This document shows, one piece after another, positions 1 through 51,681 of a DNA stretch of 51,681 bases. Origin of the DNA: a virus (lineage: Duplodnaviria; Caudoviricetes); IMG/VR virus record IMGVR_UViG_3300013767_000215, positions 1 to 51,681 of that record; one strand, 5' to 3'. Within the stretch, counting starts at the first letter, position 1; the number at the start of each line of letters is the position of its first letter. Below the pieces are notes generated by a model. It was given only the letters and a program-made list of their open reading frames with translations. It was not told where the DNA came from and did not search any database. Made by a program: the position numbers and the translations under genes.

Positions 1-312
1 TCAGGTGGGACTTTCGGGATGTGCTGCTGGAAGCAGCGGGATGGAGCCGGGCCGCAGAAGGAGAGAGGCGGCTAGGCGGGAAATTTCGTTAAGGTCTTCG
101 TTGCGGATCAGGCTATAGCCGCTGGATCCGACAACGGTGTTGGCGCGCATGATGAGGATGGCTTTGAGCAGGGCCATTTGTTCGCGCGCGATCTTGCGGA
201 CGGCGTCGGCGCAGATCTGGCCGGCGGCGTTCTTTTGTTCGGCGGTCGACGGGGAGAGGAGTTCGAGCTGGCCTTCGGGCGGGAACAGCTTCAGCGCTTC
301 GTCGAGGCGCAT
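1..312 (-). CDS. Hypothetical protein (MRLDEALKLF..., 103 aa)
   Basis: ATG at 312 follows the upstream gene closely; the longer ORF-track extension looks like shadow sequence. Confidence 0.45.
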   Translation of the reverse strand: MRLDEALKLFPPEGQLELLSPSTAEQKNAAGQICADAVRKIAREQMALLKAILIMRANTVVGSSGYSLIRNEDLNEISRLAASLLLRPGSIPLLPAAHPESPT

Positions 313-325
313 GCAGTGCTCCGGG

Positions 326-691
326 TTAGCTGGCGACGGCAGGGGCGAGCCGCGGGACCTCCTCGATGTCGTCGTTGAGAATGATCTGCAGGAAGCCGTC
401 GGGGAGGGCGCGGTTGCCGAGCTGGGAGATGAGCAGGCCGGTGACCATGGAGAGCTTGCGTTGGATCCTGGCGCGGCGCTCGCGCTCGTCCTCGTGCTTT
501 TGTTCGCACTTGTCGAGGCGCTCACTCAGGGCGTGCAGGCGGGCATCATTGGCGGTGCGGTAGGCGCGCAGCGCCAGGAGCGCGGCAGCGAGGGTCACCA
601 TGACGAACATCCAGAGGGCGAAGGCGCCGCTCCAGCCGCCCTGCTGCGAGGCCTGGATGCCATCCAGGAAGGATTTGAACAGGTCGCTCAT
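326..691 (-). CDS. Single-TM plus coiled-coil phage membrane protein (lysis cluster)
   Basis: Hydrophobic segment FALWMFVMVTLAAALLAL; ATGA overlap with upstream gene. Confidence 0.6.
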   Translation of the reverse strand: MSDLFKSFLDGIQASQQGGWSGAFALWMFVMVTLAAALLALRAYRTANDARLHALSERLDKCEQKHEDERERRARIQRKLSMVTGLLISQLGNRALPDGFLQIILNDDIEEVPRLAPAVAS

Positions 692-1188
692 GGATGCCTC
701 TGCGCCGGCGGCAGCTCGCGCAGCTGGCGCGCCTGGGCGGCCTGCTGCGCGGAGAGCTGGGACATGCGCTGATCGGCGCCGGCCTGGTGCTTGCGGATCT
801 CGTCGACGTCGGTGCCGAGCCGGGTCAGCTTGGCGCCCTGGGTATCAATCTTCGCGCCCAGGGCGGCGACGCCGGCGCCGAGGTCCTTGGTGGCCTGCAG
901 CTGCTGCTGGGCGACGTCGCGATCAGCGAGGTGCTCTTTCAGGTTGTCGCCGTGGAGCTGCAGGATCAGGGTTTGCGCGGCGAGGATCGCCGGCACACCC
1001 CACTTCGCCACCACCCAGACCAGCATGATGGCGCCGGCAAGAACGGTACCGAGCAGGCCCTTGCGGTCGACCACCTGCTCGATCATGCGCATCAGCAGGT
1101 GGTTATCGTCCGGCACCGACGCGGCGAGGGCCTCGTCGGCGTTGCGGCGAGGGCGCTCCTCGGGCTTCTGCTGCGCGCTGGGATCCAT
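688..1188 (-). CDS. TM plus coiled-coil phage membrane protein (lysis cluster)
   Basis: LLGTVLAGAIMLVWVVAKW segment followed by Q/A-rich coiled coil. Confidence 0.6.
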   Translation of the reverse strand: MDPSAQQKPEERPRRNADEALAASVPDDNHLLMRMIEQVVDRKGLLGTVLAGAIMLVWVVAKWGVPAILAAQTLILQLHGDNLKEHLADRDVAQQQLQATKDLGAGVAALGAKIDTQGAKLTRLGTDVDEIRKHQAGADQRMSQLSAQQAAQARQLRELPPAQRHP

Positions 1189-1230
1189 GGCGGTCCTGTG
1201 CTGAGCCGGCCGGCGCCGGCGGCGGGATGA

Positions 1231-1506
1231 TCAACCGACGTCGGCCTGCAGCTTGTCCTGCGCGGCCTGCCAGGCCTTGTCGAAGACCGTCCACTCATCC
1301 GGCGTGGGGTTGCGGTTCTGCGCCTGGCAGGTGGCGACCAGGGCACCGGCCTGCTTGGCCAGGTCGTAGGTGTCGGCGATCTCGCCGGCAATGGACTGGG
1401 CCAGGGCGAGGTCGCCAGTGGAGTGGGCGCCGTCCAGCTTGGTGAGCAGGGGGCCGATGGCATCGATCAGGACGGGCAGCAGCTGGAGCAGTGCGGCGAT
1501 GGGCAT
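1231..1506 (-). CDS. Hypothetical lysis-region protein
   Basis: AGGAG RBS upstream; co-oriented with lysis genes. Confidence 0.6.
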   Translation of the reverse strand: MPIAALLQLLPVLIDAIGPLLTKLDGAHSTGDLALAQSIAGEIADTYDLAKQAGALVATCQAQNRNPTPDEWTVFDKAWQAAQDKLQADVG

Positions 1507-1515
1507 GGCGGTCTC

Positions 1516-2193
1516 CTACTGGTGGCTGGTGAGGAACGAGGTGACAAGCGCCAGGTCGGACTGGACCGTCTGCAGCTGCGCCTGGGCGCCGCTGCCGTCG
1601 CCGGCGGCGAGCAGGGCCTTGGCGGTCTGCACGGCCGCCTGCAGCGTTTTGGACGCCTGGAGCACGCCCTGGGCCTCGGCCTTGGTGATCGAGCCGGACA
1701 GGAGCAGGCGGTCCGCCAGCGAGTCGGCGGAGGCCGCGGCGGCTTCGACGTAGACGATCGACTCGGCCGGGGTCTGAGGCGCCGGCGTGGTGGCGCAACC
1801 GGGTAGGACGAACAGGGCAAAGCTGGAGAGCGCGGCCGCGGCGAAGAGCAGGTTGATGCGGGCGAAGCCGGCCTGCTTCTGCGCCGGCGCCGCCGGTGGC
1901 ACCATCGTCATACCCTTGTTCAGGGTACTGTCGATCGCGAAGCCGGTGGTGAAGCCGCTGAGCAGCAGCTGCTGCAGCGACATGCCGGTGAGTGTGCCGG
2001 TGGCGAAGGTGGTGGCCACCGCGGCGAGCACGCCGCCAAGAGAGAGCACGGTAGCGCGCGGGTTGTCGCGGAACAGGTAGTCGACCAGGTTGCCGGTGAT
2101 CTCGCCCTTGGCCCAGCTCTTCACATAATGGGCGAGCATGCCGACGCCGGCGGCGCCGGCGAAGATCAGCAGGGACTGCAGCATCGGATTCAC
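1516..2193 (-). CDS. Multi-TM holin-like protein with an internal lipobox-like segment
   Basis: Three hydrophobic segments, then a second signal-like stretch ending LPGC; directly downstream of the endolysin. Confidence 0.55.
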   Translation of the reverse strand: MNPMLQSLLIFAGAAGVGMLAHYVKSWAKGEITGNLVDYLFRDNPRATVLSLGGVLAAVATTFATGTLTGMSLQQLLLSGFTTGFAIDSTLNKGMTMVPPAAPAQKQAGFARINLLFAAAALSSFALFVLPGCATTPAPQTPAESIVYVEAAAASADSLADRLLLSGSITKAEAQGVLQASKTLQAAVQTAKALLAAGDGSGAQAQLQTVQSDLALVTSFLTSHQ

Positions 2194-2226
2194 GAAGTAC
2201 TCCTTGGCCGGCGCGCCGGCGGATGA

Positions 2227-2619
2227 TCAGGGGAAGAAAACGCGGTGGCCGCTGGCCGGCGCTACCGTCTGCAGGTGGCACCAGCCCGGCGTGGTGTTGG
2301 GGGATTCCTGCCAGAGGCCGAGCTCCTCGAGCACCGCGGCGTTGTCGATGCACCAGCGGTCGATGTGGCCGTCGACGTCGTGCAGGTCGCAGGCCAGGGC
2401 CAGCATATGCTTGCTGTGCGGCGCGGCGCCCTGGGTGGCGGCGTTGAGGCTGGGCGGACGCCAGCCGCTGTTGACGTGGCCGTCGAAGCCGGAGTGCTGC
2501 AGGAAAGCATTGATCCTGGACACCGTCTCCGCGGCGTTGCTGGCGATTTCGGCGGTGTAATCGTTGGCATAGGCCTGGTCGCGGCCCATGAGATAGTCCT
2601 GGATGGAGAGCAGGCGCAT
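2227..2619 (-). CDS. Endolysin, peptidase M15 family
   Basis: SGWRP..N, SKHMLALACD (SxHxxxxAxD) and WCHLQ zinc-peptidase motifs; AGGAG RBS. Confidence 0.85.
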   Translation of the reverse strand: MRLLSIQDYLMGRDQAYANDYTAEIASNAAETVSRINAFLQHSGFDGHVNSGWRPPSLNAATQGAAPHSKHMLALACDLHDVDGHIDRWCIDNAAVLEELGLWQESPNTTPGWCHLQTVAPASGHRVFFP

Positions 2620-2637
2620 GGTTTCTCCTCCTACAAG

Positions 2638-5508
2638 TCAGTAGACGCGCACATCGCTGATATAGGAACTTCCGCCGAATGCCGTGCCGCCGGCGTGGAG
2701 TGACGACGTGGAGCTACTCGTCGTGCCCGGGGTGATCGTCGTCCAGCTCCCACTTCCTATCGCCGGGTACTGCGTCCCGCCCTCGATCTGATAGGTAGCG
2801 CCGCCGCCGGTCAGCCCCTGGATCTTCACGCGGTAGACGTAGCCACCTGTGTAGCCGCTGCCCACCGTGCCGCGGGCATTGCCGTTCTCGTAGACGTTGA
2901 TGACGCCGGAAGCCGCGAAGTTGACGGCGTGCGCGAAGTTCGAATAGCTCTGCCCGAGGCCGTCGCTCCAGCCGACCATGCCGGCGCCGGTGCTGCTGGC
3001 GTTGTTCGGGGTGAAGAAGTCGACCACGAGGGTCGGTTGCGTGCTGCGTGCGAAGCTGGACTGGGTATATAACCCGTTATCGCCCCAAGTGCCGTCACCG
3101 AACAGAGAGGTCCATTGGTACGTCGTGTTGATCTCGACGTTGCCGGTCGTCGACTGGGTGCGCGTCCAGGTCGTCGAGGTGTTGAGCGACGAGCCCATGA
3201 AGTCGTCGCGGAACGTATACGACCCGGTATGGACGGGGTCGGGGATGGCTGACCAGGTTGAGGGGCAGAGGATGAACGATAGGCTCCCGAGCGGGCTGCC
3301 GCCGGTGCTGGTGCCGGCGCCCGATTCCAGGTACCCGGCGACCTGTTTGCTGATCGGCAAGTTCAGCGATGAGCCCACGCGCTGCTGCGCCGAGTCGTTG
3401 ATCTCGTTCCAAAGGTTGATGCCTATCCCGGAACCGCTGGTGCCGCCGTAGCGGAGGATCAGCCACGTGAGGTTGAAGGTGGTGTTCTGGACGACGATGG
3501 CGCCGTACGGCCCCGGCAGGAACGGCACGTCCTGCGTCGCGGCGGTGATCGCGACCGTGCGGACCTGCGACTCGGCCAGCGTTTGCAGGCGCGAGTAGTA
3601 GGTCGTCCACGGGTCGGAGTAGGTCGCCGCTGACGGATTCAAGATGATTGCCGCGGCGTCCGAGCCCAGGCCGGTCAGCGTCGTGTTGCGGAGCGGGAAG
3701 AACTGGCTGGGGTTGCGCTGCTCGGCACGGCCCGAGCCGCCGAGCGTGGTGTTGTAGCTCGCCAGCAGCAGCTTGGTGGTGCCGGAGTTGACGGCGTACG
3801 TGAAAGAGCCGACCTGCAGCGGCTCGATCGCGTCTGGCTCCAGCGACGCCGCCAGATACTTCGCGTAGCCGGCGCCGGGGATCGTTCCGCCCGACCCATT
3901 ACTGGCGGAGGTGATGCGACCCTTGGAGTCGACGGTCAGGTTCGTGTTGGTGTAGCTGCCCGCGGTCACCGCCGTATTCGCTAGGGTCAGCGCGCCGCCA
4001 GACGACAGCGTGGCGTCGCCCGACACGGCGTTGAAAGACGGGTCTGCCGTACCGCCTTGGTCGACCAGCACGCGCCCCGCGGTTCCGACCGTTGCGGCGC
4101 CGATATTGCTCGTCCCTTGCCCCAACAGAACGGAGTGCGATGTCAGCGTCGCCAGACCAGTACCGCCGTGCGCCACCCCCAGGGTGCCGCTCAGGTCAGA
4201 GGCGCTGCCGCTCGTGGCGACGGTGGCCAAGCCCGACACGGCTGCCGCGGCAATGGCGATCGCCGGGCTGCTCAACGATGTGGCGCGTCCCTTCGCGTCG
4301 ACGGTCAGCGAGACCGAGTGCGCGCCATCCCCGTAGTTGCCAGCCGTGACGCCGCTGTTCGCCAGCGTGAGCGCTCCGCCCGCCGTGAGCGTCGCGTCGC
4401 CGGACACTGCCATGAAGGCGGGGTCAGCGCCGGCGCCCTGGTCGACCAGGGCGCGCCCGCCCGTTCCGATGGTGGCGAAGGTCGGGTTGCCGGTACCGTT
4501 GCCGAGCAGCACACCGTGGGCGGTCAGGGCGGCAAGCCCCGTGCCGCCGCGCGCGACGCCCAGTGTCCCGGCGGTCAGGTCCGAGGCGCTGCCACTGGTC
4601 GCTACCGGCGCCAGGCCAGACACATCGCCGCTCGAGATGGCCAGCAGCGTCTTCGCCTGGGCGGCGGTGAGATCGGAGATATTAGAGGTTGCGCCGACGT
4701 TATTGCCCTTGAGCGTCAAACCGGGCGCCTGGGCCAGCTTCGCGTTGGTGATCGCATTGCTGCTGACGAGGGCGGTGCCATTCACCTGCAGGCCGATGTC
4801 GCCGCCCAGGGTGATGCCCGCGGGGGGGCCGGAGTTCTGGCCAATCAGGATCTGCGCCGGGTTCACCGTGATCGACTGGACGGCGACGCCGCCGCCGGCG
4901 GCGAGTATCTGATTACTCGTCGCCCCGGCCGACGATAGCGGCGCGTAGCCGAGCGCCGCCTGTCCGATCGACCAGTTCGCCGAGGTCTGCCCCGGCGCGT
5001 CGGCCATGGCGCGAACGGTATCGCCCGGCACCACCGCGGTTCCCCCGAGCGTGCCCGCGACCGAGACGATCCAGGTATCGGCCCTCAGCACCGCACCGGC
5101 GGCCCCGGAGCCGCCCGAGATCGGGAACAAGTTGCCCGAGGCATCGAAGGTGCCGCGGTCGTTCCATAGGCCCGCAGGGACGCCACCGCCAGAGCCATTG
5201 GAAGCCGCCGTCAGCCGGCCATCCGCCCCGACGGTGATGTTCGAGTTCGTGTAGCTGCCGGCAGTGACGGTGGTCGCCGGCATGCGCCCAGCAGGGAGAG
5301 TGCCGGTCCCGAGGTCCGAGGCGCTGCCGCTGGTGGCCACCGGCGCCAGGCTACCGCCGGAGCCGGCCGAAGGCAGGGTGCTGCTGCTGCCCTGGATGGT
5401 CAGCGGCGTGCGCTGGCCGCTGGGGTCGGACACATAGACCGTGGTGTCGCCCACGGCGCCGCCGGCGGCGGCCCAGAGGGCGGCCGCAAGGAAGAGGAGC
5501 TTTTTCAT
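2638..5508 (-). CDS. Long tail-fibre-like protein (956 aa) with G/S/T/A-rich repeats and a C-terminal beta-rich domain
   Basis: Three LA(P/T)VATSGSASDL repeats and three VTAG.Y....TV...GR.T repeats typical of phage fibres; ATG 5508 overlaps the upstream stop (ATGA). Confidence 0.75.
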   Translation of the reverse strand: MKKLLFLAAALWAAAGGAVGDTTVYVSDPSGQRTPLTIQGSSSTLPSAGSGGSLAPVATSGSASDLGTGTLPAGRMPATTVTAGSYTNSNITVGADGRLTAASNGSGGGVPAGLWNDRGTFDASGNLFPISGGSGAAGAVLRADTWIVSVAGTLGGTAVVPGDTVRAMADAPGQTSANWSIGQAALGYAPLSSAGATSNQILAAGGGVAVQSITVNPAQILIGQNSGPPAGITLGGDIGLQVNGTALVSSNAITNAKLAQAPGLTLKGNNVGATSNISDLTAAQAKTLLAISSGDVSGLAPVATSGSASDLTAGTLGVARGGTGLAALTAHGVLLGNGTGNPTFATIGTGGRALVDQGAGADPAFMAVSGDATLTAGGALTLANSGVTAGNYGDGAHSVSLTVDAKGRATSLSSPAIAIAAAAVSGLATVATSGSASDLSGTLGVAHGGTGLATLTSHSVLLGQGTSNIGAATVGTAGRVLVDQGGTADPSFNAVSGDATLSSGGALTLANTAVTAGSYTNTNLTVDSKGRITSASNGSGGTIPGAGYAKYLAASLEPDAIEPLQVGSFTYAVNSGTTKLLLASYNTTLGGSGRAEQRNPSQFFPLRNTTLTGLGSDAAAIILNPSAATYSDPWTTYYSRLQTLAESQVRTVAITAATQDVPFLPGPYGAIVVQNTTFNLTWLILRYGGTSGSGIGINLWNEINDSAQQRVGSSLNLPISKQVAGYLESGAGTSTGGSPLGSLSFILCPSTWSAIPDPVHTGSYTFRDDFMGSSLNTSTTWTRTQSTTGNVEINTTYQWTSLFGDGTWGDNGLYTQSSFARSTQPTLVVDFFTPNNASSTGAGMVGWSDGLGQSYSNFAHAVNFAASGVINVYENGNARGTVGSGYTGGYVYRVKIQGLTGGGATYQIEGGTQYPAIGSGSWTTITPGTTSSSTSSLHAGGTAFGGSSYISDVRVY

Positions 5509-6251
5509 AGTCCGGTGCGGTTGAGACGCCAGGAAGAGGAGTCGAGGACCACGGAGTCCGCGTTGTTCTGCAGCCAGAGGCGCGTCTGCAGGTTGATGTT
5601 CTGGGTGGCGAGATTGACGGCGACCTGGCCGCGCAGCTGCAGCCAGTTGGCGGTCTCGTTCAGGTCCACCGTGGTGATCAGGGTGTGCGGGGCGTTGTTG
5701 TTGACGATCAGCCGGGTGCGGACGACCACACTGCCGGTGACGCCGGCGTCGAAGTTGGCCAGCAGCGAACCGCTGATGTCGGCGTCGACGCAGGCGCGCA
5801 GGTACTTGATGCCATGGGTGGCACCCTGCGTGATATAGGCTTGGATCACGCCTTCGACGATGTCGTTGGGCTGCAGCGTGCCGGCGGCGATCGTGCGCGA
5901 GTCCACCACTGTTTCGGCGATGGTGGAGTTGTACGATGCGGCGGGGTTGGCGGCGCCGCTCCACGGCGGCAGGATCGCGGCGCCGGCCTCGGCAAACCGG
6001 AACAAGACCCAATGCGCCGCATCGAGCGCAGGGTCCGCCTGGGCATTGTTGATGGCAGCGCTGCACTTGTAGATGGCACCGCTGCCACTGCGTGCCAGCT
6101 GCGGCGGCGCGTAGTTGCCGCCGGCGATGAAGTCAGGCACATCGCCAGTGGTATAGCCCTGGAACGTATCCCGATGCACGCGCGAGAAATTGGCGTTGAG
6201 TCCGGCGGCGACGCCGGCCGTCATCCTCGTCAGGAAGGTGAAGAGACTCAT
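5505..6251 (-). CDS. Hypothetical tail-associated protein
   Basis: 248-aa ORF coupled to the fibre gene in the tail-fibre cluster. Confidence 0.6.
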   Translation of the reverse strand: MSLFTFLTRMTAGVAAGLNANFSRVHRDTFQGYTTGDVPDFIAGGNYAPPQLARSGSGAIYKCSAAINNAQADPALDAAHWVLFRFAEAGAAILPPWSGAANPAASYNSTIAETVVDSRTIAAGTLQPNDIVEGVIQAYITQGATHGIKYLRACVDADISGSLLANFDAGVTGSVVVRTRLIVNNNAPHTLITTVDLNETANWLQLRGQVAVNLATQNINLQTRLWLQNNADSVVLDSSSWRLNRTGL

Positions 6252-6263
6252 GCGCAGGTCCTG

Positions 6264-6277
6264 TTTCCCATGGGAAA
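6264..6277. repeat. Palindrome TTTCCCATGGGAAA, copy 1 of 7 (putative parS-like site)
   Basis: Exact 14-bp palindrome; intergenic. Confidence 0.9.
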
Positions 6278-6287
6278 TGCGGAGAGG

Positions 6288-6746
6288 TCAGCTCGGCGAG
6301 ACCGGCCAGATCACAGTCGCCGGATCGGAGTACTTCTGCGGCAGGTCGCGCAGGGCCTGGCGGTAGATCGCCCATTTCGATTTCAGGCCGGATGCCAGGG
6401 GCGAATCCGGCAGCTGCGTCCAGTCGCAGGCTTCGACCAGGTCATCACGGCGCGCGCGGATCAGCGGCCACGTCCAGATTTGCGGCTTGGGGCCGACGTC
6501 GACGAGCTTGCCGTCGATCAGGGCCACAGTGGCCTGGCGGCCGAGCCAATCGGCCCAGATCTCGCTGGAGATCTCGATCGCGTTGGAGGGGATGGAGCAG
6601 GCAGGATTGGGCTGCAGCTCCGTGGTGGGTTCGCCGCCTTCCTGCGCCGGGGGCACAGTGACTTCCACCTGGCGTGGACCATGGATGTCCTCGCTATAAA
6701 AAGCCAGTAGGCGCCCGTTGCCATCGACTACTGCAAATCGCTTCAT
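6288..6746 (-). CDS. Tail fibre assembly chaperone
   Basis: C-terminal IRARRD.L..CDWTQLPDSPL...W..YRQALRDLPQ motif. Confidence 0.85.
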   Translation of the reverse strand: MKRFAVVDGNGRLLAFYSEDIHGPRQVEVTVPPAQEGGEPTTELQPNPACSIPSNAIEISSEIWADWLGRQATVALIDGKLVDVGPKPQIWTWPLIRARRDDLVEACDWTQLPDSPLASGLKSKWAIYRQALRDLPQKYSDPATVIWPVSPS

Positions 6747-6749
6747 CGA

Positions 6750-7367
6750 TCAGTACCCCAAGGAGATATAGGCGAAGCCATCCTCGTTGTCGCTCGAGGA
6801 GGCCTGCGTGTAGACCTTGCCGGTCGACGCCGTCGTGTTTGCGCGATCCCACTGCGGCCAGCTGTCCTCGAACGTGCTCTCGGCGCTGTTGACCGCCTGC
6901 GGGATCAGGCAGAGACAGGCGTTGGGGAAAGTCACCGGGAAGCTGAACGCCTGGACGCCCTCGCCGAACGGGCCATTGACGTAGGCCCACTGCAGGATGA
7001 AACCGCCCGGAAACTTGTAGTAGCCGTTGCCGGTGAGACTGACGCCGCCGGTGAGCGACGCCGGGGTGACGGCCTTGCTCGAGCTCGTGCCGGCCTGGAC
7101 GTCGGAGTAGCTGGCGAAGGGCACGGCGGCGCTGCTGATCAGCGCCTGGATGGCGTCGCGCAACTGCGTATAGACCGCGCGGTTGGGCGTGATGCCGCCG
7201 GCGATGATGGCGTTGCGGATCTCCTCGACCAGGCCATCCATGTACCAGCCTTCCAGCACTGTGCGGGGCTTGACGCCTGGCACGCCGCTGGTGAAATGGC
7301 CCGCCGCGACCGCGGCAGGCAACGCATCGGGTGCAGCTGAGGCGGTGGCGCCGTCGTAGCGATCCAT
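6750..7367 (-). CDS. Short tail fibre / baseplate-attachment protein
   Basis: N-terminal EEIRNAIIAGGITP...QL..AI anchor; C-terminal NGYYKFPGGFILQW...FPVTFPNAC motif. Confidence 0.8.
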   Translation of the reverse strand: MDRYDGATASAAPDALPAAVAAGHFTSGVPGVKPRTVLEGWYMDGLVEEIRNAIIAGGITPNRAVYTQLRDAIQALISSAAVPFASYSDVQAGTSSSKAVTPASLTGGVSLTGNGYYKFPGGFILQWAYVNGPFGEGVQAFSFPVTFPNACLCLIPQAVNSAESTFEDSWPQWDRANTTASTGKVYTQASSSDNEDGFAYISLGY

Positions 7368-7368
7368 A

Positions 7369-7908
7369 TCAGGTAGTCGAGAAGATCAGCGTGGTGTGGG
7401 CCTGGTTGAGCGCCTGCATCTCGCACTCGAGCACTGCATCGAGCGCTGGGCAGACCACTTCCCAGACGAAGAACCATTCCTCGCCACCCACCGGGTCGCC
7501 CATGCCGTTCAGCCCCATGCGGAACGGGGCGAAGTTGCGGACGGCGATGGTGTAGCCGAGGTTTGCCGCGTATTGCATGTACCAGGCGGCGGAGTCGCCG
7601 CCGAGCGAGACAAAGCGGGCCTTCACCTGGTCCTGCTGCTGCTGCAGGGTCGGGTTGGGCCCAGCGCAGGGATCCGGCAGGCCCAGGGTCTGCTGCCATT
7701 CCGGCAGCAGCTGCACCGGCGCGGTCGGGAAGGCGTCGGCCAGCAGGTCATTGGCGGCCACCACGGTGCGCGCCGGGCTCTTGGCCAGGGCGGATAGCGC
7801 CTTGGTCTGGGTGGCATCCGGATCACGCGGCCAGGCGCGGCCGCGCGGCATCAGCGCCTGGAGCGCGGCGAGGAAATCGTCGCTGGTGTAGGCGGGGGCG
7901 GCCATCAA
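7369..7908 (-). CDS. Baseplate protein, YmfQ/DUF2313 (Mu gp48-like)
   Basis: LQALMPRGRAW, LLPEWQQTLGLPD, LEC...AHT motifs. Confidence 0.88.
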   Translation of the reverse strand: MMAAPAYTSDDFLAALQALMPRGRAWPRDPDATQTKALSALAKSPARTVVAANDLLADAFPTAPVQLLPEWQQTLGLPDPCAGPNPTLQQQQDQVKARFVSLGGDSAAWYMQYAANLGYTIAVRNFAPFRMGLNGMGDPVGGEEWFFVWEVVCPALDAVLECEMQALNQAHTTLIFSTT

Positions 7909-9041
7909 ATGTAGGTGACGGTATGCAGCACCGGCAGCTGGCCCACCGGCGGCGTGATGTTGCCGGGCGCGCCGCCGTTGATCTGCGTGATGACGAAGCC
8001 GGTGGTGAGCGGCACGGCGGCGATCGCCGACTCGATATCGCTCAGCGCGACCGTGTCGCCCTTGGGCGAGCCCTCGCGCAGGAACACGTCGCTGATCGCC
8101 GCGGCGATGGCGCTGCGAGTTGCACCGGAGCTGCCGGACAGGCCGCTGATGGTGAAGTCGACGTTGTAGGCGGTGGGCGCCACCACGTAGACCAGGGCCG
8201 TGACCGGCTGCACGCCGTAGATGTAGTTGGCCACGTTGAGCTGGTCGCCAGTCGCAGCCGTGTCGCGGGTCTCCGCTGCGGCAACGCCGTTAGTGCCCTG
8301 GGGGAAGCCCCCATGCGCTGCCTCGGCGATGTCCAACATCACATAAACTACGACCGTGCCGCTGCCCATGCCATTGGCGATACACCAGGCGCGCGTGACG
8401 CCGGCGACCTGCTTGGCCCAGTTCGGGTAGTTGCTGGCAGTGCCGATGACCGGGGTGGCCTGGTAGGCGGCCAGGACGCGGCTGCGGAAGGCATCGTTGG
8501 TTTCCAGGTCCGCGCCGCCGGTGAATGCCGAGGCGGCAACGCCGGCTGAGTTGAGGCCAGCGATCGCTGCGCCCAGCGTCAGCACTGTGCCAGCATCGCA
8601 GTTGCCGAAAGCGCCGGTAAGCCCGCCGGGATCTGCGACGGCCTGGGCGGTGACTGTGACACTGCCGGCGGCCACCAGGCCGCCAGCGGTGACGAGGTAC
8701 TCGGTGCCGTCGCCACGCACCAGCAGCGTACCATTCGGCAGGCTGGTGCCGTTGGTGCCGGCGAAGGTCGCCGTGCCGCTGGCCTGCGTCGCCGCTTCGC
8801 GGAACACGTCGCGCAGCGCGCCCCAGGCCTCGAGGAACTCGTCCTCGGACGTGAAGGGCACCGCCTGCTTGGCGATCCAGTCCAGGTAGCCCTGGTCCAG
8901 GTTCTCCATCGCGGCCTGCACCGCCCCCATGATCTGCAGGTTGGAGTAGCGCAGCAGCGGGTCCGAGCCGGGCAGCGCGGCGGCAATATCCTGCGCCACC
9001 TGGGCGCGGAGCTGCGTCAGGGTGGGGCGGGAACGAGGCAT
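7905..9041 (-). CDS. Baseplate J / Mu gp47-like wedge protein
   Basis: RPTL..L, GGADLETNDAFRSR, WAKQVAGVTRAW, G.GTVVVY motifs. Confidence 0.9.
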   Translation of the reverse strand: MPRSRPTLTQLRAQVAQDIAAALPGSDPLLRYSNLQIMGAVQAAMENLDQGYLDWIAKQAVPFTSEDEFLEAWGALRDVFREAATQASGTATFAGTNGTSLPNGTLLVRGDGTEYLVTAGGLVAAGSVTVTAQAVADPGGLTGAFGNCDAGTVLTLGAAIAGLNSAGVAASAFTGGADLETNDAFRSRVLAAYQATPVIGTASNYPNWAKQVAGVTRAWCIANGMGSGTVVVYVMLDIAEAAHGGFPQGTNGVAAAETRDTAATGDQLNVANYIYGVQPVTALVYVVAPTAYNVDFTISGLSGSSGATRSAIAAAISDVFLREGSPKGDTVALSDIESAIAAVPLTTGFVITQINGGAPGNITPPVGQLPVLHTVTYI

Positions 9042-9044
9042 GGG

Positions 9045-9491
9045 TCAGCTCAGTTGCTTCCAGCTCCACTGGAACTTCAGCGGCACCGTGGTGCCGTCCG
9101 TGCGATTGATCGTGATCTCCACGCCGAGCATCTCGCGGGCGGGGAAGAAGGCATTGACGTCGACCGAGGCGGCGACGCCGTCGTCGATCAGCCACTGCAG
9201 CGCCTCGGCGCAGTAGTCCTGGCAGCGATTGAGTACGGCCTGCGTCTGCGTGGAGCGGTCCAGCAGCCAGAGGCGCGAGCCGATCGGGTAGCGCGGATCC
9301 GTGTCGCCCCACCAGCCGCGTGGGTTGGTGCTGCCATCCGGGATTACGTCGTCTGGCGCGGCGATGCGGTCAGTGAAGAGGCTGATGATGACCGCCGTCT
9401 CCAGGTCGTTGCCGTCCTGGAGCTTCTGGCCGACCAGCACCCAGTCGCCGCGGCCATTCTGCACGTCCCAGATGGTGGCGGTGTCGCTCAT
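9045..9491 (-). CDS. Mu gp46-like baseplate protein
   Basis: LETAVIISLFTDR, RGWWGD, IGSRLWLL, EALQWLIDDG motifs. Confidence 0.9.
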   Translation of the reverse strand: MSDTATIWDVQNGRGDWVLVGQKLQDGNDLETAVIISLFTDRIAAPDDVIPDGSTNPRGWWGDTDPRYPIGSRLWLLDRSTQTQAVLNRCQDYCAEALQWLIDDGVAASVDVNAFFPAREMLGVEITINRTDGTTVPLKFQWSWKQLS

Positions 9492-10096
9492 ATGGGCGGA
9501 GTCGGGCCGGTGCTAACGATGGTGCTGGAGCCGGCCTGCACGCCGACCACTTCGTGTGTGTGCGGCGCGTCGTAGGCGTCGCGGATGTTCTTGACGGTCT
9601 TGGTATTGCCAGAGCCGGTGTTGTCGACGATGTCGCCAGTGACCTTGAGCACTGGCGTATCCAGCTCGACGTCAACCGAGGCTTGCACTACCAGCTTCTG
9701 CGCGCCGTTGATATTGATCTGCGGCGCGTTGTTGACATTGATCGGCTTGCCGGCGCCGTTGATCACAATGCCGGTCTTCGAAAGATAGACCGACTGGCCG
9801 GTGGCGTCGTAGATCATTACCTCGCCGGGCTGCAGGTTTTTCGGTCGCAGCGCCTGGTTGTTGGTGCCGATGACGACGCCGTTGTCACGGTCGCCGGCGA
9901 TGAAGATGGCCACCGCATCGGTGTCTTCCGGCGGGTTCGAGGCCAGACCGAACTCCGCCACCCGCCGCATGTCCCTGGTCTCCAGCGGTCCCAGCACGAC
10001 CTGCACCCACTGCACATTGCGGGAGTCGTCGACCAGGGTGATGCGGCCGCGGCCGACCAGGAATAGCAGGCGCTGCCAGAGGCTGGGCAGGTTCAC
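9488..10096 (-). CDS. Baseplate spike, Mu gp45 / gpV-like
   Basis: FGLASNPP, LQPGEV.IYD and C-terminal HTH.V metal-binding motif. Confidence 0.88.
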   Translation of the reverse strand: MNLPSLWQRLLFLVGRGRITLVDDSRNVQWVQVVLGPLETRDMRRVAEFGLASNPPEDTDAVAIFIAGDRDNGVVIGTNNQALRPKNLQPGEVMIYDATGQSVYLSKTGIVINGAGKPINVNNAPQININGAQKLVVQASVDVELDTPVLKVTGDIVDNTGSGNTKTVKNIRDAYDAPHTHEVVGVQAGSSTIVSTGPTPPI

Positions 10097-11223
10097 TGGC
10101 GCGCGATTCCGGGCACTGCCTGCAGCGCCAGGTCCACGTCCGGCGGCAGCGGCTGGAACAAGACCGGCTCACGCAGGAAGGCCTGCTGCGGCATGATCAG
10201 CAGCTCGGCGCGGGTGCCGTGCTGCGCATCCTTGTGGTACGTCACCTCGCTGATCAGCCAGGCGATGTCCTGGGTGGCGTTGCTGCCGTTGCTCCTGGTC
10301 TGGATCTTCAGGCTCGGCAGATCCAGCGGCACTAGGGTATTCGGCCGCCACAGCTGGCCGGCCTTGTCGCGCCAACTGTCGACGGTGACGCGCAGCTGGT
10401 AGCTGCGGCCAAGACGCCGGTTGAACTCCCAGAAGGCGCGCAGGCGCGACACGTCCAGGCCCGCGCCGCCGCCGCCGACCTCGGCGACCAGGGTGTGGCG
10501 GCGCCGGCGTGGCACCGCCTGGTCCTGCACCGTGGCCAGCAGATTGCCGCCCTGGCCGATGTCGTCGAAGGTGGCGATCGACTGCAGGAAGACGCAGTAC
10601 TCGCTGAAGCGGCCGTTCATGCTGAAGCTGGCCGCCGCCTGCTGCACGTTGACGCCTTCCTGGATGCCGCTGGCGGCGTACTCCGTGCCCACCGGCGCCA
10701 GCACCAGGCGCCCCTGCTCGTCCTCGAAGCAGAGCAGGGCGCGGAAGCGGCAGAGCCGCTCGATCACGTCCCAAGGGGTGTCGGTGACGTTGAGGTTGAA
10801 CTGCGGGATGATGGCGCCGATCTCGGCGCCTTCGGCTTCGACGACGTCGATTTTGTATGGCTTGGCCAGCTTCTGTGCGATTTGCAGGACCGAATTGGAG
10901 CTGATCTGGGCGCTATCCCAGATGACGGCGCAATCCACCAGGTCCTGACATTTTCCGCGGCCAATGACCCGGATTGAATGCCCGTTCGGCTCGATCGACG
11001 GTGAGAAAATGTCGACATAGCCCTTCACTACCAAATCATCGCCAAGCCTGACCTCTACATTGTCTCCGGGCTGCACAACTAGGGCCTGCGCCTCAGCGGG
11101 CAGCAGCTCCGTCATGCCGATTTCAAAGTCGTTTGGGCAGCGCTCGATACCCCGGGTTACGCGGATATCGGTCCAGCCGCCGAGAAGGCGATTCCCGATC
11201 TTTAAGGTAAGATCGTCAGCCAT
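10093..11223 (-). CDS. Baseplate hub, Mu gp44/P-like
   Basis: GWTDIRVTRGIE, GRGKCQDLVDC, RFSEY, G.LW.PNTLV motifs. Confidence 0.88.
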   Translation of the reverse strand: MADDLTLKIGNRLLGGWTDIRVTRGIERCPNDFEIGMTELLPAEAQALVVQPGDNVEVRLGDDLVVKGYVDIFSPSIEPNGHSIRVIGRGKCQDLVDCAVIWDSAQISSNSVLQIAQKLAKPYKIDVVEAEGAEIGAIIPQFNLNVTDTPWDVIERLCRFRALLCFEDEQGRLVLAPVGTEYAASGIQEGVNVQQAAASFSMNGRFSEYCVFLQSIATFDDIGQGGNLLATVQDQAVPRRRRHTLVAEVGGGGAGLDVSRLRAFWEFNRRLGRSYQLRVTVDSWRDKAGQLWRPNTLVPLDLPSLKIQTRSNGSNATQDIAWLISEVTYHKDAQHGTRAELLIMPQQAFLREPVLFQPLPPDVDLALQAVPGIARQ

Positions 11224-11253
11224 GTGCGCAGCCCTCCCGCCGACGAGGTGCCT

Positions 11254-11772
11254 ATGAAGGTTTGGTTTTGTGTGCTGGCCGCGCTGCTATTGCCATTGCA
11301 AGCGCAAGCCGTTGGAGAGCTTTACCGGGTAAAGGCAGATAGAACCATCGGCTGCCTGGGGCCTGCTGCGAAGGATCTCAGCCAGGCCAAAGGCCATCCC
11401 AACGAACCGCTGCCGAAGGACTGCCGTCTATTCAAAGCGGGATTCCAGTTCAGCTTTCAGCAGTTAAGCCCCTATTCCTTTGACAGCGAGGATAGGGTCA
11501 ATCCAGGCCAGATCGAGACCACTGTCTATGCGACGTGGCTCGATGACAAGGTCGAGGGCGGAGCCGAATATGCGACCTTCGATCAGCGCGACGTGGAGGC
11601 GGTTCTGGATGCGACCGGCCAGCCGGTTCGCTCGAGCTGCTCGGCGCCGATCGGCGGCGAATATGACCGCCTCGAGGCCGACAAGGACGGCCGGCTCTAT
11701 CTGAAGCGCTACGAGCTCAAGGCGAAGTGCATCAACGGCCAGATGCGCACCACCAGCCGGCCATTGAACTAA
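11254..11772 (+). CDS. Secreted protein (moron, opposite strand)
   Basis: GAGG RBS; Sec-type signal MKVWFCVLAALLLPLQAQA; four Cys in the mature part. Confidence 0.7.
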   Translation: MKVWFCVLAALLLPLQAQAVGELYRVKADRTIGCLGPAAKDLSQAKGHPNEPLPKDCRLFKAGFQFSFQQLSPYSFDSEDRVNPGQIETTVYATWLDDKVEGGAEYATFDQRDVEAVLDATGQPVRSSCSAPIGGEYDRLEADKDGRLYLKRYELKAKCINGQMRTTSRPLN

Positions 11773-12095
11773 CGTTTCTTCAGGTCAGTCGAGTTGAGTG
11801 CCGCCAATACTGCCCAGAACAGCAGTACGGCACAGAGAAACAGAGAGAGGCTGAGGGGCCAGTTCAGAAGCCCATCAAGAATCTGTTGAATGCCAGCCCA
11901 GGATGTACTCGGACAACTTATCCCGAGGAAATCCAGCGCATAGCGTGTCGGCATCGGGTGCCAAAAGCCGTCACGCAGCCAACGATAGCATTGGTATGCA
12001 AGTACTCCGGGGCCACTGAGGAAGGCCAGGAGAATGACATTTACGACAATAATGGCGAGACCCTGGCCCGACTGCGATGGCGCTTTATCTGCCAT
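11769..12095 (-). CDS. Two-TM membrane protein (moron)
   Basis: Two hydrophobic segments; lower GC than flanks. Confidence 0.65.
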   Translation of the reverse strand: MADKAPSQSGQGLAIIVVNVILLAFLSGPGVLAYQCYRWLRDGFWHPMPTRYALDFLGISCPSTSWAGIQQILDGLLNWPLSLSLFLCAVLLFWAVLAALNSTDLKKR

Positions 12096-12250
12096 AGGAT
12101 CTAATCCCCGATTGGCCGAGGATCTGTTTCGATCTGCACGAAGCCGTCGAGGAGGTCCTCGATGGCGTCGGCTGCTTCGCGCAGCAGTTCAGGGGTATTG
12201 GAGCTCGCAGCGGCCTTACGCAGGCGCTCTACCAGGTCGGGCGAAGGTTC

Positions 12251-12266
12251 GTTTCCCATGGGAAAC
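12251..12266. repeat. Palindrome GTTTCCCATGGGAAAC, copy 2
   Basis: Exact 16-bp palindrome. Confidence 0.9.
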
Positions 12267-12270
12267 ACGG

Positions 12271-12501
12271 TTATCGCGGAATAGGCGACAGCGAGCAGGC
12301 CTCCTTCACTACTTCGAAGGCCCGATCCATTTCGTGCTGGGTATAGCAAACATGTCCGTCATCCGGCTTCGGGATTGTCACGCAGCGACCGTTGGGACAA
12401 CGCCAGAGTTCGACAGTGCTCGTCTCAACCCCATATGAGGCAAGATTGAAACGTTTGATGACGTGCTGTTCGAATTCCGTTCTGGAATAGAGGCGAATCA
12501 T
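12271..12501 (-). CDS. Small HicA-like protein (putative toxin)
   Basis: 76 aa; W.CPNGRCVTIP resembles the HicA beta-sheet; adjacent to a HicB-like gene. Confidence 0.45.
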   Translation of the reverse strand: MIRLYSRTEFEQHVIKRFNLASYGVETSTVELWRCPNGRCVTIPKPDDGHVCYTQHEMDRAFEVVKEACSLSPIPR

Positions 12502-12513
12502 TGGCGGCCGCGA

Positions 12514-12834
12514 TCAGGCGGCAACCAACCAGACTTCCTCCATCTTGTCGGTCTGCTTCCTTGCAGGCACATTGCTGACACTATCCGTTCCAAGTTGCTT
12601 GGCCGGTAAACCGAGCTTCACTTCGACACTGAGGTCGTAATTGGCTTTCATCAGTGCCTGAATGACATTGGGGACGTCCGCCTCGAGCCTTTCATAGTCC
12701 GCGCCAGACATGAAGAAGCCGTCAATATCCGGGCTGGACAAAATCCACTTGCCATCCTTCAAGTCGGCGCGCACGCGCACAATGCCGGACTTGAGGCATG
12801 GAAGCTCGGGCTTTGTACGGAGAAATTGCATCAT
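12514..12834 (-). CDS. HicB/DUF1902-like protein (putative antitoxin)
   Basis: GKWILSSPDIDGFFMSGADYERLEADVPNVIQAL resembles the HicB partial RNase-H fold. Confidence 0.55.
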   Translation of the reverse strand: MMQFLRTKPELPCLKSGIVRVRADLKDGKWILSSPDIDGFFMSGADYERLEADVPNVIQALMKANYDLSVEVKLGLPAKQLGTDSVSNVPARKQTDKMEEVWLVAA

Positions 12835-13169
12835 GGCGGCTTAGGCCCCAATACCTCGAAAATACCGGATTAACCCATGGGGGCTATCGGCCTGGCATTG
12901 GGGGACTTGAGACCGAAAACGCACGCGCAAGTTCATTGCGCAAGCACAACGGCTCGCCGCCACACCCCGGCTAACACTCCCATGACGTAACGTGCGCATT
13001 CCATGCCTCACGTTAAATAGCGGCCCGAAGGGGGGCCGGCTTCATTGGGCGGAGTATAGGCAGTGAACCCGGTTTCGGAAGTCGCCCACCTCAATTTGAC
13101 CGGTCAAAAGTGTGAAATAGTTCACACTTTGACAACATTTGTCGCAAATCCCCCCATTGACACAGGCAG

Positions 13170-14510
13170 TTAGGAAGCCAGCGCCTTGAATCGGGTTGGC
13201 ATGAATGCCGGGTGCGGTGGATTCCCGAATACCACCAGCTGGTCGGCCCGGGCCGGGTCGCGGTAGAGCCGCTGCGCCAGCACCAGGGAGGGCCCCGGCG
13301 CCGGGCTGTCGACCTCGACGATCTCCGGCAGGCCGGCACCGCGGGTGGCCAGATCCTGGGCGACGTCGGCGCGGAGCTGGCGCAGGGCGGTGTAGCTGTC
13401 GTCGTCGCCGGCGTCGCCGGCGGCGGTGATCTCCAGGTCGATCAGGCCGCAGACCTGGTTCCGCACGGCTGCGGCGTCGTCGGCCGAGACGGGCTGGTAG
13501 GCGGCGCTGGCCTGGGCCAGGGCCTGCAGCGTGGCGCGGCGGAACAGGCTGAGGTGGGCCGCCTGGGCGCTGAGCATGGCCATGGGGATGGCGGAGCTGC
13601 CGAGCACGGGCGCCTCGGTGTAGCCGTAGAGGCCGGCCAGGAGGCGCACGGCGCTACGCGGATCCTGGATGGCGGCCAACAGGGCCTGGGCCAGGGCCTG
13701 CACGGCGGCGCCGATGGTGGCGGGGTCGCCGCCGGTGGCGGCCGTATTCAGGGCCGTGGCGGCGGCTGCGACGCTGGCGCGGGCGGCGGCGCCGGCGGCG
13801 ATGAGCGACGCGGTGGTGGCGCCGCTGGAAGCCTGGGGCGAGGTGTTGATGTTCTGGAAGCCGACGCGGCCGCCGCCGAAGTAGCGCCCGAAGGTGCCGC
13901 TGATATTGGTGGGCAGGCTGACCAGCATGCTGAACAGGTTGGTGGCGTCGTTGGCCAGGCCGCTGATCTGCGCGGACCAGCCGCTGACGGTGGCCACCAC
14001 CTGGTGGGCGACGGCGGAGCCGCGCGAGAGCGCGAGCTGCAGCTGGGTGACGTAGCCGCCGAGCGCGGCCTGGAACATGGCGGCGGCCGAGGTTTGGGAT
14101 GCGGCGCCGGTGGCGGCCTGGACCTCCGGGAACTGCCGGTCACCCGCCACTACGAAGGTGAACTGGATCTCGAAGACGCGGCCGCGCTCGCCGGAGCGGA
14201 TGGGCTGCTCGCCGAGCACGCTGACGGTGAGGCGGCCCAGCGAGGGATGGATCAGGATGCCGGGGCCGGGCGTCTCGATCGCCGCGACCATGCGCTCGCG
14301 CTGGGCAATGATGTCGTCGCCCACGAGGAAGCCGGTGATCGACAGCCGGCGGACACTCTTGCCCATGTCCTCGGGCCAGTAGTCCTCACGGTTCGGGTAC
14401 TCGTGCACTGCCTGGCGACGGCCGGAGCGGAAGTCGTCGCCGCGCGTGGCGAACGGCACCCCGCGAAACGAGGCCTGGACTGCCTTGATCTGCTCGAGGT
14501 AGGTGCGCAT
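13170..14510 (-). CDS. Mu gpN-like DNA circularization / tail protein
   Basis: ASFRGVPF, GRR..VHEYP.R....EDMG, PG.L.HP.LG, C-terminal LAQRLYRDPARA...HPAFMP. Confidence 0.9.
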   Translation of the reverse strand: MRTYLEQIKAVQASFRGVPFATRGDDFRSGRRQAVHEYPNREDYWPEDMGKSVRRLSITGFLVGDDIIAQRERMVAAIETPGPGILIHPSLGRLTVSVLGEQPIRSGERGRVFEIQFTFVVAGDRQFPEVQAATGAASQTSAAAMFQAALGGYVTQLQLALSRGSAVAHQVVATVSGWSAQISGLANDATNLFSMLVSLPTNISGTFGRYFGGGRVGFQNINTSPQASSGATTASLIAAGAAARASVAAAATALNTAATGGDPATIGAAVQALAQALLAAIQDPRSAVRLLAGLYGYTEAPVLGSSAIPMAMLSAQAAHLSLFRRATLQALAQASAAYQPVSADDAAAVRNQVCGLIDLEITAAGDAGDDDSYTALRQLRADVAQDLATRGAGLPEIVEVDSPAPGPSLVLAQRLYRDPARADQLVVFGNPPHPAFMPTRFKALAS

Positions 14511-16240
14511 CAGGGACCGCCGGCTGCTGGCATGGGGCTGCCGATCGTCACAGGGACTGGACCCTTGCTGCCGTGGGTGAAGTAGCCGCGCACACCGGCG
14601 GGCAGCCCTTCCAGCGTGACGGTCAGGCGTTGTTCGCGCTGGCCCGAGGCGATGCCGGCGGCAACGGCCTGCTGAAGATCGCCTGGGTTGATCTGGTAGT
14701 CGCCGCCGGACTCCTTGTGCGCAATCGCCGCCAATAGCGGTGACAGCACGGCCGGATCATGCAGATTGAGGTGGCGCTGCGGATCGAACCCAGTTTCGCG
14801 CGCCACGTCGGCAGCGTATGAGGCCGGGTCATTGCCATCGCCCGCCGGTGCCCAGGTCGAAACGATGCCGCTGATGGTATCAATGCCCCGGCCGCTATAG
14901 AGCTGGAGCTGCTTCGCCGCGGCGGTGAGACCATCGAGCGGCGAGTCGAATGCGGCAAAGCCGCCCAGCACCGGCTGCAGGCCCCAGCGGCGCAGGTTCG
15001 TCGGGTTGTTCTGGCGGGCACCGACGCCATGACCTCCACCGACGTTGATGCCGTTGGGATGATCGCGCATGAAATTGCGCGTCATCGCAACGCCGCCGGC
15101 CATCAGGCCCAGCGCGCCGATCGCGGCCAGGATGGGCCAGGCCTCGGCCAGCACCGGCACCAGCAGGCCCATGGTGCCGAGCAGGCTGACGAAGGGCGCC
15201 AGCAGATTGGCCAGCATGATGCCGCCAAGCGCCAGGGCGATGGTCTTGAAGCCGCCGAGCTGGTCGACGATCTTCCCCAGCTTGTCGAGGAAACGGCTGG
15301 CGCCTTCGGCGACCTTGTTGAAGTCGATCCGCGCCAGCCAGTCGCCGATATTCTTGAAGAACTCGCCGATGCGGCCGCGGTTGCCGCTGAGCCAGGTGGT
15401 GAGGTGCTCGACGAAGGCGGTAAAACCGGGCGCCAGCTTCGAGGCCACCTCGTTCTGCACGCCGCCGGCTGCGATCTTGAGGTAGTTGAGCGCCAGGCCG
15501 AGCTTATCGGCTGCCTGGAGTTGCGCCTGCGACTGCACGCCGCCGAGCTCGCGCACCTTGCGCTCGTAGGCATCGATCGCGGCCGGGCCCTTGCGCAGCA
15601 CCGGCAGCATCGATTCAAGCCCGAACTGGCGCGCCACCAGGCGCTGCACCTCGGGGCTGGCGATGTGCGAGATGACGCCGGAGAGCTGGCGGAAGGCGGC
15701 GGCGGTGTCGATCGCGCCGTCCTTGGTGCGCCGCACGCTGAGGCCAATGCGGTTCATCAGCACCAGCGCCTCGGGATTGCGCCCGAACAGGGCGCCCTCG
15801 AGGATGTCCGCGAAGCCCTGGAAGCTGGCGCCGACCTCCTCGGCGTTGCCGCCGAGCGCCGTGACGACGCCGCGCAGGGCCTGGAAGTTGTCGGTGGAGA
15901 GCCCGGCGCTGCGGGCGCTGCGCTCGACGTAGAAGTTCAGGCGCGCCCAGGTGTTGGTGAGCGTGACCAGGCCGGCGATGGTGCCGCCGCCGACGATGGC
16001 GGTGAGTGGCGCTGCCATGGCGGCGAGGTGCTGCGCCGAGGCCTTGGCGGCGCCGGCCAGCTTGCCGGTGTACTTGGCCAGGCGCTCCATGCCGGAATAG
16101 TGGGCGAGCTTGGCGGTGTAGGCCTGCATCCGCCGCAGCGGCGCGGTCAGCTGCTGCACCCTTTGATGGAAGCGCTTGACGACGCGGAGGGCGGCATCGT
16201 CCTCGGCAACAATCTCGATGGGGAACTTGTTGCCGCTCAC
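14510..16240 (-). CDS. Tape measure protein with C-terminal lysozyme-like domain
   Basis: Helical Ala-rich body with TM-like stretch; RQNNPTNLR...FAAFDSP...TISGIVSTWAP..ND..SY glycosidase-like motif. Confidence 0.8.
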   Translation of the reverse strand: MSGNKFPIEIVAEDDAALRVVKRFHQRVQQLTAPLRRMQAYTAKLAHYSGMERLAKYTGKLAGAAKASAQHLAAMAAPLTAIVGGGTIAGLVTLTNTWARLNFYVERSARSAGLSTDNFQALRGVVTALGGNAEEVGASFQGFADILEGALFGRNPEALVLMNRIGLSVRRTKDGAIDTAAAFRQLSGVISHIASPEVQRLVARQFGLESMLPVLRKGPAAIDAYERKVRELGGVQSQAQLQAADKLGLALNYLKIAAGGVQNEVASKLAPGFTAFVEHLTTWLSGNRGRIGEFFKNIGDWLARIDFNKVAEGASRFLDKLGKIVDQLGGFKTIALALGGIMLANLLAPFVSLLGTMGLLVPVLAEAWPILAAIGALGLMAGGVAMTRNFMRDHPNGINVGGGHGVGARQNNPTNLRRWGLQPVLGGFAAFDSPLDGLTAAAKQLQLYSGRGIDTISGIVSTWAPAGDGNDPASYAADVARETGFDPQRHLNLHDPAVLSPLLAAIAHKESGGDYQINPGDLQQAVAAGIASGQREQRLTVTLEGLPAGVRGYFTHGSKGPVPVTIGSPMPAAGGP

Positions 16241-16244
16241 GGGA

Positions 16245-16427
16245 TCATCTCCGCCTGTTTCGGTCCGCGGCCCGCTTCATCTCGCGCAGGATCCGTTCGT
16301 GCTGCTCGCCCCACCAGGTGAGCCGCGTCCAGGTCTCGCCCCAGCCTTCGCCCGGGCCCCAGTGGAAGAAGTAGGTCAGCTCTGCGACGAGGTCGCGCCA
16401 GTCCTCGGGGAGACGTCGACGAAAGGG
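16245..16427 (-). CDS. GpE'/GT-like frameshift extension of the tail assembly chaperone
   Basis: -1 frame open from slippery CCCTTTC (16421..16427) giving ...WRDLVAELTYFFHWGPGEGWGETWTRLTWW... to stop at 16245. Confidence 0.7.
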   Translation of the reverse strand, partial: PFRRRLPEDWRDLVAELTYFFHWGPGEGWGETWTRLTWWGEQHERILREMKRAADRNRRR

Positions 16428-16711
16428 TCGAAGAACGCGATCGCCTCCCTCAGATCCAGAGCACCGATCTTGCTGACGATGACTTCCTCAACGCCCGAAG
16501 TGGCCGCGATCAGGTAGATGAAGGCGCCGAGGCCGGGCTGCTTCAGCTGCTTCTGGAAGAACTTGTCCAGCTCGCCGGCGGTGGGCTCACGCAGCTTGAG
16601 CTCGGAGTAGGTTTCCTGGTTCTTCGGGTCCTTGCCGAAGGTGACCGGCTTGCGCAGGACCAGAACCATCTCCAGAGCGAGATCGACCGTCTGGGTTTCG
16701 CTTTCGGCCAT
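16376..16711 (-). CDS. Tail assembly chaperone (Mu gp41 / gpE-like)
   Basis: L.LRKPV, EL.LREPTAGEL motifs; between tube and tape measure. Confidence 0.8.
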   Translation of the reverse strand: MAESETQTVDLALEMVLVLRKPVTFGKDPKNQETYSELKLREPTAGELDKFFQKQLKQPGLGAFIYLIAATSGVEEVIVSKIGALDLREAIAFFDPFVDVSPRTGATSSQS

Positions 16712-16715
16712 GGCT

Positions 16716-17090
16716 TCAGTCCTCCTTGACGCTGCCGTCGTTGCCCTCAAAGCGCACGTCCGTCACGGCTTCCTGGGTGTTGACGTCGATCTCGCCGACC
16801 TGCCACAGGTTGCGGCCGATGACGCTCTTGCCGTTGGCGAGGCCGACGACGATGGTGACGTTGGTCATGGCGTTAAGATCGCTGACCTTGAGGCCGCCGG
16901 AGTCACGCAGCTTGAACGCGATGTGCGGCGCGTTCGGCATCTCGTTGTAGCCCTGGATGCTGCTCTGCCCTTCGTTGGTCGAACGCTTGACCAGTGCGGA
17001 GTTGTAGGTGCATTCGCCGGCGACGTCGTAGACCACACCATCGATGGTGAGGTTGACGATTCCGCCGCGGCGCTGGGTGGTATCGGCCAT
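16716..17090 (-). CDS. Tail tube protein (Mu gpM-like)
   Basis: GY.E.P...I, TNVTI...LANGK motifs; downstream of sheath. Confidence 0.85.
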   Translation of the reverse strand: MADTTQRRGGIVNLTIDGVVYDVAGECTYNSALVKRSTNEGQSSIQGYNEMPNAPHIAFKLRDSGGLKVSDLNAMTNVTIVVGLANGKSVIGRNLWQVGEIDVNTQEAVTDVRFEGNDGSVKED

Positions 17091-17117
17091 GCTGGGGACT
17101 CCGGAGGTGTGGTGCTC

Positions 17118-18623
17118 TTAGGCGCGGAACATCGCGAGCAGGGCGAAGATGTTGAGCTGGTCGGTGAGGATGCCGTCCCACAGCACGTCGATGCGGTTGC
17201 TGTCCTGGGCGTTGCGCTGGACGAGCAGGCCCTCGGCGAAGGCATCCGTATCCTGCACCTGGCCGGCGAACTCCAGCTCGGCATAGGCCGCGATCTGGTC
17301 GGCGCGCAGGATGCTGGGGGTGACGATCGGCGAGCCCGCCGCAAAACGGGTGCCGTCGTCCGCCAGCGCCATGCGGCCGTACTTGCTGGTGATGCGGGTC
17401 TTGAGGAAGCGCAGCACGAGCATCAGCTGGAACATGCGCTCCACCGGCAGGTAGGAGTTGTCCGGCTGGCCGAAGGCGTTGGTCTGGTAGGAGGTGATGG
17501 CGCGTTCGACGCGCACGGTGCCGTCGTCGTCGACGGTGTAGGTGCTGATGCCGTTGAACAGGAGCGCATTGCGCTCGCTCAGCGGGAAGCGCGAGGACAG
17601 CGGTGGCGCCAGGGCGCCGGGGATGGTCAAGGTCTGCAGCGGCTGCGGCGCGAAGTTGCGCAGGCTCGGCGCCACGGCTGCGGCGTACATCGCCGCCCAG
17701 CGCCAGGCCGGGGTGGGCGTGTCGTAGATGCCCATCACGGTGCCGTGCTGGTCGTTGAGACCGGAGCCGAAGGTGGTGAGCGCGCCGTAGGTGCCCTTGT
17801 AGGCGGCGAACCAGTGGCCATAGACCTGGACGTCCCAGCTCCAGCGGCCGGTGACGTCATCGAGGAAGGACTTCAGCGCGGTGAGGCTGATGCTGTCCGT
17901 GTAGGGCAGCACGATGAAGTCGTAGGCCTTGTCGCCGAGGTTGGCCAGCGGCGTGGCCAGGCTCGGCGCAGTGGCGCCGGCGGTCATGGCGACGATGGTG
18001 AAGGTGAGGCCGGCGGGCGTGGCTTCGCCGGCCCGGGTGCCGCCGTAGTTGACGCGCAGGTCGATGTCGTTGCCGGCGGGGCCGAGGTTGAGCGCGGTGA
18101 AATCGACCTGGAAATTGTTGACGCCGTCGACGGCGGCGCTCACCGGCAGGTTCGGCGTGGCGTTGACCGCCGTGGCCAGGGCGGTGGCGAGCTGGGCCGC
18201 GGTCTGGGTGGTGAGAACCGGCAGCTGGATGCGCACGCCGCCGATATACAGCGAGAGCGTGCCGTTGGCGGTGGCCACATGGGTGAAGGCGAAGCTGCCC
18301 GCGGCAACGACGGCGGCGGGGTCGTCGGCCAGCGGCAGCAGGTGCACCTCGGTGAAAGCGTCGCCGGCGAAGTAATCCGAGGCCATCAGGTGCAGCATGG
18401 AGCCGGGGCCGGCGAGCTGGGCGGCCTGGGCGGCGCCGCCGCAGATGACGGGCTTGCCCGGCGTGGCGGTGCCGGCCTTGCCGCCGGCGGTGAACATCTG
18501 GCCGATGATCAGGGTGCGCTGCGGCTGCACCGCCGAGTTCGCCAGGCTGTTGTTGACCTCGGCGTAGAACAGCGGCGTGCGGATCTGGCCGCCGGCGGGC
18601 AGCCTGGTGAAGGGGAGCGACAT
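17118..18623 (-). CDS. Tail sheath protein (Mu gpL-like)
   Basis: RTPLFYAEVNNS.AN, G.GSML..M, ERN.LL..GIST, ITSYQTNAFGQPDNSYL motifs. Confidence 0.93.
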   Translation of the reverse strand: MSLPFTRLPAGGQIRTPLFYAEVNNSLANSAVQPQRTLIIGQMFTAGGKAGTATPGKPVICGGAAQAAQLAGPGSMLHLMASDYFAGDAFTEVHLLPLADDPAAVVAAGSFAFTHVATANGTLSLYIGGVRIQLPVLTTQTAAQLATALATAVNATPNLPVSAAVDGVNNFQVDFTALNLGPAGNDIDLRVNYGGTRAGEATPAGLTFTIVAMTAGATAPSLATPLANLGDKAYDFIVLPYTDSISLTALKSFLDDVTGRWSWDVQVYGHWFAAYKGTYGALTTFGSGLNDQHGTVMGIYDTPTPAWRWAAMYAAAVAPSLRNFAPQPLQTLTIPGALAPPLSSRFPLSERNALLFNGISTYTVDDDGTVRVERAITSYQTNAFGQPDNSYLPVERMFQLMLVLRFLKTRITSKYGRMALADDGTRFAAGSPIVTPSILRADQIAAYAELEFAGQVQDTDAFAEGLLVQRNAQDSNRIDVLWDGILTDQLNIFALLAMFRA

Positions 18624-18629
18624 GGATCC

Positions 18630-18824
18630 TTACTCCTGAGCGGCAGTGGTGGCGGCCGACGGCGCCGGGATGGACTGCGGCTTCTCCAGCGTCACGTCAC
18701 CGTCCTGCAGGCGGCGGTGCCAGAACGGCGTCGGCGGCACGGCGCGGCCTTCCATCGGCAGGTAGTCCTTCAGCTGCGGGTCGAAGATCTTCAAGCCGGG
18801 CTTGGGGTAGACGTGCATGGTCAC
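18630..18824 (-). CDS. DUF2635 / Mu gp38-like protein
   Basis: P..G..I.DP....LP.EG..VP...FW.RRL.DGDV motif. Confidence 0.85.
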   Translation of the reverse strand: MTMHVYPKPGLKIFDPQLKDYLPMEGRAVPPTPFWHRRLQDGDVTLEKPQSIPAPSAATTAAQE

Positions 18825-19600
18825 TCCAGTTCAGAAACGTCGAGCATGAAGCCCGTGTAGTCGCCCTGGTCGTCGAGCGCGCCGGGGCCGAAGTAGTTGA
18901 TGCTGTCGAAGTACAGCGCACCCTCGATGCGGCCGTCCGGGCCCGACTCGCGCGGCGCCGGCGTGGCCCAGGGCTGGAACGGCACACTGCCGGGGGCGTA
19001 GGTGCCGAGCGAATCGAAGACGTTGGCCAGATCCAGGTAGAGGCCCAGGCGCTTGAGCGGCACGATCGGGTTCGGCGTCGGCGGCCAGCTCGTCGCCGGC
19101 GGCGGCAGCACCGAGGCGTCGAACTCCTCGTAGACCTCGAGCGTGAGCATCATGACGAAGCCGGCCAGGTGCTGGCGCCCCTCCGCCGTGATCTCGCTGC
19201 GCGTGCGCACCGAACGATAGGCCTGCACCACATCGCCGAGCGGCTTGTCGGTCAGCAGCAGGTTCTCGACCGTGTAGGCCAGGGCCTCGATGTTGTCCTG
19301 GGCGGTGGCCTCGTCCTGCTCCTGGATCCGTCCATGGATCTCGATGTCGATCGAGGTGTCGAACTTCGGGATGCCCATGGTGGCGCCGCGGTCGATCGAC
19401 GATTTGCTGTCGTCGCCGCAGCGCACCTTGAACTCGGCATGCCCCTCGACCAGGTCAGCCGCGGCGGTGTCCCAGTCACCCGGGGTATCGATCAGCCAGT
19501 CGTAGCTGTTCGCCGTCTTGGCGCGGGTGAGTGCGCCGATCACCGCCAGGCGCAGCAGCCGGCGCGCCAGCATCGGCTGGCTCTGGACCACCATCGCCAT
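18821..19600 (-). CDS. Putative tail terminator / neck protein
   Basis: Position between head-tail joining gene and sheath; coupled overlap. Confidence 0.55.
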   Translation of the reverse strand: MAMVVQSQPMLARRLLRLAVIGALTRAKTANSYDWLIDTPGDWDTAAADLVEGHAEFKVRCGDDSKSSIDRGATMGIPKFDTSIDIEIHGRIQEQDEATAQDNIEALAYTVENLLLTDKPLGDVVQAYRSVRTRSEITAEGRQHLAGFVMMLTLEVYEEFDASVLPPPATSWPPTPNPIVPLKRLGLYLDLANVFDSLGTYAPGSVPFQPWATPAPRESGPDGRIEGALYFDSINYFGPGALDDQGDYTGFMLDVSELE

Positions 19601-19612
19601 CGGCGTTCTCCG

Positions 19613-19939
19613 TCAGGGCGCGCCGAGGGCGTTGAGCAGCAGCGTGGCGTGGCCGTGGCTATCCGGCTTGGGCTTGCGCACCTGGAAGGTGACGCCGGTG
19701 CGGATGCAGGTGCACTGGTCGCCCTTCTTCGGCACGCGCGGGAAGTCGGCGGTGCGGATCCCCACCGCTGGGCCGGTGGTCATCACCGGCACGCCGCCGG
19801 CGAGCTCCTGGTCGGCGTAGCCTTCGTCGTAGACGCCGTTGGCCTGGAAGGGCTGCAGGCCGGCCAGCGACCAGGTGAATGGTTCCCCGAACACCTGGTC
19901 GACCAGCGGGCCGATGACGAGCTGGTCCCAGTTGATCAT
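19613..19939 (-). CDS. Head-tail joining protein (gpFII-like)
   Basis: INWD..V.GP....FGE, P.KGD, PDSHG...L.LN motifs. Confidence 0.7.
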   Translation of the reverse strand: MINWDQLVIGPLVDQVFGEPFTWSLAGLQPFQANGVYDEGYADQELAGGVPVMTTGPAVGIRTADFPRVPKKGDQCTCIRTGVTFQVRKPKPDSHGHATLLLNALGAP

Positions 19940-19954
19940 GCGTGGTCAGCCTTG

Positions 19955-19976
19955 GCCGTTTCCCATGGGAAACGGC
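19955..19976. repeat. Palindrome GCCGTTTCCCATGGGAAACGGC, copy 3
   Basis: 22-bp perfect palindrome; intergenic. Confidence 0.9.
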
Positions 19977-19981
19977 TGGTT

Positions 19982-20266
19982 TCAGGCCTTCGTGATGAGG
20001 CTTGCGCTCACGTTGAAGTTGGCCGAGGTAATCTGCTGCTCGTCGCCAGAGCCCTGCCAGCCCAGGGAGCCGTAGCAGGAGATGGAGATCATCTGCTCGG
20101 GCGTCGGGTCTTGAAGGACCTGCACGAAGGCCGCCACGCCGGCGAGCGCCTGCTCGGCGTCCTTGGCATGGATCGGCTGGCCGTTCACGACTTCCTTGAG
20201 CCGGGCCTCGGCCGCAGCGATGGCATCGGCTTTGGTGGCGCCCTGGGCGCTGAAGCTGTACGACAT
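19982..20266 (-). CDS. Hypothetical protein (MSYSFSAQGATK..., 94 aa)
   Basis: AGGAG RBS upstream of ATG 20266. Confidence 0.7.
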   Translation of the reverse strand: MSYSFSAQGATKADAIAAAEARLKEVVNGQPIHAKDAEQALAGVAAFVQVLQDPTPEQMISISCYGSLGWQGSGDEQQITSANFNVSASLITKA

Positions 20267-20317
20267 GGTGATGCTCCTAATGAATTTAGGGTGGCCCGGC
20301 ATCCGCCGGGCCAGGGA

Positions 20318-21508
20318 TCAGGCGGTGCCGCGCTGCAGGACCTCGGGACGGGTGCAGATGTGCAGCGGGTAGCTGTAGGCCTCCATCTTCCACCAGGCGT
20401 TGCGGTCGCGGTCCGGAATGGGCAGCACGTAGACCGGCTTGCCGGGGGTGTTGACCCACTCGAAGGTCTCCGCCGGCGCCAGGGCGCGCTTGAAGATGCC
20501 CGGTGCGCCCAGAGGGAAGAACTTCACCTTGGTGTCCGGGATCTTGATGGTGGAGTTGTCGTCCGAGCCGCGGTAGTTGATCCAGGTGATGCCACCGAAT
20601 TCGAAGGCGGTGAATGCGCCGCCGGTGTTGCCGCCGCGAACGTCACGCGCATCGCTCCAGTTGAGGAAGGTACGGATCACGTCCGGGTGATTGACGAATT
20701 CGTCGTAGAAGACGTCGCCGGCCAGCGCCACCACGCGGGTGGTCGGCACGAAGGCGCCCTGGGCGGCGCGTGCCATGCTGCGGACGATCTCATTGCAGAG
20801 CGGCCGCAGGGAATTCGGCGTGCCGGCAGCCAGATTGAAGGCAACCTCGGCCGGCTGGTTGATGCCGAACTGCGCATACCAGTCGTAAAAGACCGAGCCG
20901 TCCGTGTTGAGGAGCTTGCCCTGGACCGCGGCGAGGCGGTGGTATTCCCAGGTGTACTCGATGTTGGCCAGCAGACCGGTGGGGCCGGTGAGGCGGCGCG
21001 CCACTTCGGTCTCGAGTTGCATCAGCTCGGTTTCGCTGCCGAAGGCACGGATGCTCTGCAGCTCGTCTGCCGTGATGGTGTCCGAGTGCATGACCCGCGG
21101 TACGTCAAAGTAGCGCGCCTGGCGCTGCTCGGTCGTACGCTGGGTACCTTCGGTGCCGCGCTTGCTGAACGGGATCAGCACCAGCTTGCCCTGGCGCTGC
21201 TCGACGGCGAGCGCCTTGGTGCGGATCGGCTCGTCCTCGAAGATCTTCAGGTCACCCAGGCCGACAGGCTGATAGGGGTACTTGTCGACGGCCGCGGTCA
21301 GCTGGATCGTGGTGAACGGGTCCTGGTTGAACACGTCCATGCTGATGCCGGCGAAGGCGACCAGCATCAGGCCGGTGTCGCTGAAGTGCGGGATGGGGAG
21401 GGCCGCCGCCTCGGCCGGCGTGATGCCGGCGACGGCGAGCACGCTGGCGACCAGCAGGGCGACAAGCGCCATGGTGGCGCCACTGGAGGGGAACAGCTTG
21501 CGGATCAT
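20318..21508 (-). CDS. Major capsid protein (lambda gpE-like family) with hydrophobic N-terminal extension
   Basis: MDVFNQDPF...LTAAV, IRAFGSETEL, EY.RL.A.QG, SYPLHICTRPEVL motifs; GAGGA RBS before ATG 21508. Confidence 0.88.
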   Translation of the reverse strand: MIRKLFPSSGATMALVALLVASVLAVAGITPAEAAALPIPHFSDTGLMLVAFAGISMDVFNQDPFTTIQLTAAVDKYPYQPVGLGDLKIFEDEPIRTKALAVEQRQGKLVLIPFSKRGTEGTQRTTEQRQARYFDVPRVMHSDTITADELQSIRAFGSETELMQLETEVARRLTGPTGLLANIEYTWEYHRLAAVQGKLLNTDGSVFYDWYAQFGINQPAEVAFNLAAGTPNSLRPLCNEIVRSMARAAQGAFVPTTRVVALAGDVFYDEFVNHPDVIRTFLNWSDARDVRGGNTGGAFTAFEFGGITWINYRGSDDNSTIKIPDTKVKFFPLGAPGIFKRALAPAETFEWVNTPGKPVYVLPIPDRDRNAWWKMEAYSYPLHICTRPEVLQRGTA

Positions 21509-21524
21509 GGTTGCGTCCTCGTTC

Positions 21525-21549
21525 AAGAAAAACCCCGCTCGAGGCGGGG
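21525..21549 (-). terminator. Intrinsic terminator between decoration and capsid genes
   Basis: CCCCGC-CTCGA-GCGGGG stem followed by TTTTTCTT on the minus strand. Confidence 0.65.
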
Positions 21550-21617
21550 CGGGGTTCGATGTGCGGAGGTGAAGCTTCGGCGCCGCACCCTGCACGCAGG
21601 CGCGGCGCCGGAATGGT

Positions 21618-22550
21618 TCAGCGGGGGATGATGCCGAGCTTGATCAGGCCGGGCAGGCCGCTGGCGGCGATGGCGGCGGCGCTCCAGGACGGATCCCAGA
21701 TCAGCTCGGAGGCGTTGACCTCCGCCGCGCGGGTCACGCCCGCGGCCGGCTGATCGGCCAGCGTGGCATCGACGGTGCCGTACAGGATCGCCGCCGGCAC
21801 CTGGCTGCCGTCCACCGCGGTGGCGACACTGGTGATGTACTTGTTGGCGTTGGCGTTCGCCGCCACGGTGACGGAGAAGCTGTCGCCCGGCACGAAGGCG
21901 GAGCCGCCGGCGGTGATGGTGAAGCTCAGGCCGCCGCCATTGAAGGCGGTGCCGGTCACACCGTGGCCGATCTCGGCGCCAGTGGGATCGGATACCACGA
22001 AGTGGGTGGCGTCATCGAACTCGACGATGTAGATACCCACCTTGGGCGCGTGGCCGGTGGTGGTGACGGCGCTGCTGGTGCCGTTGCCGGTGTTGCCGGC
22101 GTTGGCTGCGGCCACGGCCGTGGGCTTGTCCGGCGCGTCGGTGGTGGTGATGGTGAAGCCGTCACCCGCGACGAACGCGGTCCCGCCGGCAGTGATGGTG
22201 AAGCCGATGCCCAGCGCGCTGAAGGCCGAGCCAGTGGTGCCGGTCGCGGTCTGGCCATTGGGCGCAGTCACGGTGAAGTGGGTCGCGTCGGTGAAGGCGA
22301 GGGCATAGGCGCCGATCTGCGTCGGAGTCGACACCGTGGTGATGGCGCCGAAGGTGCCGTTGCCGGTGTTGCTGCCCAGGGCGGCGGCGGTGGCGCTGTT
22401 ACCGGTGGTGATCAGGCCGAGGATGGTGCCGGCCAGCACGCGTGCCGCGCCGGTCAGCGTGAACTGGTCGAGGGAACGGTGACCGTTGGCCTTGCTGACG
22501 AGGAAGCCGCCGTCGTGCCGGATCTCCGTGATGGGACTGGTGAAGGTCAT
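21618..22550 (-). CDS. Head decoration protein (gpD-like) with duplicated internal module
   Basis: FLVS.ANGH.S N-terminus and DGSQ..AAILY..VDAT...R.AEVN.SEL.W C-terminus; two NTGNGT...FTITAGG.AFV.GD.F repeats. Confidence 0.8.
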   Translation of the reverse strand: MTFTSPITEIRHDGGFLVSKANGHRSLDQFTLTGAARVLAGTILGLITTGNSATAAALGSNTGNGTFGAITTVSTPTQIGAYALAFTDATHFTVTAPNGQTATGTTGSAFSALGIGFTITAGGTAFVAGDGFTITTTDAPDKPTAVAAANAGNTGNGTSSAVTTTGHAPKVGIYIVEFDDATHFVVSDPTGAEIGHGVTGTAFNGGGLSFTITAGGSAFVPGDSFSVTVAANANANKYITSVATAVDGSQVPAAILYGTVDATLADQPAAGVTRAAEVNASELIWDPSWSAAAIAASGLPGLIKLGIIPR

Positions 22551-22617
22551 GGAAGGAATCCTCTACTGCGTTGGTGGAGTGCCGGCTTGCGGCCGGCGGC
22601 GGTGTCGTGGAGTGGAA

Positions 22618-23373
22618 TCAGGCCTTGCGCTTGGCGCCGGCCTTTTCGAAGGCGCGGTCCCAGCCCTGCGCCGCGGCCTGGGACGAGCTCTGATCGAGGC
22701 CGCCGCCGGAAGCCAGGCCGCGCGGATTGCGGTCCTGCCGGCCGGAGCTGACTGTGGCGCCGGCGGGCGAACCGCGCAGCACGGCCAGCGCTTCGCTGCG
22801 CGGCATCGAGGTGTTGAAGGCGAGCTGGGCGGCGAGCTGCGGGTTCCGCGCCGCGGCTCGGTCGTTGAAGATGGCGGCGCAGCGGGCGCGCTCACGGCGA
22901 CGGGCCTTGGCGGCCGAGGAGTTGCCGCGCATTTCCTCGTCGCTGTCGTCCTCGTCCTCCATCTCCTCGTCCTCGGACTCGCCGGAATCGTCGGCCTTCT
23001 TGCTCTTCTTGGACTTCTTGCCCTTTTTGTCCTGGCCGTCTTCCTCGTCGCCGGGCTCGTCGTCTTCGCCCTCGGCGCTGGCGTCGCCGTCTTCGCGATC
23101 CTTGTCCTTGGGCTCGTCGTCTTCGTCCTCGGCCTTGCTGCCCTTCTTGCCGTAGTCCTTGTCGTCGTCGCCCTTCTCGGACTTCTTGCCCTTCTTGGGC
23201 TCTTCCTCGCCTTCATCCTCGTCGCCGGCGCTGGCCTTGGACTTCTTGGCGCCACGGCCGAGGCTGGCCAGGTGGGAGAAGGTGAGCGCGCCGCCGAGCC
23301 GGGCCATCAGGGTGCCGGGGGCGGAAGCGGGAGCAGCGCCCGCGGCGAGGCGGGACTTGAGCAGTGCCGACAT
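22618..23373 (-). CDS. Capsid scaffolding-like protein with acidic low-complexity region
   Basis: D/E/K-rich tract then RRRERARCAAIF...A.LAF.T.M motif; AGGAG RBS. Confidence 0.7.
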   Translation of the reverse strand: MSALLKSRLAAGAAPASAPGTLMARLGGALTFSHLASLGRGAKKSKASAGDEDEGEEEPKKGKKSEKGDDDKDYGKKGSKAEDEDDEPKDKDREDGDASAEGEDDEPGDEEDGQDKKGKKSKKSKKADDSGESEDEEMEDEDDSDEEMRGNSSAAKARRRERARCAAIFNDRAAARNPQLAAQLAFNTSMPRSEALAVLRGSPAGATVSSGRQDRNPRGLASGGGLDQSSSQAAAQGWDRAFEKAGAKRKA

Positions 23374-23392
23374 GGAAAACTCCTTGCGAGGT

Positions 23393-24199
23393 TTACGCCA
23401 GCTGCTCGAGCAGGGCGTAGAAGGCGGCGTCCGGCGCCATGACGGCGTCGGCAAAGCCGATTTCGACGCCGTCGGCGCCGAGGAAAGAAGCGGCTTCCGT
23501 ACCGCGGACCCTGGAAGCCTTGATGCCGCGGTTGCGGGCGACGGTGTCGACGAACAGTTCGCCCATCTCGTCGATCTCCGCCTGGAAGCGGGTGCGGGCA
23601 TCCTTGGAAAGCGGGATGCACTCGTTGCCGTCGGCCTTGCGTGCGCCGTACTGGATCAGCGTCACGTCGATGCCCATGTTCTCCAACATCTTGCTGAAGT
23701 CGGCGTGCATGGCGATTACGCCGACGCTGCCGGTACCGCCGGTGCGCGGCACGATGATGCGGTCGGTGGCCGAGGCGATGGCGTAGGCGGCCGAGTAGGC
23801 GACCTCGGTCAGGATCGACCAGATCGGCTTCCGGCCGCGTGCCGCGTAGATGGCGTCGACCAGGTCGAAGCAGCCGGCCACCTCGCCGCCGCGGGAATCG
23901 ATGTCCAGCACGATGGCCTGGACCGATTCATCCTCGAGCGCCATCGACAGGTTGCCGCGCAGGCCGTCGTAGCCGGTGAGGAACGAAAAACCGCGCAGAT
24001 AGCCCAGCTTCTGCACCAGGCAGCCGGAGACGCGGATCACGGCGACGCCCTGGTAGACGTCGTAGGGCCGCATCGCTTCTTCGCGGTCGACGCCTTCGCC
24101 CCAGCCTTCGAGCATCATGAGCGGCTCGATCGAGCCGGGCTCCAGCATCAGCGGCTGGTTGAGGAAGCGGCGCGCGAACGCCGTCGGCTTAACGAGCAT
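23393..24199 (-). CDS. Head maturation protease, S49 family
   Basis: LDIDSRGGEV.G, AYSAAYAIASA, TG.VGSVGV motifs. Confidence 0.9.
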   Translation of the reverse strand: MLVKPTAFARRFLNQPLMLEPGSIEPLMMLEGWGEGVDREEAMRPYDVYQGVAVIRVSGCLVQKLGYLRGFSFLTGYDGLRGNLSMALEDESVQAIVLDIDSRGGEVAGCFDLVDAIYAARGRKPIWSILTEVAYSAAYAIASATDRIIVPRTGGTGSVGVIAMHADFSKMLENMGIDVTLIQYGARKADGNECIPLSKDARTRFQAEIDEMGELFVDTVARNRGIKASRVRGTEAASFLGADGVEIGFADAVMAPDAAFYALLEQLA

Positions 24200-24692
24200 G
24201 CGCGATCACCGGGCGGCGCAGCAGCCAGCGCGCAATATGCGCACCATCGAAGGGGCGGAACGGCAGTAGGTTCATCACCGCCATCGAGGCGTTCACGATC
24301 ACGCCGGCCTGGCCCATCATCTGCAGGCCGGGCGCTACTGGTGCGACGCTCAGCGCGTACCAGCCCAGGCTCATCACCAGGTTGGCGACCGGGCCGGCCA
24401 GATGCACCAGCGCCAGGTCGCGCAGCGGATGGCGCAGGCAGGCGCTGTTGAGCGGCAGCGGCCGGGCCCAGCCGACCACGATGCCCAGGCCGGTGGCCAA
24501 CAGGGCCAGTGGCAGCAGCACCGTGCCGGTCCAGCTGACGTGACGCAGCGGGTTCAGGCTGAGGCGGCCGAGCGCACGGGCGGTGCCGTCGCCGAGGGCG
24601 AGGGCGGCGTAGCCGTGCGCGACTTCGTGCAGAGTAACAGCGAGCAGGACCGGCAGGATCCATACCGCCAGGGCGAGCAGGTGAGCGTTCAC
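24189..24692 (-). CDS. Site-2 protease (M50 intramembrane zinc metalloprotease)
   Basis: LHEVAHG, GRLSLNPL.H, AGPVANL and NLLPFRPFDG motifs; GTG start overlaps portal stop (GTGA). Confidence 0.85.
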   Translation of the reverse strand: MNAHLLALAVWILPVLLAVTLHEVAHGYAALALGDGTARALGRLSLNPLRHVSWTGTVLLPLALLATGLGIVVGWARPLPLNSACLRHPLRDLALVHLAGPVANLVMSLGWYALSVAPVAPGLQMMGQAGVIVNASMAVMNLLPFRPFDGAHIARWLLRRPVIAHAR

Positions 24693-26356
24693 CGGGCCTC
24701 CGTTGTTCGTTCCAGGGACTCGCCGTCCCCATTGCCGGCCGGCCCGCCGATCCATTCCGGATAGGGCAGGCCGCGCTGGGCATAGGCCCGGCGCTCGAGC
24801 TGGCGCTGGTCGAGATCCTCTTCCCAGTCGCCGCCATACAGCTCGGCGGTCTCGCGCTTGAGCGTGCTCATGCCGATGTCCATTGCCATCGCCGAGCCCT
24901 GGATCTCCTTGGGCTTGTCGATGAAGCCGCGGCCCGGCGCGAGCCAGCCGCAGCGGGAGTATTCGGTCATGGCCTCCCGGTAGCGTGGCGCGCGGCGCGG
25001 CAGCGGTGCCTCGCCACGGTCCATTTCCTCGTCCAGCCAGGCGGCATACATCGGCGTCGACGATTCGGTGCAGAACTCGCTGCGCCGGCGTACCACCGTC
25101 TTCCAGGCGTCGGCCAGGGCGCCGCGCAGGTTGGAGTAGTTGCTCTTGCTCCAGTCCATTGATACCTGCTCGCGAGTCTGGCCGGTGCAGGCGGCGAAGA
25201 CGCCCTGCATCTCCTGGGCGAAGGGCGCGAACTCGGCGTGCGGATGCGCGCTGACGACCTGTTTGATGTCCTCGCCCGGTGCAAGCGTGGGCACTCGCAC
25301 GCCGCCCATCAGTGCCGGACGGTCGCGGTGCCATTCCTGGCGCAGTGACTGGTAGCGCGACAGCTCAGCCTCGCTACCTCCGTCGTCCAGGGCGTTCTGC
25401 ACCTGGACCGGGTCGTAGGGACTGGTGACGTAAGTGCCGAGCACGCTGGCCAGGGTCGCGGCCTGCAGCTCGACACCGTAGTAGCGCGCCAGCATGCGCA
25501 TGTGCGCCAGCACCGGCGTGAAAATGCCGATGCCGCGGTTCTGACCTGCGCGCTTCTTCTCGAAGCCGTGGAACACGCGCCGCCACCCGTCCGGATCGCG
25601 CTTTTCGACGCGGTCCCACTCCATGCTCTCGACGGCGTTGTACCAGTCGTTCTGGTGCGCGCGGCGGATGTGGTAGGCCACCGCCGCGCCGTTGTCGTTG
25701 AGCTCGACGCCGCCACGCAGGTAGCGCGTGTCCACCCGCTGGTAGGGATTGGACAGGCGGTCCGGATCCACGATCAGGAAGCTGGTGGCGTATTGAGCGC
25801 CGCCGACGCCGACGAAGTCGGGATTCCAGAATGCAACCGCCAGCGAATCGCCGTCGATCAGCTTGTGCGCCAGCATCAGATACCACTGCTGGCCCAGCGT
25901 CTGATGCTCCTCGATATCGTTGAAGCGGTTGACGTCGTAGGCGAAGTTGCGCCAGCGCGATTCGATGTACTGACGGAATTCGTCCGCCCACACCGCATCG
26001 AAGGCCTTGTCGAAGCGCCGCAGTGCGCGATAGTCCGGCGACGCATGCAGGCGCAGGTCGCATCCCAGGGTGTTGTCCAGGATGCGCATGATGCCGCCGA
26101 CGATCCAGCCGTCATTGCGGTACAGATCCCGGCTGCGCGCGACCATGCGGTCGCGGAACTGGTTGATCTCGGCGTCCGGGCTGCGGATCCACGGCAGCCA
26201 GTTGCCCATCTCCTGGGTCTGCCAGTTCGCCGCATCGTAGGGGAACACCCCGCCGATGTAGCTGCCCGGGTACTGCGGCCCGGTGTCGGCGCGCGCGCGC
26301 AGCGGCTGGCCATGCCGGTCGATCAGCACCGGCAGGTTGGAGCTCGGGGCGGCCAT
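24689..26356 (-). CDS. Portal protein, lambda family
   Basis: ARSRDL.RND, DPDRLSNP, GVE....G...AYHI, GQ.RG, DWSK.NYS..R, IDKPKE motifs. Confidence 0.93.
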   Translation of the reverse strand: MAAPSSNLPVLIDRHGQPLRARADTGPQYPGSYIGGVFPYDAANWQTQEMGNWLPWIRSPDAEINQFRDRMVARSRDLYRNDGWIVGGIMRILDNTLGCDLRLHASPDYRALRRFDKAFDAVWADEFRQYIESRWRNFAYDVNRFNDIEEHQTLGQQWYLMLAHKLIDGDSLAVAFWNPDFVGVGGAQYATSFLIVDPDRLSNPYQRVDTRYLRGGVELNDNGAAVAYHIRRAHQNDWYNAVESMEWDRVEKRDPDGWRRVFHGFEKKRAGQNRGIGIFTPVLAHMRMLARYYGVELQAATLASVLGTYVTSPYDPVQVQNALDDGGSEAELSRYQSLRQEWHRDRPALMGGVRVPTLAPGEDIKQVVSAHPHAEFAPFAQEMQGVFAACTGQTREQVSMDWSKSNYSNLRGALADAWKTVVRRRSEFCTESSTPMYAAWLDEEMDRGEAPLPRRAPRYREAMTEYSRCGWLAPGRGFIDKPKEIQGSAMAMDIGMSTLKRETAELYGGDWEEDLDQRQLERRAYAQRGLPYPEWIGGPAGNGDGESLERTTEAR

Positions 26357-26631
26357 CAGAAGAACGGCGCGAGCGCGGCGCGGCGGTTGACGCGCTGGCC
26401 GGTGAGCGTGTCGATCTGCGACTGCAGGCCGATGATCGCCTGCACCATGGCGCCGATGTTGGCCTTGGTGAAGGTCACCGACTTGGTGCCATCGCCCTGG
26501 GCGTAGCCGGCCACCTCGACTTTGCGGCCGCTCATCAGGTCCAGGTAGTCGGTCTGCATCTGCGTCAGGCGTGCCTGCAGCGTGGCGACGTCGATGCCGT
26601 CGAGGATACTGGTGCGGCGGCTGCAGGACAC
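26356..26631 (-). CDS. Head completion protein gpW-like
   Basis: Y.DLMSG.K......GDG.KSVTFT.AN motif between terL and portal. Confidence 0.75.
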   Translation of the reverse strand: MSCSRRTSILDGIDVATLQARLTQMQTDYLDLMSGRKVEVAGYAQGDGTKSVTFTKANIGAMVQAIIGLQSQIDTLTGQRVNRRAALAPFF

Positions 26632-26641
26632 GGCGGATCCT

Positions 26642-28762
26642 TCAGGCCAGGCGGCTGGCCAGCGAGCGCCGCGGCTGCTGGGCGCCGGCCGGCGCCTCCC
26701 CGGGTTTCCCATGGGAAACGGGCGGAGGCGCCGGCGGCGGTGCAGCGGTGGGCGCATGGTTATCGGGTGAGGCCGCCGCCTGGGCGTCGACCCTGTTGTT
26801 GCTGTCCCAGGGTTGGGCCCAGGGGAACGGTTTGTCCCAGTTGATGCGGGCCAGGCCCTGCAGGTGCGCCGCGACGTGCGTCAGCACCATCAGGTCCAGC
26901 ACTTCGTTGCGCGCGTGGGCGGCCTTCTTTTCCCAGCGGCCGTCCGCCAGGCGGTGCTCGGCGGCGAGCTGTTCGAAGAACGGGTGTGGCGCTTCCTTGG
27001 CGCGCAGGGCGCGGGGGAAGTGCACGTAGAGTGGGCCCGGCTCGGCCACCTTGAGCTGCGCCGCCAGCGCGTCCTTGAACAGGTTCGGGTTGAAGCTGGC
27101 CAGCGGCACCTGGCCGCGGGCGACTTTGCCGGCCTTGCGTTGGGTGTCCGGGTAGACCACCACCAAGCGTTGCGCGGTGAGCGGCTTGGCGCCCTTCGAT
27201 GGCAGCAGCGACCAGGCCTCGCGTCCGCTGATTTGGCCGTAGAGCCGCAGCTTGCGCTGGCGCTGCCAGCGGATGAAGGCGGCGTAGGCCTGGTCGGTGA
27301 CTCCAGGGATGCCCTGCGAATCGTAGATGGCGCCGTGCGGCCGCATGCGGCGGCCGCTGCCGTCGGCCAGCGGCCAGCTGGCGAGCAGGACCTTCTCGAG
27401 CAGCTGGTCCCAGTCTTCGGGCGAGGTGTCGACCGAGGCCGGCAGCTTGCCGTGCTCGATGACCCAGCTCTCGCTCTTGATGCCCCAGCCGCGCACCAGC
27501 CATTCAAAGTGCGCGGCCTGGATGTCCACTGCGACGGTGATGAAGCGGACGCCGTCCGGCACCATGCCGCGCGTGAGCGAGCCCTCGGCGCGCTCGGCCA
27601 GGGTGTTGGCGTCGACCGTGCCCTCGGTCTTGAGCGTGAGGCGCGGATAGCCCCACTGCTTCGCCATCACCTGGTGGAAGGTCTTGCTCTCCTCCTCGCC
27701 GCCATTCTCCGCGGCGCGCTCGGCCTTGACGCGCGCGCGAGCCAGGGCGCCGATGCCGCCGTCGACGAACAGGCTCATGGCGCCGACGATCCAGAAGCCG
27801 GCGATGCGGCGCGGCAGCAGCTCGCCGGTGACGATGCCGTCCTCGGAGATCTCCTGGCCGAGGCCAACGTAGCGGCCGTAGCGCAGCATCTCGCGCCGGT
27901 AGCTGTCCTCGATCATGCAGCCGGCGCTGGGGCAGACCAGGCGCGTCTCCGCCTGGATCTCCTCGAGCGTGCCGTTCGGCGGGTACCAGAGCGCCATGTG
28001 CCGCGCGGCGATCGGGATGGGGCTCGACCAGGCGCCGCATTGCGGGCAGGGCCAGTACCACATGCGCCGATCGCTGTCCTTGTACCAGGCCAGGATGCCG
28101 GCGTCCCACTTGTCGATGTCCAGGCCGTAGGCCCGGTCCGGGTGGCTGAGGCCGAGGATCTTGCCGTAGCGCCCGAAGTTGGTGACGCGCACGTCGAACT
28201 GCGCTTTCACGTCGCCGAGGGAGGCGAGGTAGGCGTCGATCTCGTCTGCGACGATGCGCTGCGCGGTCTTGCTGATCAGGTTCGCCTGCGTGGCCGAGAG
28301 GAACTCGGCGCGCATGCCGGCGAATTTCTTGAACTTGATGCTGCGCTCTTCCGGGCGCCGGCCGAGTCGGTCGCGCAGCTCCGGGTGCACCTCGATCATC
28401 GGGTTGATCTGCGCCTTGACGTAGGCGTCGCGCAGATCGTCCGTCGGCATGTACCAGAGCAGGTCGCCCGGATCCGTCGCCACCGACTTCAGCAGCCAGT
28501 TCTCGGCGATGCTGGTCTTGCCGCTGCGGCCGGGCCCGACCACCGCCACCGCCTGGTGCTCGAGGGAGGTGAGGCACTCCATCGGCTCGACCAGGTACGG
28601 CGCCAGCTCGTGCTGCCAGAGGCCGGAGTACGCGCCGGCCGGGTTCACCAGCTTGCGCTTGCGCGCGGCGTACTGCGCGACGGTCTCACGAGCCCGCGGC
28701 CGGAGGATCTCCAGCTGCTCGCGCACCACCAGGCGCGCGGATAGGTAGGGCGCCTCGGACAT
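26642..28762 (-). CDS. Terminase large subunit (lambda gpA family)
   Basis: APYL.EPM, GPGRSGKT, ADEIDAY, WPCPQCG, AVDIQ, RNE.LDL motifs. Confidence 0.93.
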   Translation of the reverse strand: MSEAPYLSARLVVREQLEILRPRARETVAQYAARKRKLVNPAGAYSGLWQHELAPYLVEPMECLTSLEHQAVAVVGPGRSGKTSIAENWLLKSVATDPGDLLWYMPTDDLRDAYVKAQINPMIEVHPELRDRLGRRPEERSIKFKKFAGMRAEFLSATQANLISKTAQRIVADEIDAYLASLGDVKAQFDVRVTNFGRYGKILGLSHPDRAYGLDIDKWDAGILAWYKDSDRRMWYWPCPQCGAWSSPIPIAARHMALWYPPNGTLEEIQAETRLVCPSAGCMIEDSYRREMLRYGRYVGLGQEISEDGIVTGELLPRRIAGFWIVGAMSLFVDGGIGALARARVKAERAAENGGEEESKTFHQVMAKQWGYPRLTLKTEGTVDANTLAERAEGSLTRGMVPDGVRFITVAVDIQAAHFEWLVRGWGIKSESWVIEHGKLPASVDTSPEDWDQLLEKVLLASWPLADGSGRRMRPHGAIYDSQGIPGVTDQAYAAFIRWQRQRKLRLYGQISGREAWSLLPSKGAKPLTAQRLVVVYPDTQRKAGKVARGQVPLASFNPNLFKDALAAQLKVAEPGPLYVHFPRALRAKEAPHPFFEQLAAEHRLADGRWEKKAAHARNEVLDLMVLTHVAAHLQGLARINWDKPFPWAQPWDSNNRVDAQAAASPDNHAPTAAPPPAPPPVSHGKPGEAPAGAQQPRRSLASRLA
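26704..26719. repeat. Palindrome GTTTCCCATGGGAAAC, copy 4
   Basis: Exact 16-bp palindrome in the Pro-rich C-terminal tail of terL. Confidence 0.9.
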
Positions 28763-28765
28763 GGT

Positions 28766-29323
28766 TCAGGCCAGCAGCGGCGTCAGGTCGTCGACCAGCT
28801 TCTTGCGCACTTCGCCAACCAGCTCGCGCACGCGCTCGGTCTTGTCCTCGTCCAGGCCCAGGACCTTCACCACCTGGTCGGGCAGCGTGTCGAGGTTGCG
28901 GCTGAACACGGCGAAGGCGCCGGCGACGGTCTGCCGGACGTCCTCGCGATCGAGCAGCTCGCCGCGGTCGCGGCGTAGCTTGTCCATCATCAGTTCGGCG
29001 GATACTTCGTCGCGCCGCTGCTTCGCGGTCGCTTCGCCCTGGTGTTGCGCCGGCGCCTTTGGCGGATCTGGCTGCTTCGCCACCGCCAGCTCTTCGGCCT
29101 TCGTCTTCGGCGGCCGGCCGGTCTTTAGCTTGCCGCCGCCGGCGGCGAGGTAGCGCGTCACCATCGCCAGGTTGAAGGTCCAGCCGTCGGCGCTGTCGCC
29201 GCGCGTGCGCACTGGGAAATTCGAGTCGCGCTCCAAAACTCGATCCAGGCGCGGCCGGCTCCAGCCCAACTCGGCGCACAGGTCGGCCTTGTTGAGCTTG
29301 GAAGTGTCAGCCATATCAGCCAC
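28766..29323 (-). CDS. Terminase small subunit (Nu1-like)
   Basis: N-terminal wHTH LNKADLCAELGWSRPRLDR..FPV...G.W.F; GEL...V helix; upstream of terL. Confidence 0.8.
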   Translation of the reverse strand: MADMADTSKLNKADLCAELGWSRPRLDRVLERDSNFPVRTRGDSADGWTFNLAMVTRYLAAGGGKLKTGRPPKTKAEELAVAKQPDPPKAPAQHQGEATAKQRRDEVSAELMMDKLRRDRGELLDREDVRQTVAGAFAVFSRNLDTLPDQVVKVLGLDEDKTERVRELVGEVRKKLVDDLTPLLA

Positions 29324-29379
29324 TTAGTGCGCTACGTCTACGTGTATCGCGTAACGCTTACGTTTTACTCAAAAACTGC

Positions 29380-29432
29380 CTCCCATCGCGCGCGCGCAGT
29401 GCCCGCGTCTTGGGGTGGTCCAGGAAGGACCC
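29380..29432 (-). other. Putative cos region (cosQ-like GGGTCCT at 29426..29432)
   Basis: Lambda cosQ heptamer on the minus strand just upstream of terS, followed by a GC-rich segment. Confidence 0.5.
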
Positions 29433-29464
29433 GCCCGAAACGCCGGGGGCGTAACGCGATGGCG

Positions 29465-30172
29465 TCAGCGGCGGGCGGTGGCCAGCGCTCGGGCGAGGGC
29501 GCGCTCGAGTTCGGGTTTGAACTCGCGGCGGATGATGCGCTCGGCGTTGGCGAACCATCCGAGGTGCTGGCGCACGGGGATGGCGTCGCCGAAGCGGACA
29601 AGCAGAACCAGCTGGCCAGTGGCCTCGGGGAGATTCCCTTTCTTGGCGTAGCGGCCGGCGCGGCGCTGGCCGCGCACGATCTTCGGGCGCTGCCAGATGC
29701 CGTTGACCCAGCCGGCCTTGGTCTTGACCTGGCCGATGAAGACGTCGCCGCGCGCCTTGAGGCGCCGCAGCGTGCCGGACGGGATGTTGCCGTAGGCGTT
29801 GAGCTGGATGTGCTTGGGGTTGAGCCACGTCACGCCCTTGCCGATCAGCTTGTGCATGCCGCTGAACTCGAAGGGCTCGAGGTAGGCGGCGGTGATGTCC
29901 TTGACGAAGATGACGACGGTCGGATCGGCCTTCGTCGCAGCTTTGACGCCGATCGCGTTGAGCGTGAAGGGCGTCGGATCCTTCAGCTTGCGCTTCAGCA
30001 GCTCGCGCTGGCCGGGCACGACATGCTTGCGGGCCAGCGCGTTGAGCGCCTGAGCTTTAGCGAACGGCAGCTGGCGGCGCGCGAAGTCCTCGAGCGAGCG
30101 CTGCAGCTGCCGGACGTCGGCGCGGACGGAGATGCTGATCACGTCCACGCCTCCGGAATAAAGCGCCGGCAA
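29465..30172 (-). CDS. Conserved phage late protein (gpZ/tail-completion-like)
   Basis: RQLPFA.AQALN, DPTPFTLNA motifs typical of the basic protein upstream of terS; exact start uncertain. Confidence 0.6.
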   Translation of the reverse strand: MPALYSGGVDVISISVRADVRQLQRSLEDFARRQLPFAKAQALNALARKHVVPGQRELLKRKLKDPTPFTLNAIGVKAATKADPTVVIFVKDITAAYLEPFEFSGMHKLIGKGVTWLNPKHIQLNAYGNIPSGTLRRLKARGDVFIGQVKTKAGWVNGIWQRPKIVRGQRRAGRYAKKGNLPEATGQLVLLVRFGDAIPVRQHLGWFANAERIIRREFKPELERALARALATARR

Positions 30173-30252
30173 GCGGCGCCCCCGGTCGCATGTGCGAGCC
30201 GACGGGGTGAAAACGAAGCGCCGCGTCTGGGGCGCGGCGAAGGCTCAGGGTT

Positions 30253-30381
30253 TCAGTGCACCAGATCGTCGAGCCAGACGCGGTGGTGGAAGCAGCGGTT
30301 TCCCATGGGAAACAGTCGGCGCAGGACGCGGACCACGAGGCCGAGCCCGATCAGGCCGGCGATGATGGCAACGTGGAGCAT
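30253..30381 (-). CDS. Small hydrophobic peptide (42 aa)
   Basis: AGGAGG RBS then MLHVAIIAGLIGLGLVVRVLRR. Confidence 0.5.
   Translation of the reverse strand: MLHVAIIAGLIGLGLVVRVLRRLFPMGNRCFHHRVWLDDLVH
30298..30313. repeat. Palindrome GTTTCCCATGGGAAAC, copy 5
   Basis: Exact 16-bp palindrome. Confidence 0.9.
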
Positions 30382-30397
30382 GCGGCCTCCTGAAACG

Positions 30398-30483
30398 CGG
30401 AAGCCCCGCGCTTGGCGGGGCTTCCGGTCGGGCACCAGACTCGACACTGGGGAAATCTTGGGGGATTTAACAACACATTGCAA
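30398..30483 (-). promoter_or_regulatory. Putative late promoter plus hairpin (pR'/tR'-like)
   Basis: TTGCAA-17-CAAGAT (30483..30455) followed by a 12-bp stem at 30398..30426, directly after the late regulator gene. Confidence 0.5.
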
Positions 30484-30504
30484 GTCCCCCTTGCCGAATG
30501 GGCG

Positions 30505-31038
30505 TCAGCGGCCTTCGCGGCGCGCCTGTTCGCGCTCCGCTTCCTTCTGGGCACGGCGCACATGCTCCAGCACGGCGAGCTGGATGCCGAGGCGGCGGCG
30601 AGCCGCTTGCTGCACGATGCAGATGCGCTGCTGGCTTACGCCGACATGCTGGGCGATCAGACCCTGGGAGTAGCCAAGCGCATTGCCGAGCAGAGTACAG
30701 CGGTAAGAGTTCGGCATGTCGATGATCAGGGCATGGATGGTCTTCGGCCAGGCGCTGAGGTTGCGCTCGTCGGCAAGAATGGCCTGCAAGGTCGGGTTGC
30801 TGACGCCGGCCGATGGCGTGCGCTTGAAGCAGCCCTCGACCGTCTCCTCGAAGGCGGTGCCAAGGTCGAGTCGGGCGCGGCTCTCGCGCGGCGCGAGATA
30901 GAGCGCGAGCCATGCGGCCCACTGCGCCAGGGCCTCGTCGACCAGGCGGTCCTGCGGCGTGGCCTTCGGCCGCGGATTCTTGCGCGGCCGCTCGACGCGC
31001 TGGAACAGCGGTGACCGTGCAGCTTCGCTCATGCCCAT
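30505..31038 (-). CDS. Late regulator (Q-like / sigma region-4-type HTH)
   Basis: L.QWAAW N-terminus; GYSQGLIAQHVGVSQQRI HTH; position before late genes. Confidence 0.6.
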   Translation of the reverse strand: MGMSEAARSPLFQRVERPRKNPRPKATPQDRLVDEALAQWAAWLALYLAPRESRARLDLGTAFEETVEGCFKRTPSAGVSNPTLQAILADERNLSAWPKTIHALIIDMPNSYRCTLLGNALGYSQGLIAQHVGVSQQRICIVQQAARRRLGIQLAVLEHVRRAQKEAEREQARREGR

Positions 31039-31069
31039 CGTTTCATCCTCCCGTCGAGTGCCGTTGTGT

Positions 31070-31245
31070 CCTCTACAACCACCACCACCACAACCACCGG
31101 GATTTATCGCGCGTGTGCGCGCGCACGCGCGCGCGTACGTGTGGGTCCAGGTGGTTGTTATTTCTCAAAATTGGATCGCAAACCCCCGTCGTTGTTGAAT
31201 AACCACTGTGGTGGTGGCCAGTGGTTGCGGGTGGTTGTGGCGCGG
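31070..31245. other. Putative replication origin region
   Basis: CAACCAC/ACCACC repeats in both orientations around a GC-alternating tract and an AT-richer patch, right after the VapE helicase gene. Confidence 0.45.
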
Positions 31246-31246
31246 A

Positions 31247-32977
31247 TCAGGCATCGGCCTTCCCCGGCGGCCGCTTGTAGTAGCGGTCGCCATTCGCGCG
31301 CTGTTTACGCTCCCAGCCGAGGCGGCTCATGATGGCGCCCATGCGCGTTTGAGCCATGCGGTCGTGCTTGCCGTAGTCGAGTCGCACCGCCATGTACAAC
31401 AGCTCCGTCATGGTCACCTCTGTAACCTTGTCGGGCACGATGCTGTCGGTGTAGTGACCCTGTGGGGCAAGCCCATCCAGCCAGCGCCGGGCGAGCTCCG
31501 CCCAGCTGTCCTCGGTGTAGCGCGCCTCTTGCTCGGCTTCAGCCTCGGGCGGCAGCTTCCAGTAGGCGATGCCCTGCTTGAACCAGGCATCCGCCTGGGC
31601 CCATAGCTGCGCGCGGATCTCCCGCACGCCGAGCAGGTTGATCTCCTCGCCGACCACCACCGGCATGAAGCGCCGGGCTCCGGTGGGGTCGCGCAGGTAG
31701 TCCTTTTCGTTGGTGGTGCCGGCGAACACGCAACAGCGCGGGAAGTTCTTGGCGAACTCGCCGTAGCTGGGGCGGTAGTAGTCCCAGCGCGAGGTGATGG
31801 CCTGCTTGATCTTTTTGACCTCGGCCTTGCTGAAGCTCTCCAGCTCCTCGATCTCGATGATCCACTTGCCTTGCAGCGCCTGGTAGAAGTCCTTCACCGC
31901 CGGCGACTCCATCGCTGACGCGTACCAGTCCTCGCCGGCGAGCTCGATTAGCAGGCTGGTTTTCTTGGCGCCCTGCGGGCCCTCGAGGATCAGCGCCAGG
32001 TCGAACTTGATGCCGGGCTTGCGCGCGCGCGCCACTGCGCCGAGGAAGAAGTTCTGCGCCACCGTGGCGGTGTAGTCGTTCTGCGGCGAGCCGCAGAACT
32101 TCGAGAAGAATGTGCCGATGCGGTCCTCGCCATCCCACTCCAGCGAGTCCAGCCACTCCACCAGTGGGTTGAACTTGCGCCTCGAGGCAACGCACAGCGC
32201 GGCCTCGCCGACCTTGCGCGTGTCGACGTTCATGCCCATGGTGTCGATGCGGCCCATCCAGGCCGCGATCTCGATCTGGTCCGCCTCGTCGATCTCGCGC
32301 ACACCGGCGCCGGTGGGCAGGTCGCGGCAGATGATGCGGTGGGAGCGGATATCGAGACGCAGCCGGTCGCGCCAGGCCGGGTGCTTGTCCAGCACCAGCA
32401 CCAGGTTCGACAAGGTGGCCATCGGCTTCAGGTCTTTGTTGCGCGCCAGGTCGGCCTCCCAGGCGACGTCCTGGGTGCGCGCGGCGCGAATGCCGAGCTG
32501 GCGCACCTGGTGCTCGACTTTCGACAGGACCACCGAGACGTCCTGACCGCCGGGCTTGTAGCCGAGGTCGACAATGTCGCTGCCGGTGGCGATCACCTCG
32601 CGCAGCAGCGAGCGCTCGCGCACGATGCCGGCATAGACGACGACGTTGGCGGCGCTAGGCGTATCCGCCGCCAGGGTGCCGAGGTAAGCGATGCCCTCGG
32701 CCGCCTCGAGTTTCTGCTGGGCACGCAGATGCTCCGACAGCGTGACGAAGTCGCAGGGCTTGCCGCGCGTCAGCAGCTCGGCGATCGCCCCGAATATCAC
32801 GCGATGGCTGTAGGTGAAGAAGTCCTCGGCCGTGACCAGCTTGGCCACCTCGGGCCAGGCCGCGTTGTTGAGCAGCAGGCCGCCGATGACAGATTGCTCC
32901 GCCTCGATCGAGTACGGCGGATGCTTCAGCTCAGGCGCTGGCTTTGCCGCGGCCTTTGGAGTCTTGGCCTTGGTCAT
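31247..32977 (-). CDS. Replication protein: DnaB N-terminal domain fused to VapE-type helicase
   Basis: PPYSIEAEQSVIGGLLL...EDFF..HR.IF..I...TPSAANV..YA.IVRE (DnaB_N); GAVAR..PG.KFD..ILEGPQG.KKTS, FAGTTN...L.DPTGARRF (VapE). Confidence 0.88.
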   Translation of the reverse strand: MTKAKTPKAAAKPAPELKHPPYSIEAEQSVIGGLLLNNAAWPEVAKLVTAEDFFTYSHRVIFGAIAELLTRGKPCDFVTLSEHLRAQQKLEAAEGIAYLGTLAADTPSAANVVVYAGIVRERSLLREVIATGSDIVDLGYKPGGQDVSVVLSKVEHQVRQLGIRAARTQDVAWEADLARNKDLKPMATLSNLVLVLDKHPAWRDRLRLDIRSHRIICRDLPTGAGVREIDEADQIEIAAWMGRIDTMGMNVDTRKVGEAALCVASRRKFNPLVEWLDSLEWDGEDRIGTFFSKFCGSPQNDYTATVAQNFFLGAVARARKPGIKFDLALILEGPQGAKKTSLLIELAGEDWYASAMESPAVKDFYQALQGKWIIEIEELESFSKAEVKKIKQAITSRWDYYRPSYGEFAKNFPRCCVFAGTTNEKDYLRDPTGARRFMPVVVGEEINLLGVREIRAQLWAQADAWFKQGIAYWKLPPEAEAEQEARYTEDSWAELARRWLDGLAPQGHYTDSIVPDKVTEVTMTELLYMAVRLDYGKHDRMAQTRMGAIMSRLGWERKQRANGDRYYKRPPGKADA

Positions 32978-33201
32978 TCGTCGCCTTCATCACGCAGCCA
33001 GCCATACACGGTGAAGCGGGAGACGACGAAGAACTGCGCGATGCGCGTGCCGGAGACACCGCGGGCGCGCAGGGTGCGCGCGGCGGCGGCGAGATCGGGC
33101 GGGTAGACCGGATCGCGCACGGGGCGGCGGCCGAAGCGGCCGGGGCCTGACCGTTTATCCGTGTGTCGGGTCCACGTGGAACATTGCGGGAGCTGCGACA
33201 T
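32974..33201 (-). CDS. Small HTH protein
   Basis: GVSGTRIAQFFVVSRFTVYGWL HTH-like pattern. Confidence 0.55.
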   Translation of the reverse strand: MSQLPQCSTWTRHTDKRSGPGRFGRRPVRDPVYPPDLAAAARTLRARGVSGTRIAQFFVVSRFTVYGWLRDEGDE

Positions 33202-33426
33202 TCAGGCGGCCGCCTTGGTGCGGATGGTGGCGGTGGCCACCGGCGGGTTGTGGCCTTCGCGCACAAAGGGGTACTGAACGCTGTGGATGCGTAGGCCAAG
33301 CTGGTCGGCGCCCAAGATGCTGGCGCCGACGATCTGAGCATCCTTGGGCAGCACCAGTTCGGCTTCGCCGCGCAGCACGCGGGCGAGCATGTTGAAGTGG
33401 AGGACGTGGATCTTGGCTTGCGTCAT
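33202..33426 (-). CDS. Hypothetical protein
   Basis: GGAG RBS; tightly packed operon. Confidence 0.55.
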   Translation of the reverse strand: MTQAKIHVLHFNMLARVLRGEAELVLPKDAQIVGASILGADQLGLRIHSVQYPFVREGHNPPVATATIRTKAAA

Positions 33427-33438
33427 GGCAGGCGCTCC

Positions 33439-33687
33439 CTAGTTCGCGCGCCGGCGGCCCATTTCCGCCATCGCCTGCCTGAAACTCACCTTGCGCCCCG
33501 GGATCCCCTGCAGCTCTTCCTCCATCTCGACATTCGTGAGGATCAGTGTGTCGCTCTTCGGCGCCTTGAACATCGGGTAGTAATCATCGACCACATGCTG
33601 CAAGCCGAAATGCCGCTTGAGAGCCTGGGCGTTACGCGTTTTCCCGCAGGCCATCGGGCCATGAACAACCACGTTTTGTTTCGTCAT
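33439..33687 (-). CDS. Small P-loop-containing protein
   Basis: VVVHGPMACGKT Walker A motif. Confidence 0.65.
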   Translation of the reverse strand: MTKQNVVVHGPMACGKTRNAQALKRHFGLQHVVDDYYPMFKAPKSDTLILTNVEMEEELQGIPGRKVSFRQAMAEMGRRRAN

Positions 33688-34520
33688 GCGACCTCCGAGA
33701 ACAGGGGACGGCCGGGGCGCGGGCCGGAAGCGATGGCGCGCGCGGCGGCGGGGTTGAGCCAGAGCGCCTCGATGCGGCGATCGCCGTCGACGTGGCGGGA
33801 CAGGACCATGCAGTCCCAGTCGAGCAGGTGGCCGGCGCCATGCACGCCGAGTTCGCCGGACAGGGCGGCCATGCCGGTAATGCCGTCGAGCAGATCGGCC
33901 AGCCGCTGATGGCCGGCGGCATCCAGACCGTGGCGCGCGGCGTGGCCGCGACTGCCTTCCGGCTCGATCGGCGGCGGGTCGAGGTAGAACAGGGTGCCGG
34001 GCGCATCGTGGCGACGGATGATGTCGAAGGCGTCGTCCTGCTCGAGCAGCACGCCGCGCAGGCGGCCACTGAAGGCCGGCACCTGGTCGGGATAGCCGGA
34101 CCAGTCGACCGGCGCGTTGCCGGCGAAGCGGTTGCGGAAACCGGCGCGGCAGCTGCGGGTGGCAGAGTCGCTGCCGTGGCCGAGGAAGCTGCGCACGATC
34201 ATGCGGTGGGCCGCGTCGATCGGGTCGGCCGGCTCACCGTAGGACCACTCCAGCTCAGCGCGGGCGAAGGCGGTGAGCGCCAGGCGGCGGCGCAGCTCGG
34301 CCGCGCTGTCGGCGTCGCGCAGGATGCGCAGGACATTGACCACCTGGCCGTCGAGATCGTTGAGGCATTCCTCGCGCGCGCGGTCCTTGAGCAGCAGCAC
34401 CGAGGCAGCGCCGGCGAAAGGTTCGATGTAGCGCTGGTGCGGCGGCAGGAACTGCAGGATCCAGGGCGCCAGGCGGAACTTGCCGCCGTGGTAGCGGAGA
34501 ATGGGACGGGTGATCGTCAT
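33684..34520 (-). CDS. DNA adenine methyltransferase (Dam/D12 class), possibly inactive
   Basis: LRYHGGKFRLAPWI, YIEPFAGAASV, NDLD; catalytic motif reads FYLDPPP. Confidence 0.85.
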   Translation of the reverse strand: MTITRPILRYHGGKFRLAPWILQFLPPHQRYIEPFAGAASVLLLKDRAREECLNDLDGQVVNVLRILRDADSAAELRRRLALTAFARAELEWSYGEPADPIDAAHRMIVRSFLGHGSDSATRSCRAGFRNRFAGNAPVDWSGYPDQVPAFSGRLRGVLLEQDDAFDIIRRHDAPGTLFYLDPPPIEPEGSRGHAARHGLDAAGHQRLADLLDGITGMAALSGELGVHGAGHLLDWDCMVLSRHVDGDRRIEALWLNPAAARAIASGPRPGRPLFSEVA

Positions 34521-34759
34521 GCGCCGCCCCCTTGGAGTGATGCGGACATGAACTTGCCGATGCAGGCCAGCAGCTCGTCCGAAGGGAAGGAGCGGATGAC
34601 TAGGGCGTTGCCCTGGCGGACATGCTCGAGGCGGGCGAGCTTGCCAGGTAGGTCGGGGAGGCCGCGGCAGCGGCCGCTGCGGACGGCTTCGTCGAGCAGG
34701 GCGAGGTAGGCCTGCAGCGGTGCGGTGTCGCAGGTGATGGTTTCGGCGAGGCCGCTCAA
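34517..34759 (-). CDS. Hypothetical protein
   Basis: TTG start overlapping upstream stop; coupled to the methylase gene. Confidence 0.4.
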   Translation of the reverse strand: MSGLAETITCDTAPLQAYLALLDEAVRSGRCRGLPDLPGKLARLEHVRQGNALVIRSFPSDELLACIGKFMSASLQGGGA

Positions 34760-35001
34760 TGGAGCATCCCCAGGATCTCGTTGCGAGGGCGATGGCGGGG
34801 CAGGAGGCGCATCTCGCGCGAATCGATGAAGGCCTGCGCGGCTTCGAGCCGGATCCGCGTGCCGACCACCAAAGCCTTCCAGTCGGCGGCCGGTGGCCAG
34901 GCCACGCCGAGCAGGTCGAATTGCTCGCGGGTCCAACCGCCACGCCAACTGCGGCCGGCCATGAGCAGGCCTTCGTTCACCTCGATGGTGTCGCCGGACA
35001 C
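34756..35001 (-). CDS. Hypothetical phage protein
   Basis: GGWTREQ..LLGV.WPP...WK motif. Confidence 0.55.
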   Translation of the reverse strand: MSGDTIEVNEGLLMAGRSWRGGWTREQFDLLGVAWPPAADWKALVVGTRIRLEAAQAFIDSREMRLLPRHRPRNEILGMLH

Positions 35002-35333
35002 GGCTGGCCAGCCTTTTGTCGGGCCAGCTGCAGCGCGGCCTCGAGGCGATGGGCGGCGGCGGCGCCGCGCTTGATCACGACGCGGCCGAGGAAGCGCTCG
35101 GTCTCGAACGAGGTCCAATGCAGCATGGAGTGAACTTCGGCGGCCTCACGAGCCCTGGCGCAGTCGGCCAGGTAGGCGTCGAAGGCCGCCTCGGACAGGA
35201 AGCAGATGGCGGCCAGCTCGCCGCGCACCAGGCAACCGCGGCGGCCGCAGCCTTGGCACTGTTCAGCCGCGGCGGACGATGGCGCGGGCCGGGGCAGGGC
35301 GAAGAGGTCGGCGGTGCGGGCGCCTTCAGCCAT
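34977..35333 (-). CDS. Hypothetical protein with CxxC
   Basis: CQGC motif; overlaps neighbours in operon. Confidence 0.45.
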   Translation of the reverse strand: MAEGARTADLFALPRPAPSSAAAEQCQGCGRRGCLVRGELAAICFLSEAAFDAYLADCARAREAAEVHSMLHWTSFETERFLGRVVIKRGAAAAHRLEAALQLARQKAGQPCPATPSR

Positions 35334-35940
35334 TGGCAGCCGCCCCAATGACGCCACGCACGCGCTCCAGTTCGCCGAGCTGGGCGCGCATGCCAGCCAT
35401 CAGCTTGTCGACGGTCTGGGCGGTCTGGACGGCCTCCTTGGCCAGGTCCATGGGACGCGGCGGCTCGTAGGCCGCGTCGCGCATCAGGAAGTCGGCCAGA
35501 GTATGAATGCCATGACGGCGGCCGATCCGCAGCAGCAGCTGCAGGTCGCGTGGCTGGAACTGCTCGCGGCGAGTCGTATCGACGCATTTCGAGAACCAGC
35601 GGCGGGCGTCCTCCGGATCCTCGAGCTGCGGGCGCAGCTCGCAGGCCACCTTCTTGATGCGGCTTTCCGGCAAATTCGGTTGCTGCTGATTTCGTGCATG
35701 ACATGGTGAATTCGGCAAAAGTGGTTGATCTGATGTCACAGCGCTCGCCGCGACTTCTCTCGGATAGTGGCGCGACGAGCAGCCAGCTCATCCTTCGCGC
35801 TCTCCTGTGCATCGCCTTCCATCCGGTCATAGGCATTGAGCACAAGGTTCTTGTAGACCAGGCGCTGAGCGCCTTCATGGCGCTTGCCGGAGTTCAAAAC
35901 AGGCTTGTCTGCGAACGATTTTTTCATTGGGGAAACCCTC

Positions 35941-35969
35941 TTGACACACACGCATTGCGTGTGTAGTAT
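35941..35969 (+). promoter_or_regulatory. Sigma70 promoter with overlapping palindromic operator
   Basis: TTGACA-17-TAGTAT; ACACACGCA-T-TGCGTGTGT at 35946..35964. Confidence 0.75.
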
Positions 35970-36028
35970 ATGGGTCGTAGGTTGTGACCTACACCGCGCC
36001 TCGGGCTTACAGGGGCTGGAGAAACAAA

Positions 36029-36262
36029 ATGGCTAAACCGATTGCTACTTGGGCCGGCGGCATCCACTCCCTGACCCAGTTCGCTGCCCGCGCCGATGGC
36101 GCCCTGTTTCAGCGCCATCAGAACCGCACCCCCTATGGCTATCGTTGGGGTGCCTGGCGCCAGGTGGGCAACGTTGATACCACCGCCCTGCCGACCTCCA
36201 TCTCTGCCGGCTTTTCCAACTGCTACCGCAGCCTCGTTTCGGCCCGACTCCCCAATGCCTAA
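36029..36262 (+). CDS. IS passenger hypothetical protein (77 aa)
   Basis: GGAG RBS, ATG 36029, downstream of the promoter. Confidence 0.65.
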   Translation: MAKPIATWAGGIHSLTQFAARADGALFQRHQNRTPYGYRWGAWRQVGNVDTTALPTSISAGFSNCYRSLVSARLPNA

Positions 36263-36476
36263 CCACCCTAATCGAGGCCGCCGGGACACCCCGGCGGCCA
36301 ATCCCGCACCCGAAGCAATCAAAGCGGCTCGCGAAGCCGCTGGATTGACGCAGGCTGAGGCCGGCGCTCTCCTGCACTCTGGAGAGCGCTCGTGGCAAGA
36401 CTGGGAGCGCGGCGAACGCCGAATGCATCCGGCGTTCTGGGAGCTATTCCAGATCAAATCCAAGCGCGCGCGTTGA
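36255..36476 (+). CDS. XRE-family HTH protein (73 aa)
   Basis: IKAAREAAGLTQAEAGALL....RSWQDWERGERRMHPA.WELF. Confidence 0.85.
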   Translation: MPNHPNRGRRDTPAANPAPEAIKAAREAAGLTQAEAGALLHSGERSWQDWERGERRMHPAFWELFQIKSKRAR

Positions 36477-37777
36477 CCGACATCCTCAACCTTCCGGGCT
36501 TGGCCGTAGATCCTGCTCGCACCCGCGAGGACGGCACGGCCATCACCATAGGCGTGGCGCGCCGGCCGAAACCGGATTGGTGCTGCAACCACTGCGCGGC
36601 GCCGGACCTGGTGCCGAACGGCAGCCGCACCGTGAGCTATGCCGACCTGCCCGTCAGGGGTAAGCCGGTGACCCTGGAGTGGCAGCGCCAGCGCTACCGC
36701 TGCACCGCCTGCGGGAAGTCCACGCCGGACCGCCATGAGGGGCTGCACGACGATTTCCTCATGACGGAGAGGCTCTATGACTGGATCGGCGCCAGGTGCC
36801 TGAAAACCACCTTTGCGGCGGTCGCAGCGGACGTGGGCCTGGACGAGCGCTCCATCCGCCGAGTGTTCGAGCACTGGGCTGATCTGAAGCTCAAGGGGCG
36901 GCAGGTCGACACGCCGCGCTGGCTGGGCGTGGACGAGGTGCACCTGCTGCACGCCGCCCGGGGCATCCTCTGCGATATCCAGGAGAAGGCCCTGATCGAC
37001 ATGCTGCCCACCCGCAGCCAGACCGCTATGGGCCGGCGCATCATGGCGATGCCAGGTCGGGACCGCGTTGAGGTGGTGGCGATGGACATGTGGGGACCCT
37101 ATCGCCGGATCGCAGACGAGCTGCTGCCGCAGGCCACCGTCGTTGTGGACAAGTGGCACGTCACCAAGTACGCCGACCTCGGCATGGAGACCATCCGCAA
37201 GGCCCACCGCGCCAGCCTGACGCCGCTGATGCGCCGCCGCCTGGTGAAGGACCGCTTCCTGCTGCTGTCCCGAGGCCACCGGCTGAGCCCTGAGCAGCGG
37301 ATGATCATGCAGACTTGGACGAACACCTTCCCCGAGCTGGCCGCCGCCTACGAGGCCAAGGAAGCCTTCTACGCGATCTACGACCAGGCTGACCGCGACA
37401 CCGCCCTGTCGGCCTGCGAAGCCTGGGAGGGCAACCTGACGCCCAACATGCGGCTGGCCTTCGGTCCTCTGCTCAGCGCTCTGCGCAACTGGCGAGACCC
37501 CATCTTCAACTACTTCGACAACCGGGCCACCAACGCCTACACCGAAGCCATGAACGGACTGGTCAAGATCGCCAACCGGGCAGGCAGGGGCTACAGCTTC
37601 GACGTGTTGAGGGCTCGAATGCTGCTGTCCAGGGATGCTGTGAAGTACGCCAGCACCCCGACCGGCACAGCGCCCTACGGCGTCTCTGAAAGCCCCGCCG
37701 GCCAGTACATTCCAACCCTGACTGATCAACTCATTCATGGGCAGTTAGGCTTCGTTCCAACCGGATTTGCCGGATAA
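36473..37777 (+). CDS. ISL3 transposase
   Basis: Zn finger C..C/RYRC..C, LGVDE, AMDMWGPY, VVDKWHV, TNAYTEAMN motifs; TTG start overlaps HTH stop. Confidence 0.92.
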   Translation: MTDILNLPGLAVDPARTREDGTAITIGVARRPKPDWCCNHCAAPDLVPNGSRTVSYADLPVRGKPVTLEWQRQRYRCTACGKSTPDRHEGLHDDFLMTERLYDWIGARCLKTTFAAVAADVGLDERSIRRVFEHWADLKLKGRQVDTPRWLGVDEVHLLHAARGILCDIQEKALIDMLPTRSQTAMGRRIMAMPGRDRVEVVAMDMWGPYRRIADELLPQATVVVDKWHVTKYADLGMETIRKAHRASLTPLMRRRLVKDRFLLLSRGHRLSPEQRMIMQTWTNTFPELAAAYEAKEAFYAIYDQADRDTALSACEAWEGNLTPNMRLAFGPLLSALRNWRDPIFNYFDNRATNAYTEAMNGLVKIANRAGRGYSFDVLRARMLLSRDAVKYASTPTGTAPYGVSESPAGQYIPTLTDQLIHGQLGFVPTGFAG

Positions 37778-37852
37778 CCCTTGATGCCGCCGCAGCCCTC
37801 GGCCAGGTCCAGGATGACGTCTTCGAGGGTTTGCTCCAGCAATCCGAGCTGC

Positions 37853-38128
37853 TCAGTCATGGCGTGTCCCACCTCGTCCCACTTTTTGGTACAGCGTGGT
37901 ACAGCCCTCTTCAGGCATAAAAAAAGGGCCATCCGCCGCTTGGGCGGATGGCGGCAAGGGTCGCTTGAGGCGGCCGGAGGAGACCTGGTGGAACACGAAG
38001 AGCGCGGCGGTGATGGCAAGCCGGAGCAGGGCGCCGACCAATCGCAGCCAGATGGCCATGCCAATCAGAAGGGAGGCGGCCAGGCACGCCAGCACGAAGA
38101 GCGCGTAAAAGACGGCGAGAGGGAACAT
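37853..38128 (-). CDS. Small membrane protein
   Basis: Two hydrophobic segments; abuts cro stop. Confidence 0.45.
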   Translation of the reverse strand: MFPLAVFYALFVLACLAASLLIGMAIWLRLVGALLRLAITAALFVFHQVSSGRLKRPLPPSAQAADGPFFMPEEGCTTLYQKVGRGGTRHD

Positions 38129-38362
38129 TCAGGCGGCCTCCGCTTGGGGTGCCTCACCGAAGATGTCCGGCCGCATTTGGTAGCGGGTTACCTTGCCTTC
38201 GCTGCCCGTTTCGATTCCGAGGCAGCGGTTGGGCGGCACCACCATCCACTGGGAGACCGCCTGGGGAGTGATGGGCGGATCGAACATCCGCCCGACCGCG
38301 GCGGGGCCGCCAGCGCGGGCGATCAGGGCTTGTGTTTCGGCTTTGCGGGCTTCGTCGTCCAT
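38129..38362 (-). CDS. cro: Cro/YdaS-like repressor
   Basis: AGGPAAVGRMF..ITPQAVSQW..VPP.RC..IE....VTRYQMRPDIFG; divergent from cI. Confidence 0.85.
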   Translation of the reverse strand: MDDEARKAETQALIARAGGPAAVGRMFDPPITPQAVSQWMVVPPNRCLGIETGSEGKVTRYQMRPDIFGEAPQAEAA

Positions 38363-38374
38363 AGCAGCCCGAAG

Positions 38375-38439
38375 GGTAAGCGGCGCTTACCAATTGTGTC
38401 AAGCAACGCTTACTTGTCTGATGTAAGAAATACTTACAT
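38375..38439. promoter_or_regulatory. Three operators (GTAAG-N5-CTTAC) and leftward promoter between cro and cI
   Basis: GTAAGCGGCGCTTAC 38376..38390, TCAAGCAACGCTTAC 38399..38413, GTAAGAAATACTTAC 38423..38437; minus-strand TTGACA at 38397..38402. Confidence 0.8.
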
Positions 38440-38449
38440 AGTGGGACCT

Positions 38450-39424
38450 ATGAAATCAGAGCTTTGGCAGCGCATCCGCGAGGTTCGCCGACGAAAGAAT
38501 CTGACCCAGCAGGCCGTGGCGGACTGGTTCGGAATCGACCGGGGTTCGGTCTCGCAATGGGAAAGCGTGAACCCGGATACCCGGACCACGCCGGACGTCG
38601 AGCGCCTCATGGAAATTTCCCGCCGGACAGGCGCGCCGCTGGAATCGTATCTACTCAACGACGAGGCGCCGGTCGACGCAGACTGGGGTCCGGCCGAGCC
38701 GGGCAACGGGATCCGCGTCTTTCACCCAGATGATCCAGCCGAAGACGACGAGATCCGCATTCCCGAATCCCGGATCAAGTTCAGCGGCGGCCACGGTGCC
38801 CTTGCATATGAAACGGTGCTCGACAGCGAGCCCGCAACCTATCGGCTGTCTTGGTTTCAGAAAGAGCGCATCAATCCGACGCGGACCATGCGGTTCCGGG
38901 TGACGGGGGACAGCATGGAGCCGCTGCTATGGCCCAACGACTCCGTGCTGGTGAACCTGGACGAGACGGCAGTACGCGATGGTCAGGTCTACGTGTTCCG
39001 CCAGGATGATGAGCTCAAGGTGAAGATGCTGGTGCGGCGCGAGGACAAAGCCCTGGTCCTGCGCAGCGTCAATCGCGTCCGGTTCCCCGACGAGATCATC
39101 CCCGCGGAGGAGCTGCACGAGCGCATCACCATCATCGGTCGTGTGCGCGACAAGAGCGGCCGCGGCGGCCTTTCGGGCTGGCCTACTGAGCTGCAGGAGC
39201 CGTTCATCGAATATCGCGGGCGACAGGTCCCGGAAGGCGCGACGCAGCGCCGGGCGGACCTGCTGCACGAACTGGACGAAGGCGTGAAGGCGCGTTTCCC
39301 GCATTTCAGCGATGCGCGCCAGGCGGCGGTCATCCTCAAGCTGTATCAATGGTGCCGGAAAAACCCGCATGTCACGGTTGACCAGGCCCTCGAGCTGATC
39401 ACCGGAGTAGGCGAGGAAAGCTGA
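38450..39424 (+). CDS. cI: CI-like repressor (HTH-XRE plus S24 peptidase, with C-terminal extension)
   Basis: RIREVRRRKNLTQQAVADWFGIDRGSVSQWE; VTGDSMEP and LKVKML catalytic motifs. Confidence 0.9.
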   Translation: MKSELWQRIREVRRRKNLTQQAVADWFGIDRGSVSQWESVNPDTRTTPDVERLMEISRRTGAPLESYLLNDEAPVDADWGPAEPGNGIRVFHPDDPAEDDEIRIPESRIKFSGGHGALAYETVLDSEPATYRLSWFQKERINPTRTMRFRVTGDSMEPLLWPNDSVLVNLDETAVRDGQVYVFRQDDELKVKMLVRREDKALVLRSVNRVRFPDEIIPAEELHERITIIGRVRDKSGRGGLSGWPTELQEPFIEYRGRQVPEGATQRRADLLHELDEGVKARFPHFSDARQAAVILKLYQWCRKNPHVTVDQALELITGVGEES

Positions 39425-39448
39425 CAAATTTTGTTGCGAGCTGTGCAC

Positions 39449-39745
39449 ATGAATCTTTTTGAGATGATACTTGCACGTATTGCGCCGCGGCCGAATCCGC
39501 GGGCAGGGGGAGCGCTAGTGCAGGGAGCATCCAGACCCGACTTGTGGGGGTGGCTGGACACTATGATTCAGGAATCCGAAGGGCAGGAAAAAGCCGGCGC
39601 CAAATGTGTCCACGGCGTCAACGAGTTCAATAACCACGGCCAGGTGAACCTGATGATTCTGACCGTAGGCGATCCGGAGCAGGCCATGCGCCTGGTCCGG
39701 GAAATGCTCGACCGCACCGAGCAACCGGCCGCCGGGCCGCGCTAA
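39449..39745 (+). CDS. Hypothetical protein (immunity-region accessory)
   Basis: ORF downstream of cI, coupled to the next gene. Confidence 0.5.
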   Translation: MNLFEMILARIAPRPNPRAGGALVQGASRPDLWGWLDTMIQESEGQEKAGAKCVHGVNEFNNHGQVNLMILTVGDPEQAMRLVREMLDRTEQPAAGPR

Positions 39746-40146
39746 TGCGCGCCTTGCTTGCAGCCGCCGGACTTGCGGTGCTGAGCCTGCCGTCCGCGGC
39801 CGACGGGTACAAGTTCCATCAGCCGGCGGTACTGCGCGGAATTGTCATTTCGGCGGCCGCCACCGATGCGCGAAACAGGGTCATCACCTATCCCGCACTG
39901 CAGCTTCGGGAACCGATCACCGTTGCCGGCGCCGACCCTGTCGGCGTGGCAGAGGACCCTGATACGTTAACTGAACGCAATGTCATGCTGGTGCAGCTGG
40001 CAATCTCGGACAGAGCCGCCTGGAATCAGCGGTTTAGCTTCATGGGGCGCCTCGCGACCGTGACCTGCGATCGGTTGTTCCATGCGGATAACGGGCACCA
40101 CTACACGGTGGTGCTCTGCGACGCCAAGAAAATCTCCGAAGAATGA
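39745..40146 (+). CDS. Secreted DUF4431-like protein
   Basis: Signal peptide; YPAL.L..PI.V...VQL...LFHA.NGHHYT.VL pattern. Confidence 0.65.
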   Translation: MRALLAAAGLAVLSLPSAADGYKFHQPAVLRGIVISAAATDARNRVITYPALQLREPITVAGADPVGVAEDPDTLTERNVMLVQLAISDRAAWNQRFSFMGRLATVTCDRLFHADNGHHYTVVLCDAKKISEE

Positions 40147-40151
40147 GGCTA

Positions 40152-40205
40152 GTAAGCGGCGAGCGTAAGCGACGCTTGACACGAATAGTAAGCACAGCTT
40201 ACGTT
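40152..40205 (+). promoter_or_regulatory. Early promoter with CI-type operators
   Basis: GTAAGCGACGCTTGA 40165..40179 and GTAAGCACAGCTTAC 40188..40202; TTGACA at 40176..40181. Confidence 0.78.
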
Positions 40206-40230
40206 ATGGCCATTCCAAGGGGAATGAGCC

Positions 40231-40611
40231 ATGCAAACCGCTGTTCAGAAACCTGCCTCCGCACCCGACGACCTCGCCACGCAGCTGGCCGCGTCGCTGC
40301 TGCTCCACGAGCGGCTGCGGCAGATCGAGAAAGAGGGCTACACGTCCGAGCACGATGATCACCACATCGGCGGCGAGCTGGCCTTTGCGGCGGCTGCCTA
40401 TGCCTATGCCGGTGGCTGTGAGGACGGCGCCAGGCTGGTGCCTTCCGTTTTTTGGCCCTGGAACCTCGATGACTGGAAAAGCCGCAGCAAGCGCGTCTGC
40501 CTGATCAAGGCCGGCGCGCTGATCCTGGCGGAGCTGGAGCGGCTGGCGCGGCTCGAGGCAGCCCAGGTCATGAGGGCCGTTTCCCATGGGAAACAGGAGG
40601 CCGCCCAGTGA
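40231..40611 (+). CDS. Conserved phage early protein
   Basis: ER.RQI.KEGY..EHDD....ELA.AAA.YA...WPW...WK...L.KAGALILAE.ERL motif. Confidence 0.75.
   Translation: MQTAVQKPASAPDDLATQLAASLLLHERLRQIEKEGYTSEHDDHHIGGELAFAAAAYAYAGGCEDGARLVPSVFWPWNLDDWKSRSKRVCLIKAGALILAELERLARLEAAQVMRAVSHGKQEAAQ
40579..40594. repeat. Palindrome GTTTCCCATGGGAAAC, copy 6
   Basis: Exact 16-bp palindrome immediately before an AGGAGG RBS. Confidence 0.9.
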
Positions 40612-40955
40612 GCGCGGAGCATCCCGCTTCGGCAGGCCTGCGCAAGCTGGCTGACCTGCTCGACCAGGCCGTGGCCGATGGCGCCGGACTTCTCGCCTTC
40701 GATTCCTATGTGGCATTCCACATTCATGGCCATTGGGAAAAGCAGCCGGCTCTGTTGGCCGAGGTGACCGCACGATTCGGCGGCGAAGGTAAAGCCGAAA
40801 AAGGCAGCTGCACCTACGACCATTGCATCGAGGTGGAAGGCCTTCGGGTCCATTTCAGCTTCTGGGCGGACGCGGTCTGCATGACAAAAACCGTCACGCG
40901 CCAGGTGCGCGTCCGCTCCGGCCTCAGGCCGGTCGCCGGAGCCTCCCATGGCTGA
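40608..40955 (+). CDS. Hypothetical protein
   Basis: AGGAGG RBS; GTGA overlap. Confidence 0.6.
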   Translation: MSAEHPASAGLRKLADLLDQAVADGAGLLAFDSYVAFHIHGHWEKQPALLAEVTARFGGEGKAEKGSCTYDHCIEVEGLRVHFSFWADAVCMTKTVTRQVRVRSGLRPVAGASHG

Positions 40956-41304
40956 CGCCGGCCTCGATCCGCTGCAGCTGCGCGTCGAGAAGATGGCGCT
41001 CGACTACATGGCGCAGGCCCTGCGCGACCACGAGCTGCGTCAGCGCCTTGCTCTGAGCTTGCGGGCGATGCGCCGGATCCTGCGCGCACTCGACCGCGTG
41101 AGCTTCGAGCCTGGCGCCCTGCCCGATGTTCAGCCGTCCTTGGTGCTCGGCGCCATTGCCAACATCGTCGACCAGGCCACACCTGCGGCCGCGGGCCTCG
41201 ACGGATTCCACCGCATCCGCTGGCAGCTCAGCCGCCAGTCCCACCGTTCCCGTCGCCGCACGCCGCTCGAGCAGCTGGCCGCCGGCGCGGATCTTCAGGA
41301 GTAA
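40948..41304 (+). CDS. Hypothetical protein
   Basis: GGAG RBS; overlapping operon. Confidence 0.55.
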   Translation: MADAGLDPLQLRVEKMALDYMAQALRDHELRQRLALSLRAMRRILRALDRVSFEPGALPDVQPSLVLGAIANIVDQATPAAAGLDGFHRIRWQLSRQSHRSRRRTPLEQLAAGADLQE

Positions 41305-41308
41305 GTTC

Positions 41309-42877
41309 ATGTCCGCAGACGGAAGCAGCATTGCCGAGGAAGTCCTGGTCGTTGCATTGACCGATATCATCCCTGACCCGCGCCAGCCGCGGCGCACCTT
41401 CGAGCCGGAGGCGCTGAAGGAGCTGGCAGATTCGATCAAGCGAGAGGGACTGTTGCAGCCGATCATCCTGCGCCCGCTGACGGCGCAGGACCAGGTCAAG
41501 GGCACCAAGCAGCTGCCGAAGTTCGTGATCGTCGCCGGCGAGCGGCGCTGGCGCGCTTCCGATCTTGCCGGCAATGCCACGATCCGCGCGCTCGTCCGGC
41601 ATGACCTACAGGCGGTCGACATCGATGTGCTGCAGCTGATCGAGAACCTGCAGCGCGAAGGCCTGCCGCTGGCAGAGGAAGCTGCGGCAGTCGGCCGCCT
41701 GGTGGAACTGGTCACCAAGCAGCTGCAGGACAAGCCGGATCCCGAGGGGCGATCGCCGCTGGAAGTGGTGGCGGCACGCCTTGGCAAGAAGGCGAAGTCC
41801 TGGGTGAGCCTGCGAGCCAACGTCATGAACGTGCCCGACGCCGTGAAGAGACTGGTGGTCGACGGAACCCTGCACGACGTGCAGGTGATCAATGCTCTCG
41901 GCAATCTGCACCAGATCGATCCGGAAGAGGCGCAGGAGCTGATCGAGCGCTACAAAAACCCCTCCCGTTGGGATCCGGCGCCGACTCGTGAGGATGTGAC
42001 GGAGAGTTTGCGCCATGCCAAGCAGCGGGTCGAGGACGAGGCGAAGGACAAGCGCGACAAGGCTGCCGCCAAGAGCGACCCAAAGGCCATCGCCGAGAAG
42101 GAGCGCGAGAAGAAGCAGAAGGCGGCCGACAAGAAGCGCAACGACAGCATCAAGCTGATCAACCAGGCGATCGAGCAGCGAGTCGACGAGCTGACGCCGG
42201 CCTTCAACATCGCCCTCGGCTTCAAGAAGCCTCAGAAATCGACGTATGGCTGGGGCTATGGGATCCCGGTCGAGATCCGCGGACAGAAGTTCAGCAAGTA
42301 CAGTGGCGGCAAGATCCCGGATCAGGTCGACCAAACCAGTTTTGACCTGCATCTGAACAAGGGCGGCACGACCGTCGCCGCCAAGATCATCGAACTACTG
42401 CCGAAGACGATGAAGCACTCCTTCTACATCGAGGAAATGCCCGATGGCATCACGCTCGAGCAGATGCAGAAGCTGCAGGAGATCTTCCCCAAGCTCGAAT
42501 TCCGCACCGATTTCACGCTCGACGGTGCGGCGATGCAGCTGCTGCTCGGCAAGGTGCAGGGCAACGTTTCCCATGGGAAACAGGGCGCCAAGGTAAAACC
42601 GGCCGATAAGCCGGACAAGAACGCCAACAGCCGCGCCGCTGACGGCGACACCGTCACCAGCTTCCTCGAGGCTTGCACCCAGGAGAAGGACGGCGCCCAG
42701 ATCACGGCCGCCGAAATGCGCGCCGCCTACGAGGCGTACTGCAAGCGCCATCACCTGATCCCGCTCTCCGCCAACGACAACCGCTATGGCGCCGGCATCC
42801 TGCCGTGGGTCGAGAAGAAGCGCACCAAGACGGGGTACGTCTACATCGGCCTGCAGCTGCTAGTGGAGGGCGAGTGA
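41309..42877 (+). CDS. ParB/KorB-family protein with C-terminal primase-associated wHTH-like domain
   Basis: PDPRQPRRTF...L.ELADSI...GLLQPI.LRP, IVAGERRWRA, IENLQRE, HTH VAARLGK..SWVS; C-terminal V.SFL..C.....Y..YC...KKRT..G..Y.GL.L. Confidence 0.88.
   Translation: MSADGSSIAEEVLVVALTDIIPDPRQPRRTFEPEALKELADSIKREGLLQPIILRPLTAQDQVKGTKQLPKFVIVAGERRWRASDLAGNATIRALVRHDLQAVDIDVLQLIENLQREGLPLAEEAAAVGRLVELVTKQLQDKPDPEGRSPLEVVAARLGKKAKSWVSLRANVMNVPDAVKRLVVDGTLHDVQVINALGNLHQIDPEEAQELIERYKNPSRWDPAPTREDVTESLRHAKQRVEDEAKDKRDKAAAKSDPKAIAEKEREKKQKAADKKRNDSIKLINQAIEQRVDELTPAFNIALGFKKPQKSTYGWGYGIPVEIRGQKFSKYSGGKIPDQVDQTSFDLHLNKGGTTVAAKIIELLPKTMKHSFYIEEMPDGITLEQMQKLQEIFPKLEFRTDFTLDGAAMQLLLGKVQGNVSHGKQGAKVKPADKPDKNANSRAADGDTVTSFLEACTQEKDGAQITAAEMRAAYEAYCKRHHLIPLSANDNRYGAGILPWVEKKRTKTGYVYIGLQLLVEGE
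42566..42581. repeat. Palindrome GTTTCCCATGGGAAAC, copy 7 (inside parB)
   Basis: Exact 16-bp palindrome in an interdomain linker. Confidence 0.9.
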
Positions 42878-43332
42878 TGGATCCGGTCCATCCGTTCCTA
42901 CGGCAGCGCGTGAAGCTGCTGAAGGTCGTGCGCTTCGACCCGGCCGTGCGTGGCTACGACGCGCCACGCCTCCTGGTCGACCCGCCGCGGCCGCTCCGGC
43001 TGCGCCAGGTAATGCTGATGGCGACGGCGGCGATCGCCCTGGGAGTGGTGGCGGCCCAGGTGGTCGGTGCCGGGCCGGCGGCGCCGCGCGGTCGCCAGCC
43101 GGTGATCGGTAGCGCGCGCAATGCGGCGATCGGCTTCATCGCGCTTACCGCGGAGCAGGGGGGCTGCCCATCCGGCCAGTTGCGCGCGTACACCACGGCC
43201 GGCGGCGCGGCGCCGGCGGAAGCCTCCTGCTGGCGCAGGCAGGGCACCCAGGTGCTGGTGCTCGACCGCCGCGGCGGACAGAGCAGCTATCCGGCTGACA
43301 AATTCGGCCTGGTGGCGGAGCAGCGGCCGTGA
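42877..43332 (+). CDS. Single-TM hypothetical protein
   Basis: GGAGG RBS; VMLMATAAIALGVVAAQVV segment. Confidence 0.55.
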   Translation: MDPVHPFLRQRVKLLKVVRFDPAVRGYDAPRLLVDPPRPLRLRQVMLMATAAIALGVVAAQVVGAGPAAPRGRQPVIGSARNAAIGFIALTAEQGGCPSGQLRAYTTAGGAAPAEASCWRRQGTQVLVLDRRGGQSSYPADKFGLVAEQRP

Positions 43333-43673
43333 GCGCGGCGGTCTCGTCTGTAGGTCTGGTGCAGGGCCTGGCGCGTTTCGTCGCCGCCGTGCGTTCGGCC
43401 GCGCGTCGCATTGTCTGGCCCGAGGCGCCGCGCGCTGTCGCGCACCAGCTGGCTGAACATGAGCTGGTGCAGGGCTGGCTGCGCACCATGTTCCACGCCG
43501 GCGCCGGCGCGCCCGGCACCACCCTCGACGACATGCTGTGGCAGGCGCGCCTCGAGCAGACGCTGAACGGCATCCTGCAGGAGTACCGCGAGGGCCGCGC
43601 GCAGACGCCGTTCGAGATGACTCTGGCGGAATCGCTGGAATACGTGGCGCAGACCTACGGCGGCCGGCGCTGA
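43329..43673 (+). CDS. Hypothetical protein
   Basis: GTGA overlap; operon packing. Confidence 0.55.
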   Translation: MSAAVSSVGLVQGLARFVAAVRSAARRIVWPEAPRAVAHQLAEHELVQGWLRTMFHAGAGAPGTTLDDMLWQARLEQTLNGILQEYREGRAQTPFEMTLAESLEYVAQTYGGRR

Positions 43674-43676
43674 GCC

Positions 43677-43994
43677 ATGGCGACCGGCGCGCAGCGGGAG
43701 GAGCGGCAGGCACCCGGCAAGGGCGAGCGGCAGTTCCTGACCGTGCTCGAGCTGCGCCGCACGCCGGACGAGTTCGCCGAGTTCGCTAAGTGCCTGCCAG
43801 CGGACCGCGAGTTCCTCTCCGCGTTGCAGATGTGCTTCCGGGAGCCGCAGAGCGGCCACTGGGGTGTGCTGTACCACACGCTGTGCGGCGCCGCCGAGCG
43901 CTATGCCATCCGCCGCGCCACTGCGGACATGCGCAGGGAGCTCGAGGCGGCGCAGGAACTTCCCCTTTTCGAAACCGATACCACGAGGCAGTGA
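43677..43994 (+). CDS. Hypothetical protein
   Basis: Operon packing. Confidence 0.5.
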   Translation: MATGAQREERQAPGKGERQFLTVLELRRTPDEFAEFAKCLPADREFLSALQMCFREPQSGHWGVLYHTLCGAAERYAIRRATADMRRELEAAQELPLFETDTTRQ

Positions 43995-43996
43995 CC

Positions 43997-44323
43997 ATGG
44001 TTGCCCTTCCCCTGATCCACAAGTGCGGCGCGCAGGTCGACCACACGGTCGTTTCCTCGGGCGAACCTTTCGGCCGCCTGGTGGTGGCGTTTTCCGACTC
44101 GCAGACCGACGACCCGCTCAGCGTGTGCCCGAAGTGCGGCGCGCCGCTGTACGAGGCCTTCGTCGCCGGCGACTTCAAGCCGCTGCAGGTGAAGCCGACG
44201 GCGCCGAGCGCGCGGCGCACGGGCGAGGCCCAGCGCGGCCGGGTGCGCGACGGAGCTGCGAAGGCGATCGCCAAGATGATCGATGGCGCGCTGCAGCGGC
44301 GGGCGGCGAAGGCGGCGGCCTGA
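43997..44323 (+). CDS. Zinc-ribbon protein
   Basis: HKCG and CPKCG motifs; GAGG RBS. Confidence 0.6.
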   Translation: MVALPLIHKCGAQVDHTVVSSGEPFGRLVVAFSDSQTDDPLSVCPKCGAPLYEAFVAGDFKPLQVKPTAPSARRTGEAQRGRVRDGAAKAIAKMIDGALQRRAAKAAA

Positions 44324-44332
44324 TCGCCCGCC

Positions 44333-44617
44333 ATGCCGCCGCGCAAGCGCAACCGTCGCCGTGAGCTCGAGCGCCAGGAGGAAGGGCAGGGGCCGATCCT
44401 GCTCCTGGCCAAGAACATCATGGAGCAGCTCACCGTGCGCGGCGTGATGCCGCTGGAGGACCTGCGCGAGCGGCTCTGCGTGGCCAGCGAGACGCGGATG
44501 AAGGCGGCGATCGACGAGCTGCGCGGCGCACGCCTGATCCAGGTGAGCGAGGGCAGGGATCTGCTGGTCAACCTGGTCGGCGAGCGCCGGCCGTATTTCC
44601 CGAGGAACGCAGCATGA
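44333..44617 (+). CDS. Putative winged-HTH protein
   Basis: IMEQL...G.M.LEDL.ERL......MK.AIDEL....LI pattern. Confidence 0.55.
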   Translation: MPPRKRNRRRELERQEEGQGPILLLAKNIMEQLTVRGVMPLEDLRERLCVASETRMKAAIDELRGARLIQVSEGRDLLVNLVGERRPYFPRNAA

Positions 44618-44859
44618 AACTGCCATGGTGGGCCTATCGCCTGAAGCTGCGCCTGAAGTGGCTACTGGTGAGGCGGTCCGAGCTGATCAATCAGATCACT
44701 GAGGTCGAGATCTACTTGCTCGACTGTTCGCGTGGGAAAAAGCCGCAGCCGACCCGCGCAGTGTGCCGCATCCTCTCCCTGCGACTCGGAACACCGAAAC
44801 AATATTGGTCCGAGTACATCAAGGATGCCGCACTGGCAGCTGCAGAGGCACCGCAGTGA
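44614..44859 (+). CDS. Hypothetical basic protein
   Basis: GAGGA RBS; ATGA overlap. Confidence 0.55.
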   Translation: MKLPWWAYRLKLRLKWLLVRRSELINQITEVEIYLLDCSRGKKPQPTRAVCRILSLRLGTPKQYWSEYIKDAALAAAEAPQ

Positions 44860-45851
44860 GCGAGCTCCTGATTCAAGGCGATGAGCTGCTCGAGGAGCTG
44901 CTCCAGGGCGACGCCTGGGTCAGCACCGGCGCGCTGTTCCAGCGCAGCAGCTTCGAGAGCAAAGAGAAGTTCAGCGAGTGGCTGCAGCTGCTGAAGAACA
45001 AGAAGCAGCTGCAGATCCGCACTGGCGCCTTCGGCCTCGAGGTTGGTCTGCCGGGCACGCCGGCGCCGTCGGCCGAGCGCCCCGATGCGAAGCCCCCCAT
45101 CGCCCCCGCTGGCGCCGGGCCCATGCCGCCGCCGCTGACCGCGCCGGCGCCGATGCTGGAAGGCCCGGCGCGGATCCATGGCAAGCCGAACGACACGGCG
45201 CCGCGGCCGTGCTTCGTTGTGCCGTCGCCGGAGACGGAGGGGCAGCTGCGCTCAGAGTCGGATCGAGAGGCGGCCGAGGAGGATCCGCCGGCGCCTGTCG
45301 CACCTGCGCCGGCCGAGACGTCTGAAGCGGCCAACCACACACAGAGCGCGCCGCCGGCGCGTGCGGAGGATGAAACGATGCCCAAGAAGGCCCCCAAAAC
45401 GCCGGAGGAGCAGCGCGAGCTGATCCAAGGCCTGCTGCGCCAGTCCGCCTGGAAGACGGGCGAACTGATCCAGGCTACCGGCCTCGAACGAAACCAGCTA
45501 TATCCGATCTTGAAGAAAATGCAGAGCGACGGCGAGGTGAAGCTCGAGGGCACTGCTCGCGCCGCCACCTGGTCGATCCCCGGCGGTGGCAAGCCCGGCG
45601 CGATCGCCGCCGTCGACCAGGCGCGCAAGGCGGCGCGCAAGAACGGAGCCGGCGCCCCCGGCGTCCGCAACGCGGCTCCCCCGGCAACGATCACCGCAGC
45701 GCTAGACCAGCTGGCGCAACGCATCCGGCCGCGCCCGGTAGAGCGGCTTGAGCTGAAGCTGACCGTGATCGACCGCCTCGCCTCGATCGTCGACCCCACC
45801 ATTGCGGCCGTGCTGGCCGAGATCCGCGTCGACCTGGCGCCCGCAACCTAG
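44856..45851 (+). CDS. Protein with Pro-rich linker and wHTH-like domain
   Basis: GTGA overlap; ELIQATGLERNQLYPILKKM...GEV..G wHTH pattern. Confidence 0.6.
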   Translation: MSELLIQGDELLEELLQGDAWVSTGALFQRSSFESKEKFSEWLQLLKNKKQLQIRTGAFGLEVGLPGTPAPSAERPDAKPPIAPAGAGPMPPPLTAPAPMLEGPARIHGKPNDTAPRPCFVVPSPETEGQLRSESDREAAEEDPPAPVAPAPAETSEAANHTQSAPPARAEDETMPKKAPKTPEEQRELIQGLLRQSAWKTGELIQATGLERNQLYPILKKMQSDGEVKLEGTARAATWSIPGGGKPGAIAAVDQARKAARKNGAGAPGVRNAAPPATITAALDQLAQRIRPRPVERLELKLTVIDRLASIVDPTIAAVLAEIRVDLAPAT

Positions 45852-45860
45852 GAGAGTTTC

Positions 45861-46284
45861 ATGAGCACAACGCAACAGGCGGCTGCCGCCTCTACGTTCC
45901 TGACGCCCGCGCGCGTCATCCCGCAACTGATGTGGACCATGACACTGAACGACGGCCAACGCGTCGACGACTATGACGCCGCAGAGGAGCTGATCTCGGC
46001 CCTCAACGCCACGTCCTTCGGCGGCTTCAACGACTGGCGCTTGCCGACGGTCGAGGAGTTGTTCATGCAAGGCGATCGCAGCCGCTTTAACCCGGCCGCG
46101 GATCCCGAGCAGTTCCCAGACACCAAGTCCGGCTTCTACTGGTCGTCCACCCCGGTTGCTGAGGATCCGGACGACTACGCCTGGGGCGTCTACTTCGGCG
46201 ACGGCTGCACGTTCATCGCCGTCCGCGGGCCTCGGCTTCGTCCGCGCGGTGCGCTCGGTGTCGCCGGCGTCCCCCGGTCAGTAA
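45861..46284 (+). CDS. DGR target 1, DUF1566/Lcl domain (frameshifted in VR1; reads through to 46772)
   Basis: LMWT, LN...FGGFNDWRLPTVEEL, FYWSST, AWGVYF motifs; original stop TAA 46282..46284 now out of frame. Confidence 0.88.
46142..46282 (+). repeat. DGR variable repeat VR1
   Basis: Matches TR with 19 substitutions at TR adenines, a 2-nt deletion, and one G>C near the 3' end. Confidence 0.95.
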
Positions 46285-46328
46285 CTCGGCCTTCGATCTT
46301 TCCTCGTATCCCTATCAGGAGTCATTCT

Positions 46329-46772
46329 ATGAGCAGAACCAAAAGCGCCGCCAAGGCAGCCGCATCGGCGAGCGTAGCCGTCGTGAACATGCCGGCGCGC
46401 ACTATCCCCGAGTTGTTGTGGACGGCTGCGACGTTATGCAATGGCAGCGCCGTCAGCTTTGCCAAGGCGCAAGCCGCAGTGCAGGACCTCAATACCGCCG
46501 CCTTCGGCGGATTTACCGACTGGCGCTTGCCGACGCGAGAGGAGCTGCTGAGCCTGGTCGACCTGGGCCGCTATCGGCCGGCGATCGACACCAGCAAGTT
46601 CCCCGACACCAAGTCCGGCTTCTACTGGTCGTCCACCCCGGATGCTGAGAGTCCGGTCGCCTACGCCTGGGGCGTCTTCTTCTACGACGGCCACACGGTC
46701 ATCAGCCGCAGCGACGGCGGCGGCTTCGTCCGCGCGGTGCGCTCGGTGTCGCCGGCGTCCCCCGGTCAGTAA
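46329..46772 (+). CDS. DGR target 2, DUF1566/Lcl domain (147 aa)
   Basis: Own AGGAG RBS at 46317..46321; GFTDWRLPTREELLSLVD, FYWSST, FVRAVR motifs. Confidence 0.9.
   Translation: MSRTKSAAKAAASASVAVVNMPARTIPELLWTAATLCNGSAVSFAKAQAAVQDLNTAAFGGFTDWRLPTREELLSLVDLGRYRPAIDTSKFPDTKSGFYWSSTPDAESPVAYAWGVFFYDGHTVISRSDGGGFVRAVRSVSPASPGQ
46628..46770 (+). repeat. DGR variable repeat VR2
   Basis: 143 nt; 17 substitutions at TR adenines plus the 3' G>C. Confidence 0.95.
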
Positions 46773-46800
46773 CTCGGCCTTCATCCTTCAGGAGCCAATC

Positions 46801-47595
46801 ATGAACGGCCTCACCTTCAATCACGTTTCACAGATCAGCCTGCAGCGCGCCATGCTGTGGCATCCCCGCGGCCTCAATGAGTGGTCCGAGGCTGACTGGT
46901 CCAATGCCATGGCCGGCGAGGCCGGCGAGGTCTGCAATGCCGTCAAAAAGCTGCGCCGGATACAGTGCGGCCTGGCGCAGTCCAAGGGCCCCAAGACAGA
47001 GGCGGAGGCCAAGGCCGAGATCGCCAAAGAGATCGGCGACACCTACATCTACCTGGACCTCCTGACCGCGCGGCTGGGGCTGCGCATCGAGGACTGCATC
47101 CGCGATACCTTCAACCGGGTCAGCGAGCGGGAAGGCTTCCCGCAGCGCCTGGAGGCGCCGGCGGCAGCGGCGTTGCTGCAGGCCGGCCCAAGGATCGCCA
47201 CCCGCCTTGTTGCGCGCGACGACGGCACCGTTGTAGACCAGCTCAACGGTTTGCAATGGCAGAGCCAGGACGACGGCACCAACCGCAAGTTCGCCGACGC
47301 CGAGAAGTATTGCAAGGAGCTGCGTCTGGCCGGCTTCACGGACTGGCGCCTGCCGTCCGAGGAGGAACTGCTGAGCATTGTCGACCGCAGCGTTTACAAG
47401 CCGGCGATCGACAAGAAGTTGTTTCCCGGCACGCGTTCGGACTTCTACTGGTCGTCAACCCCGGTTGCTGAGTATCCGGACGACTGCGCCTGGGGCGTCT
47501 TCTTCAGCTACGGCAGCACGTTCATCTACTACAGCGACGGCCTCGGCTTCGTCCGCGCGGTGCGCTCGGTGTCGCCGGCGTCCCCCGGTCAGTAA
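46801..47595 (+). CDS. DGR target 3: MazG-like NTP pyrophosphatase fused to DUF1566/Lcl domain (264 aa)
   Basis: AGGAG RBS; AGEAGEVCNAVKK...KEIGD..IYL.LL (MazG-like); DGTVVD..NGLQWQ, GFTDWRLP..EEL.SIVD (DUF1566). Confidence 0.88.
   Translation: MNGLTFNHVSQISLQRAMLWHPRGLNEWSEADWSNAMAGEAGEVCNAVKKLRRIQCGLAQSKGPKTEAEAKAEIAKEIGDTYIYLDLLTARLGLRIEDCIRDTFNRVSEREGFPQRLEAPAAAALLQAGPRIATRLVARDDGTVVDQLNGLQWQSQDDGTNRKFADAEKYCKELRLAGFTDWRLPSEEELLSIVDRSVYKPAIDKKLFPGTRSDFYWSSTPVAEYPDDCAWGVFFSYGSTFIYYSDGLGFVRAVRSVSPASPGQ
47451..47593 (+). repeat. DGR variable repeat VR3
   Basis: 143 nt; 16 substitutions at TR adenines, one C>A at the 5' edge, and the 3' G>C. Confidence 0.95.
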
Positions 47596-47614
47596 TCGGC
47601 CTTAGAGCTTAAGA

Positions 47615-48049
47615 ATGTCAGGCCAGCTGCCCAGCATCGTCCAGGTTGCCCAGTGCGTGCAGCGCGAGGTGGACCTGGCGGTGCGCCGCTTCCGAAAGGA
47701 TGACCGCTACGACGTGGGCACGCGGATCCGCGCCTGCGTCACGGAAGTGCGGCGGCTGGGCTACCGGGCCTGGAATGCGCCGGAGCGGCGCGCGCAGCTG
47801 CTGCAGGACTTGGTCGACGCAGTCGACGATCTGAAGTTGGAGCTGCAGCTGGCGCGCGAGACGAAGGCCTTTCCCAGCGCCGGCGAATTCGAGGCAATCT
47901 GGAGATCCACGGAAGAGCTGGGCACGCAGGCCGGCGCCTGGCGCAATAGCGTTACCCCGAAAGGCCAGAGCCCTGCCCCGCCCAAGGCGCAGCAGGGGAG
48001 TGCCAGGAAACTGAGTACCCGCACCGCCTCGCAGGAGGCTCAGGGATGA
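47615..48049 (+). CDS. avd: DGR accessory variability determinant (Avd-like four-helix bundle)
   Basis: RF.K..RY..G..IR, LK..LQLA, EELG.QAGAW pattern; position between target and TR/RT. Confidence 0.82.
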   Translation: MSGQLPSIVQVAQCVQREVDLAVRRFRKDDRYDVGTRIRACVTEVRRLGYRAWNAPERRAQLLQDLVDAVDDLKLELQLARETKAFPSAGEFEAIWRSTEELGTQAGAWRNSVTPKGQSPAPPKAQQGSARKLSTRTASQEAQG

Positions 48050-49443
48050 CGAAGCCGCGCTACCTCCGCAGGAGCTGCGCGGCCGGGTCGAAAGCGCGCG
48101 GGTCAGCGTCGTCCACCCCGGATGCTGAGAATCCGGACGACTACGCCTGGGGCGTCAACTTCAACAACGGCAACACGAACATCAACAACAGCGACAACAA
48201 CGGCTTCGTCCGCGCGGTGCGCTCGGTGTCGCCGGCGTCCCCCGGTGAGTTTCAGGGTGCCGCGCAGGTTCGCCTGCACGATGTCTATTGCGCCTGGCGC
48301 CGGGCCCGGCGGCGGAAGCGGCCCAGCGCCAACCGCCTGCGCTTCGAGGCCCGCTGGCTGGATCGCTTGCCGCAGCTGCAGCGCCAGCTTGCGCGCGGCA
48401 CCTGGTCGCCGGCGCCGTCCGCCTGCTTCATCGCCCAGCGGCCAAAGGCGCGCGAGATCCACGCGCCCGACTTCGCCGACCGCATCGTGCACCACCTGGT
48501 GGTGCCGGAGCTGGAGCGAATCTGGGAGCGGCGCTTCATCCACGACTGCTACAGCAACCGGAAGGGCAAGGGCACCCATGCCGCCGTCGACCGGCTACAG
48601 CAGTTCATGCGCCAGGTCCATAGCGGCCAGGGCGGCGGCTGGTACCTGCAGCTCGACGTGCGCAACTTCTTCAACTCGATCGACCGGCGCCAGCTATGGG
48701 CCGAGCTGCGCCGGGTGCTGGAGCGCGTCCAGGCACCGGTATGGCTGCAGCGCATCGTCCATGCCTTGCTGCGCCGATCCGCAGCGCGCCAGGGCGTGCG
48801 CTACTTCGCCAGCGGCCGCGAGCGCGCCAAGGTGCCGACCTACAAGCGCCTGGAGAACGCAGCGCCCGGCTGCGGGCTGGCGATCGGTAACCTCAGCTCG
48901 CAGTTCTTCGCCAACGTCTGCTTGGATGCCCTGGACCAGTTCGCCAAGCACGTCCTGAAGGCGCAGCGCTACCTGCGTTACGTCGACGACGTGGTGCTGG
49001 TGCACCAGGACCGCGAGCAGCTGCTGGCCTGGCAGCGGCAAATCGAGTCCTTCCTGCATGAGCGCCTCGGCCTGGAGCTGAAGCCGCAGCGGATCCTCAA
49101 GCCACTGATGGCCGGCTGCGATTTCCTGGGCTACATCGTCTATCCCACCCACCGCCTGGTGCGCCGGCGCGTGGCTGCGCATGCGCGCGAAGCCCTGCAG
49201 GCCTGGGAGCAGCGGCACGTGCGCGGCGAGGTTTGCAGGGGCACGCCTGAGGCCTTCCGCGCCGTGCGGAGCATCTGGAGCAGCTACGAGGGGCACCTGA
49301 GCCATGCGAGCAGCTGGCTGCTGCGGCAGCGGCTGCTGGAGGAGTTTCCCTGGCTGCCTGCGGTGATCGTGCCACGGCGGTTTCATTGGCGGCTGGAGGG
49401 GCACGCCGTAACGATTCCCTGGAGGAGCCTGATCGATGGCTGA
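48046..49443 (+). CDS. DGR reverse transcriptase
   Basis: AW..ARR.K, KAREIHAPDFADRIVHH, KGTHAA, LDVRNFF.SI, GLAIGNLSSQFFAN, YLRYVDD, DFLGY motifs. Confidence 0.95.
   Translation: MTKPRYLRRSCAAGSKARGSASSTPDAENPDDYAWGVNFNNGNTNINNSDNNGFVRAVRSVSPASPGEFQGAAQVRLHDVYCAWRRARRRKRPSANRLRFEARWLDRLPQLQRQLARGTWSPAPSACFIAQRPKAREIHAPDFADRIVHHLVVPELERIWERRFIHDCYSNRKGKGTHAAVDRLQQFMRQVHSGQGGGWYLQLDVRNFFNSIDRRQLWAELRRVLERVQAPVWLQRIVHALLRRSAARQGVRYFASGRERAKVPTYKRLENAAPGCGLAIGNLSSQFFANVCLDALDQFAKHVLKAQRYLRYVDDVVLVHQDREQLLAWQRQIESFLHERLGLELKPQRILKPLMAGCDFLGYIVYPTHRLVRRRVAAHAREALQAWEQRHVRGEVCRGTPEAFRAVRSIWSSYEGHLSHASSWLLRQRLLEEFPWLPAVIVPRRFHWRLEGHAVTIPWRSLIDG
48108..48250 (+). repeat. DGR template repeat (TR)
   Basis: AAC-rich copy (9 AAC plus 1 AAT codons; 31 adenines) of the three VRs. 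Confidence 0.95.
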
Positions 49444-49783
49444 GATAATTCCTGCCTGGTGGGGCATGGCCAAGCCGGGCTCACCTTACCGTCCGAGCAA
49501 TGGTACGGAGGGCGAATGCTTCTTCTCCGCCTGGTGCAGAAAATGCGCGCGCGACAAGGCGATGAGCGAAGGTAAGAATCTCGACGACTGCTCCGAACCA
49601 GAAGTGTGCAGGATCATCGCCGACACCTTCGCCTATGACGTGAGCGATCCAAACTACCCGAAGGAATGGATCCACGACTCGCGCGGCTTTCCGAGCTGCA
49701 CTGCGTTCATTCCGCTCGGCGAAGCGATCCCGCTGCAGCGCTGTACCCGCACGCTCGACATGTTCCCCGAGGGCGCGACATGA
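49436..49783 (+). CDS. Cys-rich conserved phage protein
   Basis: YRPSNGTEG.CF...WC..C.RD...C.II..EW.....P.CTAF pattern. Confidence 0.7.
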   Translation: MAEIIPAWWGMAKPGSPYRPSNGTEGECFFSAWCRKCARDKAMSEGKNLDDCSEPEVCRIIADTFAYDVSDPNYPKEWIHDSRGFPSCTAFIPLGEAIPLQRCTRTLDMFPEGAT

Positions 49784-50070
49784 AATGGGTCAAGCTTCGC
49801 CGCTACCTTGAGCTTTCCGGCGACACCGAGGATGCTGTGCAGAAGAAGGTGGCGCGCGGCCTCTGGCTCGACGGCCTTCACTACAAGCAGGCGCCGGACG
49901 GCGTGCGCTGGTACAACATCGAGGCGATTGAGCAATGGGTGGAGCGCGGAACAATTGGCGACCAGGAGCTGCTGATGCGGCAGACGGCGTCCGGATCCGG
50001 GAGTTCGGGACGGGGCCGCGGATCGAGATCGACTTCCGCTTCAAGGGAATCCGCTGCCGCGAGCGCCTGA
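49780..50070 (+). CDS. xis: Excisionase
   Basis: KWVKL.RY.ELSG.T..AV..K...G.WL.G.HY..APDG..WYNIE.I.QWVE; overlaps int. Confidence 0.85.
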   Translation: MKWVKLRRYLELSGDTEDAVQKKVARGLWLDGLHYKQAPDGVRWYNIEAIEQWVERGTIGDQELLMRQTASGSGSSGRGRGSRSTSASRESAAASA

Positions 50071-51227
50071 AGAACACCGAGCTGACGGCTGCAAACTGGA
50101 AATACGCTGTCCGCCTGCGCGCAGAAGTACTCAACGCGATCGATCGCGGCACCTTCAAGTACGGTGACTACTTCCCCGGCTCCAAGATGGGCCGCGTCTT
50201 CGGCCACTCGGTATCGAACGCCACCGTAGGCGAGCTGCTCAAGCGGTGGATCGGGCTTTGCGAGATTGCAGTCGAGACCGGCAACATGTCCCCGTCGACG
50301 CTCTCCGGCTACAAGCGCATCGTCGACGGCATCCTGGAGCCCGAGTTCGGCACCCTGCGCGCGGCCGACCTGACCCAGGGCCATTTCAAGCAGTTCATCC
50401 TCAAGCAGGGCTGCACCGCCAAGACGATCCGCAACCGGCTCTCTCCGCTGCGCCTGGCGCTGGATGATGCCGTCGACGACGGTGATATCACCGCCAATCC
50501 GCTGCATCAGCTCAACGTCCGCAAGCAGATCAAGAAGGTGGCCAAGGCCAGCACCTTTGAGGTCGACCCGTTCGACCTTAAGGAGCGCGCGGCGCTGCTC
50601 GAGGCCTGCCGCAACGACGAAGAACGGGACATGTACATCTTCTGGTTCGAGACTGGCCTGCGCCCAGGCGAGCACATCGCAGCGGCATGGCCGAAGGTCG
50701 ACTGGATTCACAACAAGATCCTGATCGACACCAACCTGGTGGAACACGTCGAGAAGGGACCGAAGACCGAAGCCGGCGTACGCCTGATCGAGCTGTCGCC
50801 GGCGGCGATCGCTGCGTTGACGCGGCAGAAGGCGTGCACCTGGCTCGCCGGCGGCCGCATCTGGCGCACACCCTATCCGCTGATGGTCTCAGGGCGCCGC
50901 CGCGGCGAGGCGCAGACCGACTGGGAGAGCGATGCCCAGCTGCGCAAGCGCAGCTTCTATCCGGTGCTGAAGCGCGCCGGCGTACGCCACCGGAACATGT
51001 ACCAGATCCGCCATACCTACGCGTCGACGCACGCGAGCAAGGGCGCCAACCTGTTCTGGCTCGCCGAGCAGATGGGCCATGAGACGATCGAGATGATCAT
51101 CCGCCACTACGCCCGCTGGATCCCCGGCTTGGCCGAGGCGGAAGAGGGCCGCAAGGCCCTGGCTGGTCACGTGGCGGTCACGCAGAAAACAGGCGCGCAG
51201 ATTCTGCGTTTCAAAACAAGACGCTAG
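49935..51227 (+). CDS. int: Tyrosine integrase with N-terminal arm-binding domain
   Basis: IEIDFRFKGIRCRE arm domain; TGLRPGE, PKT.AG.R, YQIRHTYAS, QMGH, HYARW. Confidence 0.93.
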   Translation: MGGARNNWRPGAADAADGVRIREFGTGPRIEIDFRFKGIRCRERLKNTELTAANWKYAVRLRAEVLNAIDRGTFKYGDYFPGSKMGRVFGHSVSNATVGELLKRWIGLCEIAVETGNMSPSTLSGYKRIVDGILEPEFGTLRAADLTQGHFKQFILKQGCTAKTIRNRLSPLRLALDDAVDDGDITANPLHQLNVRKQIKKVAKASTFEVDPFDLKERAALLEACRNDEERDMYIFWFETGLRPGEHIAAAWPKVDWIHNKILIDTNLVEHVEKGPKTEAGVRLIELSPAAIAALTRQKACTWLAGGRIWRTPYPLMVSGRRRGEAQTDWESDAQLRKRSFYPVLKRAGVRHRNMYQIRHTYASTHASKGANLFWLAEQMGHETIEMIIRHYARWIPGLAEAEEGRKALAGHVAVTQKTGAQILRFKTRR

Positions 51228-51240
51228 AGTGCGCGGGCCA

Positions 51241-51267
51241 AGGGTTCAAATCCCTCAACCGGCACCA
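51241..51267 (+). other. att site: tRNA 3'-end fragment (likely tRNA-Thr)
   Basis: AGGGTTCAAATCCCTCAACCGGCACCA = T-arm, acceptor 3' strand and CCA; no 5' half present. Confidence 0.75.
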
Positions 51268-51318
51268 TCGAGTCCGCAATCAAGGTCGATGCCGACCCAG
51301 GATGAGTGAGGGTTAACG

Positions 51319-51356
51319 CATACAAATATTTGTATATTTATATAAATATTTGTATG
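51319..51356. promoter_or_regulatory. Tandem palindromic operator upstream of toxin
   Basis: ATACAAATATTTGTAT 51320..51335 (perfect) and ATATAAATATTTGTAT 51340..51355. Confidence 0.7.
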
Positions 51357-51363
51357 ATGGCTC

Positions 51364-51681
51364 ATGAAAGGCGTGACTTGGCTGGGCAGCAGCAAGCAAG
51401 ACCTGATGTCCTTCCCGGCCACGGTGCGGCAGGCCGCAGGCTTCCAGCTTCACCTGGTGCAGCATGGCGACGAGCCGTCCGACTGGAAGCCGATGTCGTC
51501 GATCGGCGCGGGTGTGCGCGAAATCCGCATGCGTGACGAAACCGGCGCATTCCGCGTGATCTACGTCGCCAGCATTTCCGACACGGTGTACGTGTTGCAC
51601 GCCTTTCAGAAGAAGTCGCAAAAGACCGCGAAGAAGGATCTGGAACTGGCGCGGGAGAGGTTCAGGCAGATCAGGCGGTGA
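51364..51681 (+). CDS. RelE/HigB (Gp49-like) type II toxin, outside the prophage
   Basis: WLGSS..DL..FP, GFQL..VQ.G..P.DWKPM..IG.GV.EIR, FRVIY, LHAFQKK.QKT motifs. Confidence 0.88.
   Translation: MKGVTWLGSSKQDLMSFPATVRQAAGFQLHLVQHGDEPSDWKPMSSIGAGVREIRMRDETGAFRVIYVASISDTVYVLHAFQKKSQKTAKKDLELARERFRQIRR

Follow-up and report, generated by a model that had tools for sequence, protein, structure and literature searches.

Seven exact copies of a 14-bp palindrome, TTTCCCATGGGAAA, are dispersed across the 51,681-nt stretch of DNA analysed here (the window, a complete IMG/VR provirus record without host flank), and comparative sequence analysis indicates that they probably serve as cognate docking sites for the partner-less ParB that the phage itself encodes, which would act as a clamp with a genome-wide output. 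The copies start at 6264, 12252, 19959, 26705, 30299, 40580 and 42567, all as reported in the initial annotation of this DNA, and are separated by gaps of 5988, 7707, 6746, 3594, 10281 and 1987 bp:

6264..6277 (no strand assigned), site 1: TTTCCCATGGGAAA with flanks G...T, between two minus-strand genes that are 36 nt apart
12252..12265 (no strand assigned), site 2: 16-mer, in an insert (57% GC) that separates baseplate genes
19959..19972 (no strand assigned), site 3: 20-bp palindrome CCGTTTCCCATGGGAAACGG, in a 42-nt gap separating head and connector genes
26705..26718 (no strand assigned), site 4: within the codons for the C-terminal tail of TerL, the large terminase (26642-28762, minus strand)
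30299..30312 (no strand assigned), site 5: within a 42-codon hydrophobic ORF (30253-30381, minus strand)
40580..40593 (no strand assigned), site 6: in gene 40231-40611 (plus strand) of the parB operon, within its final 10 codons
42567..42580 (no strand assigned), site 7: inside parB, residues 420-424 (V-S-H-G-K)

The extended 16-mer GTTTCCCATGGGAAAC is present at six of the seven sites, the exception being site 1, where T replaces C on one flank. The annotation had put the chance expectation at 2e-4; the motif is indeed rare by chance, but the figure from base composition is lower (4.1e-5 per window), and 100 dinucleotide-preserving shuffles of the window contained no exact match. A search tolerating up to two mismatches added no site in the window, and the copies are therefore all-or-none. 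The proposed resemblance to bacterial parS holds for the GTTTC/GAAAC arms, which are shared, but the phage site has two additional central bases; its half-site (TTTCCC) is presumably nearer to the Noc site than to parS.

The locations agree with the earlier description of the sites as lying in intergenic gaps, small ORFs or flexible protein tails. Site 1 lies 10 nt past the stop of a tail-fibre-assembly gene (6288-6746, minus strand) and 13 nt ahead of the ATG of ORF 5505-6251 (minus strand), site 2 is 5 nt beyond the TAA of a small minus-strand ORF, and site 3 is flanked by ORF 19982-20302 and the head-closure gene 19613-19939 (both minus strand). Site 4 corresponds to TerL codons ~682-686 of 706, read as V-S-H-G-K, with the stop 63 nt on. 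Site 5 lies between two hairpins, upstream of packaging and structural genes. Site 6 is also read as V-S-H-G-K and is directly followed by the AGGAGG of the next gene, with parB 716 nt downstream. Site 7 borders a modelled disordered linker of the ParB (residues 423-444, pLDDT < 50 in the AF2 model), and VSHGKQ occurs at the same alignment position in the protein's closest relative, P0002 (43-49% identity).

Palindromes that are mostly intergenic or at gene ends in the window, one of them (site 4) inside a longer flanking inverted repeat, might be thought to work without any protein, as hairpins in RNA, as terminators, as hot spots of recombination or as relics of a small mobile repeat. Nevertheless, neither strand shows a T-run after any of the sites, in a scan of regions 29000-31200 and 37700-43000 the three sites located there did not come out as terminator-like, and the 14-mer alone yields a stem of at most 5 bp. 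The copies are also exact, with no degenerate relatives, and the relatives of this phage carry mid-gene copies and a central hexamer that changes in concert across genomes (see below). Such protein-free structures are thus an exceedingly improbable explanation.

Site positions are conserved in diverged relatives. Four structural-arm sites are syntenic in the related genome G004 (three exact, one with one mismatch), where the flanks of the sites are 56-75% identical and contain indels. The counterpart of site 1 (at 1123) is shared with the metagenome locus L563; that of site 2 (at 7503) lies in the same inter-baseplate insert at a different distance from the neighbouring gene; that of site 3 carries the single mismatch, with an exact copy present in L532; and that of site 4 is again within TerL, with the stop 60 nt on. 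L532, L563 and L565 retain sites 3, 1 and 6, respectively, the last with flanks of 76% identity.

Three phages with other backbones (G001, G002 and G003) carry 6, 8 and 5 dispersed copies, respectively, of a sister palindrome, TTTCGCCGGCGAAA. In a phylogenetic profile of 707 stop-to-stop ORFs of at least 40 aa (tblastn, E <= 1e-3), the parB ORF, together with its antisense shadow, was the sole ORF of the window with matches in all three. The annotation had proposed co-occurrence of motif and gene in related phages as a check, and in the viral records that contain TTTCGCCGGCGAAA the association is borne out: a ParB-family or ParB_N gene is present in seven of eight multi-copy records (G001-G003, G009, G013, G014, G017 and G037) versus 3 of 31 single-copy records (Fisher p = 5.7e-5), although these last three count against the association. 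The eighth multi-copy record, G037 (CheckV 100% complete), has three copies and no ParB_N match. Several copies without ParB were also found in G004, G450 and G452, which are fragments (54, 36 and 79% complete). As a control of the method, the same palindrome count finds canonical parS beside chromosomal parB at four loci. The Variovorax phage VarioGold, whose CI-side operon likewise encodes a ParB (771 aa), has no repeated palindrome of at least 14 bp, indicating that phage ParBs do not all work alike.

The site is often embedded in parB itself. Among 94 family representatives of at least 400 aa, 18 have either FAGE (6) or SPAK (12) among residues 1-25, the two tetrapeptides being two reading frames of one 14-mer, and neither occurs there in 171 control ParBs. 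In all 12 cases SPAK is preceded by L, V, I or F, as the leading TT of the site predicts, and parB of G003 contains the 14-mer 25 nt from its start, at a point translated as LSPAK. Within any one genome all copies have a single central hexamer: CCATGG in the window and G004, GCCGGC in genomes with a GC content of 36-67%, and GCTAGC, in two copies, in a phage of 28% GC that encodes a ParB of this family. Because the hexamer switches in all copies together between genomes, one trans-acting reader is suggested. A test with the back-translated GCTAGC variant found ParB in only one of three multi-copy records, and a scan with TTTTGCCGGCAAAA found no multi-copy contig among the 80 matches listed of at least 118.

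That reader might be a factor other than ParB, such as a stoperator-type repressor, a late-gene activator or a methyltransferase/restriction system, with the link to parB reflecting hitch-hiking. The phage does encode a repressor (CI/S24), a Cro-like protein and an adenine methyltransferase of the D12 class, the site core contains CATG and CCATGG, and G037 has its three copies without ParB. However, among G001-G003 the methyltransferase ORF has a match in G001 alone and the repressors have no match at all, the repressor has distinct operators of its own, the GCCGGC centre of the sister motif lacks adenine, and the site lies within parB in 18 of the 94 lineages. We therefore regard another trans-acting factor as very unlikely. 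The initial annotation took the sites to be loading sites of the phage ParB, and five independent comparative lines (the shared protein, copy number, the sites within parB, hexamer switching and positional conservation) favour the binding thus predicted.

The protein itself has the domain make-up of a ParB clamp with an additional half:

41309..42877 (plus strand): orphan ParB/KorB-type protein P0001, 522 aa (Pfam, PDB, AF2 and Foldseek)

P0001 matches Pfam ParB_N (PF02195; 79.1 bits, cut-off 26.3) and, at its HTH, KorB (PF08535; 36.5 bits, cut-off 22.3). It carries the nucleotide-binding motifs GERR (GxxR box) at 77 and ENLQRE at 112; G77, R80, R82, N113 and R116 are invariant across 38 family members. 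Sequence matches in the PDB are to Spo0J (E 1.3e-19), Noc (~1e-15) and KorB (8qa8, 4.2e-10). The AF2 model (pLDDT 88.8) predicts a CTPase-type N-domain (1-115), an HTH (121-216), long helices (227-302), an alpha/beta domain (320-416), a linker and a C-terminal domain (448-517), and in Foldseek it matches ParB, Noc and KorB (TMt of 0.77 for ParB 6t1f, 0.76-0.78 for Noc 7nfu and 0.74 for the KorB DNA-binding domain 1r71). The C-terminal extension of ~290 residues is missing from canonical ParBs and probably delivers the output; in Pfam and further comparison it is unrelated to anything named, apart from a weak lead from its terminal domain (448-517) to Pox_D5, a DNA-associated domain of primase-helicases. 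About 60 clusters (50% identity) of P0001-type proteins score at E <= 1e-30, from hosts with phages of 28 to 67% GC. Recognition helices read WVS[L/E]RAN versus WVSK[H/R]A, a comparison of two closely related proteins that is confounded by their kinship.

No ParA or SopA gene was found among the 70 ORFs scanned (PHROGs on all 70, Pfam also on 30). The ParA-binding motif ([LIFVM]G[KR]G[LIFVM] within the first 60 residues, as defined in 10.1101/2025.10.10.680097) is likewise not in P0001, and occurs in 1 of 94 family representatives versus 93 of 116 chromosomal-type ParBs. These results bear on true partition, in which the sites would be dispersed centromeres and a host ParA would segregate an excised or plasmid form. 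The ParB-family protein and the parS-like length and arms of the site fit such a role, for which phage N15 provides a precedent with its four separate IR centromere sites (IR1-4), as described in PMC7205306. Nevertheless, with neither a ParA gene nor a ParA-binding motif in the family, and with a tyrosine integrase gene in a record classed as a provirus, partition is highly improbable, and segregation is the least likely of the three uses named in the annotation (coating, silencing and segregation of the excised circle); coating with a regulatory output is our best guess.

From the sites, their conservation, the parB link and the domain make-up of the protein, all directly observed, we infer how such a clamp might work. 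The central HTH of ParB dimers would recognise the 16-bp palindrome, the N-domain motifs GERRWRA and ENLQRE would bind CTP, and ParB would close into a clamp that slides off the site. Loading sites spaced at 2-10 kb could then let the clamp occupy all of the 52-kb phage chromosome.

The annotation had named dispersed ParB-family sites in N15 and RK2, and both precedents are found in the literature. RK2 is described as having twelve OB sites over ~60 kb (seven over 52 kb here), which R751 retains in both sequence and position (PMC13768133); the phage sites are likewise retained in diverged relatives. Its KorB, reported to be a CTP clamp (PMC11790492), resembles P0001 as a ParB-family CTPase-type protein with a KorB-type HTH and a fold match (8qa9, 8qa8 and 1r71), and the OB oligo core given in the Methods of that paper, TTTAGCGGCTAAA, is related in form to TTTCGCCGGCGAAA and TTTCCCATGGGAAA. 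In contrast to RK2, a plasmid replicon, the phage is an integrated tailed prophage; P0001 has neither an IncC/ParA partner nor a ParA-binding motif, is nearer in sequence to chromosomal ParB and Noc than to KorB (E 4e-10), and has a C-terminal half of ~290 residues with long helices, an alpha/beta domain and the Pox_D5-like lead. No clamp-locking KorA/TrbA partner with its own promoter operators emerged among the proteins shared with G001-G003, and the core of the phage site spans 14/16 bp around an even centre. BisD of ICEclc, a CTP clamp according to PMC12409273, is by its description there also an orphan protein of ParB-like CTP-binding type on an integrated mobile element, with an output domain missing from ParB and parS-like loading palindromes, and acts over tens of kb after loading. 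It differs in using two 23-bp bisS sites 2 kb apart and requiring BisC (PMC12409273), whereas the phage has seven 16-bp sites genome-wide. SopB of N15, another phage-encoded ParB-family protein with several separate palindromes, belongs to a plasmid with SopA (PMC7205306), unlike this integrating phage without ParA/SopA among its 70 ORFs. Chromosomal ParB/parS and Noc/NBS (PMC7383237) provide the best sequence and fold matches for the N-domain and HTH, and the phage site is a 16-bp palindrome whose GTTTC/GAAAC arms are those of parS; P0001 nevertheless lacks the ParA motif and has a distinct C-terminal half, the site centre is two bases longer, and the sites are phage-borne rather than around oriC or across the chromosome. 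The clamp most likely serves to control phage transcription genome-wide, by silencing in the manner of KorB or by activation in the manner of BisD, and may also help to organise the DNA.

The parB operon, which starts at 40231, appears to belong to the repressor circuit:

38376..38437 (plus strand): three operators of the GTAAGC-N3-GCTTAC type, in the gap between the cro-like gene and the CI gene
40165..40202 (plus strand): two GTAAGC-N3-GCTTAC operators and a TTGACA hexamer, directly ahead of the parB operon

The first gap is bordered by the cro-like gene 38129-38362 (minus strand) and the CI/S24 repressor gene 38450-39424 (plus strand). The window contains five GTAAGC-N3-GCTTAC matches, all in these two gaps, and five were reached in none of 100 shuffles. 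The lambda OL/PL region is an analogue for such an early-left operon position. Because the operon lies behind CI/Cro-type operators, parB is probably an early gene, kept off by repression in the lysogen and turned on upon induction or infection, as judged from operator likeness and the lambda analogy.

An operon at a place analogous to a lambda-type early-left operon would also suit a structural output, in which the clamp on the same sites compacts, positions or shields early-lytic replicating DNA. Recombination, replication, packaging and protection from host nucleases are examples of what this could serve. The sites are genome-wide without promoter placement, most G001-G003 copies are intragenic, the weak C-terminal lead is to the DNA-associated Pox_D5, and canonical ParB (the BsParB control in PMC11790492) bridged and condensed DNA. 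However, KorB-CTP itself is reported in the same paper without DNA condensation in vitro, and two sites look regulatory, one in the hairpin-flanked leader of the packaging genes and the other in the parB operon. A structural output is unlikely as the main role, and transcription control remains our preferred reading.

A plasmid-style genome-wide site layout was not found described in the literature for integrated tailed phages. Tentatively, and with more doubt than attaches to the docking sites themselves, the phage may represent an undescribed, widespread temperate-phage family of ~500-aa orphan ParB/KorB clamps that are switched by the repressor, use 5-8 private palindromes (one usually in their own gene), coat the whole chromosome and carry a new C-terminal effector for late-gene timing or gating or for DNA shielding. 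If true, these proteins would form a layer of phage 'chromatin' in which site specificity has undergone reprogramming more than once, several times over, as the CCATGG, GCCGGC and GCTAGC centres suggest.

The initial annotation had described seven exact copies of a 14-bp palindrome in this prophage, and its count and positions are confirmed. The 14-mer TTTCCCATGGGAAA occurs at 6264, 12252, 19959, 26705, 30299, 40580 and 42567, compared with 4.1e-5 copies expected from base composition and no copy at all across 100 shuffles of the window. Chance was rejected as the origin of the palindromes. Allowing up to two mismatches added no degenerate copies, and six of the seven extend to the 16-mer GTTTCCCATGGGAAAC.

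The window is the whole IMG/VR provirus record (51,681 bp), without host flank; the record derives from a subsurface metagenome and its host is uncultured. From GC3-guided ORF calls combined with PHROGs and Pfam, the following elements were mapped:

About 35.4 kb down to 0.3 kb, minus strand: minus-strand arm, with Dam-like methyltransferase, VapE/DnaB-type primase-helicase, small and large terminase, portal, protease, capsid, connector, sheath, tube, tape measure, baseplate and tail-fibre genes
36392-37777: ISL3 transposase (DDE_Tnp_ISL3, 178 bits), between the minus-strand arm (leftward early genes) and the cro-like gene
38129-38362, minus strand: cro-like gene
38450-39424, plus strand: CI/S24 repressor, followed by two small plus-strand genes and then the operon from 40231
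41309-42877, plus strand: ParB (P0001), in the operon starting at 40231
45861-49443: diversity-generating retroelement (Avd, reverse transcriptase), after the parB operon
47615-48049: Avd-like gene
48046-49443: reverse transcriptase
49935-51227: tyrosine integrase

The minus-strand arm holds five of the sites and the parB operon the other two:

6264 and 19959: short intergenic gaps
12252: directly past a stop codon, within a lower-GC insert (11224-13170)
26705: final codons of TerL
30299: within a 42-codon hydrophobic ORF (30253-30381, minus strand) with hairpins on either side, ahead of the packaging genes
40580: final codons of the gene at 40231-40611
42567: ParB residues 420-424, at the edge of a predicted disordered linker

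The three clearly coding sites (26705, 40580 and 42567) are read in one common frame, as V-S-H-G-K. It is unlikely that the palindromes are transcription terminators, as T-runs are absent after the sites and the three sites within the two regions scanned are not terminator-like.

Several local features were also recorded. Two G+C-rich hairpins bracket the ORF at 30253-30381 (minus strand) within 30219-30440, with a T-run after the second, and this region, which immediately precedes the packaging genes, may be the leader of a late operon. The insert at 11224-13170 lies between baseplate genes, has a GC content of 57% versus 67%, carries small ORFs including one for a DUF1902 (HicB-like) protein (12514-12834) and looks like a moron cluster. 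The ISL3 insertion may separate the lytic arm from its promoter. In the retroelement region, a 265-nt repeat is present four times (at 46022, 46508, 47331 and 47988; 62-100% identity), an arrangement suggestive of multiple variable repeats or target genes.

Within the window, the sequence GTAAGC-N3-GCTTAC (two or fewer mismatches) has five matches, a number reached in none of 100 shuffles, and all of them fall into two clusters. One cluster, of three matches, occupies the gap between the cro-like and CI genes; the other two matches immediately precede the parB operon, beside a TTGACA. Phage lambda, with OR and OL/PL, offers a comparison for these two operator clusters. By this comparison, the parB operon resembles an early operon under repressor control and, if the likeness to lambda holds, ParB would be made at induction or infection and not in the quiet lysogen. 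A scan for sigma-70-like promoters near the sites or the parB operon returned none, such a scan being uninformative for a 67%-GC host.

The association between palindrome and ParB extends beyond the window. Three viral records (G001-G003) that encode full-length relatives of P0001 (27-41% identity) carry a sister palindrome, TTTCGCCGGCGAAA, in 6, 8 and 5 copies over 40-45 kb. Among the 707 stop-to-stop ORFs of the window, only parB (with its antisense shadow) matches all three records; TerL and portal match two of them, and primase and reverse transcriptase match another two. The reverse transcriptase and Avd of the window are common to G002 and G003. In the literature that could be searched, the TTTCCCATGGGAAA type of palindrome and its sister appeared solely in unrelated primers.

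A scan for TTTCGCCGGCGAAA gave at least 127 stretches, and contigs were chosen among the 80 listed; the sample for a copy-number test comprised 36 of these, each about 21 kb or longer, together with G001-G003. Among the matches listed, eight records hold at least two copies and 31 hold one. Seven of the eight multi-copy records carry a ParB-family or ParB_N gene, versus three of the 31 single-copy records (Fisher p = 5.7e-5, among the matches listed). The one multi-copy exception, G037, has no ParB_N or family match though the record is rated complete. This viral record (38,658 bp, 45% GC) carries three TTTCGCCGGCGAAA copies within 7.3 kb, at 6821, 8258 and 14079.

As a control of the method, the same palindrome count recovered, at four loci, three to five copies of canonical parS next to chromosomal parB genes. 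Across 80 viral ParB loci, three or more palindrome copies were present only in three family loci and in L042 and L043, two viral loci with other ParB-like genes. L042 (42% GC) has a private palindrome, GTTTTGCATGCAAAAC, five times in 13.8 kb, and L043 has another, TGCACACGTGTGCA, three times in 16.6 kb.

Other proteins of the phage might in principle read the sites. The repressor was rejected as a candidate, having its own operator in GTAAGC-N3-GCTTAC, and a methyltransferase target was rejected since the methyltransferase is not common to G001-G003. A reader other than ParB is for these reasons unlikely.

The copies inside parB itself bear on what is conserved. The VSHGKQ of P0001 is kept at the same alignment position in its closest relative (P0002), while the surrounding linker differs. 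We examined 149 representatives (P0001-4 and P0121-265, with P0005 and P0008 placed with the controls), of which 94 are at least 400 aa long. FAGE or SPAK occurs in the first 25 residues of 18 of these 94 but in none of 171 controls. FAGE and SPAK are two reading frames of one DNA 14-mer, and the residue preceding SPAK is L, V, I or F in 12 of 12 cases, as a leading TT demands; in G003, the 14-mer lies 25 nt into parB and the protein there reads LSPAK. These observations show that the conserved entity is a DNA word rather than a peptide.

The word also varies between genomes. Its central hexamer is identical in all copies of any one genome; GCCGGC is the hexamer of arrays in phages of 36, 45, 58 and 67% GC, and GCTAGC occurs as a pair in a 28%-GC phage with a family ParB. 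The 36%-GC genome holds the GC-rich 14-mer three times and, because the expectation is only 3.8e-5, this triplet is not a compositional effect. Of two variants that were predicted, TTTCGCTAGCGAAA is multi-copy in three records, one of which has a ParB, and TTTTGCCGGCAAAA gave no multi-copy contig among the 80 matches listed of at least 118. Covariation of the recognition helix with site type was examined and is suggestive at most.

Site position can be compared in a 24.9-kb fragment (G004) that is syntenic with the structural arm of the window and whose proteins are 41-88% identical. It carries three copies of the window motif, of which two are at matching positions and one is in the corresponding inter-baseplate insert, and a copy with one mismatch occupies a fourth syntenic place; the site flanks are only 56-75% identical to the window, with indels. 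Among short metagenome contigs, L532 retains site 3, L563 site 1 and L565 site 6. A metagenome scan for the 16-mer gave at least 121 loci; among the matches listed, four are true relatives and only the source contig of G004 holds two copies. Comparative genomics thus supports the proposal in the initial annotation that the palindromes would be docking sites of the phage's own ParB.

Because the closest ParB is labelled Nevskia, the bacterial count was centred on a Steroidobacteraceae MAG, with 401 genomes of one class as a stand-in for the host. The window 14-mer occurs in six of these 401 stand-in genomes (which are not the real host), once each in five of them and three times in G349. In the five of the six that were searched (all but G068), no family ParB adjoins the 14-mer. 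In G349, the copies lie at C4:214-696 and C15:85386, two of them 470 bp apart at a contig end, and the sole ParB-like match sits on a different contig from the 14-mer copies.

P0001 matches ParB_N (79.1 bits) and a KorB-type HTH (36.5 bits) in Pfam, and its GERRWRA and IENLQRE motifs are intact. Its best solved relatives are Spo0J/ParB and Noc, with KorB weaker. An AlphaFold model built with 38 family members as input (pLDDT 88.8) predicts, in order, a ParB N-domain, the HTH, two long helices, an alpha/beta domain, a disordered linker and a small C-terminal domain; in Foldseek, only the first ~230 residues of the model find matches (ParB, Noc and KorB). For residues 448-517 (window 42650-42877), the Pox_D5 domain of P4-type primase-helicases is a weak lead (Pfam E 0.018, below the cut-off; Atlas TM 0.40-0.44), and the C-terminus does not resemble the primase-helicase of the phage itself.

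An exhaustive profile-free search returned 60 cluster representatives at E <= 1e-30, mostly of 450-570 aa, and P0001 therefore belongs to a family and is not a singleton. A word-based search found just three relatives that are closer, and the top one is labelled Nevskia sp. With P0001 or P0002 as lone query, the first locus searches gave no matches, and in a scan of genome contigs with alignment A1 chromosomal ParBs swamped the matches. No full-length family member was found at E <= 1e-15 in 50,697 deposited GenBank phage records.

The initial annotation had also named segregation of the excised circle as a possible role, which is disfavoured. Partition is unlikely because no ParA-like gene was found among the 70 window ORFs scanned, an integrase is present and the ParA-binding motif (defined after 10.1101/2025.10.10.680097) is rare in the family, occurring in 1 of 94 members versus 93 of 116 chromosomal-type ParBs. 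We infer that ParB would be expressed early, load across the genome as a CTP clamp and have a regulatory output.

The closest layout is that of KorB in RK2, in which twelve OB sites are spread over ~60 kb, with sequence and position conserved in R751 (PMC13768133), and KorB is described as a sliding clamp that depends on CTP and silences distant promoters (PMC11790492). BisD of ICEclc is also close: this orphan CTP clamp of ParB-like type carries an additional activator domain and, starting from two bisS sites, spreads over ~50 kb (PMC12409273). Four separate SopB sites are present in N15, which is a plasmid prophage and has SopA (PMC7205306). Unlike these systems, the window is an integrated tailed phage without ParA, its ParB has a new C-terminal half and its site is 14/16 bp with an even centre. 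A cultured temperate Variovorax phage, VarioGold (OP296522.1), has a 771-aa ParB/RepB/Spo0J gene at 27984-30299; the protein differs from P0001 but its position is alike, in a CI-side operon leading to the integrase, and no repeated palindrome of 14 bp or more was found in VarioGold. A 2026 review of KorB makes no mention of phages. A ParB-fold survey reports 872 prophage-encoded ParB homologs and calls the orphans uncharacterised, with hundreds of orphan prophage ParBs lacking a function or DNA target (10.1101/2025.10.10.680097).

The finding is a variation on the KorB/BisD-like layout, for a large uncharacterised family. For gene regulation over long distances by CTP-dependent ParB clamps, the known cases are one plasmid system (KorB) and one integrative element (BisD); the present comparison gives one orphan phage ParB family a concrete candidate protein-site pair and adds second and third natural specificity variants and a likely place in the phage regulatory circuit. 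The exact, orthogonal 16-bp sites could yield new ParB/parS-type DNA labelling pairs. The interest lies in having testable protein-site pairs for this family, through which the role of orphan phage ParBs and the natural reprogramming of ParB-type specificity are made testable.

What the first reader, a model, noticed from the sequence alone, without database searches (positions are those of the whole stretch)
45861..49443. Three-target DGR in the phage early arm diversifying small non-structural DUF1566 proteins
Seen: one TR (48108..48250), avd, an RT with YVDD and GNLSSQ motifs, and three VRs carrying 19, 17 and 16 adenine-specific substitutions. Known: this is the signature of DGR mutagenic retrohoming, and the classic phage DGR (Bordetella BPP-1) diversifies a tail receptor-binding protein. 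Here I found no VR in either fibre gene. The targets lack signal peptides and lie in the operator-controlled early operon beside xis/int. Inference: the phage makes a hypervariable panel of intracellular binders, for example against host defence or regulatory proteins, rather than switching tropism.
Basis: partly seen in the sequence, partly recalled or inferred. Interest (0 to 1): 0.92.

Follow-up and report, generated by a model that had tools for sequence, protein, structure and literature searches.

The report
Prophage DGR diversifying three non-tail proteins
A temperate phage carries an intact-looking mutagenic retroelement that hypermutates three small lectin-fold binding proteins encoded among its early genes instead of its tail fibres, and one of them is fused to a nucleotide-hydrolysing enzyme, which suggests that these variable proteins work inside the cell.

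Summary
TR 48108-48246 matches three variable repeats (VRs) with 19, 17 and 16 substitutions at TR adenines: 52 of 53 substitutions, where A is 31 of 139 TR bases (P about 5e-33). avd, an unbroken RT ORF and VR-specific 3' tails are present.

- VR1 carries a 2-nt deletion. It frameshifts target 1 and fuses it in frame to target 2.
- VR3 has one non-A change.
- Target 3 is not a bare DUF1566 protein. It is a MazG-like NTP pyrophosphohydrolase fused to an Lcl_C (DUF1566) lectin-fold domain, and the fusion is conserved in two other elements.

The layout is not unique. Small leaderless lectin-fold targets, avd, TR and RT sit in the early arm in all three cultured phages I opened (Burkholderia Magia, Pseudomonas Haboob, Shewanella QDWS) and in three uncultured relatives; xis/int or a recombinase gene follows in four of these six (not confirmed for Haboob or L001). 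The Magia genome paper already notes short-ORF targets.

Comparison with an 83%-identical relative shows each VR tracking its own TR at 61 of 62 informative sites. This indicates homing after the two elements diverged.

A non-virion, cytoplasmic role is favoured by position, missing leaders and the enzyme fusion, but it is not shown. I rate it a new variant of a known kind, of moderate interest.

The parts
45861..46286 (+). Target 1 (Lcl_C/DUF1566), own AGGAG RBS. The frame is broken by a 2-nt deletion in VR1 near 46227/46228, so the open frame runs on to 46772 as a fusion with target 2.
   Evidence: deletion reproduced in Logan contigs
46142..46278 (+). VR1: 19 A-site substitutions plus a 2-nt deletion
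46329..46772 (+). Target 2, 147 aa, leaderless Lcl_C domain protein. The model has a C-type-lectin fold.
46628..46766 (+). VR2: 17 substitutions, all at TR adenines
46801..47595 (+). Target 3, 264 aa: MazG-like NTP pyrophosphohydrolase domain (about residues 1-117), variable linker, then Lcl_C domain
47451..47589 (+). VR3: 16 A-site substitutions plus one C>A
46279..46294 (+). VR-specific tail (CAGTAACTCGGCCTTC-like) after the G+C-rich shared end. It recurs at 46767-46782 and 47590-47604 and is absent after the TR, so it is an IMH-like element.
47615..48049 (+). avd (accessory variability determinant)
48108..48246 (+). Template repeat: 139 nt, 31 A, 9 AAC codons in the VR frame. It lies in frame inside the ORF that starts at 48046.
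48046..49443 (+). Reverse transcriptase ORF. Its ATG overlaps the avd stop. The RT domain proper begins at about 48265.
49777..50070 (+). Excisionase
49935..51227 (+). Tyrosine integrase
51226..51267 (+). tRNA 3'-end-like fragment, probable att core and right prophage border (read by eye)
   Evidence: no whole tRNA found
38129..38362 (-). CI-like repressor. Three GTAAG-N5-CTTAC-like palindromes at 38376-38438 face the + strand early genes.

Best explanation
This is a complete and probably active diversity-generating retroelement. It sits at the distal end of the early, rightward gene arm of an integrated temperate myovirus.

Mechanism (established for DGRs, inferred here): TR RNA is reverse-transcribed by RT with Avd. 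Adenines are miscopied, and the cDNA replaces the last 139 nt of three Lcl_C (DUF1566, C-type-lectin fold) genes. Each of these genes ends in a VR-specific IMH-like tail.

The three products are not tail parts. They are leaderless accessory proteins made with the early genes, and they most likely act in the cytoplasm as variable ligand binders. Target 3 tethers a MazG-like NTP pyrophosphohydrolase to such a binder. Target 1 is at present knocked out or fused by a deletion inside its VR, which a new homing event could overwrite.

My estimates: about 0.97 that it is a DGR, about 0.65 that the targets are non-virion and cytoplasmic, and about 0.45 that they serve the phage during infection or induction.
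For: Shown:
- 52 of 53 TR-VR substitutions are at adenines.
- A mutagenesis of the 20 A-bearing TR codons can yield no stop codon, and the repertoire is about 10^17.8 peptides.
- The RT ORF is unbroken and avd is present.
- An IMH-like tail follows each VR but not the TR.
- Against relative L010 (RT 83% aa identity), the two TRs differ at 14 sites. All five VRs carry their own TR's base at 61 of 62 informative comparisons and the other TR's base at 0 of 62.
- Lcl_C hits are 4e-52 and 9e-30. The target 2 model (pLDDT 80) best matches the Legionella Lcl C-terminal domain, E 6e-5.
- Position: the targets follow ParB-like and wHTH-like early genes on the + strand, behind a CI-like repressor, with xis/int next. 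Target 1 starts 9 nt after the upstream ORF, and each target has its own AGGAG.
- Tail genes are all on the - strand at 6.3-18.6 kb.
- Target PHROGs are 'unknown function'.
- None of 36 targets or homologues has a lipobox. Only 1 of 36 has a 19-residue KD mean of 1.6 or more, and that stretch is internal.
- The target 3 N-domain is 47-71% identical to 24 stand-alone 'NTP pyrophosphatase' proteins and keeps E40, E43, E77 and D80. Its matches in cultured phages are annotated as pyrophosphohydrolase or MazG-like in 10 of 12 records.
- The fusion is conserved in P0002/L010 and P0003.
- The same early-arm layout is found in 3 of 3 cultured phages opened and in L001, L002 and L010.

Inferred: the cytoplasmic site of action, the timing of expression and the role.
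Against: - There are no expression or localisation data.
- My leader test is a crude hydropathy and lipobox heuristic, not SignalP. Target 2 has an Ala/Val-rich N-terminal patch (KD10 2.00), and 9 of 36 proteins have a patch of 2.0 or more.
- No VR polymorphism was seen in the only holding run. That run is kept as contigs, which drop rare variants, and it is probably the source sample.
- Target 1 is frameshifted.
- Avd is below the Pfam and NCBIfam cut-offs.
- No hairpin was found downstream of the VRs.
- No sigma-70-like promoter was found and no clear + strand terminator. A single early operon is therefore plausible but unproven. In Magia a terminator is annotated just before the first target.
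- The MazG assignment to solved structures is weak (best E 0.005), and the AlphaFold model of target 3 failed.
- The host contig beyond the window could hold further VRs and could not be scanned.
Confidence: 0.55

Rival explanations
1. Classical tropism switching. The small lectin-fold proteins are late-assembling adhesins or fibre-tip accessory proteins that join the virion non-covalently. The DGR therefore varies host range as in BPP-1.
For: The best-studied phage DGR does this (established knowledge, recalled). Roux 2021 assigns most viral targets of several clades to tail proteins (PMC8144416, section 9 read). In the Pseudoalteromonas ACA phages the diversified antireceptor is a separate polypeptide (PMC10612066, passages). 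Lectin folds are surface binders in most known cases.
Against: The targets lie 38 kb from the tail module, on the opposite strand, among early genes next to xis/int. They have no N-terminal virion-anchoring domain and are 141-147 aa domain-only proteins. Target 3 carries a nucleotide-hydrolysing enzyme. Their PHROGs are 'unknown function'. The early-arm position is conserved in six other elements.
Confidence: 0.15
2. Lysogen-protective sensors. The cassette is a moron expressed from the prophage. The variable lectin domains recognise proteins of superinfecting phages, and the MazG-like domain of target 3 acts as a nucleotide-depleting effector. This would resemble the DGR-diversified cytoplasmic sensors proposed for cellular conflict systems.
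For: The cassette sits at the integrase-proximal end of the prophage. Cytoplasmic DGR targets fused to STAND NTPases are predicted in bacteria (PMC10907252, passages). A cytosolic recognition role is hypothesised in PMC10053308 (passages). A terminator annotated just upstream of the first target in Magia would fit a separate transcription unit.
Against: None of the 8 non-RT proteins tested has a PADLOC family; the RT gets generic RT models only. Target 1 starts 9 nt after the upstream early ORF, which suggests co-transcription under the repressor and so silence in the lysogen. No promoter-like site was found, although the scan is weak for this G+C content. Stand-alone homologues of the MazG-like domain are ordinary phage genes, seen in 17 viral contigs and 12 cultured-phage records.
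Confidence: 0.15
3. Decaying cassette. The DGR was active in the past but is now drifting, and the targets have no current function.
For: There is a frameshift in VR1 and one non-A change in VR3. No variants were seen in the contigs of the holding run.
Against: The RT, avd, TR and two targets are intact. VRs follow their own TR at 61 of 62 sites that diverged from L010. Non-A drift amounts to 1 substitution in 415 VR bases. A deletion inside a VR can be overwritten by the next homing event (inference).
Confidence: 0.1

Closest known systems
Bordetella phage BPP-1 DGR (mtd-avd-TR-brt)
   Same: It has the same parts and order: target with a 3' VR, avd, TR and RT. It shows adenine-specific TR-to-VR differences, an AAC-rich TR, a C-type-lectin fold target and a temperate phage host. 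The BPP-1 details are recalled; the window features come.
   Different: BPP-1 has one VR, in a tail-fibre protein encoded with the tail genes. Here there are three VRs in Lcl_C-class proteins in the early arm next to xis/int, none in the tail genes. The BPP-1 RT was not among the 25 listed hits (Bordetella phage records are among the 120 matches, all below 60% identity).
DGRs of Burkholderia phage Magia, Pseudomonas phage Haboob and Shewanella phage vB_Sb_QDWS
   Same: The RT is about 40-41% identical over 68% of the query. The cassette lies in the early and recombination arm; xis/int lies downstream in Magia and an integrase in QDWS, while none is annotated in the Haboob stretch I opened. Two small ORFs of 118-194 aa lie directly upstream of avd and carry VRs. 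Their mismatches to the TR are A-only: Magia 8 and 11, QDWS 15 and 11, Haboob 13. All six ORFs give sub-threshold Lcl_C hits. The Magia paper names short ORFs as targets (PMC7883833).
   Different: They have two targets rather than three, and no MazG fusion. For Haboob's second VR-like copy my script recovered only the VR-VR pairing. Their targets fall in phrog_4245 only, whereas the window's best family is phrog_16004.
Locus L010 (unnamed metagenome contig), the nearest relative found
   Same: RT is 83% identical at the protein level. It has the same MazG-Lcl_C fusion (73% identity), avd, a TR inside the RT ORF, xis and int. It also has an intact homologue of target 1.
   Different: It has two VRs (14 and 15 A-only mismatches). 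The target 1 homologue lies 4 kb upstream, before the ParB-like gene. There is no frameshift.
Legionella pneumophila DGR (LdtA) and the DUF1566 / CLec2 target class of Wu et al. 2018
   Same: The VR lies in a DUF1566-type lectin domain. About half of this class are short, domain-only proteins (PMC5758913, passages). The best structural match of target 2 is the Legionella Lcl C-terminal domain.
   Different: LdtA is a surface lipoprotein on a chromosomal island (PMC5758913 passage). The window's targets show no lipobox or leader in my heuristic and are phage-borne.
Cellular DGRs that diversify cytoplasmic STAND-NTPase or conflict-system sensors (Dore et al. 2024)
   Same: A lectin-fold VR domain predicted to be cytoplasmic is fused to a nucleotide-handling domain, and there are several targets per TR (PMC10907252, passages).
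   Different: Those are large multidomain proteins of multicellular bacteria, not 147-264 aa phage early proteins. A MazG-like partner is not mentioned there. No paper in the library links a DGR target to MazG: 4 papers hold both terms, of which 3 were listed and 1 read in passages, and that one treats the two topics separately.

Membership tests
Diversity-generating retroelement | TR/VR pair whose differences fall almost only at TR adenines | tested here: met
   52 of 53 substitutions at A over three VRs, with A at 31 of 139 TR bases, P 5e-33
Diversity-generating retroelement | Intact reverse transcriptase of the DGR type next to the TR | tested here: met
   Unbroken 465-aa ORF. RVT_1 2.9e-17, phrog_1423 6e-93. 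YVDD and GNLSSQ are visible. That the GxxxSQ motif marks DGR RTs is recalled, not tested.
Diversity-generating retroelement | Accessory protein Avd | tested here: met
   PHROG 'Avd protein of DGR' 4e-14. Pfam bAvd 8.2e-5 and NCBIfam NF033474 1.2e-7 are both below their curated cut-offs. Size and position are as expected.
Diversity-generating retroelement | VR at the 3' end of a gene encoding a C-type-lectin (or Ig) fold | tested here: met
   Lcl_C 4.3e-52 and 9.2e-30. Target 2 model pLDDT 80.4; top PDB hit 8q4e_A (Lcl C-terminal domain) E 6.1e-5, followed by C-type lectin-like domains.
Diversity-generating retroelement | IMH at the VR end differing from IMH* at the TR end, and a downstream hairpin | tested here: inconclusive
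   All three VRs share a 15-16 nt tail that the TR lacks, after a common G+C-rich stretch. No significant hairpin lies downstream (z-scores 0.2 to 1.2).
Diversity-generating retroelement | Evidence of homing activity | tested here: inconclusive
   Between lineages, VRs follow their own TR at 61 of 62 sites that differ from L010. Within the sample, no variant appears in contigs of the one holding run, which cannot show rare variants.
Tropism-switching phage DGR (BPP-1 Mtd type) | The target is a tail fibre or receptor-binding protein of the virion | tested here: not met
   No VR lies in the tail or fibre genes. Targets sit in the early arm. Target PHROGs are of unknown function. Virion proteomics is not testable here.
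MazG-like all-alpha NTP pyrophosphohydrolase (N-domain of target 3) | Sequence membership and conserved acidic metal-binding residues | tested here: met
   47-71% identity to 24 stand-alone homologues, several carrying PF03819 or PF12643. phrog_229 MazG-like 4.5e-6. Pfam MazG 0.0038, below cut-off. E40, E43, E77 and D80 are invariant; their role as metal ligands is recalled. PDB profile hits to RS21-C6 and DCTPP1 are weak (E 0.005). Enzyme activity was not tested.

The most novel reading that the evidence does not exclude
A clade of temperate proteobacterial phages uses a DGR to make hypervariable cytoplasmic binders expressed with the early genes, not to vary its tail. In this lineage one binder has captured the phage's MazG-like NTP pyrophosphohydrolase. 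The result would be an enzyme whose localisation or activation is re-targeted by mutagenic retrohoming. That would be a phage-side analogue of an antibody-enzyme fusion, used in phage-host or phage-phage conflict.
Probability: 0.3. Interest if true: 0.8.

Novelty: new variant of a known kind. Interest (0 to 1): 0.55.

Why it matters
Surveys since 2018 report that most DGR targets of temperate phages are leaderless lectin-fold proteins of unknown function, and what they do is still an open question. This locus gives that question a handle.

- The targets sit in a repressor-facing early arm.
- The arrangement recurs in phages that are in culture (Magia, Haboob, QDWS).
- One target is fused to an enzyme whose substrates exist only inside cells.

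If the variable domains do act in the cytoplasm, DGRs in phages would be more than host-range devices. The MazG fusion would then be a natural example of an enzyme joined to a programmable binder.

The comparison with L010 also gives a simple read-out of past homing that needs no population data: each VR follows its own TR.

Tried and rejected
Searches that found nothing:
- Megablast of 43000-51681 against phages found no match.
- blastn and tblastn of target 2 against phages found no match.
- The RT pattern scan of viral contigs found no relative.

Structure attempts:
- AlphaFold of target 3 with a 3-row alignment failed (pLDDT 36.9), so the model was not used.
- A 119-row alignment of mixed partial homologues was too ragged (1254 columns) and was not used.
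- phmmer of target 3 against the PDB gave 0 hits. A profile of the N-domain gave only weak hits.

Sequence features:
- The hairpin search downstream of the VRs found nothing above shuffles.
- The promoter scan found 0 sites against 1.5 expected, which is uninformative at this G+C content. Terminator-like sites on the + strand are weak.
- PADLOC gave no family for 8 of the 10 proteins tested, including both targets and avd. Only the RT matched, with generic RT models.
- The att search between the right end and the rest of the window found only a 14-nt match, taken as chance.

Reads:
- Only contigs were available, from a run that may be the source sample. No VR variant was seen.
- This gives no verdict on present activity. 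It shows only that the VR1 deletion is not peculiar to one assembler.
- The second run, X2, holds next to nothing of the stretch.

Whole-library phmmer of target 3:
- 33,136 representatives scored at E 0.001 or better.
- The 150 listed are dominated by giant multi-repeat DUF1566 proteins. Only the window's own cluster covers residues 1-264 in one stretch.
- Fusions ranked below the top 150 cannot be excluded.

Rejected ideas:
- The VR1 indel as an alignment artefact. The ungapped comparison breaks exactly there, and the downstream frame restores ...GLGFVRAVRSVSPASPGQ*.
- The 303-aa ORF as a designed tandem protein. Target 2 has its own RBS and ATG, and the open linker is only about 35 codons.

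Supplementary files of Wu 2018, Roux 2021 and Benler 2018 could not be seen. They may already list this clade of DGRs or its targets.

Full report
WHAT THE RECORD IS

The window is the whole record held (51,681 nt, one contig) and is treated as a virus record. The protein index lists the window's target 3 on a 93,000-nt contig, so the window is probably a provirus cut from a longer contig.

- The - strand from 0.3 to 35.4 kb carries a putative endolysin (Peptidase_M15_3, E 6e-5), a fibre and its assembly protein, baseplate genes, tape measure, sheath, major head protein, portal, large terminase, a primase/helicase and a methyltransferase.
- An IS-type transposase follows at 36392-37777.
- A CI-like repressor lies at 38129-38362 on the - strand. 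It faces three GTAAG-N5-CTTAC-like palindromes.
- From there a + strand arm runs to the integrase. It holds a ParB-like protein at 41126-42877, several unknown ORFs, the DGR, an excisionase at 49777-50070 (phrog 1.3e-11; DUF1233 3.6e-5) and a tyrosine integrase at 49935-51227.
- Directly after int, the sequence reads like the 3' end of a tRNA, although ARAGORN finds no whole tRNA. I take this as the att core and the prophage border. This is my reading by eye.

THE OBSERVATION

A four-copy repeat family is present. With TR 48108-48246:
- VR1 has 19 substitutions, all at TR adenines, plus a 2-nt deletion.
- VR2 has 17 substitutions, all at adenines.
- VR3 has 16 substitutions at adenines plus one C>A.

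That is 52 of 53 substitutions at A, where A is 31 of 139 TR bases (P 5e-33). In the VR frame the TR holds 9 AAC codons. None of its 20 A-bearing codons can mutate to a stop, and the repertoire is about 10^17.8 peptides.

Each VR is followed by a shared 15-16 nt tail that the TR lacks. This is IMH-like. No downstream hairpin stands out.

avd and the RT are intact and recognised. The RT ORF begins with an ATG that overlaps the avd stop and contains the TR in frame. The same holds in relative L010. A scan of both strands of the whole record with the non-A positions of the TR finds only these VRs.

1. The 2-nt deletion in VR1 shifts the frame. Target 1 loses its last strands, and the open frame runs into target 2, giving the 303-aa ORF 45861-46772. 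Logan contigs of the one run that holds this DNA tile the region with 0 differences. One of them is a 132-nt piece at depth 9.1 that spans the deletion. The 46-nt piece shared by all four copies has depth 48, against 8-13 for its neighbours. That run may be the source sample, so this result excludes an assembler quirk but not a population-level variant.
2. Each target has its own AGGAG and ATG.
3. Target 3 (46801-47595, 264 aa) is a fusion.
   - Its first ~117 residues are 47-71% identical to 24 stand-alone proteins that sources call NTP pyrophosphatase or that carry MazG Pfam families.
   - Most of those stand-alone proteins end at the FP(Q/E)RL motif, exactly where the window protein runs on into a linker and the Lcl_C domain.
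   - E40, E43, E77 and D80 are invariant.
   - Matches in cultured phages are annotated as pyrophosphohydrolase or MazG-like in 10 of 12 records.
   - Similarity to solved RS21-C6/DCTPP1-type enzymes is weak.
   - Two other full-length fusions exist: P0002, which is L010 (73% identity), and P0003, from a MAG named Sinimarinibacterium flocculans (52-54% identity).

RELATIVES AND ACTIVITY

L010 is an unnamed 9.4-kb metagenome contig with the same set of parts:
- an intact target 1 homologue;
- ParB-like and wHTH-like genes;
- the MazG-Lcl_C fusion;
- avd, TR, RT, xis and int;
- two VRs, with 14 and 15 A-only mismatches.

Its RT is 83% identical to the window's. The two TRs differ at 14 positions. 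At the positions where a VR's own TR is not A, the five VRs carry their own TR's base in 61 of 62 comparisons and the other TR's base in 0 of 62. This concerted change is what repeated TR-to-VR transfer predicts, so the system was active after the two phages diverged. Gene conversion of another kind cannot be formally excluded.

HOW COMMON THE LAYOUT IS

- Genome contigs gave 9 relatives of the RT out of 135 pattern matches. I annotated two of them.
  - L002 (Solilutibacter silvestris, 57% identity) has one VR gene upstream of RecT, YqaJ and a methylase. A second VR gene lies next to avd-RT, and a serine recombinase lies downstream.
  - L001 (an Opitutus MAG, 62% identity) has a ParB-like gene and two Lcl_C targets ahead of avd and RT, with a weak, sub-threshold phage-tail match (Phage-tail_3, E 1.3e-4) downstream.
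- Among 120 cultured-phage records with an RT match, all below 60% identity, I opened three from the ~41% group. These were Burkholderia phage Magia, Pseudomonas phage Haboob and Shewanella phage vB_Sb_QDWS.
  - All three place two small ORFs (118-194 aa), then avd, TR and RT, among recombination genes. xis/int or int follows downstream in Magia and QDWS; no integrase is annotated in the Haboob stretch I opened.
  - TR-VR mismatches are A-only. For Haboob's second copy my script recovered only a VR-VR pairing.
  - All six ORFs give sub-threshold Lcl_C hits and fall in a PHROG of unknown function (one search tested four of them).
  - The other 117 records were not opened, so I make no claim about them.

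LITERATURE

- The Magia announcement states that potential targets and IMH regions lie in 'relatively short reading frames' (PMC7883833, passages).
- Wu et al. 2018 define a DUF1566-type target class, of which about half are short, domain-only proteins. They also note non-adjacent targets within prophages (PMC5758913, passages).
- Benler et al. 2018 report 92 temperate-phage DGRs. Only five had BPP-1-like tail-fibre targets, the rest were of unknown function, and phage targets lacked TM regions and signal peptides (PMC6199706, passages).
- Roux et al. 2021 sort viral targets into 'structural' and 'unknown' (PMC8144416, section 9 read).
- Dore et al. 2024 predict cytoplasmic DGR targets in cellular conflict systems (PMC10907252, passages).
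- A search for 'diversity-generating retroelement' together with 'MazG' found 4 papers, 3 listed. The one I read in passages treats the two topics separately. Within this library I therefore found no description of a MazG-fused DGR target.

WHERE THE TARGETS ACT

For a cytoplasmic, non-virion role:
- early-arm position on the strand opposite to all structural genes;
- tight spacing to the upstream ORF (9 nt) and their own ribosome-binding sites;
- no lipobox in 36 of 36 targets and homologues, and a TM-like stretch in only 1 of 36, which is internal;
- PHROG families of unknown function;
- the enzyme fusion, whose substrates are intracellular.

Against, or open:
- the leader test is crude, and 9 of 36 proteins, target 2 among them, have a short hydrophobic N-terminal patch;
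- the promoter and terminator scans do not settle the transcription units;
- no expression or proteomic data exist;
- lectin folds are typically extracellular binders.

I put a non-virion, cytoplasmic role at about 0.65. The direction of benefit is open. Phage counter-defence or host takeover is somewhat favoured by the apparent repressor control, as against protection of the lysogen.

VERDICT

This is a real and probably active DGR. It belongs to a recurrent but little-studied clade of early-arm DGRs in temperate proteobacterial phages. It differs in having three targets, one currently frameshifted, and one fused to a MazG-like enzyme.

Noticed in passing
window 51226-51267: Directly after the integrase stop, the sequence looks like the 3' end of a tRNA (T-loop-like GGTTCAAATCC, ending CACCA). 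ARAGORN finds no whole tRNA in the window. It is probably the att core and the right prophage border.
   Followed up: partly
window 51270-51681: An AT-rich stretch is followed by a Gp49/HigB-like toxin-antitoxin gene (Pfam PF05973, 4.8e-28) that is cut by the window end. It probably lies outside the prophage.
   Followed up: partly
window 36392-37777: An IS-type transposase (phrog_5749, 2.5e-103) lies between the replication genes and the CI-like repressor. It is possibly a recent insertion into the prophage.
   Followed up: no
window 38376-38438: Three GTAAG-N5-CTTAC-like palindromes, spaced about 23 nt apart, lie between the CI-like repressor gene and the first + strand early ORF. They are candidate operators.
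   Followed up: partly
window 48046-48264; L010 5647-5865: The TR lies in frame inside the RT ORF, whose ATG overlaps the avd stop (ATGA). The TR may therefore be translated as an N-terminal extension of the RT. This is conserved in L010, and a paper describes the same for the Pseudoalteromonas ACA phages (PMC10612066).
   Followed up: partly
window 2638-6066 (- strand): A 1142-aa ORF next to the fibre genes has no PHROG or Pfam match. It may be a novel long fibre or a spurious high-G+C frame.
   Followed up: no
alignment A5: Many small DUF1566 proteins from unrelated contigs share the same C-terminal tail...VRAVRSV(S/A)PASPGQ*. This fits a DNA-level constraint from a shared IMH. Several also carry a conserved helical N-terminal module (MQTLSNELRSVIE...) of unknown role.
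   Followed up: no
window 44763-45851 and 44333-44617; L010 3047-3505; Magia gp48: A gene that looks like, or is annotated as, a winged-helix regulator lies just upstream of the first adjacent DGR target in the window, L010 and Magia. In the window and L010 the likeness is judged by eye only, and no family hit was found.
   Followed up: no

Follow-up and report, generated by a model that had tools for sequence, protein, structure and literature searches.

A two-nucleotide deletion in VR1 of a proviral DGR cassette removes the end of one Lcl_C target and opens its reading frame into the next target

The window, i.e. the whole stretch of 51,681 bases that was analysed, is a provirus record with genes for tail, baseplate, tape-measure, large-terminase, primase/helicase, ParB-like, and integrase proteins. 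A complete DGR cassette is encoded on the + strand directly upstream of the integrase gene (49935-51227), and all features described below lie on this strand. In the cassette, three targets of the Lcl_C family (DUF1566, PF07603) are followed by an Avd-like gene, the TR, and the RT gene. Using the TR as query across the record revealed exactly four copies, namely the TR itself and three VRs. All three targets were assigned to Lcl_C by Pfam with E-values of 2e-28 to 9e-30. Target 1 begins at position 45861 behind an AGGAG motif (45850-45854), and the part of it that is encoded in the native frame (45861..46226, 122 aa) matches the Lcl_C profile. Its VR, delimited by alignment with the TR, spans 46142..46282. 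Target 2 (46329..46772, 147 aa) is likewise an Lcl_C protein, which is preceded by AGGAG at 46317-46321 and carries VR2 (46628-46770, 143 nt). Target 3 (46801..47595, 264 aa) combines a weak MazG-like N-terminal part with an Lcl_C domain containing VR3 (47451-47593, 143 nt). The MazG-like part was detected by Pfam with an E-value of 0.0038, which is below the cut-off; the same two-part architecture is found, with 74% identity, in the sole target detected beside the closest related cassette, at locus L014. Reading of the sequences by eye revealed no evident signal peptide in the three targets, a hint at a role inside the cell.

The putative accessory gene Avd (47615..48049) was assigned by a Pfam bAvd match and by the conservation of its neighbourhood. 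The match reaches 23.5 bits (E 8.2e-5) and stays under the curated 40-bit cut-off; position and conservation fit the assignment, as an 87% identical gene occupies the same place in L014 and homologs are encoded beside 16 related cassettes. The TR (48108..48250) has 143 nt, including 31 adenines, and contains the 9-nt stretch GACAACAAC at 48193-48201. The RT ORF (48046..49443) matches Pfam RVT_1 with an E-value of 2.9e-17, and its RT-homologous part starts at about 48247. DGR RTs are defined by YVDD and SQ motifs, and both were present when the translation was read directly. With RT relatives of 83% and 74% identity, the ORF can be aligned over residues 1-391. Upstream, its frame stays open through the entire TR (48046-48250), in the same frame as the TR-like part of the targets, and for this reason Pfam reports the RT ORF as carrying an Lcl_C end (residues 20-59). 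Directly upstream of the targets lies an ORF of 362 aa (44763-45851) that belongs to no Pfam family. It is kept at the same place in L014 with 41% identity over 340 aa and may belong to the cassette.

The 3' flanks of the VRs diverge from that of the TR from TR position 140 onwards, and VR1 and VR2 share 16 nt there. By direct reading, this putative IMH departs from the TR and lies at 46279..46294 behind VR1, being identical to 46767-46782 behind VR2. None of the hairpins that can be formed after VR1, VR2, or VR3 was better than those of shuffled sequences (z 0.52, -0.46, and 0.77, respectively). A promoter and terminator scan of the region between the targets yielded no promoter-like sites and no more terminator-like sites than shuffles explain.

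The cassette resembles the BPP-1 DGR (mtd-avd-TR-brt) in the order target-Avd-TR-RT, in an adenine-mutagenised VR at the C-terminus of a lectin fold (PMC6182149, PMC12875486), and in having a sequence after the VR that differs from the sequence after the TR. In contrast to the BPP-1 DGR, which has one tail-fibre tip as target, it serves three small Lcl_C (DUF1566) targets, shows no significant hairpin after the VRs, and is located beside the integrase gene instead of in the tail module. All three targets match the C-terminal domain of Legionella Lcl and DUF1566 targets (PDB 8q4e; PF07603) in fold and family, but they differ from these in being short proteins of about 140 aa, one of which has a MazG-like N-terminal part.

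The TR and the VRs were compared by MAFFT and by an exhaustive gap scan, and both agree. VR1 has 141 nt versus 143 nt for the TR, VR2, and VR3. The seven nucleotides GGGCCTC at 46227-46233 of VR1 stand opposite the nine nucleotides GACAACAAC at 48193-48201 of the TR, exactly as an earlier sequence-only reading of this DNA had described the deletion, with the same coordinates and letters. The two missing nucleotides (AC, or equally CA) fall at 46227..46228, opposite TR positions 87-89. Every gap placement with the fewest non-adenine mismatches drops C88 of the TR together with one A (TR 87, 89, 90, 92, or 93), and the gap lies inside GAC AAC AAC (TR 86-94). Apart from the gap, there are 20 mismatches between VR1 and the TR, and 19 of them fall on adenines of the TR; the remaining one, a G>C change at TR 140, is common to all VRs. 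For VR2 and VR3, 17 and 16 of 18 mismatches, respectively, are located at adenines. The additional non-adenine difference of VR3 lies at window position 47457 at the 5' edge of the repeat (TR C7>A) and is silent (TCC>TCA). With adenines making up 31 of the 143 TR bases, the finding that 19 of 19 substitutions inside VR1 affect adenines has a probability of about 2e-13, so the adenine relation between TR and VR1 is far beyond chance. The adenine substitutions, which extend from TR 15 to TR 93, flank the gap on both sides, and apart from the shared change at position 140 VR1 contains no substitution at any other base. Within 46228..46284, the sequence from 46234 on is identical to that of the TR, VR2, and VR3. 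The length difference between TR and VR1 is thus frame-shifting, lies within the mutagenised tract, and is adjacent to AAC.

At 14 adenine sites both VR1 and VR3 are mutated, and at 10 of these, including the GGC CTC that directly follows the gap, their substituted bases agree. Agreement would be expected at about 39% of sites, which gives a p-value of 0.014 that is uncorrected for three comparisons. Four of the sites (TR 50, 72, 89, and 90) are alike in all three VRs, and when they are left out the p-value for the sharing between VR1 and VR3 rises to 0.15. The sharing may stem from common selection, from mutational bias, or from a common origin, and the excess is too weak to be used as an argument.

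Sequence coverage of the deletion comes from the run X1, a subsurface metagenome that contains 93% of the sampled words of the stretch and is possibly the sample from which the record was derived, so it is probably not independent. Logan contigs of X1 were aligned over 45000-46610; as these are contigs and not raw reads, rare variants are dropped from them. A second run of the same study, X2, yielded no contig matching this region, which does not count as evidence of absence. Over 46126-46257, one contig of X1 (record 3, 132 nt, depth 9.1) agrees with the window without any difference or gap; the contigs flanking it have depths of 9.44 and 8.3. Record 3 extends 30 letters to the right of the gap, which is 1 below the bridging rule, and these letters belong to the repeat common to all VRs. 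The sole contig with an AC put in behind 46227 is record 4 (816 nt), which shows 12 differences. Each of the 11 differences listed for it corresponds to the VR3 base, and the number of differences between VR1 and VR3 over this span is exactly 12. Because the listed differences all equal VR3 bases, record 4 represents the VR3 paralog and was rejected as a full-length allele of VR1. No contig in X1 shows a VR1 of 143 nt, minority alleles being invisible in Logan contigs. Likewise, in the contigs of X1, which hide minor variants, neither ongoing diversification nor a repaired VR1 allele is apparent, the depth of the VR1 contig being that of its flanks. The check across the VR1 gap that the sequence-only reading had called for thereby returned, at the level of contigs, the form of 141 nt at flank depth. 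The deletion is real and present at full depth, and an error of the assembler is very unlikely. Elsewhere in the aligned region, the Pro/Ala-rich middle of the upstream 362-aa gene (45054-45215) attracted extra Logan contigs with loose ends, a +C at 45157, and depths of 17.9 to about 25, which probably represent similar low-complexity DNA from other organisms.

As a consequence of the deletion, the frame starting at ATG 45861 comprises 122 native codons followed by 34 shifted codons, GPRLRPRGALGVAGVPRSVTRPSIFPRIPIRSHS, and runs past the old stop codon TAA at 46282-46284. It then enters target 2 at ATG 46329 and ends at TAA 46770-46772. The ORF as encoded (45861..46772) therefore has 303 aa and consists of target 1 codons 1-122, the out-of-frame codons 123-156, and target 2 from codon 157. 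The displaced native end of target 1 is found in the +1 frame at 46228..46284, where it reads GLGFVRAVRSVSPASPGQ before the stop. The last 19 residues of target 1, and with them the conserved VRxVR strands, are thus missing. These reading frames confirm what had been deduced before, namely that the FVRAVR end is lost, that the stop at 46282..46284 is bypassed, and that an ORF of 303 aa runs into target 2. It was also correctly recognized that target 2 keeps its own ribosome-binding site and its start at ATG 46329, the former being AGGAG at 46317-46321. Pfam detects Lcl_C twice in the 303-aa ORF. This product is on record once, as P0009 with 1 member from 1 contig.

The fusion to target 2 requires no special explanation. 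Because both start codons lie in the same frame, a -2 shift necessarily lands in the frame of target 2. On the + strand of the record, which has a G+C content of 66.8%, 28903 of 51579 windows of 34 codons (56%) are free of stop codons; in the cassette region this applies to 3048 of 4579 windows (67%). The other shifted frame is likewise open, for 139 codons. That the frame stays open into target 2 does not exceed what chance would give. Rescue of the native end by ribosomal or transcriptional slippage was considered and rejected: it would need a +1 shift, and direct reading of 46228-46281 found no homopolymer longer than 3 and no stop or rare-codon pause motif. A frameshift residing in the template itself was likewise rejected, since the TR equals VR2 and VR3 in length.

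With target 1 as query, 8 relatives were retrieved, the closest two of which, P0001 (140 aa) and P0002 (142 aa), are stand-alone proteins with ends of the type FVRAVRS...PGQ. Residues 4-122 of target 1 align without gaps to residues 3-121 of P0001 with 77% identity, and P0001 runs 19 residues further. As encoded, target 1 matches only positions 9-102 of the 117 positions of the Lcl_C profile; target 2 matches positions 9-117. Across 86 aligned targets, V134 never varies, and at least 90% of the sequences retain R135, V137, and R138; in an alignment of 14 rows all four residues are invariant. An AlphaFold2 model of target 2 based on the 86-row alignment has a mean pLDDT of 86.7; it replaced an earlier model from the 14-row alignment, which was unusable (pLDDT 44.9). 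In this model, residues 132-133 and 137-139 form strands within a block of pLDDT 96. In a Foldseek comparison, the model came closest to the C-terminal domain of Legionella Lcl (8q4e_A), with an E-value of 1e-5 and an rmsd of 2.6 over 119 columns; C-type lectin-like domains came next. Searching the PDB by sequence returned nothing meaningful (best E 0.62), and a search of a representative library returned mainly giant multi-repeat Lcl_C proteins, which are unsuited to alignment.

Judging from residue conservation and from the predicted structure of its paralog, target 1 has lost conserved core strands of the lectin fold, and the same two lines of evidence suggest a loss of function of the truncated domain. 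Target 1 is most likely a recently inactivated target. Outside the VR, targets 1 and 2 share 57% identity, a degree of divergence that points to old paralogs and not to recent copies. The suggestion that redundant targets may buffer such losses found nothing in its support, the targets being diverged paralogs, one of which has an extra N-terminal domain.

Frame-shifting VR indels are a documented minority outcome of DGR mutagenesis. According to Wu et al. 2018 (Nucleic Acids Res 46:11, PMC5758913), the TR and VR differ in length in 25 of 372 DGRs, by multiples of three in 14 cases and by frame-shifting amounts in 11. Of these TR-VR indels, 74% adjoin AAC, and it has been proposed that the RT gets out of register in AAC repeats by template slippage, a model that is also cited in PMC12875486. 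In addition, the targets of one DGR often differ in indel status (PMC5758913). The deletion in VR1 is like the cases described there in that the VR is shorter than the TR by a non-multiple of three, the indel falls in an AAC run of the TR, and one of several targets is affected, RT template slippage being the proposed cause of those cases. A possible point of difference from the cases listed individually in the supplements of that study is that the shifted frame runs into the next target gene here and yields a fused ORF. No published report of a frameshifted VR that fuses two targets was found in a search covering the main texts of freely accessible papers. The frameshifts mentioned by Schillinger et al. 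2012 are located in RT genes (PMC3521204). The cDNAs of bRT-Avd were reported to have rare 1-bp indels (0.1%; Handa et al. 2018, PMC6182149), and for an engineered BPP-1 DGR indels were described as negligible (2026 preprint, 10.64898/2026.07.21.739853). That published bRT-Avd indels are rare and of a single base, and that those of the engineered BPP-1 DGR are negligible, would weigh against an origin of the VR1 deletion from the RT.

Among related cassettes, searches with the RT revealed 9 loci in genome_contigs and 33 in metagenome_contigs; no relative was found in viral_contigs. In the closest one, L014 (RT 83% identical), an ortholog of the upstream 362-aa gene is followed directly by an ortholog of target 3, Avd, a TR of 143 nt, and the RT gene. 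L015 (RT 74% identical) has a gene like target 2, just upstream of which the contig ends. The TR/VR pairs of these two closest relatives have 143 nt. A self-BLAST survey of the 42 related loci yielded 36 A-biased TR-VR pairs in 26 loci; it was restricted to the + strand and to local alignments, so that alignments broken at an indel are missed, and the pairs are not all independent, as several loci are clearly the same element twice. Within the mutagenised tract, one of these pairs is frame-shifting: in L039 (974-1089), one nucleotide is missing at GGAACAAC, a site that adjoins AAC, and the deletion truncates an FGE-type target right after RVLRGGS. One in-frame difference of +3 nt was found in L020 (6527-6666) beside CAACAAC. 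Both L039 and L020 are distantly related DGRs. The pairs in L025, L027, and L028 show a 1-nt difference at the 3' edge only, and the one in L043 at the 5' edge only.

The reading of the locus that is favoured here, with a probability of roughly 0.65 for the whole of it, is that a real 2-nt deletion arose by a copying slip of the RT at the last retrohoming event and inactivated target 1. While copying GAC AAC AAC of the TR RNA, the RT would have skipped two template bases, C88 and an adjacent A, and the shortened, adenine-mutagenised cDNA would then have been written into target 1. Ribosomes translating target 1 would subsequently read 34 out-of-frame codons and then all of target 2, the latter being due to the accidental geometry of the locus and its high G+C content; target 2 would still be translatable from its own ribosome-binding site. 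In the BPP-1 system, the TR is copied into cDNA in the direction from its 3' end to its 5' end. According to the sequence of VR1, four of the five positions copied just before the gap (TR 93, 92, 90, and 89) are misincorporations, and a poorly paired primer end at C88/A87 would be a plausible setting for a skip of two bases. A 2-nt skip is no simple slip on a 3-nt repeat, and no clean realignment model was derived. An origin during retrohoming is nevertheless the best-supported reading. The association of the indel with retrohoming, which the sequence-only reading had proposed, agrees with the position of the gap in a rewritten AAC tract, with the lack of any change at non-adenine bases, and with published indels of DGR RTs; the step from these features to the origin itself is one that we infer. 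With one allele from one sample, the date of origin is likewise a matter of inference, although the lack of non-adenine substitutions in VR1 suggests that little time has passed since it was written.

The alternative that the true VR1 has 143 nt and the gap is an error of sequencing or assembly has almost negligible probability. Four near-identical repeats with an exact common 3' stretch are hard to assemble, and the supporting run may be the very sample behind the record; yet a k-mer contig from a second assembler spans 46126-46257 in the deleted form and is as deep as its flanks, the single contig with an inserted AC is VR3, and the site is not homopolymeric. A spontaneous deletion by replication or repair after the last retrohoming has to be taken more seriously, even if it is rather unlikely. 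Such a deletion could have been neutral in a silent prophage, or it could have been selected as the variant was harmful. Any loss of these 2 nt yields the same sequence, and in a prophage that is clonal in a single sample one mutation could be fixed by drift. Furthermore, about a third of the VR is rich in AAC, which makes the location of the gap at AAC weak evidence for an RT origin. However, the DNA of VR1 around the gap is not repetitive as written, the repeat being present in the TR only, and the indel would have to be the first mutation after homing, as VR1 contains no ordinary point substitution; in addition, published surveys find DGR indels concentrated at AAC. The first two of these points make a slip of the RT likelier than a later replication error.

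The idea that the frameshift is a functional state, either a reversible off switch for target 1 driven by the DGR or a two-domain lectin of 303 aa, is improbable. Natural proteins with at least two Lcl_C domains exist, e.g. matches of 316-381 aa that cover 85-90% of the fusion, and many relatives are multi-repeat Lcl_C proteins. It has also been suggested that non-canonical mutagenesis may add diversity (Wu et al., PMC5758913), and retrohoming can restore length (PMC12875486). On the other hand, the first domain of the fusion is devoid of the conserved last strands and is joined to the second by 34 out-of-frame, Arg/Pro-rich residues; the fusion has been seen once, the orthologs are stand-alone proteins, the read-through is expected by chance, and no mixed alleles were seen in the contigs of X1. 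With phase-variable contingency genes, the locus shares a frameshift that affects the terminal part of a variable binding protein and could in principle be reversed. It differs from them in that there is no simple-sequence tract, in that reversal would proceed via reverse transcription and retrohoming and not via replication slippage, and in that the contigs of X1 show one allele. The off or fusion state that the sequence-only reading had assigned to the ORF as a function thus gained no support, the read-through being a matter of chance in G+C-rich DNA. A more general form of this idea, in which DGR RTs may use slips in AAC runs as a self-repairing off switch for individual targets, together with a two-headed protein of targets 1 and 2 at this locus, is highly doubtful as well. 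If it were true, a frameshifted VR would silence one of several paralogous lectin targets until the next retrohoming event, and this would amount to phase variation driven by a retroelement and layered on hypermutation.

For an RT slip that inactivated target 1, the loss may not be permanent, as further retrohoming could rewrite VR1 at full length. Such a reset, which the sequence-only reading had also envisaged, is plausible because the RT has an open frame, the cassette includes the TR and the putative Avd gene, and the 16 nt after VR1 are the same as those after VR2, and because there is a precedent in the reconstituted BPP-1 DGR, which restores 18 missing target bases from its TR (PMC12875486). 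A return of VR1 from 141 to 143 nt would unambiguously indicate that retrohoming had taken place again. Given the intact appearance of the RT, Avd, the TR, and the 3' flank of VR1, the locus could be used as a natural reporter; beyond this use it brings nothing new on the mechanism. Because the template is available for comparison, the locus offers a clean natural illustration of the costs of DGR mutagenesis: copying with errors diversifies a binding protein but can break it as well.
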